Source of the DNA: Nemertoderma westbladi
Taxonomy: Eukaryota; Animalia; Xenacoelomorpha
Direction of reading: 5' to 3'
Length of the DNA: 64,000 bases
Assembly (NCBI GenBank): GCA_032718475.1
Contig: JAUCBJ010003650.1
Span: forward strand, 62,001 to 126,000
The notes under the pieces are model-generated. The model worked only from the letters and a program-made list of their open reading frames with translations. It was not told the DNA's origin and ran no database searches. Position numbers and translations under genes: made by a program. Shown here one piece after another: positions 1 to 64,000 of this stretch (positions within the stretch are counted from its first letter, which is position 1; each line of letters opens with the position of its first letter).

Positions 1-1995
1 ATGGAGTAAGTATGTATGGAGTAAGTATGTATGGTGTGAGAATGTATGGAGTGAGTACGTATGGAGTGAGTATGTATGGAGTGAGTATGTATGGAGTGAG
101 TATGTATGGAGTGAGTATGTATGGAGTGAGTATGTATGGAGTGAGTATGTATGGAGTGAGTATGTATGGAGTAAGTATGTATGGAGTAAGTATGTATGGT
201 GTGAGAATGTATGGAGTGAGTACGTATGGAGTGAGTATGTATGGAGTGAGTATGTATGGAGTGAGTATGTATGGAGTGAGTATGTATGGAGTGAGTATGT
301 ATGGAGTGAGTATGTATGGAGTGAGTATGTATGGAGTGAGTATGTATGGAGTGAGTATGTATGGAGTGAGTATGTATGGAGTGAGTATGTATGGAGTGTG
401 TATGTATGGAGTGAGTATGTATGGAGTGAGTATGTATGGAGTGAGTATGTATGGAGTGAGTATGTATGGAGTGAGTATGTATGGATTGAGTATGTATGGA
501 GTGAGTATGTATGGAGTGAGTATGTATGGAGTGAGTGTGTATGGAGTGAGTATGTATGGAGTGGGTATGTATGGAGTGAGTATGTATGGAGAGAGTATGT
601 ATGGATTGAGTATGTATGGAGATAGTATGTATGGAGATAGTATGTATGGGGAGAGTATGTATGGATTGAGTATGTATGGAGTGAGTATATACTATGTATG
701 GAGTAAGTATGTATGGAGTGAGTATATACTATGTATGGAGTGAGTATGTATGGAGTGAGTATGTATGGAGGGAGATAGTATGTATGGAGAGAGTATGTAT
801 GGAGAGAGTATGTATGGAGTGAGTATGTATGGAGAGAGTATGTATGGAGTGAGTATATACTATGTATGGAGTGAGTATGTATGGAGTGAGTATGTATGGA
901 GATAGTATGTATGGAGAGATATGTATGGAGAGAGTATGTATGGAGTGAGTATGTATGGAGTGAGTATGTATGGAGTGAGTATGTATGGAGTGAGTATGTA
1001 TGGAGAGAGTATGTATGGAGAGAGTATGTATGGAGTGAGTATGTATGGAGTGAGTATGTATGGAGTGAGTATGTATGAAGTGAGTATATAGGGAGTGAGT
1101 ATGTATGGAGTGAGTATGTATGGAGTGAGTATGTATGGAGTGAGTATGTATGGAGGGAGGATGTATGGAGTGAGTATGTATGGAGTGAGTATATACTATG
1201 TATGGAGTAAGTATGTATGGAGTGAGTATGTATGGAGTGAGTATGGAGTGAGTATGTATGGAGTGAGTAGGTATGGAGTGAGTATGTATGGAGTGAGTAT
1301 GTATGGAGTGAGTATGTATGGAGTGAGAATGTAAGGAGTGAGTATGTATGGAGTGAGTATGTATGGAGTGAGTATGTATGGAGTGAGTATGTATGGAGTG
1401 AGTATGTATGGAGTGAGTATGTATGGAGTGAGTAAGTATGGAGTGAGTATGTATGGAGTGAGTATGTATGGAGTGAGTATGTATGGAGTGAGTATGTATG
1501 GAGTGAGTATGTATGGAGTGAGTATGTATGGAGTGAGTATGTATGGAGTGAGTATGTATGGAGTGAGTATGTATGGAGTGAGTATGTATGGAGTGAGTAT
1601 GTATGGAGTGAGTATGTATGGAGTGAGTATGTATGGAGTGAGTATGTATGGAGTGAGTATGTATGGAGTGAGTATGTATGGAGTGAGTATGTATGGAGTG
1701 AGTATGTATGGAGAGAGTATGTATGAAGTGAGTATGTATGGAGAGAGTATGTATGGAGTGAGTATGTATGGAGTGAGTATGTATGGAGTGAGTATGTATG
1801 GAGTGAGTATGTATGGAGTGAGTATGTATGGAGTGAGTATGTATGGAGTGAGTATGTATGGAGTGAGTATGTATGGAGTGAGTATGTATGGAGTAAGTAT
1901 GTATGGAGTGAGTATGTATGAAATGAGTATGTATGGAGAGAGTATGTATGGAGTGAGTATGTATGGAGTGAGTATGTATCGAGTGAGTATGTATG
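1..1995. repeat. 15-bp satellite (GTATGGAGTGAGTAT)n, more than 130 copies, inside NF-kB intron 2; runs off the window edge
   Basis: Directly visible tandem 15-mer with point variants (GTAAGT, GAGAGT) and occasional 18-bp variants containing ATATACTAT. Confidence 0.98.
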
Positions 1996-2568
1996 TGTAA
2001 CGGGATCTCGGTTGGCGAGAGATCCTGACCGGTTGACTTGATGGTGGCTGTTCCTACGCGCACGATGGCTGACTGATAGATGGACTGACTTGGCCGTAGG
2101 CCAGTGAATAAAAAGTTTATCTGTTAAACTTTGCTGTTGTTAATAGATTGACTATAGACTGATGAGTAGTTACCGGTAGTGATAATAGCACAGCGTAGCG
2201 GTGGAAACTATTTCACCTCTACCATAATGAGTAAAATGCCATTGCCATCTGGTTGCACAATCAAAGACCGGTAATATATATAGGGGGAAATGCTAGGCTG
2301 ACACGTTGTTGGCCCTCCAATCGATACACTTCTAAAACCCTGACATGTGCTGACCTCCCATTGGCCAGTTGACCACGCCCTGTTCCTGCCTCCCTTAGGC
2401 CCTTAGTTAGCCTATGTACCCTGGGATGGATGGTTAATCCACTGCCCAGTTGGTTCTAATGCATCATCCTCTTACTGCTATGCCCTGTAGGATAGATAAC
2501 TTAGTAGCCAATGTGATAAATTGGCTCCTCCCATTTTGTGGTTGGAATGCATAGCGGATCCGCTAACA
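1996..2568. mobile_element. Probable solo LTR (573 bp) inserted in the 15-bp satellite
   Basis: Unique sequence with TGT...ACA ends (TGTAAC...CTAACA), flanked by 5-bp direct repeats GTATG (1991-1995 and 2569-2573). Internal TATA-like run near 2273-2282. No coding homology recognised. Confidence 0.7.
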
Positions 2569-2658
2569 GTATGTGTCTGTATGGAGTGAGTATGTATGGG
2601 GTGAGTATGTATGGGGTGAGTATGTTTTGAGTGAGTATATATGGAGTGACTATATGGA
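2569..2658. repeat. Degenerate edge copies of the 15-bp satellite, starting directly at the exon 2 donor
   Basis: GTATGGAGTGAGTAT / GTATGGGGTGAGTAT copies between the insertion and the GTTAGT donor at 2663-2658. Confidence 0.9.
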
Positions 2659-2663
2659 CTAAC

Positions 2664-2812
2664 CTTCTCACAAAGTAAGAATATCTCAGCATTACCGCTC
2701 ACCGGGCTTTCTGATTTATTGAGACGGACTATTTTCAAAGGGTTGGAAATACTTGACTTCGCATCGTATATTGGGTGGGAGTAGATGGGAGGGACTGGTA
2801 CAGCAAACTCAC
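2664..2812 (-). CDS. NFKB: NF-kB coding exon 2 (RHD linker and start of IPT/dimerisation domain); gene continues beyond the left window edge
   Basis: 149 nt between acceptor TTGTAG| (2813) and donor |GTTAGT (2663). Joins exon 1 in phase to give DPTT-G-EFAVPVPPIYSHPIYDAKSSISNPLKIVRLNKSESPVSGNAEIFLLCEK, colinear with p50 [54 protein letters not shown]. Confidence 0.92.
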
Positions 2813-5800
2813 CTACAATAGATAAAGTTAAAGTATATTGGGTGGGAGTAGATGGGAGGGACTGGTACAGCAAACTCACCTACAATAGATAAAGTTAAAG
2901 TATATTGGGTAGGAGTAGATGGGTGGGTCTGGTACAGCAAACTCACCTACAATAGATAAAGTTAAAGTAAATTGGGTGGGAGTAGATGGGAGGGACTGGT
3001 ACAGCAAACTCACCTACAATAGATAAAGTTAAAGTATATTGGGTAGGAGTATATGGGAGGGACTGGTACAGCAAACTCACCTACAATAGATAAAGTTAAA
3101 GTTATTGGGTAGGAGTAGATGGGAGGGACTGGTACAGCAAACTCACCTACAAAAGGGAGATAAAGTTAAAGCATATTGGGTAGGAGTAGATGGGAGGGAC
3201 TGGTACAGCAAACTCACCTACAATAGATAAAGTTAAAGTATATTGGGTAGGAGTAGATGGGAGGGACTGGTACAGCAAACTCACCTACAATAGATAAAGT
3301 TAAAGTATATTGGGTAGGAGTAGATGGGAGGGACTGGTACAGCAAACTCACCTACAATATATAAAGTTAAATTATATTGGGTGGGAGTAGATGGGAGGGA
3401 CTGGTACAGCAAACTCACCTACAATAGGGAGATAAAGTTTAAGTATATTGGGTAGGAGTAGATGGGAGGGACTGGTACAGCAAACTCACCTACAATATAT
3501 AAAGTTAAATTATATTGGGTGGGAGTAGATGGGAGGGACTGGTACAGCAAACTCACCTACAATAGGGAGATAAAGTTAAAGTATATTGGGTAGGAGTAGA
3601 TGGGAGGGACTGGTACAGCAAACTCACCTACAATAGATAAAGTTAAAGTATATTGGGTAGGAGTAGATGGGAGGGACTGGTACAGCAAACTCACCTACAA
3701 TAGGGAGATAACAGATAAAGTTAAAGTATATTGGGTAGGAGTAGATGGGAGGGACTGGTACAGCAAACTCACCTACAATAGATAAAGTTAAAGTATATTG
3801 GGTAGGAGTAGATGGGAGGGACTGGTACAGCAAACTCACCTACAATAGGGAGATAACAGATAAAGTTAAAGTATATTGGGTAGGAGTAGATGGGAGGGAC
3901 TGGTACAGCAAACTCACCTACAATAGGGAGATAAAGTTAAAGTATATTGGGTAGGAGTAGATGGGAGGGACTGGTACAGCAAACTCACCTACAATATATA
4001 AAGTTAAATTATATTGGGTGGGAGTAGATGGGAGGGACTGGTACAGCAAACTCACCTACAATAGATAAAGTTAAAGTATATTGGGTAGGAGTAGATGGGA
4101 GGGACTGGTACAGCAAACTCACCTACAATAGGGAGATAAAGTTAAAGTATATTGGGTAGGAGTAGATGGGAGGGACTGGTACAGCAAACTCACCTACAAT
4201 AGATAAAGTTAAAGTATATTGGGTAGGAGTAGATGGGTGGGACTGGTACAGCAAACTCACCTACAATAGATAAAGTTAAAGTATATTGGGTAGGAGTAGA
4301 TGGGAGGGACTGGTACAGCAAACTCACCTACAATAGATAAAGTTAAAGTATATTGGGTAGGAGTAGATGGGAGGGACTGGTACAGCAAACTCACCTACAA
4401 TAGGGAGATAACAGATAAAGTTAAAGTATATTGGGTAGGAGTAGATGGGAGGGACTGGTACAGCAAACTCACCTACAATAGGGAGATAACAGATAAAGTT
4501 AAAGTATATTGGGTAGGAGTAGATGGGAGGGACTGGTACAGCAAACTCACCTACAATAGGGAGATAAAGTTAAAGTATATTGGGTGGGAGTAGATGGGAG
4601 GGACTGGTACAGCAAACTCACCTACAATAGATAAAGTTAAAGTATATTGGGTAGGAGTAGATGGGAGGGACTGGTACAGCAAACTCACCTACAATAGGGA
4701 GATAACAGATAAAGTTAAAGTATATTGGGTAGGAGTAGATGGGAGGGACTGGTACAGCAAACTCACCTACAATAGGGAGATAAAGTTAAAGTATATTGGG
4801 TAGGAGTAGATGGGTGGGACTGGTACAGCAAACTCACCTACAATAGGGAGATAAAGTTAAAGTATATTGGGTAGGAGTAGATGGGAGGGACTGGTACAGC
4901 AAACTCACCTACAATAGATAAAGTTAAAGTATATTGGGTAGGAGTAGATGGGAGGGACTGGTACAGCAAACTCACCTACAATAGGGAGATAAAGTTAAAG
5001 TATATTGGGTAGGAGTAGATGGGTGGGACTGGTACAGCAAACTCACCTACAATAGGGAGATAAAGTTAAAGTATATTGGGTAGGAGTAGATGGGAGGGAC
5101 TGGTACAGCAAACTCACCTACAATATATAAAGTTAAATTATATTGGGTGGGAGTAGATGGGAGGGACTGGTACAGCAAACTCACCTACAATAGATAAAGT
5201 TAAAGTATATTGGGTAGGAGTAGATGGGAGGGACTGGTACAGCAAACTCACCTACAATAGGGAGATAAAGTTAAAGTATATTGGGTAGGAGTAGATGGGT
5301 GGGACTGGTACAGCAAACTCACCTACAATAGGGAGATAAAGTTAAAGTATATTGGGTAGGAGTAGATGGGAGGGACTGGTACAGCAAACTCACCTACAAT
5401 ATATAAAGTTAAATTATATTGGGTGGGAGTAGATGGGAGGGACTGGTACAGCAAACTCACCTACAATAGATAAAGTTAAAGTATATTGGGTAGGAGTAGA
5501 TGGGAGGGACTGGTACAGCAAACTCACCTACAATAGATAAAGTTAAAGTATATTGGGTAGGAGTAGATGGGAGGGACTGGTACAGCAAACTCACCTACAA
5601 TAGGGAGATAAAGTTAAAGTATATTGGGTAGGAGTAGATGGGAGGGACTGGTACAGCAAACTCACCTACAATATATAAAGTTAAATTATATTGGGTGGGA
5701 GTAGATGGGAGGGACTGGTACAGCAAACTCACCTACAATAGATAAAGTTAAAGTATATTGTGTGGGAGTAGATGGGAGGGACTGGTACAGCAAACTCACC

Positions 5801-8800
5801 TACAATAGATAAAGTTAAAGTATATTGGGTAGGAGTAGATGGGAGGGACTGGTACAGCAAACTCACCTACAATAGATAAAGTTTAAAGTATATTGGGTGG
5901 GAGTAGATGGGAGGGACTGGTACAGCAAACTCACCTACAATAGATAAAGTTAAAGTATATTGGGTAGGAGTAGATGGGAGGGACTGGTACAGCAAACTCA
6001 CCTACAATAGATAAAGTTAAAGTATATTGGGTAGGAGTAGATGGGAGGGACTGGTACAGCAAACTCACCTACAATAGATAAAGTTAAAGTATATTGGGTA
6101 GGAGTAGATGGGAGGGACTGGTACAGCAAACTCACCTACAATAGATAAAGTTAAAGTATATTGGGTAGGAGTAGATGGGAGGGACTGGTACAGCAAACTC
6201 ACCTACAATAGGGAGATAAAGTTAAAGTATATTGGGTAGGAGTAGATGGGAGGGACTGGTACAGCAAACTCACCTACAATAGATAAAGTTAAATTATATT
6301 GGGTGGGAGTAGATGGGAGGGACTGGTACAGCAAACTCACCTACAATAGATAAAGTTAAAGTATATTGGGTAGGAGTAGATGGGAGGGACTGGTACAGCA
6401 AACTCACCTACAATAGATAAAGTTAAAGTATATTGGGTAGGAGTAGATGGGAGGGACTGGTACAGCAAACTCACCTACAATAGGGAGATAAAGTTAAAGT
6501 ATATTGGGTAGGAGTAGATGGGAGGGACTGGTACAGCAAACTCACCTACAATATATAAAGTTAAATTATATTGGGTGGGAGTAGATGGGAGGGACTGGTA
6601 CAGCAAACTCACCTACAATATATAAAGTTAAATTATATTGGGTGGGAGTAGATGGGAGGGACTGGTACAGCAAACTCACCTACAATAGATAAAGTTAAAG
6701 TATATTGGGTAGGAGTAGATGGGAGGGACTGGTACAGCAAACTCACCTACAATATATAAAGTTAAATTATATTGGGTGGGAGTAGATGGGAGGGACTGGT
6801 ACAGCAAACTCACCTACAATAGGGAGATAAAGTTAAAGTATATTGGGTAGGAGTAGATGGGAGGGACTGGTACAGCAAACTCACCTACAATAGATAAAGT
6901 TAAAGTATATTGGGTAGGAGTAGATGGGAGGGACTGGTACAGCAAACTCACCTACAATAGATAAAGTTAAAGTATATTGGGTAGGAGTAGATGGGAGGGA
7001 CTGGTACAGCAAACTCACCTACAATAGGGAGATAAAGTTAAACTATATTGGGTAGGAGTAGATGGGTGGGACTGGTACAGCAAACTCACCTACAATAGGG
7101 AGATAAAGTTAAAGTATATTGGGTAGGAGTAGATGGGAGGGACTGGTACAGCAAACTCACCTACAATATATAAAGTTAAATTATATTGGGTGGGAGTAGA
7201 TGGGAGGGACTGGTACAGCAAACTCACCTACAATAGATAAAGTTAAAGTATATTGGGTAGGAGTAGATGGGAGGGACTGGTACAGCAAACTCACCTACAA
7301 TAGGGAGATAAAGTTAAAGTATATTGGGTAGGAGTAGATGGGAGGGACTGGTACAGCAAACTCACCTACAATAGATAAAGTTAAAGTATATTGGGTAGGA
7401 GTAGATGGGAGGGACTGGTACAGCAAACTCACCTACAATAGGGAGATAAAGTTAAAGTATATTGGGTAGGAGTAGATGGGTGGGACTGGTACAGCAAACT
7501 CACCTACAATAGGGAGATAAAGTTAAAGTATATTGGGTAGGAGTAGATGGGAGGGACTGGTACAGCAAACTCACCTACAATATATAAAGTTAAATTATAT
7601 TGGGTGGGAGTAGATGGGAGGGACTGGTACAGCAAACTCACCTACAATAGATAAAGTTAAAGTATATTGGGTAGGAGTAGATGGGAGGGACTGGTACAGC
7701 AAACTCACCTACAATAGGGAGATAAAGTTAAAGTATATTGGGTAGGAGTAGATGGGTGGGACTGGTACAGCAAACTCACCTACAATAGGGAGATAAAGTT
7801 AAAGTATATTGGGTAGGAGTAGATGGGAGGGACTGGTACAGCAAACTCACCTACAATATATAAAGTTAAATTATATTGGGTGGGAGTAGATGGGTGGGAC
7901 TGGTACAGCAAACTCACCTACAATAGATAAAGTTAAAGTATATTGGGTAGGAGTAGATGGGAGGGACTGGTACAGCAAACTCACCTACAATAGGGAGATA
8001 AAGTTAAAGTATATTGGGTAGGAGTAGATGGGAGGGACTGGTACAGCAAACTCACCTACAATAGATAAAGTTAAAGTATATTGGGTAGGAGTAGATGGGA
8101 GGGACTGGTACAGCAAACTCACCTACAATAGATAAAGTTAAAGTATATTGGGTAGGAGTAGATGGGTGGGACTGGTACAGCAAACTCACCTACAATAGAT
8201 ATTAAGTTAAAGTATATTGGGTAGGAGTAGATGGGAGGGACTGGTACAGCAAACTCACCTACAATAGATAAAGTTAAAGTATATTGGGTAGGAGTAGATG
8301 GGTGGGACTGGTACAGCAAACTCACCTACAATAGATATTAAGTTAAAGTATATTGGGTAGGAGTAGATGGGTGGGACTGGTACAGCAAACTCACCTACAA
8401 TAGATATTAAGTTAAAGTATATTGGGTAGGAGTAGATGGGAGGGACTGGTACAGCAAACTCACCTACAATAGATAAAGTTAAAGTATATTGGGTAGGAGT
8501 AGATGGGAGGGACTGGTACAGCAAACTCACCTACAATAGATAAAGTTAAAGTATATTGGGTAGGAGTAGATGGGTGGGACTGGTACAGCAAACTCACCTA
8601 CAATAGATAAAGTTAAAGTATATTGGGTAGGAGTAGATGGGAGGGACTGGTACAGCAAACTCACCTACAATAGATAAAGTTAAACTATATTGGGTAGGAG
8701 TAGATGGGAGGGACTGGTACAGCAAACTAACCTACAATAGATAAAGTTAAAGTATATTGGGTAGGAGTAGATGGGAGGGACTGGTACAGCAAACTCACCT

Positions 8801-11800
8801 ACAATAGATAAAGTTAAACTATATTGGGTAGGAGTAGATGGGAGGGACTGGTACAGCAAACTAACCTACAATAGATATTAAGTTAAAGTATATTGGGTAG
8901 GAGTAGATGGGAGGGACTGGTACAGCAAACTCACCTACAATAGATAAAGTTAAAGTATATTGGGTAGGAGTAGATGGGAGGGACTGGTACAGCAAACTCA
9001 CCTACAATAGGGAGATAAAGTTAAAGTATATTGGGTAGGAGTAGATGGGTGGGACTGGTACAGCAAACTCACCTACAAAAGGGAGATAAAGTTAAAGTAT
9101 ATTGGGTAGGAGTAGATGGGAGGGACTGGTACAGCAAACTCACCTACAATAGGGAGATAAAGTTAAAGTATATTGGGTAGGAGTAGATGGGAGGGACTGG
9201 TACAGCAAACTCACCTACAATAGATAAAGTTAAACTATATTGGGTAGGAGTAGATGGGAGGGACTGGTACAGCAAACTCACCTACAATAGATAAAGTTAA
9301 AGTATATTGGGTAGGAGTAGATGGGAGGGACTGGTACAGCAAACTCACCTACAATAGATAAAGTTAAAGTATATTGGGTAGGAGTAAATGGGAGGGACTG
9401 GTACAGCAAACTCACCTACAATATATAAAGTTAAAGTATATTGGGTAGGATGTAGATGGGAGGGACTGGTACAGCAAACTCACCTACAATAGATAAAGTT
9501 AAAGTATATTGGGTAGGAGTAGATGGGAGGGACTGGTACAGCAAACTCACCTACAATAGATAAAGTTAAAGTATATTGGGTAGGAGTAGATGGGAGGGAC
9601 TGGTACAGCAAACTCACCTACAATAGGGAGATAAAGTTAAAGTATATTGGGTAGGAGTAGATGGGAGGGACTGGTACAGCAAACTCACCTACAATATATA
9701 AAGTTAAAGTATATTGGGTAGGAGTAGATGGGAGGGACTGGTACAGCAAACTCACCTACAATATATAAAGTTAAAGTATATTGGGTAGGATGTAGATGGG
9801 AGGGACTGGTACAGCAAACTCACCTACAATAGATAAAGTTTAAGTATATTGGGTAGGAGTAGATGGGAGGGACTGGTACAGCAAACTCACTTACAATAGA
9901 TAAAGTTAAAGTATATTGGGTAGGAGTAGATGGGAGGGACTGGTACAGCAAACTCACCTACAATATATAAAGTTAAAGTATATTGGGTAGGAGTAGATGG
10001 GAGGGACTGGTACAGCAAACTCACCTACAATAGATAAAGTTAAAGTATATTGGGTAGGATGTAGATGGGAGGGACTGGTACAGCAAACTCACCTACAATA
10101 GATAAAGTTTAAGTATATTGGGTAGGAGTAGATGGGAGGGACTGGTACAGCAAACTCACTTACAATAGATAAAGTTAAAGTATATTGGGTAGGAGTAGAT
10201 GGGAGGGACTGGTACAGCAAACTCACCTACAATAGATAAAGTTAAAGTATATTGGGTAGGAGTAGATGGGTGGGACTGGTACAGCAAACTCACCTACAAT
10301 AGATAAAGTTAAAGTATATTGGGTAGGAGTAGATGGGAGGGACTGGTACAGCAAACTCACTTACAATAGATAAAGTTAAAGTATATTGGGTAGGAGTAGA
10401 TGGGAGGGACTGGTACAGCAAACTCACTTACAATAGATAAAGTTAAAGTATATTGGGTAGGAGTAGATGGGAGGGACTGGTACAGCAAACTCACCTACAA
10501 TAGATAAAGTTAAAGTATATTGGGTAGGAGTAGATGGGAGGGACTGGTACAGCAAACTCACCTACAATAGGGAGATAAAGTTAAAGTATATTGGGTAGGA
10601 GTAGATGGGAGGGACTGGTACAGCAAACTCACCTACAATATATAAAGTTAAAGTATATTGGGTAGGAGTAGATGGGAGGGACTGGTACAGCAAACTCACC
10701 TACAATATATAAAGTTAAAGTATATTGGGTAGGATGTAGATGGGAGGGACTGGTACAGCAAACTCACCTACAATATATAAAGTTAAAGTATATTGGGTAG
10801 GAGTAGATGGGAGGGACTGGTACAGCAAACTCACCTACAATAGATAAAGTTTAAGTATATTGGGTAGGAGTAGATGGGAGGGACTGGTACAGCAAACTCA
10901 CTTACAATAGATAAAGTTAAAGTATATTGGGTAGGAGTAGATGGGAGGGACTGGTACAGCAAACTCACTTACAATAGATAAAGTTAAAGTATATTGGGTA
11001 GGAGTAGATGGGAGGGACTGGTACAGCAAACTCACTTACAATAGATAAAGTTAAAGTATATTGGGTAGGAGTAGATGGGAGGGACTGGTACAGCAAACTC
11101 ACCTACAATAGATAAAGTTAAAGTATATTGGGTAGGAGTAGATGGGAGGGACTGGTACAGCAAACTCACCTACAATAGGGAGATAAAGTTAAAGTATATT
11201 GGGTAGGAGTAGATGGGAGGGACTGGTACAGCAAACTCACCTACAATATATAAAGTTAAAGTATATTGGGTAGGAGTAGATGGGAGGGACTGGTACAGCA
11301 AACTCACCTACAATATATAAAGTTAAAGTATATTGGGTAGGATGTAGATGGGAGGGACTGGTACAGCAAACTCACCTACAATATATAAAGTTAAAGTATA
11401 TTGGGTAGGAGTAGATGGGAGGGACTGGTACAGCAAACTCACTTACAATAGATAAAGTTAAAGTATATTGGGTAGGAGTAGATGGGAGGGACTGGTACAG
11501 CAAACTCACCTACAATATATAAAGTTAAAGTATATTGGGTAGGAGTAGATGGGAGGGACTGGTACAGCAAACTCACCTACAATAGATAAAGTTAAAGTAT
11601 ATTGGGTAGGAGTAGATGGGAGGGACTGGTACAGCAAACTCACCTACAATAGATAAAGTTAAAGTATATTGGGTAGGAGTAGATGGGAGGGACTGGTACA
11701 GCAAACTCACCTACAATAGATAAAGTTAAAGTATATTGGGTAGGATGTAGATGGGAGGGACTGGTACAGCAAACTCACCTACAATATATAAAGTTAAAGT

Positions 11801-14800
11801 ATATTGGGTAGGAGTAGATGGGAGGGACTGGTACAGCAAACTCACTTACAATAGATAAAGTTAAAGTATATTGGGTAGGAGTAGATGGGAGGGACTGGTA
11901 CAGCAAACTCACCTACAATAGATAAAGTTAAAGTATATTGGGTAGGAGTAGATGGGAGGGACTGGTACAGCAAACTCACCTACAATAGATAAAGTTAAAG
12001 TATATTGGGTAGGATGTAGATGGGAGGGACTGGTACAGCAAACTCACCTACAATAGATAAAGTTTAAGTATATTGGGTAGGAGTAGATGGGAGGGACTGG
12101 TACAGCAAACTCACCTACAATAGATAAAGTTAAAGTATATTGGGTAGGAGTAGATGGGTGGGACTGGTACAGCAAACTCACCTACAATAGGGAGATAAAG
12201 TTAAAGTATATTGGGTGGGAGTAGATGGGAGGGACTGGTACAGCAAACTCACCTACAATAGATAAAGTTAAAGTATATTGGGTAGGAGTAGATGGGAGGG
12301 ACTGGTACAGCAAACTCACCTACAATAGGGAGATAAAGTTAAAGTATATTGGGTGGGAGTAGATGGGAGGGACTGGTACAGCAAACTCACCTACAATAGA
12401 TAAAGTTAAACTATATTGGGTAGGAGTAGATGGGAGGGACTGGTACAGCAAACTCACCTACAATAGATAAAGTTAAAGTATATTGGGTAGGAGTAGATGG
12501 GAGGGACTGGTACAGCAAACTCACCTACAATAGGGAGATAAAGTTAAAGTATATTGGGTGGGAGTAGATGGGAGGGACTGGTACAGCAAACTCACCTACA
12601 ATAGATAAAGTTAAAGTATATTGGGTAGGAGTAGATGGGAGGGACTGGTACAGCAAACTCACCTACAATAGGGAGATAAAGTTAAAGTATATTGGGTGGG
12701 AGTAGATGGGAGGGACTGGTACAGCAAACTCACCTACAATAGATAAAGTTAAAGTATATTGGGTAGGAGTAGATGGGAGGGACTGGTACAGCAAACTCAC
12801 CTACAATAGATAAAGTTAAAGTATATTGGGTAGGAGTAGATGGGAGGGACTGGTACAGCAAACTCACCTACAATAGATAAAGTTAAAGTATATTGGGTAG
12901 GAGTAGATGGGAGGGACTGGTACAGCAAACTCACCTACAATAGATAAAGTTAAAGTATATTGGGTAGGAGTAGATGGGAGGGACTGGTACAGCAAACTCA
13001 CCTACAATAGATAAAGTTAAAGTATATTGGGTAGGAGTAGATGGGAGGGACTGGTACAGCAAACTCACCTACAATAGATAAAGTTAAAGTATATTGGGTA
13101 GGAGTAGATGGGAGGGACTGGTACAGCAAACTCACCTACAATAGATAAAGTTAAAGTATATTGGGTAGGAGTAGATGGGAGGGACTGGTACAGCAAACTC
13201 ACCTACAATAGATAAAGTTAAAGTATATTGGGTAGGAGTAGATGGGAGGGACTGGTACAGCAAACTCACCTACAATAGATAAAGTTAAAGTATATTGGGT
13301 AGGAGTAGATGGGAGGGACTGGTACAGCAAACTCACCTACAATAGATAAAGTTAAAGTATATTGGGTAGGAGTAGATGGGAGGGACTGGTACAGCAAACT
13401 CACCTACAATAGATAAAGTTAAAGTATATTGGGTAGGAGTAGATGGGAGGGACTGGTACAGCAAACTCACCTACAATAGATAAAGTTAAAGTATATTGGG
13501 TAGGAGTAGATGGGAGGGACTGGTACAGCAAACTCACCTACAATAGATAAAGTTAAAGTATATTGGGTAGGAGTAGATGGGAGGGACTGGTACAGCAAAC
13601 TCACCTACAATAGATAAAGTTAAAGTATATTGGGTAGGAGTAGATGGGAGGGACTGGTACAGCAAACTCACCTACAATAGATAAAGTTAAAGTATATTGG
13701 GTAGGAGTAGATGGGAGGGACTGGTACAGCAAACTCACCTACAATAGATAAAGTTAAAGTATATTGGGTAGGAGTAGATGGGAGGGACTGGTACAGCAAA
13801 CTCACCTACAATAGATAAAGTTAAAGTATATTGGGTAGGAGTAGATGGGAGGGACTGGTACAGCAAACTCACCTACAATAGATAAAGTTAAAGTATATTG
13901 GGTAGGAGTAGATGGGAGGGACTGGTACAGCAAACTCACCTACAATAGATAAAGTTAAAGTATATTGGGTAGGAGTAGATGGGAGGGACTGGTACAGCAA
14001 ACTCACCTACAATAGATAAAGTTAAAGTATATTGGGTAGGAGTAGATGGGAGGGACTGGTACAGCAAACTCACCTACAATAGATAAAGTTAAAGTATATT
14101 GGGTAGGAGTAGATGGGAGGGACTGGTACAGCAAACTCACCTACAATAGATAAAGTTAAAGTATATTGGGTAGGAGTAGATGGGAGGGACTGGTACAGCA
14201 AACTCACCTACAATAGATAAAGTTAAAGTATATTGGGTAGGAGTAGATGGGAGGGACTGGTACAGCAAACTCACCTACAATAGATAAAGTTAAAGTATAT
14301 TGGGTAGGAGTAGATGGGAGGGACTGGTACAGCAAACTCACCTACAATAGATAAAGTTAAAGTATATTGGGTAGGAGTAGATGGGAGGGACTGGTACAGC
14401 AAACTCACCTACAATAGATAAAGTTAAAGTATATTGGGTAGGAGTAGATGGGAGGGACTGGTACAGCAAACTCACCTACAATAGATAAAGTTAAAGTATA
14501 TTGGGTAGGAGTAGATGGGAGGGACTGGTACAGCAAACTCACCTACAATAGATAAAGTTAAAGTATATTGGGTAGGAGTAGATGGGAGGGACTGGTACAG
14601 CAAACTCACCTACAATAGATAAAGTTAAAGTATATTGGGTAGGAGTAGATGGGAGGGACTGGTACAGCAAACTCACCTACAATAGATAAAGTTAAAGTAT
14701 ATTGGGTAGGAGTAGATGGGAGGGACTGGTACAGCAAACTCACCTACAATAGATAAAGTTAAAGTATATTGGGTAGGAGTAGATGGGAGGGACTGGTACA

Positions 14801-17800
14801 GCAAACTCACCTACAATAGATAAAGTTAAAGTATATTGGGTAGGAGTAGATGGGAGGGACTGGTACAGCAAACTCACCTACAATAGATAAAGTTAAAGTA
14901 TATTGGGTAGGAGTAGATGGGAGGGACTGGTACAGCAAACTCACCTACAATAGATAAAGTTAAAGTATATTGGGTAGGAGTAGATGGGAGGGACTGGTAC
15001 AGCAAACTCACCTACAATAGATAAAGTTAAAGTATATTGGGTAGGAGTAGATGGGAGGGACTGGTACAGCAAACTCACCTACAATAGATAAAGTTAAAGT
15101 ATATTGGGTAGGAGTAGATGGGAGGGACTGGTACAGCAAACTCACTTACAATAGGAGATAAAGTTAAAGTATATTGGGTAGGAGTAGATGGGAGGGACTG
15201 GTACAGCAAACTCACCTACAATAGATAAAGTTAAAGTATATTGGGTAGGATGTAGATGGGAGGGACTGGTACAGCAAACTCACCTACAATAGATAAAGTT
15301 AAAGTATATTGGGTAGGAGTAGATGGGAGGGACTGGTACAGCAAACTCACTTACAATAGATAAAGTTAAAGTATATTGGGTAGGAGTAGATGGGAGGGAC
15401 TGGTACAGCAAACTCACCTACAATAGATAAAGTTAAAGTATATTGGGTAGGAGTAGATGGGAGGGACTGGTACAGCAAACTCACCTACAATAGATAAAGT
15501 TAAAGTATATTGGGTAGGAGTAGATGGGAGGGACTGGTACAGCAAACTCACCTACAATAGGGAGATAAAGTTAAAGTATATTGGGTAGGAGTAGATGGGA
15601 GGGACTGGTACAGCAAACTCACCTACAATAGATAAAGTTAAAGTATATTGGGTAGGAGTAGATGGGAGGGACTGGTACAGCAAACTCACCTACAATAGAT
15701 AAAGTTAAAGTATATTGGGTAGGAGTAGATGGGTGGGACTGGTACAGCAAACTCACCTACAATAGGGAGATAAAGTTAAAGTATATTGGGTAGGAGTAGA
15801 TGGGAGGGACTGGTACAGCAAACTCACCTACAATAGATAAAGTTAAAGTATATTGGGTAGGAGTAGATGGGAGGGACTGGTACAGCAAACTCACCTACAA
15901 TAGATAAAGTTAAAGTATATTGAGTAGGAGTAGATGGGAGGGACTGGTACAGCAAACTCACCTACAATAGGGAGATAAAGTTAAAGTATATTGGGTAGGA
16001 GTAGATGGGAGGGACTGGTACAGCAAACTCACCTACAATAGATAAAGTTAAAGTATATTGGGTAGGAGTAGATGGGAGGGACTGGTACAGCAAACTCACC
16101 TACAATAGATAAAGTTAAAGTATATTGGGTAGGAGTAGATGGGAGGGACTGGTACAGCAAACTCACCTACAATATATAAAGTTAAAGTATATTGGGTAGG
16201 AGTAGATGGGAGGGACTGGTACAGCAAACTCACCTACAATAGATAAAGTTAAAGTATATTGGGTAGGAGTAGATGGGAGGGACTGGTACAGCAAACTCAC
16301 CTACAATAGATAAAGTTAAAGTATATTGGGTGGGAGTAAATGGTTGGGACTGGTACAGCAAACTCACCTACAATAGATAAAGTTAAAGTATATTGGGTAG
16401 GAGTAGATGGGAGGGACTGGTACAGCAAACTCACCTACAATAGATAAAGTTAAAGTATATTGGGTAGGAGTAGATGGGTGGGACTGGTACAGCAAACTCA
16501 CCTACAATAGATAAAGTTAAAGTATATTGGGTAGGAGTAGATGGGAGGGACTGGTACAGCAAACTCACCTACAATAGATAAAGTTAAAGTATATTGGGTA
16601 GGAGTAGATGGGAGGGACTGGTACAGCAAACTCACCTACAATAGATAAAGTTAAAGTATATTGGGTAGGAGTAGATGGGAGGGACTGGTACAGCAAACTC
16701 ACTTACAATAGATAAAGTTAAAGTATATTGGGTAGGAGTAGATGGGAGGGACTGGTACAGCAAACTCACCTACAATAGATAAAGTTAAAGTATATTGGGT
16801 AGGAGTAGATGGGAGGGACTGGTACAGCAAACTCACCTACAATAGATAAAGTTAAAGTATATTGGGTAGGAGTAGATGGGTGGGACTGGTACAGCAAACT
16901 CACCTACAATAGATAAAGTTAAAGTATATTGGGTAGGAGTAGATGGTTGGGACTACAGCAAACTCACCTACAATAGGGAGATAAAGTTAAAGTATATTGG
17001 GTAGGAGTAGATGGGAGGGACTGGTACAGCAAACTCACCTACAATAGATAAAGTTAAAGTATATTGGGTAGGAGTAGATGGGAGGGACTGGTACAGCAAA
17101 CTCACCTACAATAGATAAAGTTAAAGTATATTGGGTAGGAGTAGATGGGAGGGACTGGTACAGCAAACTCACCTACAATAGATAAAGTTAAAGTATATTG
17201 GGTAGGAGTAGATGGGAGGGACTGGTACAGCAAACTCACCTACAATAGGGAGATAAAGTTAAAGTATATTGGGTAGAAGTAGATGGGAGGGACTGGTACA
17301 GCAAACTCACCTACAATAGATAAAGTTAAAGTATATTGGGTAGAAGTAGATGGGAGGGACTGGTACAGCAAACTCACCTACAATAGATAAAGTTAAAGTA
17401 TATTGGGTAGGAGTAGATGGGAGGGACTGGTACAGCAAACTCACCTACAATATATAAAGTTAAAGTATATTGGGTAGAAGTAGATGGGAGGGACTGGTAC
17501 AGCAAACTCACCTACAATAGATAAAGTTAAAGTATATTGGGTAGGAGTAGATGGTTGGGACTACAGCAAACTCACCTACAATAGGGAGATAAAGTTAAAG
17601 TATATTGGGTAGGAGTAGATGGGAGGGACTGGTACAGCAAACTCACCTACAATAGATAAAGTTAAAGTATATTGGGTAGGAGTAGATGGTTGGGACTACA
17701 GCAAACTCACCTACAATAGATAAAGTTAAAGTATATTGGGTAGGAGTAGATGGTTGGGACTACAGCAAACTCACCTACAATAGGGAGATAAAGTTAAAGT

Positions 17801-20800
17801 ATATTGGGTAGGAGTAGATGGGAGGGACTGGTACAGCAAACTCACCTACAATATATAAAGTTAAAGTATATTGGGTAGAAGTAGATGGGAGGGACTGGTA
17901 CAGCAAACTCACCTACAATAGATAAAGTTAAAGTATATTGGGTAGGAGTAGATGGTTGGGACTACAGCAAACTCACCTACAATAGGGAGATAAAGTTAAA
18001 GTATATTGGGTAGGAGTAGATGGGAGGGACTGGTACAGCAAACTCACCTACAATAGATAAAGTTAAAGTATATTGGGTAGGAGTAGATGGTTGGGACTAC
18101 AGCAAACTCACCTACAATAGATAAAGTTAAAGTATATTGGGTGGGAGTAGATGGGAGGGACTGGTACAGCAAACTCACCTACAATAGATAAAGTTAAAGT
18201 ATATTGGGTAGGAGTAGATGGGTGGGACTGGTACAGCAAACTCACCTACAATAGATAAAGTTAAAGTATATTGGGTAGGAGTAGATGGGAGGGACTGGTA
18301 CAGCAAACTCACCTACAATGGGGAGATAAAGTTAAAGTATATTGGGTAGGAGTAGATGGTTGGGACTACAGCAAACTCACCTACAATAGGGAGATAAAGT
18401 TAAAGTATATTGGGTAGGAGTAGATGGGAGGGACTGGTACAGCAAACTCACCTACAATAGATAAAGTTAAAGTATATTGGGTAGGAGTAGATGGTTGGGA
18501 CTACAGCAAACTCACCTACAATAGATAAAGTTAAAGTATATTGGGTGGGAGTAGATGGGAGGGACTGGTACAGCAAACTCACCTACAATAGATAAAGTTA
18601 AAGTATATTGGGTAGGAGTAGATGGGTGGGACTGGTACAGCAAACTCACCTACAATAGATAAAGTTAAAGTATATTGGGTAGGAGTAGATGGGAGGGACT
18701 GGTACAGCAAACTCACCTACAATAGATAAAGTTAAAGTATATTGGGTAGGAGTAGATGGGAGGGACTGGTACAGCAAACTCACCTACAATAGATAAAGTT
18801 AAAGTATATTGGGTAGGAGTAGATGGGAGGGACTGGTACAGCAAACTCACCTACAATAGATAAAGTTAAAGTATATTGGGTAGGAGTAGATGGGTGGGAC
18901 TGGTACAGCAAACTCACCTACAATAGATAAAGTTAAAGTATATTGGGTAGGAGTAGATGGGAGGGACTGGTACAGCAAACTCACCTACAATAGATAAAGT
19001 TAAAGTATATTGGGTAGGAGTAGATGGGAGGGACTGGTACAGCAAACTCACCTACAATAGATAAAGTTAAAGTATATTGGGTATGAGTAGATGGGTGGGA
19101 CTGGTACAGCAAACTCACCTACAATAGGGAGATAAAGTTAAAGTATATTGGGTAGGAGTAGATGGGAGGGACTGGTACAGCAAACTCACCTACAATAGAT
19201 AAAGTTAAAGTATATTGGGTAGGAGTAGATGGGAGGGACTGGTACAGCAAACTCACCTACAATAGATAAAGTTAAAGTATATTGGGTAGGAGTAGATGGG
19301 AGGGACTGGTACAGCAAACTCACCTACAATAGATAAAGTTAAAGTATATTGGGTAGGAGTAGATGGGAGGGACTGGTACAGCAAACTCACCTACAATAGA
19401 TAAAGTTAAAGTATATTGGGTAGGAGTAGATGGTTGGGACTACAGCAAACTCACCTACAATAGGGAGATAAAGTTAAAGTATATTGGGTAGGAGTAGATG
19501 GGAGGGACTGGTACAGCAAACTCACCTACAATAGATAAAGTTAAAGTATATTGGGTAGGAGTAGATGGTTGGGACTACAGCAAACTCACCTACAATAGAT
19601 AAAGTTAAAGTATATTGGGTGGGAGTAGATGGGAGGGACTGGTACAGCAAACTCACCTACAATAGATAAAGTTAAAGTATATTGGGTAGGAGTAGATGGG
19701 TGGGACTGGTACAGCAAACTCACCTACAATGGGGAGATAAAGTTAAAGTATATTGGGTAGGAGTAGATGGGAGGGACTGGTGAGGAACTGGTACAGCAAA
19801 CTCACCTACAATAGATAAAGTTAAAGTATATTGGGTGGGAGTAGATGGGTGGGACTGGTACAGCAAACTCACCTACAATAGATAAAGTTAAAGTATATTG
19901 GGTAGGAGTAGATGGGTGGGACTGGTACAGCAAACTCACCTACAATGGGGAGATAAAGTTAAAGTATATTGGGTAGGAGTAGATGGGAGGGACTGGTACA
20001 GCAAACTCACCTACAATAGATAAAGTTAAAGTATATTGGGTAGGAGTAGATGGGTGGGACTGGTACAGCAAGCTCACCTACAATGGGGAGATAAAGTTAA
20101 AGTATATTGGGTAGGAGTAGATGGGAGGGACTGGTACAGCAAACTCACCTACAATAGATAAAGTTAAAGTATATTGGGTAGGAGTAGATGGGAGGGACTG
20201 GTACAGCAAACTCACTTACAATAGATAAAGTTAAAGTATATTGGGTAGGAGTAGATGGGAGGGACTGGTACAGCAAACTCACCTACAATAGATAAAGTTA
20301 AAGTATATTGGGTAGGAGTAGATGGGAGGGACTGGTACAGCAAACTCACCTACAATAGATAAAGTTAAAGTATATTGGGTAGGAGTAGATGGGAGGGACT
20401 GGTACAGCAAACTCACCTACAATAGATAAAGTTAAAGTATATTGGGTAGGAGTAGATGGGAGGGACTGGTACAGCAAACTCACCTACAATAGATAAAGTT
20501 AAAGTATATTGGGTAGGAGTAGATGGGAGGGACTGGTACAGCAAACTCACCTACAATAGATAAAGTTAAAGTATATTGGGTAGGAGTAGATGGTTGGGAC
20601 TACAGCAAACTCACCTACAATAGGGAGATAAAGTTAAAGTATATTGGGTAGGAGTAGATGGGAGGGACTGGTACAGCAAACTCACCTACAATAGATAAAG
20701 TTAAAGTATATTGGGTAGGAGTAGATGGTTGGGCCTACAGCAAACTCACCTACAATAGATAAAGTTAAAGTATATTGGGTGGGAGTAGATGGGAGGGACT

Positions 20801-23800
20801 GGTACAGCAAACTCACCTACAATAGATAAAGTTAAAGTATATTGGGTAGGAGTAGATGGGTGGGACTGGTACAGCAAACTCACCTACAATGGGGAGATAA
20901 AGTTAAAGTATATTGGGTAGGAGTAGATGGGAGGGACTGGTGAGGAACTGGTACAGCAAACTCACCTACAATAGATAAAGTTAAAGTATATTGGGTGGGA
21001 GTAGATGGGTGGGACTGGTACAGCAAACTCACCTACAATAGATAAAGTTAAAGTATATTGGGTAGGAGTAGATGGGAGGGACTGGTACAGCAAACTCACC
21101 TACAATAGATAAAGTTAAAGTATATTGGGTAGGAGTAGATGGGTGGGACTGGTACAGCAAACTCACCTACAATGGGGAGATAAAGTTAAAGTATATTGGG
21201 TAGGAGTAGATGGGAGGGACTGGTGAGGAACTGGTACAGCAAACTCACCTACAATAGATAAAGTTAAAGTATATTGGGTAGGAGTAGATGGGTGGGACTG
21301 GTACAGCAAACTCACCTACAATAGGGAGATAAAGTTAAAGTATATTGGGTAGGAGTAGATGGGAGGGACTGGTACAGCAAACTCACCTACAATAGATAAA
21401 GTTAAAGTATATTGGGTAGGAGTAGATGGGAGGGACTGGTACAGCAAACTCACCTACAATAGATAAAGTTAAAGTATATTGGGTAGGAGTAGATGGGAGG
21501 GACTGGTACAGCAAACTCACCTACAATAGATAAAGTTAAAGTATATTGGGTAGGAGTAGATGGGAGGGACTGGTACAGCAAACTCACCTACAATAGATAA
21601 AGTTAAAGTATATTGGGTAGGAGTAGATGGGAGGGACTGGTACAGCAAACTCACCTACAATAGATAAAGTTAAAGTATATTGGGTAGGAGTAGATGGGAG
21701 GGACTGGTACAGCAAACTCACCTACAATAGATAAAGTTAAAGTATATTGGGTAGGAGTAGATGGGAGGGACTGGTACAGCAAACTCACCTACAATAGATA
21801 AAGTTAAAGTATATTGGGTAGGAGTAGATGGGAGGGACTGGTACAGCAAACTCACCTACAATAGGGAGATAAAGTTAAAGTATATTGGGTAGGAGTAGAT
21901 GGGAGGGACTGGTACAGCAAACTCACCTACAATAGATAAAGTTAAAGTATATTGGGTAGGAGTAGATGGGAGGGACTGCTACAGCAAGCTCACCTACAAT
22001 AGATAAAGTTAAATTATATTGGGTGGGAGTAGATGGTTGGGACTGGTAGAGCAAACTCACCTACAATAGGGAGATAAAGTTAAAGTATATTGGGTAGGAG
22101 TAGATGGGAGGGACTGGTACAGCAAACTCACCAACAATAGATTAAGTTAAATTATATTGGGTGGGAGTAGATGGGAGGGACTGGTACAGCAAACTCACCT
22201 ACAATAGATAAAGTTAAAGTATATTGGGTAGGAGTAGATGGGAGGGACTGGTACAGCAAACTCACCAACAATAGATTAAGTTAAATTATATTGGGTGGGA
22301 GTAGATGGGAGGGACTGGTACAGCAAACTCACCTACAATAGATAAAGTTAAAGTATATTGGGTAGGAGTAGATGGGAGGGACTGGTACAGCAAACTCACC
22401 TACAATAGATAAAGTTAAAGTATATTGGGTAGGAGTAGATGGGAGGGACTGGTACAGCAAACTCACCTACAATAGATAAAGTTAAAGTATATTGGGTAGG
22501 AGTAGATGGGAGGGACTGCTACAGCAAGCTCACCTACAATAGATAAAGTTAAATTATATTGGGTGGGAGTAGATGGTTGGGACTGGTAGAGCAAACTCAC
22601 CTACAATAGGGAGATAAAGTTAAAGTATATTGGGTAGGAGTAGATGGGAGGGACTGGTACAGCAAACTCACCAACAATAGATTAAGTTAAAGTATATTGG
22701 GTAGGAGTAGATGGGAGGGACTGGTACAGCAAACTCACCTACAATAGATAAAGTTAAAGTATATTGGGTGGGAGTAGATGGGAGGGACTGGTACAGCAAA
22801 CTCACCTACAATAGGGAGATAAAGTTTAAAGTATATTGTGTAGGAGTAGATGGGAGGGACTGGTACAGCAAACTCACCTACAATAGGGAGATAAAGTTAA
22901 AGTATATTGGGTAGGAGTAGATGGGAGGGACTGGTACAGCAAACTCACCTACAATAGGGAGATAAAGTTAAAGTATATTGGGTAGGAGTAGATGGGAGGG
23001 ACTGGTACAGCAAACTCACCTACAATAGATAAAGTTAAATTATATTGGGTGGGAGTAGATGGGAGGGACTGGTACAGCAAACTCACCTACAATAGATAAA
23101 GTTAAATTATATTGGGTGGGAGTAGATGGGAGGGACTGGTACAGCAAACTCACCTACAATAGGGAGATAAAGTTAAAGTATATTGGGTAGGAGTAGATGG
23201 GAGGGACTGGTACAGCAAACTCACCTACAATAGATAAAGTTAAATTATATTGGGTGGGAGTAGATGGGAGGGACTGGTACAGCAAACTCACCTACAATAG
23301 GGAGATAAAGTTAAAGTATATTGGGTAGGAGTAGATGGGAGGGACTGGTACAGCAAACTCACCTACAATAGGGAGATAAAGTTAAAGTATATTGGGTAGG
23401 AGTAGATGGGAGGGACTGGTACAGCAAACTCACCTACAATAGATAAAGTTAAAGTATATTGGGTAGGAGTAGATGGGAGGGACTGGTACAGCAAACTCAC
23501 CTACAATAGATAAAGTTAAAGTATATTGGGTAGGAGTAGATGGGAGGGACTGGTACAGCAAACTCACCTACAATAGATAAAGTTAAAGTATATTGGGTAG
23601 GAGTAGATGGGAGGGACTGGTACAGCAAACTCACCTACAATAGATAAAGTTAAAGTATATTGGGTGGGAGTAGATGGGAGGGACTGGTACAGCAAACTCA
23701 CCTACAATAGATAAAGTTAAAGTATATTGGGTAGGAGTAGATGGGAGGGACTGGTACAGCAAACTCACCTACAATAGATAAAGTTAAAGTATATTGGGTA

Positions 23801-26800
23801 GGAGTAGATGGGAGGGACTGGTACAGCAAACTCACCTACAATAGATAAAGTTAAAGTATATTGGGTAGGAGTAGATGGGAGGGACTGGTACAGCAAACTC
23901 ACCTACAATAGATAAAGTTAAAGTATATTGGGTGGGAGTAGATGGGAGGGACTGGTACAGCAAACTCACCTACAATAGGGAGATAAAGTTAAAGTATATT
24001 GGGTAGGAGTAGATGGGAGGGACTGGTACAGCAAACTCACCTACAATAGATAAAGTTAAATTATATTGGGTGGGAGTAGATGGGAGGGACTGGTACAGCA
24101 AACTCACCTACAATAGGGAGATAAAGTTAAAGTATATTGGGTAGGAGTAGATGGGAGGGACTGGTACAGCAAACTCACCTACAATAGGGAGATAAAGTTA
24201 AAGTATATTGGGTAGGAGTAGATGGGAGGGACTGGTACAGCAAACTCACCTACAATAGATAAAGTTAAAGTATATTGGGTAGGAGTAGATGGGAGGGACT
24301 GGTACAGCAAACTCACCTACAATAGATAAAGTTAAAGTATATTGGGTAGGAGTAGATGGGAGGGACTGGTACAGCAAACTCACCTACAATAGATAAAGTT
24401 AAAGTATATTGGGTAGGAGTAGATGGGAGGGACTGGTACAGCAAACTCACCTACAATAGATAAAGTTAAAGTATATTGGGTGGGAGTAGATGGGAGGGAC
24501 TGGTACAGCAAACTCACCTACAATAGATAAAGTTAAAGTATATTGGGTAGGAGTAGATGGGAGGGACTGGTACAGCAAACTCACCTACAATAGATAAAGT
24601 TAAAGTATATTGGGTAGGAGTAGATGGGAGGGACTGGTACAGCAAACTCACCTACAATAGATAAAGTTAAAGTATATTGGGTAGGAGTAGATGGGAGGGA
24701 CTGGTACAGCAAACTCACCTACAATAGATAAAGTTAAAGTATATTGGGTGGGAGTAGATGGGAGGGACTGGTACAGCAAACTCACCTACAATAGATAAAG
24801 TTAAAGTATATTGGGTAGGAGTAGATGGGAGGGACTGGTACAGCAAACTCACCTACAATAGATAAAGTTAAAGTATATTGGGTAGGAGTAGATGGGAGGG
24901 ACTGGTACAGCAAACTCACCTACAATAGGGATATAAAGTTAAATTATATTGGGTAGGAGTAGATGGGAGGGACTGGTACAGCAAACTCACCTACAATAGA
25001 TAAAGTTAAAGTATATTGGGTAGGAGTAGATGGGAGGGACTGGTACAGCAAACTCACCTACAATAGATAAAGTTAAAGTATATTGGGTGGGAGTAGATGG
25101 GAGGGACTGGTACAGCAAACTCACCTACAATAGATAAAGTTAAAGTATATTGGGTAGGAGTAGATGGGAGGGACTGGTACAGCAAACTCACCTACAATAG
25201 ATAAAGTTAAAGTATATTGGGTAGGAGTAGATGGGAGGGACTGGTACAGCAAACTCACCTACAATAGGGATATAAAGTTAAATTATATTGGGTAGGAGTA
25301 GATGGGAGGGACTGGTACAGCAAACTCACCTACAATAGGGAGATAAAGTTAAAGTATATTGGGTGGGAGTAGATGGGAGGGACTGGTACAGCAAACTCAC
25401 CTACAATAGATAAAGTTAAAGTATATTGGGTAGGAGTAGATGGGAGGGACTGGTACAGCAAACTCACCTACAATAGGGATATAAAGTTAAAGTATATTGG
25501 GTAGGAGTAGATGGGAGGGACTGGTACAGCAAACTCACCTACAATAGAGATATAAAGTTAAATTATATTGGGTAGGAGTAGATGGGAGGGACTGGTACAG
25601 CAAACTCACCTACAATAGATAAAGTTAAAGTATATTGGGTAGGAGTAGATGGGAGGGACTGGTACAGCAAACTCACCTACAATAGATAAAGTTAAAGTAT
25701 ATTGGGTAGGAGTAGATGGGAGGGACTGGTACAGCAAACTCACCTACAATAGATAAAGTTAAAGTATATTGGGTAGGAGTAGATGGGAGGGACTGGTACA
25801 GCAAACTCACCTACAATAGATAAAGTTAAAGTATATTGGGTAGGAGTAGATGGGAGGGACTGGTACAGCAAACTCACCTACAACCTAACAGGGAGATAAA
25901 GTTAAAGTATATTGGGTGGGAGTAGATGGGAGGGACTGGTACAGCAAACTCACCTACAATAGATAAAGTTAAAGTATATTGGGTAGGAGTAGATGGGAGG
26001 GACTGGTACAGCAAACTCACCTACAACAGGGAGATAAAGTTAAAGTATATTGGGTGGGAGTAGATGGGAGGGACTGGTACAGCAAACTCACCTACAATAG
26101 ATAAAGTTAAAGTATATTGGGTGGGAGTAGATGGGAGGGACTGGTACAGCAAACTCACCTACAACAGGGAGATAAAGTTAAAGTATATTGGGTGGGAGTA
26201 GATGGGAGGGACTGGTACAGCAAACTCACCTACAATAGATAAAGTTAAATTATATTGGGTGGGAGTAGGTGGGAGGGACTGGTACAGCAAACTCACCTAC
26301 AATAGGGAGATAAAGTTAAAGTATATTGGGTATGAGTAGATGGGAGGGACTGGTACAGCAAACTCACCTACAATAGATAAAGTTAAAGTATATTGGGTAG
26401 GAGTAGATGGGAGGGACTGGTACAGCAAACTCACCTACAATATATAAAGTTAAAGTATATTGGGTAGGAGTAGATGGGAGGGACTGGTACAGCAAACTCA
26501 CCTACAATATATAAAGTTAAAGTATATTGGGTGGGAGTAGATGGGAGGGACTGGTACAGCAAACTCACCTACAATATATAAAGTTAAAGTATATTGGGTA
26601 GGAGTAGATGGGAGGGACTGGTACAGCAAACTCACCTACAATAGATAAAGTTAAAGTATATTGGGTAGGAGTAGATGGGAGGGACTGGTACAGCAAACTC
26701 ACCTACAATAGATAAAGTTAAAGTATATTGGGTAGGAGTAGATGGGTGGGACTGGTACAGAAAACTCACCTACAATAGATAAAGTTAAAGTATATTGGGT

Positions 26801-29800
26801 AGGAGTAGATGGGTGGGACTGGTACAGCAAACTCACCTACAATAGATAAAGTTAAAGTATATTGGGTAGGAGTAGATGGGAGGGACTGGTACAGCAAACT
26901 CACCTACAATAGGGAGATAAAGTTAAAGTATATTGGGTGGGAGTAGATGGGAGGGACTGGTACAGCAAACTCACCTACAATAGATAAAGTTCAAGTATAT
27001 TGGGTAGGAGTAGATGGGAGGGACTGGTACAGCAAACTCACCTACAATAGATAAAGTTAAAGTATATTGGGTAGGAGTAGATGGGAGGGACTGGTACAGC
27101 AAACTCACCTACAATAGATAAAGTTAAAGTATATTGGGTAGGAGTAGATGGGAGGGACTGGTACAGCAAACTCACCTACAATAGATAAAGTTAAAGTATA
27201 TTGGGTAGGAGTAGATGGGTGGGACTGGTACAGCAAACTCACCTACAATAGATAAAGTTAAAGTATATTGGGTAGGAGTAGATGGGAGGGACTGGTACAG
27301 CAAACTCACCTACAATAGATAAAGTTAAAGTATATTGGGTAGGAGTAGATGGGAGGGACTGGTACAGCAAACTCACCTACAATAGATAAAGTTAAAGTAT
27401 ATTTGGTAGGAGTAGATGGGAGGGACTGGTACAGCAAACTCACCTACAATAGGGAGATAAAGTTAAATTATATTGGGTAGGAGTAGATGGGAGGGACTGG
27501 TACAGCAAACTCACCTACAATAGGGAGATAAAGTTAAAGTATATTGGGTATGAGTAGATGGGAGGGACTGGTACAGCAAACTCACCTACAATAGGGAGAT
27601 AAAGTTAAAGTATATTGGGTATGAGTAGATGGGAGGGACTGGTACAGCAAACTCACCTACAATAGATAAAGTTAAAGTATATTGGGTAGGAGTAGATGGG
27701 AGGGACTGGTACAGCAAACTCACCTACAATAGGGAGATAAAGTTAAAGTATATTGGGTATGAGTAGATGGGAGGGACTGGTACAGCAAACTCACCTACAA
27801 TAGATAAAGTTAAAGTATATTGGGTAGGAGTAGATGGGAGGGACTGGTACAGCAAACTCACCTACAATAGATAAAGTTAAAGTATATTGGGTAGGAGTAG
27901 ATGGGAGGGACTGGTACAGCAAATTCACCTACAATAGATAAAGTTAAAGTATATTGGGTAGGAGTAGATGGGAGGGACTGGTACAGCAAACTCACCTACA
28001 ATAGATAAAGTTAAAGTATATTTGGTAGGAGTAGATGGGAGGGACTGGTACAGCAAACTCACCTACAATAGGGAGATAAAGTTAAATTATATTGGGTAGG
28101 AGTAGATGGGAGGGACTGGTACAGCAAACTCACCTACAATAGATAAAGTTAAAGTATATTGGGTAGGAGTAGATGGGAGGGACTGGTACAGCAAACTCAC
28201 CTACAATAGGGAGATAAAGTTAAAGTATATTGGGTAGGAGTAGATGGGAGGGACTGGTACAGCAAACTCACCTACAATAGATAAAGTTAAAGTATATTGG
28301 GTAGGAGTAGATGGGAGGGACTGGTACAGCAAACTCACCTACAATAGATAAAGTTAAAGTATATTGGGTAGGAGTAGATGGGAGGGACTGGTACAGCAAA
28401 CTCACCTACAATAGATAAAGTTAAATTATATTGGGTAGGAGTAGATGGGAGGGACTGGTACAGCAAACTCACCTACAATAGATAAAGTTAAAGTATATTG
28501 GGTAGGAGTAGATGGGTGGGACTGGTACAGCAAACTCACCTACAATAGATAAAGTTAAAGTATATTGGGTAGGAGTAGATGGGGGGGCCTGGTACAGCAA
28601 ACTCACCTACAATAGATAAAGTTAAAGTATATTGGGTAGGAGTAGATGGGAGGGACTGGTACAGCAAACTCACCTACAATAGGGAGATAAAGTTAAAGTA
28701 TATTGGGTATGAGTAGATGGGAGGGACTGGTACAGCAAACTCACCTACAATAGATAAAGTTAAAGTATATTGGGTAGGAGTAGATGGGAGGGACTGGTAC
28801 AGCAAACTCACCTACAATAGATAAAGTTAAAGTATATTGGGTAGGAGTAGATGGGTGGGACTGGTACAGCAAACTCACCTACAATAGGGAGATAAAGTTA
28901 AAGTATATTGGGTGGGAGTAGATGGGAGGGACTGGTACAGCAAACTCACCTACAATAGATAAAGTTAAAGTATATTGGGTAGGAGTAGATGGGAGGGACT
29001 GGTACAGCAAACTCACCTACAATAGATAAAGTTAAAGTATATTGGGTAGGAGTAGATGGGAGGGACTGGTACAGCAAACTCACCTACAATAGATAAAGTT
29101 AAAGTATATTGGGTAGGAGTAGATGGGAGGGACTGGTACAGCAAACTCACCTACAATAGATAAAGTTAAAGTATATTGGGTAGGAGTAGATGGGAGGGAC
29201 TGGTACAGCAAACTCACCTACAATAGATAAAGTTAAAGTATATTGGGTAGGAGTAGATGGGTGGGACTGGTACAGCAAACTCACCTACAATAGATAAAGT
29301 TAAAGTATATTGGGTAGGAGTAGATGGGAGGGACTGGTACAGCAAACTCACCTACAATAGATAAAGTTAAAGAATATTGGGTAGGAGTAGATGGGAGGGA
29401 CTGGTACAGCAAACTCACCTACAATAGATAAAGTTAAAGTATATTGGGTAGGAGTAGATGGGTGGGACTGGTACAGCAAACTCACCTACAATAGGGAGAT
29501 AAAGTTAAAGTATATTGGGTGGGAGTAGATGGGAGGGACTGGTACAGCAAACTCACCTACAATAGATAAAGTTAAAGTATATTGGGTAGGAGTAGATGGG
29601 AGGGACTGGTACAGCAAACTCACCTACAATAGATAAAGTTAAAGTATATTGGGTAGGAGTAGATGGGAGGGACTGGTACAGCAAACTCACCTACAATAGG
29701 GAGATAAAGTTAAAGTATATTGGGTGGGAGTAGATGGGTGGGACTGGTACAGCAAACTCACCTACAATAGGGAGATAAAGTTAAAGTATATTGGGTGGGA

Positions 29801-32800
29801 GTAGATGGGAGGGACTGGTACAGCAAACTCACCTACAATAGGGAGATAAAGTTAAAGTATATTGGGTGGGAGTAGATGGGAGGGACTGGTACAGCAAACT
29901 CACCTACAATAGATAAAGTTAAAGTATATTGGGTGGGAGTAGATGGGAGGGACTGGTACAGCAAACTCACCTACAATAGATAAAGTTAAAGTATATTGGG
30001 TGGGAGTAGATGGGAGGGACTGGTACAGCAAACTCACCTACAATAGATAAAGTTAAAGTATATTGGGTAGGAGTAGATGGGAGGGACTGGTACAGCAAAC
30101 TCACCTACAATAGATAAAGTTAAAGTATATTGGGTAGGAGTAGATGGGTGGGACTGGTACAGCAAACTCACCTACAATAGGGAGATAAAGTTAATAAAGT
30201 ATATTGGGTGGGAGTAGATGGGAGGGACTGGTACAGCAAACTCACCTACAATAGATAAAGTTAAAGTATATTGGGTGGGAGTAGATGGGAGGGACTGGTA
30301 CAGCAAACTCACCTACAATAGATAAAGTTAAAGTATATTGGGTAGGAGTAGATGGGAGGGACTGGTACAGCAAACTCACCTACAATAGATAAAGTTAAAG
30401 TATATTGGGTAGGAGTAGATGGGTGGGACTGGTACAGCAAACTCACCTACAATAGGGAGATAAAGTTAAAGTATATTGGGTGGGAGTAGATGGGAGGGAC
30501 TGGTACAGCAAACTCACCTACAATAGATAAAGTTAAAGTATATTGGGTGGGAGTAGATGGGAGGGACTGGTACAGCAAACTCACCTACAATAGATAAAGT
30601 TAAAGTATATTGGGTAGGAGTAGATGGGAGGGACTGGTACAGCAAACTCACCTACAATAGATAAAGTTAAAGTATATTGGGTAGGAGTAGATGGGTGGGA
30701 CTGGTACAGCAAACTCACCTACAATAGGGAGATAAAGTTAAAGTATATTGGGTGGGAGTAGATGGGAGGGACTGGTACAGCAAACTCACCTACAATAGGG
30801 AGATAAAGTTAAAGTATATTGGGTGGGAGTAGATGGGAGGGACTGGTACAGCAAACTCACCTACAATAGATAAAGTTAAAGTATATTGGGTAGGAGTAGA
30901 TGGGAGGGACTGGTACAGCAAACTCACCTACAATAGATAAAGTTAAAGTATATTGGGTAGGAGTAGATGGGAGGGACTGGTACAGCAAACTCACCTACAA
31001 TAGATAAAGTTAAAGTATATTGGGTAGGAGTAGATGGGTGGGACTGGTACAGCAAACTCACCTACAATAGGGAGATAAAGTTAAAGTATATTGGGTGGGA
31101 GTAGATGGGTGGGACTGGTACAGCAAACTCACCTACAATAGGGAGATAAAGTTAAAGTATATTGGGTGGGAGTAGATGGGAGGGACTGGTACAGCAAACT
31201 CACCTACAATAGATAAAGTTAAAGTATATTGGGTAGGAGTAGATGGGAGGGACTGGTACAGCAAACTCACCTACAATAGGGAGATAAAGTTAAAGTATAT
31301 TGGGTGGGAGTAGATGGGAGGGACTGGTACAGCAAACTCACCTACAATAGATAAAGTTAAAGTATATTGGGTAGGAGTAGATGGGAGGGACTGGTACAGC
31401 AAACTCACCTACAATAGATAAAGTTAAAGTATATTGGGTAGGAGTAGATGGGTGGGACTGGTACAGCAAACTCACCTACAATAGGGAGATAAAGTTAAAG
31501 TATATTGGGTGGGAGTAGATGGGTGGGACTGGTACAGCAAACTCACCTACAATAGGAGATAAAGTTAAAGTATATTGGGTGGGAGTAGATGGGAGGGACT
31601 GGTACAGCAAACTCACCTACAATAGATAAAGTTAAAGTATATTGGGTAGGAGTAGATGGGAGGGACTGGTACAGCAAACTCACCTACAATAGATAAAGTT
31701 AAAGTATATTGGGTAGGAGTAGATGGGAGGGACTGGTACAGCAAACTCACCTACAATAGATAAAGTTAAAGTATATTGGGTAGGAGTAGATGGGTGGGAC
31801 TGGTACAGCAAACTCACCTACAATAGGGAGATAAAGTTAAAGTATATTGGGTGGGAGTAGATGGGTGGGACTGGTACAGCAAACTCACCTACAATGGGAG
31901 ATAAAGTTAAAGTATATTGGGTGGGAGTAGATGGGAGGGACTGGTACAGCAAACTCACCTACAATAGATAAAGTTAAAGTATATTGGGTAGGAGTAGATG
32001 GGAGGGACTGGTACAGCAAACTCACCTACAATAGGGAGATAAAGTTAAAGTATATTGGGTGGGAGTAGATGGGAGGGACTGGTACAGCAAACTCACCTAC
32101 AATAGATAAAGTTAAAGTATATTGGGTAGGAGTAGATGGGAGGGACTGGTACAGCAAACTCACCTACAATAGATAAAGTTAAAGTATATTGGGTAGGAGT
32201 AGATGGGTGGGACTGGTACAGCAAACTCACCTACAATAGGGAGATAAAGTTAAAGTATATTGGGTGGGAGTAGATGGGTGGGACTGGTACAGCAAACTCA
32301 CCTACAATAGGGAGATAAAGTTAAAGTATATTGGGTGGGAGTAGATGGGAGGGACTGGTACAGCAAACTCACCTACAATAGATAAAGTTAAAGTATATTG
32401 GGTAGGAGTAGATGGGAGGGACTGGTACAGCAAACTCACCTACAATAGATAAAGTTAAAGTATATTGGGTAGGAGTAGATGGGAGGGACTGGTACAGCAA
32501 ACTCACCTACAATAGATAAAGTTAAAGTATATTGGGTAGGAGTAGATGGGAGGGACTGGTACAGCAAACTCACCTACAATAGATAAAGTTAAAGTATATT
32601 GGGTAGGAGTAGATGGGAGGGACTGGTACAGCAAACTCACCTACAATAGATAAAGTTAAAGTATATTGGGTAGGAGTAGATGGGAGGGACTGGTACAGCA
32701 AACTCACCTACAATAGGGAGATAAAGTTAAAGTATATTGGGTATGAGTAGATGGGAGGGACTGGTACAGCAAACTCACCTACAATAGATAAAGTTAAAGT

Positions 32801-35800
32801 ATATTGGGTAGGAGTAGATGGGAGGGACTGGTACAGCAAACTCACCTACAATAGATAAAGTTAAAGTATATTGGGTAGGAGTAGATGGGTGGGACTGGTA
32901 CAGCAAACTCACCTACAATAGGGAGATAAAGTTAAAGTATATTGGGTGGGAGTAGATGGGAGGGACTGGTACAGCAAACTCACCTACAATAGATAAAGTT
33001 AAAGTATATTGGGTAGGAGTAGATGGGAGGGACTGGTACAGCAAACTCACCTACAATAGATAAAGTTAAAGTATATTGGGTAGGAGTAGATGGGAGGGAC
33101 TGGTACAGCAAACTCACCTACAATAGATAAAGTTAAAGTATATTGGGTAGGAGTAGATGGGAGGGACTGGTACAGCAAACTCACCTACAATAGATAAAGT
33201 TAAAGTATATTGGGTAGGAGTAGATGGGAGGGACTGGTACAGCAAACTCACCTACAATAGATAAAGTTAAAGTATATTGGGTAGGAGTAGATGGGAGGGA
33301 CTGGTACAGCAAACTCACCTACAATAGATAAAGTTAAAGTATATTGGGTAGGAGTAGATGGGTGGGACTGGTACAGCAAACTCACCTACAATAGGGAGAT
33401 AAAGTTAAAGTATATTGGGTGGGAGTAGATGGGAGGGACTGGTACAGCAAACTCACCTACAATAGATAAAGTTAAAGTATATTGGGTAGGAGTAGATGGG
33501 AGGGACTGGTACAGCAAACTCACCTACAATAGATAAAGTTAAAGTATATTGGGTAGGAGTAGATGGGTGGGACTGGTACAGCAAACTCACCTACAATAGG
33601 GAGATAAAGTTAAAGTATATTGGGTGGGAGTAGATGGGAGGGACTGGTACAGCAAACTCACCTACAATAGGGAGATAAAGTTAAAGTATATTGGGTGGGA
33701 GTAGATGGGAGGGACTGGTACAGCAAACTCACCTACAATAGATAAAGTTAAAGTATATTGGGTAGGAGTAGATGGGAGGGACTGGTACAGCAAACTCACC
33801 TACAATAGATAAAGTTAAAGTATATTGGGTAGGAGTAGATGGGTGGGACTGGTACAGCAAACTCACCTACAATAGGGAGATAAAGTTAAAGTATATTGGG
33901 TGGGAGTAGATGGGAGGGACTGGTACAGCAAACTCACCTACAATAGATAAAGTTAAAGTATATTGGGTAGGAGTAGATGGGAGGGACTGGTACAGCAAAC
34001 TCACCTACAATAGATAAAGTTAAAGTATATTGGGTAGGAGTAGATGGGAGGGACTGGTACAGCAAACTCACCTACAATAGATAAAGTTAAAGTATATTGG
34101 GTATGAGTAGATGGGAGGGACTGGTACAGCAAACTCACCTACAATAGATAAAGTTAAATTATATTGGGTGGGAGTAGATGGGAGGGACTGGTACAGCAAA
34201 CTCACCTACAATAGATAAAGTTAAATTATATTGGGTAGGAGTAGATGGGAGGGACTGGTACAGCAAACTCACCTACAATAGATAAAGTTAAATTATATTG
34301 GGTAGGAGTAGATGGGAGGGACTGGTACAGCAAACTCACCTACAATAGATAAAGTTAAAGTATATTGGGTAGGAGTAGATGGGAGGGACTGGTACAGCAA
34401 ACTCACCTACAATAGATAAAGTTAAAGTATATTGGGTAGGAGTAGATGGGTGGGACTGGTACAGCAAACTCACCTACAATAGGGAGATAAAGTTAAAGTA
34501 TATTGGGTCGGAGTAGATGGGAGGGACTGGTACAGCAAACTCACCTACAATAGATAAAGTTAAAGTATATTGGGTGGGAGTAGATGGGAGGGACTGGTAC
34601 AGCAAACTCACCTACAATAGATAAAGTTTAAAGTATATTGGGTGGGAGTAGATGGGAGGGACTGGTACAGCAAACTCACCTACAATAGATAAAGTTAAAG
34701 TATATTGGGTAGGAGTAGATGGGAGGGACTGGTACAGCAAACTCACCTACAATAGATAAAGTTAAAGTATATTGGGTGGGAGTAGATGGGAGGGACTGGT
34801 ACAGCAAACTCACCTACAATAGATAAAGTTAAAGTATATTGGGTAGGAGTAGATGGGAGGGACTGGTACAGCAAACTCACCTACAATAGATAAAGTTAAA
34901 GTATATTGGGTAGGAGTAGATGGGAGGGACTGGTACAGCAAACTCACCTACAATAGATAAAGTTAAAGTATATTGGGTAGGAGTAGATGGGAGGGACTGG
35001 TACAGCAAACTCACCTACAATAGATAAAGTTAAAGTATATTGGGTATGAGTAGATGGGAGGGACTGGTACAGCAAACTCACCTACAATAGATAAAGTTAA
35101 ATTATATTGGGTGGGAGTAGATGGGAGGGACTGGTACAGCAAACTCACCTACAATAGATAAAGTTAAATTATATTGGGTAGGAGTAGATGGGAGGGACTG
35201 GTACAGCAAACTCACCTACAATAGGGAGATAAAGTTAAAGTATATTGGGTAGGAGTAGATGGGAGGGACTGGTACAGCAAACTCACCTACAATAGATAAA
35301 GTTAAAGTATATTGGGTAGGAGTAGATGGGTGGGACTGGTACAGCAAACTCACCTACAATAGGGAGATAAAGTTAAAGTATATTGGGTGGGAGTAGATGG
35401 GAGGGACTGGTACAGCAAACTCACCTACAATAGGGAGATAAAGTTAAAGTATATTGGGTGGGAGTAGATGGGAGGGACTGGTACAGCAAACTCACCTACA
35501 ATAGATAAAGTTAAAGTATATTGGGTAGGAGTAGATGGGAGGGACTGGTACAGCAAACTCACCTACAATAGATAAAGTTAAAGTATATTGGGTAGGAGTA
35601 GATGGGAGGGACTGGTACAGCAAACTCACCTACAATAGATAAAGTTAAAGTATATTGGGTAGGAGTAGATGGGTGGGACTGGTACAGCAAACTCACCTAC
35701 AATAGATAAAGTTAAAGTATATTGGGTAGGAGTAGATGGGAGGGACTGGTACAGCAAACTCACCTACAATAGGAGATAAAGTTAAAGTATATTGGGTAGG

Positions 35801-38800
35801 AGTAGATGGGAGGGACTGGTACAGCAAACTCACCTACAATAGATAAAGTTAAAGTATATTGGGTAGGAGTAGATGGGAGGGACTGGTACAGCAAACTCAC
35901 CTACAATAGATAAAGTTAAAGTATATTGGGTAGGAGTAGATGGGAGGGACTGGTACAGCAAACTCACCTACAATAGATAAAGTTAAAGTATATTGGGTAG
36001 GAGTAGATGGGAGGGACTGGTACAGCAAACTCACCTACAATAGATAAAGTTAAAGTATATTGGGTAGGAGTAGATGGGAGGGACTGGTACAGCAAACTCA
36101 CCTACAATAGATAAAGTTAAAGTATATTGGGTAGGAGTAGATGGGTGGGACTGGTACAGCAAACTCACCTACAATAGATAAAGTTAAAGTATATTGGGTA
36201 GGAGTAGATGGGAGGGACTGGTACAGCAAACTCACCTACAATAGGGAGATAAAGTTAAAGTATATTGGGTAGGAGTAGATGGGAGGGACTGGTACAGCAA
36301 ACTCACCTACAATAGATAAAGTTAAAGTATATTGGGTAGGAGTAGATGGGAGGGACTGGTACAGCAAACTCACCTACAATAGATAAAGTTAAAGTATATT
36401 GGGTAGGAGTAGATGGGAGGGACTGGTACAGCAAACTCACCTACAATAGGGAGATAAAGTTAAAGTATATTGGGTGGGAGTAGATGGGAGGGACTGGTAC
36501 AGCAAACTCACCTACAATAGATAAAGTTAAAGTATATTGGGTAGGAGTAGATGGGAGGGACTGGTACAGCAAACTCACCTACAATAGATAAAGTTAAAGT
36601 ATATTGGGTAGGAGTAGATGGGAGGGACTGGTACAGCAAACTCACCTACAATAGATAAAGTTAAAGTATATTGGGTAGGAGTAGATGGGAGGGACTGGTA
36701 CAGCAAACTCACCTACAATAGATAAAGTTAAAGTATATTGGGTAGGAGTAGATGGGTGGGACTGGTACAGCAAACTCACCTACAATAGGGAGATAAAGTT
36801 AAAGTATATTGGGTGGGAGTAGATGGGAGGGACTGGTACAGCAAACTCACCTACAATAGATAAAGTTAAAGTATATTGGGTAGGAGTAGATGGGAGGGAC
36901 TGGTACAGCAAACTCACCTACAATAGATAAAGTTAAAGTATATTGGGTAGGAGTAGATGGGAGGGACTGGTACAGCAAACTCACCTACAATAGATAAAGT
37001 TAAAGTATATTGGGTAGGAGTAGATGGGTGGGACTGGTACAGCAAACTCACCTACAATAGGGAGATAAAGTTAAAGTATATTGGGTGGGAGTAGATGGGA
37101 GGGACTGGTACAGCAAACTCACCTACAATAGATAAAGTTAAAGTATATTGGGTGGGAGTAGATGGGAGGGACTGGTACAGCAAACTCACCTACAATAGAT
37201 AAAGTTAAAGTATATTGGGTAGGAGTAGATGGGAGGGACTGGTACAGCAAACTCACCTACAATAGGGAGATAAAGTTAAAGTATATTGGGTGGGAGTAGA
37301 TGGGAGGGACTGGTACAGCAAACTCACCTACAATAGATAAAGTTAAAGTATATTGGGTAGGAGTAGATGGGAGGGACTGGTACAGCAAACTCACCTACAA
37401 TAGATAAAGTTAAAGTATATTGGGTAGGAGTAGATGGGAGGGACTGGTACAGCAAACTCACCTACAATAGATAAAGTTAAAGTATATTGGGTAGGAGTAG
37501 ATGGGAGGGACTGGTACAGCAAACTCACCTACAATAGATAAAGTTAAAGTATATTGGGTAGGAGTAGATGGGTGGGACTGGTACAGCAAACTCACCTACA
37601 ATAGGGAGATAAAGTTAAAGTATATTGGGTCGGAGTAGATGGGAGGGACTGGTACAGCAAACTCACCTACAATAGATAAAGTTAAAGTATATTGGGTGGG
37701 AGTAGATGGGAGGGACTGGTACAGCAAACTCACCTACAATAGATAAAGTTTAAAGTATATTGGGTGGGAGTAGATGGGAGGGACTGGTACAGCAAACTCA
37801 CCTACAATAGATAAAGTTAAAGTATATTGGGTAGGAGTAGATGGGAGGGACTGGTACAGCAAACTCACCTACAATAGATAAAGTTAAAGTATATTGGGTA
37901 GGAGTAGATGGGAGGGACTGGTACAGCAAACTCACCTACAATAGATAAAGTTAAAGTATATTGGGTATGAGTAGATGGGAGGGACTGGTACAGCAAACTC
38001 ACCTACAATAGATAAAGTTAAATTATATTGGGTGGGAGTAGATGGGAGGGACTGGTACAGCAAACTCACCTACAATAGATAAAGTTAAATTATATTGGGT
38101 AGGAGTAGATGGGAGGGACTGGTACAGCAAACTCACCTACAATAGATAAAGTTAAAGTATATTGGGTAGGAGTAGATGGGTGGGACTGGTACAGCAAACT
38201 CACCTACAATAGGGAGATAAAGTTAAAGTATATTGGGTAGGAGTAGATGGGAGGGACTGGTACAGCAAACTCACCTACAATAGATAAAGTTAAAGTATAT
38301 TGGGTAGGAGTAGATGGGAGGGACTGGTACAGCAAACTCACCTACAATAGCGAGATAAAGTTAAAGTATATTGGGTAGGAGTACATGGGAGGGACTGGTA
38401 CAGCAAACTCACCTACAATAGATAAAGTTAAATTATATTGGGTGGGAGTAGATGGGAGGGACTGGTACAGCAAACTCACCTACAATAGATAAAGTTAAAT
38501 TATATTGGGTAGGAGTAGATGGGAGGGACTGGTACAGCAAACTCACCTACAATAGATAAAGTTAAAGTATATTGGGTAGGAGTAGATGGGTGGGACTGGT
38601 ACAGCAAACTCACCTACAATAGGGAGATAAAGTTAAAGTATATTGGGTAGGAGTAGATGGGAGGGACTGGTACAGCAAACTCACCTACAATAGATAAAGT
38701 TAAAGTATATTGGGTAGGAGTAGATGGGAGGGACTGGTACAGCAAACTCACCTACAATAGATAAAGTTAAAGTATATTGGGTAGGAGTAGATGGGTGGGA

Positions 38801-41800
38801 CTGGTACAGCAAACTCACCTACAATAGGGAGATAAAGTTAAAGTATATTGGGTAGGAGTAGATGGGAGGGACTGGTACAGCAAACTCACCTACAATAGAT
38901 AAAGTTAAAGTATATTGGGTAGGAGTAGATGGGAGGGACTGGTACAGCAAACTCACCTACAATAGATAAAGTTAAAGTATATTGGGTAGGAGTAGATGGG
39001 AGGGACTGGTACAGCAAACTCACCTACAATAGCGAGATAAAGTTAAAGTATATTGGGTAGGAGTAGATGGGAGGGACTGGTACAGCAAACTCACCTACAA
39101 TATATAAAGTTAAATTATATTGGGTGGGAGTAGATGGGAGGGACTGGTACAGCAAACTCACCTACAATAGATAAAGTTAAAGTATATTGGGTAGGAGTAG
39201 ATGGGTGGGACTGGTACAGCAAACTCACCTACAATAGGGAGATAAAGTTAAATTATATTGGGTGGGAGTAGATGGGAGGGACTGGTACAGCAAACTCACC
39301 TACAATAGATAAAGTTAAAGTATATTGGGTAGGAGTAGATGGGAGGGACTGGTACAGCAAACTCACCTACAATAGATAAAGTTAAATTATATTGGGTAGG
39401 AGTAGATGGGAGGGACTGGTACAGCAAACTCACCTACAATAGATAAAGTTAAAGTATATTGGGTAGGAGTAGATGGGTGGGACTGGTACAGCAAACTCAC
39501 CTACAATAGGGAGATAAAGTTAAAGTATATTGGGTAGGAGTAGATGGGAGGGACTGGTACAGCAAACTCACCTACAATAGATAAAGTTAAAGTATATTGG
39601 GTAGGAGTAGATGGGAGGGACTGGTACAGCAAACTCACCTACAATAGATAAAGTTAAAGTATATTGGGTAGGAGTAGATGGGAGGGACTGGTACAGCAAA
39701 CTCACCTACAATAGCGAGATAAAGTTAAAGTATATTGGGTAGGAGTAGATGGGAGGGACTGGTACAGCAAACTCACCTACAATATATAAAGTTAAATTAT
39801 ATTGGGTGGGAGTAGATGGGAGGGACTGGTACAGCAAACTCACCTACAATAGATAAAGTTAAAGTATATTGGGTAGGAGTAGATGGGTGGGACTGGTACA
39901 GCAAACTCACCTACAATAGGGAGATAAAGTTAAAGTATATTGGGTAGGAGTAGATGGGAGGGACTGGTACAGCAAACTCACCTACAATAGATAAAGTTAA
40001 AGTATATTGGGTAGGAGTAGATGGGTGGGACTGGTACAGCAAACTCACCTACAATAGGGAGATAAAGTTAAAGTATATTGGGTAGGAGTAGATGGGAGGG
40101 ACTGGTACAGCAAACTCACCTACAATAGATAAATTTAAAGTATATTGGGTAGGAGTAGATGGGAGGGACTGGTACAGCAAACTCACCTACAATAGATAAA
40201 GTTAAAGTATATTGGGTAGGAGTAGATGGGAGGGACTGGTACAGCAAACTCACCTACAATAGATAAAGTTAAAGTATATTGGGTAGGAGTAGATGGGAGG
40301 GACTGGTACAGCAAACTCACCTACAATAGATAAATTTAAAGTATATTGGGTAGGAGTAGATGGGAGGGACTGGTACAGCAAACTCACCTACAATAGATAA
40401 AGTTAAAGTATATTGGGTAGGAGTAGATGGGAGGGACTGGTACAGCAAACTCACCTACAATAGATAAAGTTAAAGTATATTGGGTAGGAGTAGATGGGAG
40501 GGACTGGTACAGCAAACTCACCTACAATAGATAAAGTTAAAGTATATTGGGTAGGAGTAGATGGGAGGGACTGGTACAGCAAACTCACCTACAATAGGGA
40601 GATAAAGTTAAAGTATATTGGGTAGGAGTAGATGGGAGGGACTGGTACAGCAAACTCACCTACAATAGATAAAGTTAAAGTATATTGGGTAGGAGTAGAT
40701 GGGAGGGACTGGTACAGCAAACTCACCTACAATAGATAAAGTTAAAGTATATTGGGTAGGAGTAGATGGGAGGGACTGGTACAGCAAACTCACCTACAAT
40801 AGATAAAGTTAAATTATATTGGGTAGGAGTAGATGGGAGGGACTGGTACAGCAAACTCACCTACAATAGATAAAGTTAAAGTATATTGGGTGGGAGTAGA
40901 TGGGTGGGACTGGTACAGCAAACTCACCTACAATAGATAAAGTTAAAGTATATTGGGTAGGAGTAGATGGGAGGGACTGGTACAGCAAACTCACCTACAA
41001 TAGATAAAGTTAAAGTACATTGGGTAGGAGTAGATGGGAGGGACTGGTACAGCAAACTCACCTACAATAGGGAGATAAAGTTAAAGTATATTGGGTAGGA
41101 GTAGATGGGAGGGACTGGTACAGCAAACTCACCTACAATAGATAAAGTTAAAGTACATTGGGTAGGAGTAGATGGGAGGGACTGGTACAGCAAACTCACC
41201 TACAATAGGGAGATAAAGTTAAAGTATATTGGGTAGGAGTAGATGGGATGGACTGGTACAGCAAACTCACCTACAATAGATAAAGTTAAAGTACATTGGG
41301 TAGGAGTAGATGGGAGGGACTGGTACAGCAAACTCACCTACAATAGGGAGATAAAGTTAAAGTATATTGGGTAGAAGTAGATGGGAGGGACTGGTACAGC
41401 AAACTCACCTACAATAGATAAAGTTTAAAGTATATTGGGTAGAAGTAGATGGGAGGGACTGGTACAGCAAACTCACCTACAATAGGGAGATAAAGTTAAA
41501 GTATATTGGGTAGAAGTAGATGGGAGGGACTGGTACAGCAAACTCACCTACAATAGGGAGATAAAGTTAAAGTATATTGGGTCGGAGTAGATGGGAGGGA
41601 CTGGTACAGCAAACTCACCTACAATAGATAAAGTTAAAGTATATTGGGTGGGAGTAGATGGGAGGGACTGGTACAGCAAACTCACCTACAATAGGGAGAT
41701 AAAGTTAAAGTATATTGGGTAGGAGTAGATGGGAGGGACTGGTACAGCAAACTCACCTACAATAGATAAAGTTTAAAGTATATTGGGTGGGAGTAGATGG

Positions 41801-44800
41801 GAGGGACTGGTACAGCAAACTCACCTACAATAGATAAAGTTAAAGTATATTGGGTAGGAGTAGATGGGAGGGACTGGTACAGCAAACTCACCTACAATAG
41901 GGAGATAAAGTTAAAGTATATTGGGTAGGAGTAGATGGGAGGGACTGGTACAGCAAACTCACCTACAATAGATAAAGTTAAAGTATATTGGGTAGGAGTA
42001 CATGGGAGGGACTGGTACAGCAAACTCACCTACAATAGATAAAGTTAAATTATATTGGGTGGGAGTAGATGGGAGGGACTGGTACAGCAAACTCACCTAC
42101 AATAGATAAAGTTAAATTATATTGGGTAGGAGTAGATGGGAGGGACTGGTACAGCAAACTCACCTACAATAGATAAAGTTAAAGTACATTGGGTAGGAGT
42201 AGATGGGAGGGACTGGTACAGCAAACTCACCTACAATAGGGAGATAAAGTTAAAGTATATTGGGTAGGAGTAGATGGGATGGACTGGTACAGCAAACTCA
42301 CCTACAATAGATAAAGTTAAATTATATTGGGTAGGAGTAGATGGGAGGGACTGGTACAGCAAACTCACCTACAATAGATAAAGTTAAAGTATATTGGGTA
42401 GGAGTAGATGGGTGGGACTGGTACAGCAAACTCACCTACAATAGGGAGATAAAGTTAAAGTATATTGGGTAGGAGTAGATGGGAGGGACTGGTACAGCAA
42501 ACTCACCTACAATAGATAAAGTTAAAGTATATTGGGTAGGAGTAGATGGGTGGGACTGGTACAGCAAACTCACCTACAATAGGGAGATAAAGTTAAAGTA
42601 TATTGGGTAGGAGTAGATGGGAGGGACTGGTACAGCAAACTCACCTACAATAGATAAAGTTAAAGTATATTGGGTAGGAGTAGATGGGAGGGACTGGTAC
42701 AGCAAACTCACCTACAATAGATAAAGTTAAAGTATATTGGGTAGGAGTAGATGGGAGGGACTGGTACAGCAAACTCACCTACAATAGATAAATTTAAAGT
42801 ATATTGGGTAGGAGTAGATGGGAGGGACTGGTACAGCAAACTCACCTACAATAGATAAAGTTAAAGTATATTGGGTAGGAGTAGATGGGTGGGACTGGTA
42901 CAGCAAACTCACCTACAATAGGGAGATAAAGTTAAAGTATATTGGGTAGGAGTAGATGGGAGGGACTGGTACAGCAAACTCACCTACAATAGATAAAGTT
43001 AAAGTATATTGGGTAGGAGTAGATGGGTGGGACTGGTACAGCAAACTCACCTACAATAGATAAAGTTAAAGTATATTGGGTAGGAGTAGATGGGAGGGAC
43101 TGGTACAGCAAACTCACCTACAATAGATAAAGTTAAAGTATATTGGGTAGGAGTACATGGGAGGGACTGGTACAGCAAACTCACCTACAATAGATAAAGT
43201 TAAATTATATTGGGTGGGAGTAGATGGGAGGGACTGGTACAGCAAACTCACCTACAATAGATAAAGTTAAATTATATTGGGTAGGAGTAGATGGGAGGGA
43301 CTGGTACAGCAAACTCACCTACAATAGATAAAGTTAAAGTACATTGGGTAGGAGTAGATGGGAGGGACTGGTACAGCAAACTCACCTACAATAGGGAGAT
43401 AAATTTAAAGTATATTGGGTAGGAGTAGATGGGAGGGACTGGTACAGCAAACTCACCTACAATAGATAAAGTTAAAGTATATTGGGTAGGAGTAGATGGG
43501 TGGGACTGGTACAGCAAACTCACCTACAATAGGGAGATAAAGTTAAAGTATATTGGGTAGGAGTAGATGGGAGGGACTGGTACAGCAAACTCACCTACAA
43601 TAGATAAAGTTAAAGTATATTGGGTAGGAGTAGATGGGTGGGACTGGTACAGCAAACTCACCTACAATAGATAAAGTTAAAGTATATTGGGTAGGAGTAG
43701 ATGGGAGGGACTGGTACAGCAAACTCACCTACAATAGATAAAGTTAAAGTATATTGGGTAGGAGTACATGGGAGGGACTGGTACAGCAAACTCACCTACA
43801 ATAGATAAAGTTAAATTATATTGGGTGGGAGTAGATGGGAGGGACTGGTACAGCAAACTCACCTACAATAGATAAAGTTAAATTATATTGGGTAGGAGTA
43901 GATGGGAGGGACTGGTACAGCAAACTCACCTACAATAGATAAAGTTAAAGTACATTGGGTAGGAGTAGATGGGAGGGACTGGTACAGCAAACTCACCTAC
44001 AATAGGGAGATAAAGTTAAAGTATATTGGGTAGGAGTAGATGGGAGGGACTGGTACAGCAAACTCACCTACAATAGATAAAGTTAAATTATATTGGGTAG
44101 GAGTAGATGGGAGGGACTGGTACAGCAAACTCACCTACAATAGATAAAGTTAAAGTATATTGGGTAGGAGTAGATGGGTGGGACTGGTACAGCAAACTCA
44201 CCTACAATAGGGAGATAAAGTTAAAGTATATTGGGTAGGAGTAGATGGGAGGGACTGGTACAGCAAACTCACCTACAATAGATAAAGTTAAAGTATATTG
44301 GGTAGGAGTAGATGGGTGGGACTGGTACAGCAAACTCACCTACAATAGGGAGATAAAGTTAAAGTATATTGGGTAGGAGTAGATGGGAGGGACTGGTACA
44401 GCAAACTCACCTACAATAGATAAAGTTAAAGTATATTGGGTAGGAGTAGATGGGAGGGACTGGTACAGCAAACTCACCTACAATAGATAAAGTTAAAGTA
44501 TATTGGGTAGGAGTAGATGGGAGGGACTGGTACAGCAAACTCACCTACAATAGATAAAGTTAAAGTATATTGGGTAGGAGTAGATGGGAGGGACTGGTAC
44601 AGCAAACTCACCTACAATAGATAAAGTTAAAGTATATTGGGTAGGAGTAGATGGGTGGGACTGGTACAGCAAACTCACCTACAATAGGGAGATAAAGTTA
44701 AAGTATATTGGGTAGGAGTAGATGGGAGGGACTGGTACAGCAAACTCACCTACAATAGATAAAGTTAAAGTATATTGGGTAGGAGTAGATGGGTGGGACT

Positions 44801-47800
44801 GGTACAGCAAACTCACCTACAATAGGAGATAAAGTTAAAGTATATTGGGTAGGAGTAGATGGGAGGGACTGGTACAGCAAACTCACCTACAATAGATAAA
44901 GTTAAAGTATATTGGGTAGGAGTAGATGGGAGGGACTGGTACAGCAAACTCACCTACAATAGATAAAGTTAAAGTATATTGGGTAGGAGTAGATGGGAGG
45001 GACTGGTACAGCAAACTCACCTACAATAGATAAAGTTAAAGTATATTGGGTAGGAGTAGATGGGAGGGACTGGTACAGCAAACTCACCTACAATAGATAA
45101 AGTTAAAGTATATTGGGTAGGAGTAGATGGGAGGGACTGGTACAGCAAACTCACCTACAATAGATAAAGTTAAAGTATATTGGGTAGGAGTAGATGGGAG
45201 GGACTGGTACAGCAAACTCACCTACAATAGATAAAGTTAAAGTATATTGGGTAGGAGTAGATGGGAGGGACTGGTACAGCAAACTCACCTACAATAGATA
45301 AAGTTAAAGTATATTGGGTAGGAGTAGATGGGAGGGACTGGTACAGCAAACTCACCTACAATAGGGAGATAAAGTTAAAGTATATTGGGTAGGAGTAGAT
45401 GGGAGGGACTGGTACAGCAAACTCACCTACAATAGATAAAGTTAAAGTATATTGGGTAGGAGTAGATGGGAGGGACTGGTACAGCAAACTCACCTACAAT
45501 AGATAAAGTTAAAGTATATTGGGTAGGAGTAGATGGGAGGGACTGGTACAGCAAACTCACCTACAATAGATAAAGTTAAAGTATATTGGGTAGGAGTAGA
45601 TGGGAGGGACTGGTACAGCAAACTCACCTACAATAGATAAAGTTAAAGTATATTGGGTGGGAGTAGATGGGTGGGACTGGTACAGCAAACTCACCTACAA
45701 TAGATAAAGTTAAAGTATATTGGGTAGGAGTAGATGGGAGGGACTGGTACAGCAAACTCACCTACAATAGATAAAGTTAAAGTACATTGGGTAGGAGTAG
45801 ATGGGAGGGACTGGTACAGCAAACTCACCTACAATAGGGAGATAAAGTTAAAGTATATTGGGTAGGAGTAGATGGGAGGGACTGGTACAGCAAACTCACC
45901 TACAATAGATAAAGTTAAAGTACATTGGGTAGGAGTTGATGGGAGGGACTGGTACAGCAAACTCACCTACAATAGATAAAGTTAAAGTATATTGGGTAGG
46001 AGTAGATGGGATGGACTGGTACAGCAAACTCACCTACAATAGATAAAGTTAAAGTACATTGGGTAGGAGTAGATGGGAGGGACTGGTACAGCAAACTCAC
46101 CTACAATAGGGAGATAAAGTTAAAGTATATTGGGTAGAAGTAGATGGGAGGGACTGGTACAGCAAACTCACCTACAATAGATAAAGTTTAAAGTATATTG
46201 GGTAGAAGTAGATGGGAGGGACTGGTACAGCAAACTCACCTACAATAGGGAGATAAAGTTAAAGTATATTGGGTAGAAGTAGATGGGAGGGACTGGTACA
46301 GCAAACTCACCTACAATAGGGAGATAAAGTTAAAGTATATTGGGTCGGAGTAGATGGGAGGGACTGGTACAGCAAACTCACCTACAATAGATAAAGTTAA
46401 AGTATATTGGGTGGGAGTAGATGGGAGGGACTGGTACAGCAAACTCACCTACAATAGGGAGATAAAGTTAAAGTATATTGGGTAGGAGTAGATGGGAGGG
46501 ACTGGTACAGCAAACTCACCTACAATAGATAAAGTTTAAAGTATATTGGGTGGGAGTAGATGGGAGGGACTGGTACAGCAAACTCACCTACAATAGATAA
46601 AGTTAAAGTATATTGGGTAGGAGTAGATGGGAGGGACTGGTACAGCAAACTCACCTACAATAGGGAGATAAAGTTAAAGTATATTGGGTAGGAGTAGATG
46701 GGAGGGACTGGTACAGCAAACTCACCTACAATAGATAAAGTTAAAGTATATTGGGTAGGAGTACATGGGAGGGACTGGTACAGCAAACTCACCTACAATA
46801 GATAAAGTTAAATTATATTGGGTGGGAGTAGATGGGAGGGACTGGTACAGCAAACTCACCTACAATAGATAAAGTTAAATTATATTGGGTAGGAGTAGAT
46901 GGGAGGGACTGGTACAGCAAACTCACCTACAATAGATAAAGTTAAAGTACATTGGGTAGGAGTAGATGGGAGGGACTGGTACAGCAAACTCACCTACAAT
47001 AGGGAGATAAAGTTAAAGTATATTGGGTAGGAGTATATGGGATGGACTGGTACAGCAAACTCACCTACAATAGATAAAGTTAAAGTACATTGGGTAGGAG
47101 TAGATGGGAGGGACTGGTACAGCAAACTCACCTACAATAGGGAGATAAAGTTAAAGTATATTGGGTAGAAGTAGATGGGAGGGACTGGTACAGCAAACTC
47201 ACCTACAATAGATAAAGTTTAAAGTATATTGGGTAGAAGTAGATGGGAGGGACTGGTACAGCAAACTCACCTACAATAGGGAGATAAAGTTAAAGTATAT
47301 TGGGTAGAAGTAGATGGGAGGGACTGGTACAGCAAACTCACCTACAATAGGGAGATAAAGTTAAAGTATATTGGGTCGGAGTAGATGGGAGGGACTGGTA
47401 CAGCAAACTCACCTACAATAGATAAAGTTAAAGTATATTGGGTGGGAGTAGATGGGAGGGACTGGTACAGCAAACTCACCTACAATAGGGAGATAAAGTT
47501 AAAGTATATTGGGTAGGAGTAGATGGGAAGGACTGGTACAGCAAACTCACCTACAATAGATAAAGTTTAAAGTATATTGGGTGGGAGTAGATGGGAGGGA
47601 CTGGTACAGCAAACTCACCTACAATAGATAAAGTTAAAGTATATTGGGTAGGAGTAGATGGGAGGGACTGGTACAGCAAACTCACCTACAATAGGGAGAT
47701 AAAGTTAAAGTATATTGGGTAGGAGTAGATGGGAGGGACTGGTACAGCAAACTCACCTACAATAGATAAAGTTAAAGTATATTGGGTAGGAGTACATGGG

Positions 47801-50800
47801 AGGGACTGGTACAGCAAACTCACCTACAATAGATAAAGTTAAATTATATTGGGTGGGAGTAGATGGGAGGGACTGGTACAGCAAACTCACCTACAATAGA
47901 TAAAGTTAAATTATATTGGGTAGGAGTAGATGGGAGGGACTGGTACAGCAAACTCACCTACAATAGATAAAGTTAAAGTATATTGGGTAGGAGTAGATGG
48001 GTGGGACTGGTACAGCAAACTCACCTACAATAGGGAGATAAAGTTAAAGTATATTGGGTAGGAGTAGATGGGAGGGACTGGTACAGCAAACTCACCTACA
48101 ATAGATAAAGTTAAAGTATATTGGGTAGGAGTAGATGGGAGGGACGGTACAGCAAACTCACCTACAATAGGGAGATAAAGTTAAAGTATATTGGGTAGGA
48201 GTAGATGGGAGGGACTGGTACAGCAAACTCACCTACAATAGATAAATTTAAAGTATATTGGGTAGGAGTAGATGAGAGGGACTGGTACAGCAAACTCACC
48301 TACAATAGATAAAGTTAAAGTATATTGGGTAGGAGTAGATGGGAGGGACTGGTACAGCAAACTCACCTACAATAGATAAAGTTAAAGTATATTGGGTAGG
48401 AGTAGATGGGAGGGACTGGTACAGCAAACTCACCTACAATAGATAAAGTTAAAGTATATTGGGTAGGAGTAGATGGGAGGGACTGGTACAGCAAACTCAC
48501 CTACAATAGATAAAGTTAAAGTATATTGGGTAGGAGTAGATGGGAGGGACTGGTACAGCAAACTCACCTACAATAGATAAAGTTAAAGTATATTGGGTAG
48601 GAGTAGATGGGAGGGACTGGTACAGCAAACTCACCTACAATAGGGAGATAAAGTTAAAGTATATTGGGTAGGAGTAGATGGGAGGGACTGGTACAGCAAA
48701 CTCACCTACAATAGATAAAGTTAAAGTATATTGGGTAGGAGTAGATGGGAGGGACTGGTACAGCAAACTCACCTACAATAGATAAAGTTAAAGTATATTG
48801 GGTAGGAGTAGATGGGAGGGACTGGTACAGCAAACTCACCTACAATAGATAAAGTTAAATTATATTGGGTAGGAGTAGATGGGAGGGACTGGTACAGCAA
48901 ACTCACCTACAATAGATAAAGTTAAAGTATATTGGGTGGGAGTAGATGGGTGGGACTGGTACAGCAAACTCACCTACAATAGATAAAGTTAAAGTATATT
49001 GGGTAGGAGTAGATGGGAGGGACTGGTACAGCAAACTCACCTACAATAGATAAAGTTAAAGTACATTGGGTAGGAGTAGATGGGAGGGACTGGTACAGCA
49101 AACTCACCTACAATAGGGAGATAAAGTTAAAGTATATTGGGTAGGAGTAGATGGGAGGGACTGGTACAGCAAACTCACCTACAATAGATAAAGTTAAAGT
49201 ACATTGGGTAGGAGTAGATGGGAGGGACTGGTACAGCAAACTCACCTACAATAGGGAGATAAAGTTAAAGTATATTGGGTAGGAGTAGATGGGTGGGACT
49301 GGTACAGCAAACTCACCTACAATAGATAAAGTTAAAGTATATTGGGTAGGAGTAGATGGGAGGGACTGGTACAGCAAACTCACCTACAATAGATAAAGTT
49401 AAAGTATATTGGGTAGGAGTAGATGGGTGGGACTGGTACAGCAAACTCACCTACAATAGATAAAGTTAAAGTATATTGGGTGGGAGTAGATGGTTGGGAC
49501 TGGTACAGCAAACTCACCTACAATAGATAAAGTTAAAGTATATTGGGTAGGAGTAGATGGGAGGGACTGGTACAGCAAACTCACCTACAATAGGGAGATA
49601 AAGTTAAAGTATATTGGGTAGGAGTAGATGGGAGGGACTGGTACAGCAAACTCACCTACAATAGATAAAGTTAAAGTATATTGGGTAGGAGTAGATGGGA
49701 GGGACTGGTACAGCAAACTCACCTACAATAGGGAGATAAAGTTAAAGTATATTGGGTAGGAGTAGATGGGAGGGACTGGTACAGCAAACTCACCTACAAT
49801 AGGGAGATAAAGTTAAAGTATATTGGGTAGGAGTAGATGGGTAGGGACTGGTACAGCAAACTCACCTACAATAGGGAGATAAAGTTAAAGTATATTGGGT
49901 AGGAGTAGATGGGAGGGACTGGTACAGCAAACTCACCTACAATAGATAAAGTTAAAGTATATTGGGTAGGAGTAGATGGGAGGGACTGGTACAGCAAACT
50001 CACCTACAATAGATAAAGTTAAAGTATATTGGGTAGGAGTAGATGGGAGGGACTGGTACAGCAAACTCACCTACAATAGATAAAGTTAAAGTATATTGGG
50101 TAGGAGTAGATGGGAGGGAATGGTACAGCAAACTCACCTACAATAGGGAGATAAAGTTAAAGTATATTGGGTAGGAGTAGATGGGAGGGACTGGTACAGC
50201 AAACTCACCTACAATAGATAAAGTTAAAGTATATTGGGTCGGAGTAGATGGGAGGGACTGGTACAGCAAACTCACCTACAATAGGGAGATAAAGTTAAAG
50301 TATATTGGGTAGGAGTAGATGGGAGGGACTGGTACAGCAAACTCACCTACAATAGATAAAGTTAAAGTATATTGGGTGGGAGTAGATGGGAGGGACTGGT
50401 ACAGCAAACTCACCTACAATAGATAAAGTTAAAGTATATTGGGTGGGAGTAGATGGGAGGGACTGGTACAGCAAACTCACCTACAATAGATAAAGTTAAA
50501 GTATATTGGGTAGGAGTAGATGGGAGGGACTGGTACAGCAAACTCACCTACAATAGATAAAGTTAAAGTATATTGGGTGGGAGTAGATGGGAGGGACTGG
50601 TACAGCAAACTCACCTACAATAGATAAAGTTAAAGTATATTGGGTAGGAGTAGATGGGAGGGACTGGTACAGCAAACTCACCTACAATAGATAAAGTTAA
50701 AGTATATTGGGTAGGAGTAGATGGGTGGGACTGGTACAGCAAACTCACCTACAATAGATAAAGTTAAAGTATATTGGGTAGGAGTAGATGGGAGGGACTG

Positions 50801-53800
50801 GTACAGCAAACTCACCTACAATAGATAAAGTTAAAGTATATTGGGTGGGAGTAGATGGGAGGGACTGGTACAGCAAACTCACCTACAATAGATAAAGTTA
50901 AAGTATATTGGGTAGGAGTAGATGGGAGGGACTGGTACAGCAAACTCACCTACAATAGATAAAGTTAAAGTATATTGGGTAGGAGTAGATGGGAGGGACT
51001 GGTACAGCAAACTCACCTACAATAGATAAAGTTAAAGTATATTGGGTAGGAGTAGATGGGAGGGACTGGTACAGCAAACTCACCTACAATAGATAAAGTT
51101 AAAGTATATTGGGTAGGAGTAGATGGGAGGGACTGGTACAGCAAACTCACCTACAATAGATAAAGTTAAAGTATATTGGGTAGGAGTAGATGGGAGGGAC
51201 TGGTACAGCAAACTCACCTACAATAGATAAAGTTAAAGTATATTGGGTGGGAGTAGATGGGAGGGACTGGTACAGCAAACTCACCTACAATAGATAAAGT
51301 TAAAGTATATTGGGTGGGAGTAGATGGGAGGGACTGGTACAGCAAACTCACCTACAATAGATAAAGTTAAAGTATATTGGGTAGGAGTAGATGGGAGGGA
51401 CTGGTACAGCAAACTCACCTACAATAGATAAAGTTAAAGTATATTGGGTAGGAGTAGATGGGAGGGACTGGTACAGCAAACTCACCTACAATAGATAAAG
51501 TTAAAGTATATTGGGTAGGAGTAGATGGGAGGGACTGGTACAGCAAACTCACCTACAATAGATAAAGTTAAAGTATATTGGGTGGGAGTAGATGGGAGGG
51601 ACTGGTACAGCAAACTCACCTACAATAGATAAAGTTAAAGTATATTGGGTAGGAGTAGATGGGAGGGACTGGTACAGCAAACTCACCTACAATAGATAAA
51701 GTTAAAGTATATTGGGTAGGAGTAGATGGGAGGGACTGGTACAGCAAACTCACCTACAATAGATAAAGTTAAAGTATATTGGGTAGGAGTAGATGGGAGG
51801 GACTGGTACAGCAAACTCACCTACAATAGATAAAGTTAAAGTATATTGGGTAGGAGTAGATGGGTGGGACTGGTACAGCAAACTCACCTACAATAGATAA
51901 AGTTAAAGTATATTGGGTAGGAGTAGATGGGAGGGACTGGTACAGCAAACTCACCTACAATAGATAAAGTTAAAGTATATTGGGTAGGAGTAGATGGGAG
52001 GGACTGGTACAGCAAACTCACCTACAATAGGGAGATAAAGTTAAAGTATATTGGGTGGGAGTAGATGGGAGGGACTGGTACAGCAAACTCACCTACAATA
52101 GATAAAGTTAAAGTATATTGGGTGGGAGTAGATGGGAGGGACTGGTACAGCAAACTCACCTACAATAGATAAAGTTAAAGTATATTGGGTAGGAGTAGAT
52201 GGGAGGGACTGGTACAGCAAACTCACCTACAATAGATAAAGTTAAAGTATATTGGGTAGGAGTAGATGGGAGGGACTGGTACAGCAAACTCACCTACAAT
52301 AGATAAAGTTAAAGTATATTGGGTAGGAGTAGATGGGAGGGACTGGTACAGCAAACTCACCTACAATAGATAAAGTTAAAGTATATTGGGTAGGAGTAGA
52401 TGGGAGGGACTGGTACAGCAAACTCACCTACAATAGATAAAGTTAAAGTATATTGGGTAGGAGTAGATGGGAGGGACTGGTACAGCAAACTCACCTACAA
52501 TAGATAAAGTTAAAGTATATTGGGTAGGAGTAGATGGGAGGGACTGGTACAGCAAACTCACCTACAATAGATAAAGTTAAAGTATATTGGGTAGGAGTAG
52601 ATGGGAGGGACTGGTACAGCAAACTCACCTACAATAGATAAAGTTAAAGTATATTGGGTGGGAGTAGGTGGGAGGGACTGGTTCAGCAAACTCACCTACA
52701 ATAGATAAAGTTAAAGTATATTGGGTAGGAGTAGATGGGAGGGACTGGTACAGCAAACTCACCTACAATAGATAAAGTTAAAGTATATTGGATGGGAGTA
52801 GGTGGGAGGGACTGGTTCAGCAAACTCACCTACAATAGATAAAGTTAAAGTATATTGGGTAGGAGTAGATGGGTGGGACTGGTACAGCAAACTCACCTAC
52901 AATAGGGAGATAAAGTTAAAGTATATTGGGTAGGAGTAGATGGGAGGGACTGGTACAGCAAACTCACCTACAATAGATAAAGTTAAATTATATTGGGTAG
53001 GAGTAGATGGGAGGGACTGGTACAGCAAACTCACCTACAATAGATAAAGTTAAAGTATATTGGGTAGGAGTAGATGGGAGGGACTGGTACAGCAAACTCA
53101 CCTACAATAGATAAAGTTAAAGTATATTGGGTAGGAGTAGATGGGTGGGACTGGTACAGCAAACTCACCTACAATAGGGAGATAAAGTTAAAGTATATTG
53201 GGTAGAAGTAGATGGGAGGGACTGGTACAGCAAACTCACCTACAATAGATAAAGTTAAATTATATTGGGTAGGAGTAGATGGGAGGGACTGGTACAGCAA
53301 ACTCACCTACAATAGGGAGATAAAGTTAAAGTATATTGGGTAGAAGTAGATGGGAGGGACTGGTACAGCAAACTCACCTACAATAGATAAAGTTAAATTA
53401 TATTGGGTAGGAGTAGATGGGAGGGACTGGTACAGCAAACTCACCTACAATAGATAAAGTTAAAGTATATTGGGTAGGAGTAGATGGGAGGGACTGGTAC
53501 AGCAAACTCACCTACAATAGATAAAGTTAAAGTATATTGGGTAGGAGTAGATGGGTGGGACTGGTACAGCAAACTCACCTACAATAGGGAGATAAAGTTA
53601 AAGTATATTGGGTAGAAGTAGATGGGAGGGACTGGTACAGCAAACTCACCTACAATAGATAAAGTTAAATTATATTGGGTAGGAGTAGATGGGAGGGACT
53701 GCTACAGCAAACTCACCTACAATAGATAAAGTTAAAGTATATTGGGTAGGAGTAGATGGGAGGGACTGGTACAGCAAACTCACTTACAATAGGGAGATAA

Positions 53801-55773
53801 AGTTAAAGTATATTGGGTAGGAGTAGATGGGAGGGACTGGTACAGCAAACTCACCTACAATAGATAAAGTTAAATTATATTGGGTAGGAGTAGATGGGAG
53901 GGACTGGTACAGCAAACTCACCTACAATAGATAAAGTTAAAGTATATTGGGTAGGAGTAGATTGGAGGGACTGGTACAGCAAACTCACCTACAATAGGGA
54001 GATAAAGTTAAAGTATATTGGGTAGGAGTAGATGGGAGGGACTGGTACAGCAAACTCACCTACAATAGATAAAGTTAAAGTATATTGGGTGGGAGTAGAT
54101 GGGAGGGACTGGTACAGCAAACTCACCTACAATAGATAAAGTTAAAGTATATTGGGTGGGAGTAGATGGGAGGGACTGGTACAGCAAACTCACCTACAAT
54201 AGATAAAGTTAAAGTATATTGGGTGGGAGTAGATGGGAGGGACTGGTACAGCAAACTCACCTACAATAGATAAAGTTAAAGTATATTGGGTAGAAGTAGA
54301 TGGGAGGGACTGGTACAGCAAACTCACCTACAATAGATAAAGTTAAAGTATATTGGGTGGGAGTAGATGGGAGGGACTGGTACAGCAAACTCACCTACAA
54401 TAGATAAAGTTAAATTATATTGGGTAGGAGTAGATGGGAGGGACTGGTACAGCAAACTCACCTACAATAGATAAAGTTAAAGTATATTGGGTAGGAGTAG
54501 ATGGGAGGGACTGGTACAGCAAACTCACCTACAATAGATAAAGTTAAAGTATATTGGGTAGAAGTAGATGGGAGGGACTGGTACAGCAAACTCACCTACA
54601 ATAGATAAAGTTAAAGTATATTGGGTAGGAGTAGATGGGAGGGACTGGTACAGCAAACTCACCTACAATAGGGAGATAAAGTTAAAGTATATTGGGTAGG
54701 AGTAGATGGGAGGGACTGGTACAGCAAACTCACCTACAATAGATAAAGTTAAAGTATATTGGGTAGGAGTAGATGGGAGGGACTGGTACAGCAAACTCAC
54801 CTACAATAGATAAAGTTAAATTATATTGGGTAGGAGTAGATGGGAGGGACTGGTACAGCAAACTCACCTACAATAGATAAAGTTAAAGTATATTGGGTAG
54901 GAGTAGATGGGAGGGACTGGTACAGCAAACTCACCTACAATAGATAAAGTTAAAGTATATTGGGTAGAAGTAGATGGGAGGGACTGGTACAGCAAACTCA
55001 CCTACAATAGATAAAGTTAAATTATATTGGGTAGGAGTAGATGGGAGGGACTGGTACAGCAAACTCACCTACAATAGATAAAGTTAAAGTATATTGGGTA
55101 GGAGTAGATGGGAGGGACTGGTACAGCAAACTCACCTACAATAGATAAAGTTAAAGTATATTGGGTAGGAGTAGATGGGAGGGACTGGTACAGCAAACTC
55201 ACCTACAATAGATAAAGTTAAAGTATATTGGGTAGGAGTAGATGGGAGGGACTGGTACAGCAAACTCACCTACAATAGGGAGATAAAGTTAAAGTATATT
55301 GGGTAGAAGTAGATGGGAGGGACTGGTACAGCAAACTCACCTACAATAGATAAAGTTAAATTATATTGGGTAGGAGTAGATGGGAGGGACTGGTACAGCA
55401 AACTCACCTACAATAGGGAGATAAAGTTAAAGTATATTGGGTAGGAGTAGATGGGAGGGACTGGTACAGCAAACTCACCTACAATAGATAAAGTTAAAGT
55501 ATATTGGGTAGGAGTAGATGGGAGGGACTGGTACAGCAAACTCACCTACAATAGGGAGATAAAGTTAAAGTATATTGGGTAGGAGTAGATGGGAGGGTCT
55601 GGTACAGCAAACTCACCTACAATAGGGAGATAAAGTTAAAGTACCGGGTATATTGGGTAGGAGTAGATGGGAGGGACTGGTACAGCAAACTCACCTACAA
55701 TAGATAAAGTTAAAGTATATTGGGTAGGAGTAGATGGGAGGGACTGGTACAGCAAACTCACCTACAATAGGGA
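2766..55773. repeat. Giant intronic tandem array, 67-bp unit (common 71-bp variant; rarer 64, 68, 69, 70, 78 bp), about 780 copies, derived from the intron 1/exon 2 junction
   Basis: Minus-strand consensus GTGAGTTTGCTGTACCAGTCCCTCCCATCTACTCCTACCCAATATACTTTAACTTTATC(TCCC)TATTGTAG. Period 67 measured between 2812 and 2879. The first 47 nt match the start of exon 2 except one C/T site. Copy number is estimated as ~53 kb / ~68 bp. Confidence 0.99.
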
Positions 55774-55839
55774 TTTTTTTCGCTGTTTTATATTTTTTGA
55801 AAGTTTCGTGACAGAAAACAAGTTTTACATCCATCTCAC
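55762..55839 (-). other. Unique 78-nt GT-AG intron segment (probable ancestral intron 1 of NF-kB)
   Basis: GTGAGATGG...ATCCCTATTGTAG, AT-rich. Its translation has no RHD homology. It ends at the first AG|GTGAGT junction of the array. Confidence 0.8.
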
Positions 55840-56578
55840 CTGTCGTTGGATCCCTTAGGAACGCTTGGAACTGCATCCTCACGCAGTTTAGATCCATCCT
55901 CTCACTTTCCCGCACAATTTCCTCGTCAACAGCCTCCAGTTGACATCGACTCAACTGCGCCCCGTTGCGTTCAGACCCCCCATAAATCCCGTGCCACTTC
56001 GCGCGTAACGCATCCGCCACCTCCTTCCGCTTTATATGTTTAATACCGAGTCCGCAGAAACTTGCGGATCCTGAGTTAGTCGCAACGTCCACAAAACAAA
56101 CTCCGTCCTCTACGATACAGAGTCCCGGTGACTTACTTCCTAGTAGCGTGTACGCGTGGAGTCTAGGGGGTTCATCTTTAGTTACCAAGGTAACGCCAAC
56201 CCTCGCGTCGCCAATGTGTCCGCGTAGTACGACAGTCGGGTATGTTTTGTTTTTCTTTGTAGAGGAAACGCCTTGCAGACATCCGTGTGAAGGTCCTTCG
56301 CAGTCATAACGGAATCGGAATGTAGTCTGCGGTTGTTCTAGTATCTCTAGATAGGGTTGCCGCGGTACCGGTATGTATGAGCAGCTTGCTACCGGTTCCC
56401 GCTGGGTTATTGTTTCATTGTTTACGGGTTGCTCCATGATCGGAGGCGGACCCATCTCTCCGTCGCTGTTGGGGGTTGAGTCGCCGGCCATATCCTCGAA
56501 GCAACCCGGGAAATCCGTGTCGAAGAGAATATCTAGGATAGAGGGTTGATCGGGATTCGTATTTTCGCAGTTCGCCAT
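55840..56578 (-). CDS. NFKB: NF-kB (p105/p100-like) coding exon 1: N-terminal Rel homology DNA-binding region
   Basis: The translation contains PYLEILEQP..FRFRYDCEGPSHGCLQG..KTYPTV..LVTKDEPPRLHAY..MDLNCVRMQFQAFL, matching the p50/p52 RHD (EGPSHG is NF-kB subfamily; Rel proteins have EGRSAG). The first ATG at 56578 has strong Kozak context (GAGATGG); the ORF track start at 56584 is a GTG. Homology stops at DPTT-G, where there is a donor CAG|GTGAGA (intron starts 55839, phase 1). Confidence 0.95.
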
Positions 56579-58736
56579 CTCCACACCGTTGGGCGGTGAA
56601 TATTAAACGACAAAGCAGAAGGACAGAGCCAGAGGAGAAAGATAAAATCATCTGCACAATAATCTGATAATATCGCCACGATCGTGTAAGAAAATGTTAC
56701 GGTTATTGATACCGGTATCTGGGTATTTACAATTCTTGCATAAAACCTGAAAACTGTAAAAACTAAAATTAAAGGACTCTCTGCTCTCCTCTCAGCCTCT
56801 CTCTCTCTGTCTGTACTGCTAACTAACTCTGTCAGTCTGTAACTGCTCTTACAATACTGCAATACAGCAGTCAGTCAATTCAGTTCACAGTTAGTTACAG
56901 GTGTACTGCAGTATCGTTAGATTTTGTATTGGCAGTGAGGGGCGAGCCACGAAGTGAGCGAAGCCTTATTAGCATATGGGTGCCATTAACGAGTTGTCTG
57001 TCGTCGTCTCGTCGTCTGGTGTCGTAAATTAACTTGAATGGCCCTAGTTAGTAGATTTACAAATGATAGTTAAAGCGTGCAAGGGAAAAAAGGAAATTAC
57101 CTCTGTTTTTACAACAAGTTTATCGCAAACTGATGCATCGCCATCACTCATATAAATATATTTTGGGAAACACCAAACACGGTTTTCGTATATCTAATAG
57201 AGATTAGTTAGTATCAACAATACTTTCTATTATATGCTCCCGTGCTGCTCGAAGGTCCCACGGACGTGTTGATTTAACTTATAATACATGAATACTACTA
57301 CAGTACACTGTATGACCTACTGTACAACACGTTCGTATGACTAAAAGTACTTAGTAAGAATGATTGAAAACTGTCATACTCATAACGAAAATCGAAAACG
57401 TTTACATATATATAGTAACAATTTAATTTGAAAAATCGGCTTTTCCTCACAAATAATTTAAACAATGAGTGAATTAATCTAACCTTTTCACAGATATTCC
57501 AGAAAATTAGTTCAAAAGGATAATTATTCGATAAGAAAGAGAAAGAGTAAAATGCCACTATTTCACTACCTTTCTGTTTAGAGAAATTCAGCTTTTCATT
57601 TCAATTCATTCTAGATATTCCCAACTCGTGAAAACTCAACACACGACGGGCAGAATATATGAATTTTTAAATAAATGGAAAATAATGTTTTCCGTTGTTT
57701 TTAAATTGAATAAATTTTATTTACTTTATTATTTATATTTTATTTGAGAAAAATATCACCAGCGTTTATCACTGTATCCTTAGCTTTCATACAGTCATAG
57801 GAAGAATCACTGAAAACATCCTCATCTTCAAACCAAGGGTGATAATATTTCAAGAAATGTAAATACAAGCAACCTAGTAGGTAGGTAAATAGTATAAACA
57901 TATCCTTTACTATTAAACAATAATTACGCTAAATTAAGTTACCACTATAAGTAAATTATAGTCGAAAAGTGAAAAGTGCAATGTACAGAACTTCCATCGG
58001 GTATTGTAAACAACGTCCAATGAGACCATACAGAAGTTGCAAATATATTAGAAATCGGGATGGGTGGAGTAACAATAATCATAATTTTAGTTTATACTTA
58101 ACGCTAAGGTTGGTATGCGTAATAATGCTTAAAATTGATTACAATTTCTAATCAGTACTCATTTTCAGACGTTGGTTGGGTATGGGACCAAGTATGGGAC
58201 GCCGTTTTGGTCAATAATACAAAACTTATTATTATATACAGTATAACTAAAAATAAGAGATATTAAGAAGTTTTTTTCTTCAAAAAAGTTATAATACCAA
58301 TCATTTTTTTCTTCACTGCTTGGGCCAAAAATAGCTGAGAGGGAAATTTGAATTATCATTTTCCATATACTGTATTTACCTAGCAATTATTAGCATATCA
58401 TACCTATCACCTATGTGTGTAATTAATTATTGTGCGTGTGAATGATGTACCGGTACTGTATTACCGGTAGAAGTTGACTATATTCTTTGCATTGGGAAGG
58501 GAAATAAAAGTAAGGCTCTACTGTAAGGACAGAAGGACCCTTTCCACCTTCAGCCAGTCTGCCAGTGCTGCAGAGCAGTACTGTGCAATAGTGCTTGCTT
58601 ATACAGTTACAGTATATGAATTGTGAGGACAGGAGGATTTCATGTTCCAATAAACTAAATAAACTGAATAAACTACGGACTGACAGGTAAATCTAGAAAT
58701 TTGGTAGGCAGTCTATAGGCCTAATGAATAAAAAAA
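56579..58736. promoter_or_regulatory. Divergent intergenic/5' UTR region between NF-kB (-) and FIBP (+)
   Basis: The two start codons are 2.2 kb apart, head to head. AT-rich, with a CT-rich tract at ~56778-56812. Transcription starts cannot be located from sequence. Confidence 0.55.
56922..57190 (+). mobile_element. Possible short non-autonomous Helentron/HINE-like element
   Basis: Imperfect subterminal inverted pair AGTGAGGGGCGA (56934-56945) / TCGCCATCACT (57138-57148), internal (GTC)n microsatellite at ~56995-57025, and a small 3' hairpin at 57167-57187. Called from architecture only. Confidence 0.3.
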
Positions 58737-59840
58737 ATGGCGAACATTACGTCAGTAACTGTGTGCAACACAACTAATATTTGCTTTGAAGTTTTCCAAT
58801 TCTGGTTGGATGGCTTAACAATGGAGGAGGCAACAAAGAAACGTCTTGGATCCTTTACCCTTCCCCTTATTCACGGTCCGCTCTCCACTCAAGAACTATT
58901 GCTAAGGGACATCAGCGACCACTACAATACCTACCGATTCCTGGAGCCGTTTCTACAGCAACCAACTAAACTATCCAATCAGATTATCATACAAATACAA
59001 GCGACTCAACAGAAGCAGATAATAGATAGATATTACGGGTTTGACGCGATTGCAGCCCGCGAGATGTTGGGAAAGAAGATGTCTTTGAAATATCGTAAAG
59101 ATTTGGACGATGTCAGCGATAAAACCGGAGTCAGGTTAAAGTCATGCCGAAGGCAGTTCGACAACTTCAGACGGGTTTATCGCGTAGTAGAAGACATGGA
59201 GGGCTCTTTGGTGGACAACATCCGGAAACATTTCCTTCTATCCGAGGAACTCGGAACAAAATACGCCGCCATCGTGTTCCTCGCGAATTCCCGATTCGAA
59301 ACATCTAAAAAGAAGTTAACTTATTTATCGCTTCACGACTTTATTTACTGCGCAAATTTAATGATTAATAACTGGACTTTTGGGGCGAGTTATTCGACAG
59401 CAGAAGATATGGATGTCGACCTTGACAGGGAGTTTCTACAGGACCTCAGGGATTTGAGAGCTCTTCTAGAAAAAGAGACTGCAGACAACCATAAATTCGC
59501 TTTAATATTTCTTTTAAAAAGGAAGAAAGTTTCAGATGAAGTTCTTAACGATATAGATAGCAACTACAAGGGGTTGTCTAGAGCTCTAGTTACCATAGCA
59601 TCAGGGTTGGTACACAGCAGGGAAGTTAAAGATTTCTTCATTGACGTGGTCGACAAGATTGTGGACGTATTTAGGAACTGCAGATGGAGTCGCGAGTTCA
59701 TAGTGACCTTTATGGATGGCTATGTAGCAGCCATGTCTACTATGGAAGGTCCGTTGTCAAGGGAACATGGATTAATTAAGGTGGCCGACCGGTATATCAA
59801 CACTTTGAAGCTTTGTATATTGGCCATGTATCACATATAG
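58737..59840 (+). CDS. FIBP: Acidic fibroblast growth factor intracellular-binding protein, full length, CDS intronless
   Basis: 367-aa ORF with recognisable FIBP motifs from start to end: NTT..WLDG, LGKK..KDLDDVSDKTGVRLKSCRRQFDNFRRV, FANSRFETSKKKL, DMDVDLDREFLQDL, C-terminal CILAMYH. Kozak AAAATGG. AATAAA at 60025-60030. Confidence 0.97.
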   Translation: MANITSVTVCNTTNICFEVFQFWLDGLTMEEATKKRLGSFTLPLIHGPLSTQELLLRDISDHYNTYRFLEPFLQQPTKLSNQIIIQIQATQQKQIIDRYYGFDAIAAREMLGKKMSLKYRKDLDDVSDKTGVRLKSCRRQFDNFRRVYRVVEDMEGSLVDNIRKHFLLSEELGTKYAAIVFLANSRFETSKKKLTYLSLHDFIYCANLMINNWTFGASYSTAEDMDVDLDREFLQDLRDLRALLEKETADNHKFALIFLLKRKKVSDEVLNDIDSNYKGLSRALVTIASGLVHSREVKDFFIDVVDKIVDVFRNCRWSREFIVTFMDGYVAAMSTMEGPLSREHGLIKVADRYINTLKLCILAMYHI

Positions 59841-60119
59841 TTGCCCATGTACCACGTTTTGCAATATTTAATAATAATCAGCGTCAATTATTAACTTTAT
59901 ATTACCGGTACCTCATAGCGTTTAAGTCGATTTAAATAGAAAGTACCCTAATTAAACCTACAGTAAATAGTTGCAATTATAAAATATAATCTGAATCATT
60001 TTGTACTCATTTGACGAATCTATCAATAAATTTATTTATTAATTATACCTAGTTTCTTAATACACTTGTTAATTAATTTATTATGTAGACTTCCTATTAT
60101 ACTATACATAATGAACTGT

Positions 60120-60341
60120 ACTGTTTCCTAAAAACACATTGGATGGACTTAGCTGAATTATTTCGATTCAACATGGTAGATATTAATTAATAATTGTATT
60201 CAGACAGGTTGACTGTTGAGTTACATAATTATACTATGCAGTTTCCCAAAAACACATTGAACTGAATTATTTCTCTTCATAACATTGTAGACATTTCGCA
60301 TTCGCAGCTCAATTGTATTCAGACAGGTTGACTGTTGAGTT
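60120..60341. repeat. Two diverged direct copies of a ~120-bp segment
   Basis: GTTTCC.AAAAACACATTG...CTGAATTATTTC...AATTGTATTCAGACAGGTTGACTGTTGAGTT occurs at ~60123-60222 and ~60241-60341. Confidence 0.8.
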
Positions 60342-60465
60342 GCAACAAAACATTTACTATAGGGACCCTTATTATAGGAAGCGGCCTTTAATTTCATAAT
60401 AGTGTGATTAGTAATTCAATTAGTGACATACAGTATAACACATTGGAACTATGCTGCCGTCTTAA

Positions 60466-60693
60466 GGCAGAATACCCTATCTCAAAATTTTTGAAATTTT
60501 TTTTGTTGTACACACCGGCCTAATTTTAGGCGCTCTTTCAAATGAAACCAAGAAATACCATGGAATTCCCGCAGTAATATGCAAGAAAGTCATATTTTGC
60601 GAGTTTAAAACACCCCTATACCTTGATCCTCAGCCCTGTCACTTAAAGGCAAAACATCCTACATATAAAATATGGTACATAGGGTATTTTGCC
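60466..60693. mobile_element. Small MITE-like element with 15-bp TIRs GGCARAATACCCTAT
   Basis: TTAA-GGCAGAATACCCTAT ... ATAGGGTATTTTGCC-TTAG. The same motif recurs at ~60648, 60733 and 60837. Confidence 0.5.
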
Positions 60694-60939
60694 TTAGTAA
60701 CACTTTTATTCAGTGTACCTTACATTTAACGGTAGGGTGTTTTGCCTTTGAAAAGCTCTATAATATAATATTGTTATTTCCTATTACTTATGCGTAGATA
60801 TTGGCGGGAATTACAGTTTGTTCGCATTTATATGTGGGCAAAATACCCTTTCAAAGATTTTGATACTTATTATACTGACTCTATAGAATCTCAATTCAGT
60901 CGATTAGGAATATACAAAGCATACACAAAGAATATACAT

Positions 60940-61088
60940 ATATGTGGCTGTGGGGAAGATATGTGGCTGTGGGGAGGATATGTGGCTGTGGGGAAGATAT
61001 GTGCTTGTGGGGATGATATATGGCTGTGGGGAGAATATGTGGCTGTGCGGAGGATATGTGGCTGTGGGGAGGATATGTGGCTGGGGAG
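60940..61088. repeat. 19-bp minisatellite (ATATGTGGCTGTGGGGARG) x ~8
   Basis: Directly visible. It accounts for the three overlapping spurious ORFs here. Confidence 0.95.
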
Positions 61089-61394
61089 TCAACTTATTGA
61101 AGCGCAATGCTACTATGGGCATCCCACGTCCACTGGCTCAACACAAAGGAGTTACCATAGACAGAGTCAATGAATTGATTTAACGACTTGGGCGAATAAT
61201 TCCAAGAAGTAGAATTGGTTTTTGGAATTCGTTAGTTAAAGTGTGATGGTGAACTGAACATGTCAATAATGAAAGACTGCATTACAAGGCAAAGTAAATT
61301 GAGTATTTTCCTACCAACACTATTATGAAATTAAAGGCCGCTTCCTATAATAAAAGACATTATAGTAAATGTTTTGTTGCAACTAAACAGTTAA

Positions 61395-61604
61395 GCCAAA
61401 ATACCCTATCTCCAAAAATTGTGTTTTGAGTAATCTAACGAAACGCGTTTTCATCTACAAGTATGTTATACAGCTGCCTGGATACCAGAATTTGAACTGA
61501 AAGATACCCAAATATACTAACTTAGAATTTCAAATGCGAGATACACAACTTTTGTGATTTGGGAGCTTAAAAAATGCTGAAAAGATTTTATAGGGTGTTT
61601 TGCC
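61395..61604. mobile_element. Second MITE-like copy with the same TIR motif
   Basis: TTAA-GCCAAAATACCCTATCTCCAAAAATT ... ATAGGGTGTTTTGCC. The 5' end resembles 60466-60490. Confidence 0.45.
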
Positions 61605-62659
61605 TCGAAAATGTTGGCGAGGAATGAAACTGAACGTTTATATAGGGTGTTTGGTCTATCAAGAGTTCGAGTCAAATTGTTTAATATCTTCAAATAATAA
61701 TACTGCAGAGTGGAAATTATACTTGGAATTTTGTAGTTAAGGGTTGGGTTTTGGTAAATAATGCAAATTATAATTCAAAAACATGAGATAAACAGCTGAT
61801 AATTTCTGTATGATTAGTTGCCTGGTAACGTCATCATGGTTACCATTCCATGAATATAAAGTACTCAAACTAAACTCTGGGCAATCGATTATAATTACAT
61901 ATTTGCCCGTAAATTTTTTAGAAATATTCTAGCTAGCTACTGTATAACCATGTGACCAGTTTACCAAAACCTAGTCCGCCCAATGTCATACCCACGGTGA
62001 TCTTTTACCAATCTGCTGCGATAGGCTGGCCAAGCAAATAGCCGTAACTACACTCTCTACCTCTTTATCTTTAAATATTCCAGAACATATTATTTATTGA
62101 ACGTCATAGATTCTCTCAAATATTTTATTGTTAATACTTGAAGACCCTTTGGGGTATTTATTGAATATAATTTATTTTATTTTTGTTATAGGGTTTACCA
62201 AATTTGAAAGCTCACCAACGACGGCTACTTTAAAAAGATAACAATAACAATTCTTGAGTGTACGCAATACCAGGGGCATCCAGAAGGTTCCTTTTTCTGA
62301 GACATGGGGATGCGGGGGGGGGGGGGGGTAATGGATAGAAATCTGAACTAGTAAATTAATATATAAATTAAGGAAAAGGAGCAGGTTACAGTGGCACGCA
62401 CGTTATTCTATAACACTAACGCAGTAAACGAGAGTCAATAGAACAGATGAGTAATTCAGGGAGTAATCATTTGTTCACTACGGCTGACAAACTGTAAGTA
62501 TTGGATGTGGTTGTAAGTGAGTGTGGTTGCTAAGCACCCCCCCAAACACACTACTTTTAATATTTATTCCTTGGAATTAATTCTGATAATTTTAAATCGG
62601 CTATTTCAGTTACCCCATATTATGTATGGGATAATTAATTAAACGCCACTAATTGAATG

Positions 62660-63482
62660 CCACCCCAAATTAGATGATTTAACACCAAAATAAATTATTT
62701 TCCACCAAATATATTTTTTTGTAGCACCAATTCACATCCCCCAATTTTGAATATCCCTCTCACCAAAAACAATTATTCGTCCCCCCAAACATAATTATCC
62801 ATCCCCCAAAAACAATTATTCATCCCCAAAAACAATTATTATAGCCCGAAAAACAATTATTATAGCCCGAAAAACAATTATTCATCCCCCAAAAATAATT
62901 ACTTTTAAACCAAAAAAAATTATTCCAGCACCAAATATTTTATATTAAATCCTGGTATTCTTCACATGGGCGCATGCTTCAGTCTTCAGTTACAGTATTC
63001 GTACCAATAGGCCTATTGTCTTCAGAACAACGTATTCTGTTATTAGGTTTCGTACCGATGTACCTACAGTATTAGGCCTACTTCAGTTTCAGCATTCGTA
63101 CCTATAGGCCTATTGCCTACAGTATCTATTATTGCCTATTACTTATTCTACTATTAGGTTTCAGTATTACAGCAGTACTGAAGTTTTTGTCTAACTTCCA
63201 GGAAGTGCAAGGCCTATTGCTGCAGTAGTATAGTATTTATTTTGGGGTATTATGTATTTATTTTGGGCAAAAATGTATTTGTTTTGGGGGATTATGTATT
63301 TATTTTGGGCTAAAATGTATTTGTTTTGGGGGAAAATGTATTTATTTTGGGCTAAAATGTATTTGTTTTGGGGGAAAATGTATTTGTTTTGGGTAAATTT
63401 GTAATTATTTTGGGGGTTTTGTCATTTATTTTGGTGCTAATAATTGGTTTTGGGGAGCATATTTTTCATCAATTTTGGGATG
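62660..63482. repeat. Foldback-like structure: two oppositely oriented arrays of ~20-22-bp CCCCAAAA-type subrepeats around a low-complexity spacer
   Basis: Left arm CCCCAAAAACAATTATT-like repeats (~62660-62940). Right arm ATGTATTTRTTTTGGGG-like repeats (~63236-63482). The outer ends CACCCCAAATTAGATGA and TCATCAATTTTGGGATG are near reverse complements. Confidence 0.65.
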
Positions 63483-64000
63483 ACTTTAGCCAGGGTTTTT
63501 TTTTCAAAATGTCCGCTGTTAAAAGTTTCTAAACGGCGAGGAATAATTTAGAAAATCTCTAATTTGTTTAGAAAACCAAAATAATTTTTGCCCAATGACG
63601 AATGTGAAAGATTAATTTTGAAAAGTAGGCCATGCATTACTTCCTGTATTGCTTTGTTTTCTACTTTATTTAGACAAAATCTGAAAGCGAATTATGACAT
63701 ACCACTCATGAGTTACCAGTGGGCGCGGGCCTACGTAATCTTAAATATCATCGAAACATTAAACTAATAAAGACCTACTACCCTATGTAATGCAGCTTTG
63801 GTAAATTAATGCCATTTTTATTGCGAAGGAATATTCCACATGATTGGGGTGTTGGGGCAGTAAAATAAGTATCAAATTTATAAGACTGTAAATTATGGGA
63901 ATGTCAGTGAAACACTCTTAGACTGTAACACAGTCGATGTCGATCTACTTAGAAATAAACAATAACCATAAATAAACAATAAACAAGAGAAATGAGTGAG

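What the first reader, a model, noticed from the sequence alone, without database searches (positions are those of the whole stretch)
2813..55839. About 780 back-to-back minimal introns / recursive splice sites inside an NF-kB gene
Seen: on the gene's sense strand each 67-nt unit begins with a consensus donor GTGAGT, contains a branch-point-like TTTAAC, then an AG-free pyrimidine-rich stretch, and ends in TAG. Units join as TAG|GTGAGT. Exon 1 ends in CAG, so splicing it to any unit regenerates a perfect CAG|GTGAGT donor. Established: AG|GT ratchet points with zero-length exons drive recursive splicing in long Drosophila and vertebrate introns, but typically a handful per gene, kilobases apart. 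Inference: this 53-kb intron may be removed as a chain of hundreds of ~67-nt steps (or any multiples). That would make the satellite self-excising at the RNA level and able to expand without killing the gene. I know of no described case at this density.
Basis: partly seen in the sequence, partly recalled or inferred. Interest (0 to 1): 0.95.

Follow-up and report, generated by a model that had tools for sequence, protein, structure and literature searches.

The report
Giant splice-junction satellite in NF-kB intron
One 53-kb intron of an animal NF-kB gene consists of 778 head-to-tail copies of the intron's last 20 bases plus the next exon's first 47, nearly all carrying both splice signals; correctly joined mRNA is found in two other samples, and the array is likely cut out in several jumps rather than in 780 single steps.

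Summary
The array is real: 778 units, 728 with donor, branch-like motif and acceptor all intact, and it is also high-copy in a second DNA sample. Each unit is the last ~20 nt of the intron plus the first 47 nt of the next exon, whose codons happen to start GTGAGT. That makes it a 'mirage' boundary duplication, a known class; the signals are inherited and show no extra conservation (P=0.53). Two runs that behave as RNA hold clean exon-to-exon mRNA, so the gene is expressed, though not shown for this allele. No intermediate could be tested, since only contigs exist. A strict unit-by-unit chain would take about 31 h against 35 min of transcription at fly rates. Several in-register jumps (0.45) or one-step removal past silent decoys (0.30) are likelier. 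Closest known: amphioxus mirages (3-6 units in BflGb6), UBC dual-site arrays, fly ratchet points. The scan noted smaller boundary arrays in other genomes (up to ~175 units). New variant of a known kind: extreme size, with every unit a complete, frame-breaking mini-intron.

The parts
55840..56753 (-). First coding exon of the NF-kB/Rel gene (ATG at 56578; 739 coding nt; ends CAG, phase 1)
   Evidence: Pfam RHD_DNA_bind E=1.4e-38; p52/p100 match E=1.7e-31; covered by an X4 contig, 55835-56753
55762..55839 (-). Unique 78-nt start of the intron: native donor GTGAGA, ends in TAG with weak acceptor context; in frame and stop-free
   Evidence: skipped by the X4 joint; unspliced in the X2 DNA contig 55749-56965
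2813..55761 (-). 778 tandem units (mostly 67 or 71 nt), each = first 47 nt of the downstream exon + ~20 nt acceptor end; 761 intact AG|GT joints; 98 unit types
   Evidence: unit contigs at high depth in X1 and X2
2664..2812 (-). Real downstream exon (149 nt). It begins GTGAGT itself; 2812-2766 is the source of the unit's 5' part
   Evidence: matches RelB and p52, E 5e-8 to 1e-7; included with 0 differences in X4 and X5 contigs
2658..2663 (-). Donor of the downstream exon (GTTAGT), the weakest of the four donors by U1 pairing
   Evidence: X4 and X5 contigs leave the window here and continue in NF-kB-like frame VQK
1..1995 (.). Separate 15-nt satellite in the next intron of the same gene (five more copies at 2578-2653); context only
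56754..56888 (-). Probable 135-nt GT-AG intron in the 5' UTR (tentative)
   Evidence: 14-nt loose end of one X4 contig matches 56889 onward

Best explanation
The array is a tandem duplication of this gene's own intron-exon boundary, expanded to 778 copies, and it is likely removed from the pre-mRNA in a variable, modest number of in-register jumps rather than one unit at a time. Shown: each unit is the acceptor end of the intron plus the first 47 nt of the next exon; that exon's codons start GTGAGT, so 761 joints read acceptor-then-donor; mature mRNA joins the two real exons. Inferred: ordinary mirage decoys are probably ignored because no donor follows them, but here every decoy acceptor has strong donors 0, 67 and 134 nt downstream. 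The upstream exon is therefore likely spliced to an internal acceptor while the array is still being transcribed. That regenerates CAG|GTGAGT, which is used again; internal donor-to-acceptor cuts may also shorten the array. Every in-register path ends in the same mRNA, which would explain why the repeat could grow at little cost. A toy model gives about 8-100 steps per molecule. Inferred and least certain: the real exon escapes being skipped through its unique 102 nt, through earlier removal of the downstream introns, or through EJC protection.
For: Unit and exon identity, signal counts. Exons contiguous with p52 (2-165, then 169-216). mRNA contigs across three exons in X4 and X5 (two samples, two studies); X2, DNA of the same sample as X5, is unspliced and holds the unit at roughly 300-760 times single-copy depth. 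U1 duplex energies: regenerated donor -12.2, native -11.1, unit -10.6, downstream exon donor -6.7 kcal/mol. This fits the fly rule that the stronger ratchet donor wins over the cryptic exon's donor (PMC8605326). Folding does not single out the real acceptor: predicted AG pairing is 0.98 against 0.92-0.94 for decoys. If decoys were normal acceptors, the chance that the upstream donor is still unused after 53 kb is 5e-7 to 7e-4 at fly rates. UBC tandem sites are used stochastically in register (PMC10809524).
Against: No intermediate has been seen; only contigs exist. Known boundary repeats keep their decoys silent: lancelet mirages (PMC3087553, PMC3902484), CBS 844ins68 uses the distal site (PMC2630376), F7 pseudo-donors are silent (PMC1557585). 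The same regenerated donor forms at the final junction, is far stronger than the exon's own donor, and yet the exon is kept, so regenerated donors can be repressed here. The EJC is known to repress regenerated 5' and 3' sites (PMC8184009) and would hinder every extra step. Splice positions are no better conserved than the rest of the unit (P=0.53 and 0.33; low power). The expressed allele differs from the window at 56536, so its array length is unknown. The rates used are Drosophila's.
Confidence: 0.45

Rival explanations
1. Ordinary mirage at extreme size: the 761 decoy acceptors are silent and the intron leaves in one step, native donor to last acceptor, chosen through the real exon's unique 3' part and its commitment to the next intron.
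For: This is what the published boundary repeats do (PMC3087553, PMC3902484, PMC2630376, PMC1557585). The RNA-like contigs run unbroken into the real exon. No selection on unit signals. Every joint is predicted to be largely base-paired, though no more than shuffles (z=-0.21).
Against: Decoys match the real acceptor from about -20 to +47 and, unlike classic mirages, have downstream donors stronger than the real exon's own. They are exposed for 18-35 min before the real exon is made. I found no silencing feature.
Confidence: 0.3
2. The long allele in this window is spliced poorly or not at all (transcripts stall on internal sites, keep frame-breaking units and decay), and the mRNA seen comes from shorter alleles.
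For: The window has G at 56536 while X2 and X4 have C. Array length in X4's sample is unknown. No DNA contig ties the array to both flanks in X2's sample. Units shift frame and carry stops in all three frames within three copies.
Against: The unit is at hundreds of copies in two samples of different studies (X1 may be the window's source), one of which also yields clean mRNA (X5). Both exons are intact and differ from the expressed copy at 1 position.
Confidence: 0.17
3. One reading: the intron is removed as a chain of hundreds of single-unit (~67-nt) recursive steps.
For: 728 of 778 units are complete mini-introns. 60-70 nt is the fastest-spliced short-intron class in flies (PMC5762160). With a 15-s half-life even the jump models need about 50-100 steps.
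Against: 762 sequential steps take about 1870 min at a 1.7-min half-life and 275 min even at 15 s, against 18-35 min of transcription. 17 units lack the AG, up to 3 in a row. The first acceptor has no branch motif. No selection on signals.
Confidence: 0.05
4. The array is an assembly artefact or is grossly inflated.
For: Tandem arrays are hard to assemble; no listed contig spans it.
Against: 98 unit types in locally clustered patterns, longest identical run 36 units. Unit contigs, including the 71-nt variant, are at depth 4,000-17,000 in independent DNA run X2, against 22-34 for single-copy contigs.
Confidence: 0.03

Closest known systems
'Mirage' minisatellites of amphioxus (globin BflGb6, Adh3, troponin C, PGBD5); PMC3087553 and PMC3902484, passages read
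   Same: Tandem duplication of the 3' end of an intron plus the 5' part of the next exon; many units keep splice signals; normal mRNA is still made; local concerted evolution.
   Different: 778 units and 53 kb against 3-6 units in BflGb6. Here the exon start is itself a consensus donor, so each unit is a full GT-branch-AG mini-intron and each joint is a potential recursive site.
[quoted passage not shown]
   Same: An AGGT at every unit boundary; in-register splicing removes whole units; the paper proposes that such expansions are tolerated because they splice out.
   Different: UBC has 9 in-frame coding units (3-46 across species) and partial removal is harmless. Here units are frame-breaking, so removal must be complete, and the intron's first donor lies outside the repeat. 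Use of the sites is shown for UBC and untested here. Table S4 also lists a 31-kb, 40-nt human array with annotated introns inside it, under ENSG identifiers.
Recursive splicing ratchet points and RS-exons (Drosophila Ubx, Bx, kuz; mammalian RS-exons); PMC8605326, PMC6110457, PMC8184009, passages read
   Same: Acceptor directly followed by a donor inside a long intron; a short cryptic exon follows with a weaker donor; the real downstream exon is an expressed RS-exon by sequence.
   Different: Fly segments average 9.1 kb and the sites are conserved and proven by intermediates. Here spacing is 67 nt, the sites are repeat copies with no extra conservation, and no intermediate has been seen.
Human boundary duplications: CBS 844ins68 (PMC2630376, passage) and F7 intron 7 VNTR (PMC1557585, abstract)
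   Same: Duplicated splice junction of similar unit size; extra sites are functional in principle but normal mRNA results.
   Different: One extra or a few copies and only one kind of site repeated; here hundreds, with both kinds.
Intron gain by tandem duplication (Rogers model, ATP2A1, potato RdRp); PMC4974935, parts 1-2 of 5 read
   Same: A duplication across an intron-exon boundary inherits branch site, pyrimidine tract and acceptor, and uses a donor that was exonic.
   Different: Potato gained one new intron and one new exon from a single duplication. Here the donor sits at exon position +1, so no exonic sequence is added.

Membership tests
Mirage minisatellite (boundary-spanning tandem repeat) | Unit spans an intron-exon boundary of the host gene | tested here: met
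   Unit = ~20 nt acceptor end + 47 nt of exon 2812-2766
Mirage minisatellite (boundary-spanning tandem repeat) | Copies keep splice signals | tested here: met
   761 of 778 keep the AG; 728 of 778 keep all three signals
Mirage minisatellite (boundary-spanning tandem repeat) | Normal mRNA is still produced | tested here: met
   X4 and X5 contigs join the real exons; shown for the gene in two samples, not for this allele
Mirage minisatellite (boundary-spanning tandem repeat) | Concerted evolution within the cluster | tested here: met
   98 unit types with locally clustered variants and internal multi-unit duplications
Mirage minisatellite (boundary-spanning tandem repeat) | Length instability between alleles | not testable with these tools
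   Only contig depth is available, which is not a copy number
Recursive splice sites (ratchet points) | Acceptor directly followed by a donor inside a long intron; donor regenerated on joining to the upstream exon | tested here: met
   761 joints; regenerated donor -12.2 kcal/mol; sequence only
Recursive splice sites (ratchet points) | Short cryptic exon whose downstream donor is weaker than the regenerated donor | tested here: met
   Next donor 67 nt on, -10.6 against -12.2 kcal/mol; sequence only
Recursive splice sites (ratchet points) | Observed intermediates: ratchet junction reads, saw-tooth coverage or segment lariats | not testable with these tools
   All 8 listed runs are contigs, no raw reads
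Recursive splice sites (ratchet points) | Site conserved above its surroundings | tested here: inconclusive
   Within the array no depletion of variants at signal positions, P=0.53 and 0.33, low power; other organisms X6 and X7 gave no cover of the gene
Dual-specific-site tandem array (UBC type) | AGGT at each unit boundary | tested here: met
Dual-specific-site tandem array (UBC type) | The same site observed in RNA as both donor and acceptor | not testable with these tools
   No raw RNA reads
Dual-specific-site tandem array (UBC type) | Both intron ends lie in the repeat, so intron length is a whole number of units | tested here: not met
   The intron starts with a unique 78-nt piece; true only for 55761-2813
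Rogers-type intron gain from an exonic AGGT duplication | Duplicated segment is wholly exonic | tested here: not met
   The unit's last ~20 nt are intron-like and unlike the upstream exon's end

The most novel reading that the evidence does not exclude
A self-excising satellite: a coding gene's intron made of 778 complete, frame-breaking mini-introns that the spliceosome removes in tens to hundreds of in-register cuts per molecule, every path ending in the same mRNA, so that the DNA repeat can expand without limit inside an immune transcription factor gene. It would be the densest recursive splicing known, more than 100 times denser than in flies.
Probability: 0.3. Interest if true: 0.85.

Novelty: new variant of a known kind. 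Interest (0 to 1): 0.55.

Why it matters
The spliceosome faces 761 decoy acceptors that match the real one over about 67 nt, each with a near-consensus donor, and still delivers clean mRNA. Either outcome is informative. Multi-step removal would be recursive splicing at unprecedented density and a direct case of repeat expansion rescued at RNA level. One-step removal would show silencing of hundreds of near-perfect sites by distant exon features. It also poses the open question of how splicing stops, because the final junction regenerates the same strong donor but is not re-spliced. The 98 unit types act as natural barcodes, so long reads could place each cut.

Tried and rejected
No whole genome is held, so other introns of this organism could not be surveyed. 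The run search listed no RNA holder and no raw reads; X4 and X5 are labelled 'DNA?' and I infer RNA from exon-only cover and GT-AG joints. No unit-bearing contig lay from X4 or X5 (1 contig each), but contigs drop rare forms, so this is not used as evidence. DNA contigs over the downstream exon's unique part were not returned for X1 or X2 (a filter may hide them). X6 and X7 (other organisms) gave 1 and 0 contigs, so the ancestral intron is unknown. Idea that T at unit position 36 masks decoys in a hairpin while the real exon's C frees it: rejected, pairing does not differ. Idea that the array folds unusually: rejected, z=-0.21. Idea that the 15-nt satellite masks the real exon's start donor: predicted pairing 0.85-0.94, but at least 10 of 100 shuffles reach 0.95 and the region's z is +1.04; not supported. 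Selection on splice signals: not detected. No Rfam match in 1-4000. The homologue search with the first coding exon among longer proteins found nothing (weak). FIBP gave 314 hits, the 120 listed all 41-53% identical, so no close relative and no taxon assignment. No earlier scan note on this genome or this sequence. PMC10078293 passages held nothing on boundary arrays.
Full report
OBSERVATION. Tandem Repeats Finder gives a 67-nt array at 2766-55770 with 778.8 copies. On the minus strand I count 778 units between 55761 and 2813: 555 of 67 nt, 170 of 71 nt and 53 of other lengths. All 778 start with GT, 772 with GTGAGT; 761 end in TAG; 751 carry TTTAAC; 728 have all three. One unit has an AG between the branch motif and the last AG. 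The branch-like A sits 16 or 20 nt from the end in 741 units. All 775 GTRAG motifs of the array lie at unit starts. The flanks are two exons of an NF-kB/Rel gene. 56578-55840 matches Pfam RHD_DNA_bind (E=1.4e-38) and p52 residues 2-165; 2812-2664 matches p52 residues 169-216; joined, they are in frame.

The real downstream exon itself begins with GTGAGT, and its first 47 nt are the first 47 nt of every unit. The unit is the last ~20 nt of the intron plus the start of the exon. The donor is coding sequence (G|GT GAG TTT, Gly-Glu-Phe); the branch motif, pyrimidine tract and AG come from one real acceptor. The signals therefore need no special origin. Variants are not depleted at signal positions: 7 distinct substitutions at 11 signal positions against 7.4 expected (P=0.53), and 2 against 3.3 at the 5 core positions (P=0.33); power is low. 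Seventeen units have lost the AG, up to three in a row. The intron opens with a unique 78-nt piece that has no yTnAy motif and 41% pyrimidines before its AG, against 71% in a unit.

IS IT REAL, AND IS THE GENE ALIVE? The array holds 98 unit types in locally clustered patterns, with a longest identical run of 36 units, as expected of a satellite growing by local duplication. Eight runs were listed, all contigs; I laid six. X2, DNA from another sample and study, has an unspliced contig from 56965 through the exon and the 78-nt piece that stops 13 nt into the first unit. Its unit contigs sum to depth 10,400-17,000 over the middle of the unit against 22-34 for single-copy contigs. That is roughly 300-760-fold; the tool warns that this is not a copy number, so I take only the order of magnitude. 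X4 is labelled 'DNA?' but its long contigs cover only exons, with no cover over 57099-58085. It has one 1411-nt contig that skips the 78-nt piece at GT..AG, runs through the 47 shared nt into the real exon with no difference, and leaves at the exon's donor into sequence reading VQK, as NF-kB proteins do (the VQK comparison is recalled). X5, from the same sample as X2, has a 911-nt contig with the same two joints. I infer that both are RNA. X2 shows no such joint, so a retrocopy is unlikely. The gene thus makes clean mRNA in two samples of two studies, one of which carries the unit in hundreds of copies. Limits: contigs cannot phase across the shared 47 nt and drop rare forms; X2 and X4 have C at 56536 where the window has G, so expression of this very allele is not shown; no contig ties the array to both flanks in X2.

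MECHANISM. Shown by the sequence: any in-register donor and acceptor pair leaves a shorter array with the same junction, and retained units break the frame (stops in all three frames within three units), so removal must be complete. U1 pairing ranks the donors: regenerated -12.2, native -11.1, unit -10.6, downstream exon's own -6.7 kcal/mol (U1 motif recalled). Folding does not single out the real acceptor and the array folds no better than shuffles. Using fly rates (half-life 1.7 min for 60-70-nt introns, PMC5762160; 1.5 kb/min, PMC6110457), a toy simulation over the 762 intact acceptors gives about 1870 min for a strict nearest-site chain (275 min at a 15-s half-life) against 18-35 min of transcription. 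Jumps to a random or newest site finish in 18-47 min with 8-100 steps. If decoys worked like normal acceptors, the upstream donor would still be free after 53 kb with probability 5e-7 to 7e-4. So either the decoys are silenced or removal is multi-step. Published boundary repeats keep decoys silent, but here each decoy acceptor is followed by strong donors, the layout of a ratchet point with its cryptic exon, in which the stronger regenerated donor wins (PMC8605326). Against this: the final junction regenerates the same donor and the exon is still kept, and the EJC represses regenerated sites (PMC8184009). In flies at least one intronic ratchet point was unaffected by removing the upstream intron, and exonic elements can promote inclusion, so both behaviours can coexist. 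I put multi-jump removal at 0.45, one-step removal at 0.30, a poorly spliced long allele at 0.17, the strict chain at 0.05 and artefact at 0.03. The origin as a boundary duplication is read directly from the sequence; every statement on the route of removal is inference.

COMPARISON WITH WHAT IS KNOWN. By origin it is a mirage: amphioxus BflGb6 has 3-6 copies of an intron 3' end plus exon start and splices normally (PMC3087553, passages; PMC3902484, one passage). That lead came from an earlier scan note and I checked it in these papers. By layout it works like the dual-specific-site arrays of UBC and VCX3A, for which in-register splicing and the 'expansion rescued by splicing' model are published (PMC10809524, parts 1-4 of 7). 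I saw about 30 rows of its Table S4 (up to 15 places each of 208 'larger' and 36 'equal'); they include a 31-kb human array of 40-nt units with annotated introns inside it, so large spliced arrays exist, and the unseen rows may hold closer cases. CBS 844ins68 (passage), the F7 VNTR (abstract) and potato RdRp (parts 1-2 of 5) are small relatives. It is not shown to be a set of recursive sites: the defining intermediates could not be tested. Searches (listings only, apart from the papers named) returned no boundary array of hundreds of complete mini-introns in a coding gene; the library lacks most subscription journals and bioRxiv supplements are closed. The scan has unchecked notes on smaller boundary arrays in other genomes (about 34, 175, 7, 16 and 16 copies), so the class is recurrent and this is its largest case among those notes.

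VERDICT. A real and extreme member of a known class, with one added property: the duplicated exon start is a consensus donor, so each unit is a full, frame-breaking mini-intron. New variant of a known kind; interest 0.55.

Noticed in passing
window 1-1995 and 2578-2653: A second satellite (15 nt, 134 copies in view) fills the next intron. On the gene's sense strand it has only 4 AG and 6 GT in 1995 nt, and 1-2662 carries 102 copies of ACTCAC, the complement of the 67-nt unit's donor. On the plus strand it reads as a row of donor-like sites. Pairing to the exon-start donor was not above shuffles.
   Followed up: partly
window 58821-59840 (+): FIBP gene as one uninterrupted 339-aa ORF (Pfam E=8e-119), head to head with the NF-kB gene and covered by an X4 contig; listed homologues are at most 53% identical, so the organism has no close relative in the protein set.
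   Followed up: partly
window 55762-55839 (-): The unique 78-nt intron start is in frame and stop-free, so unspliced RNA would extend the ORF into the first unit and stop there, giving a Rel domain without its dimerisation part. It shares its last 11-12 nt with the 71-nt unit variant and has an AATATA at about the same distance from the AG as the units, a possible duplication breakpoint.
   Followed up: no
window 56754-56888 (-): Probable 135-nt GT-AG intron in the 5' UTR, from a 14-nt loose end of one X4 contig.
   Followed up: partly
window 56536: The window has G where runs X2 and X4 both have C (Leu to Val at codon 15 on the minus strand): an allele or an assembly error, and a usable marker for allele-resolved expression.
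   Followed up: no
window 2813-55761 (-): No AATAAA or ATTAAA in 53 kb of array; 764 units carry an out-of-register CAG at position 16-18 that could be used where the terminal AG is lost.
   Followed up: no
window 56939-57009: A ~70-nt element that attracts very many contigs in X2 and in X4: a dispersed high-copy repeat just upstream of the NF-kB gene.
   Followed up: no
window 60940-61083, 62763-62925, 63233-63440: Short minisatellites (19-21 nt units); the last two look like inverted relatives of each other.
   Followed up: no
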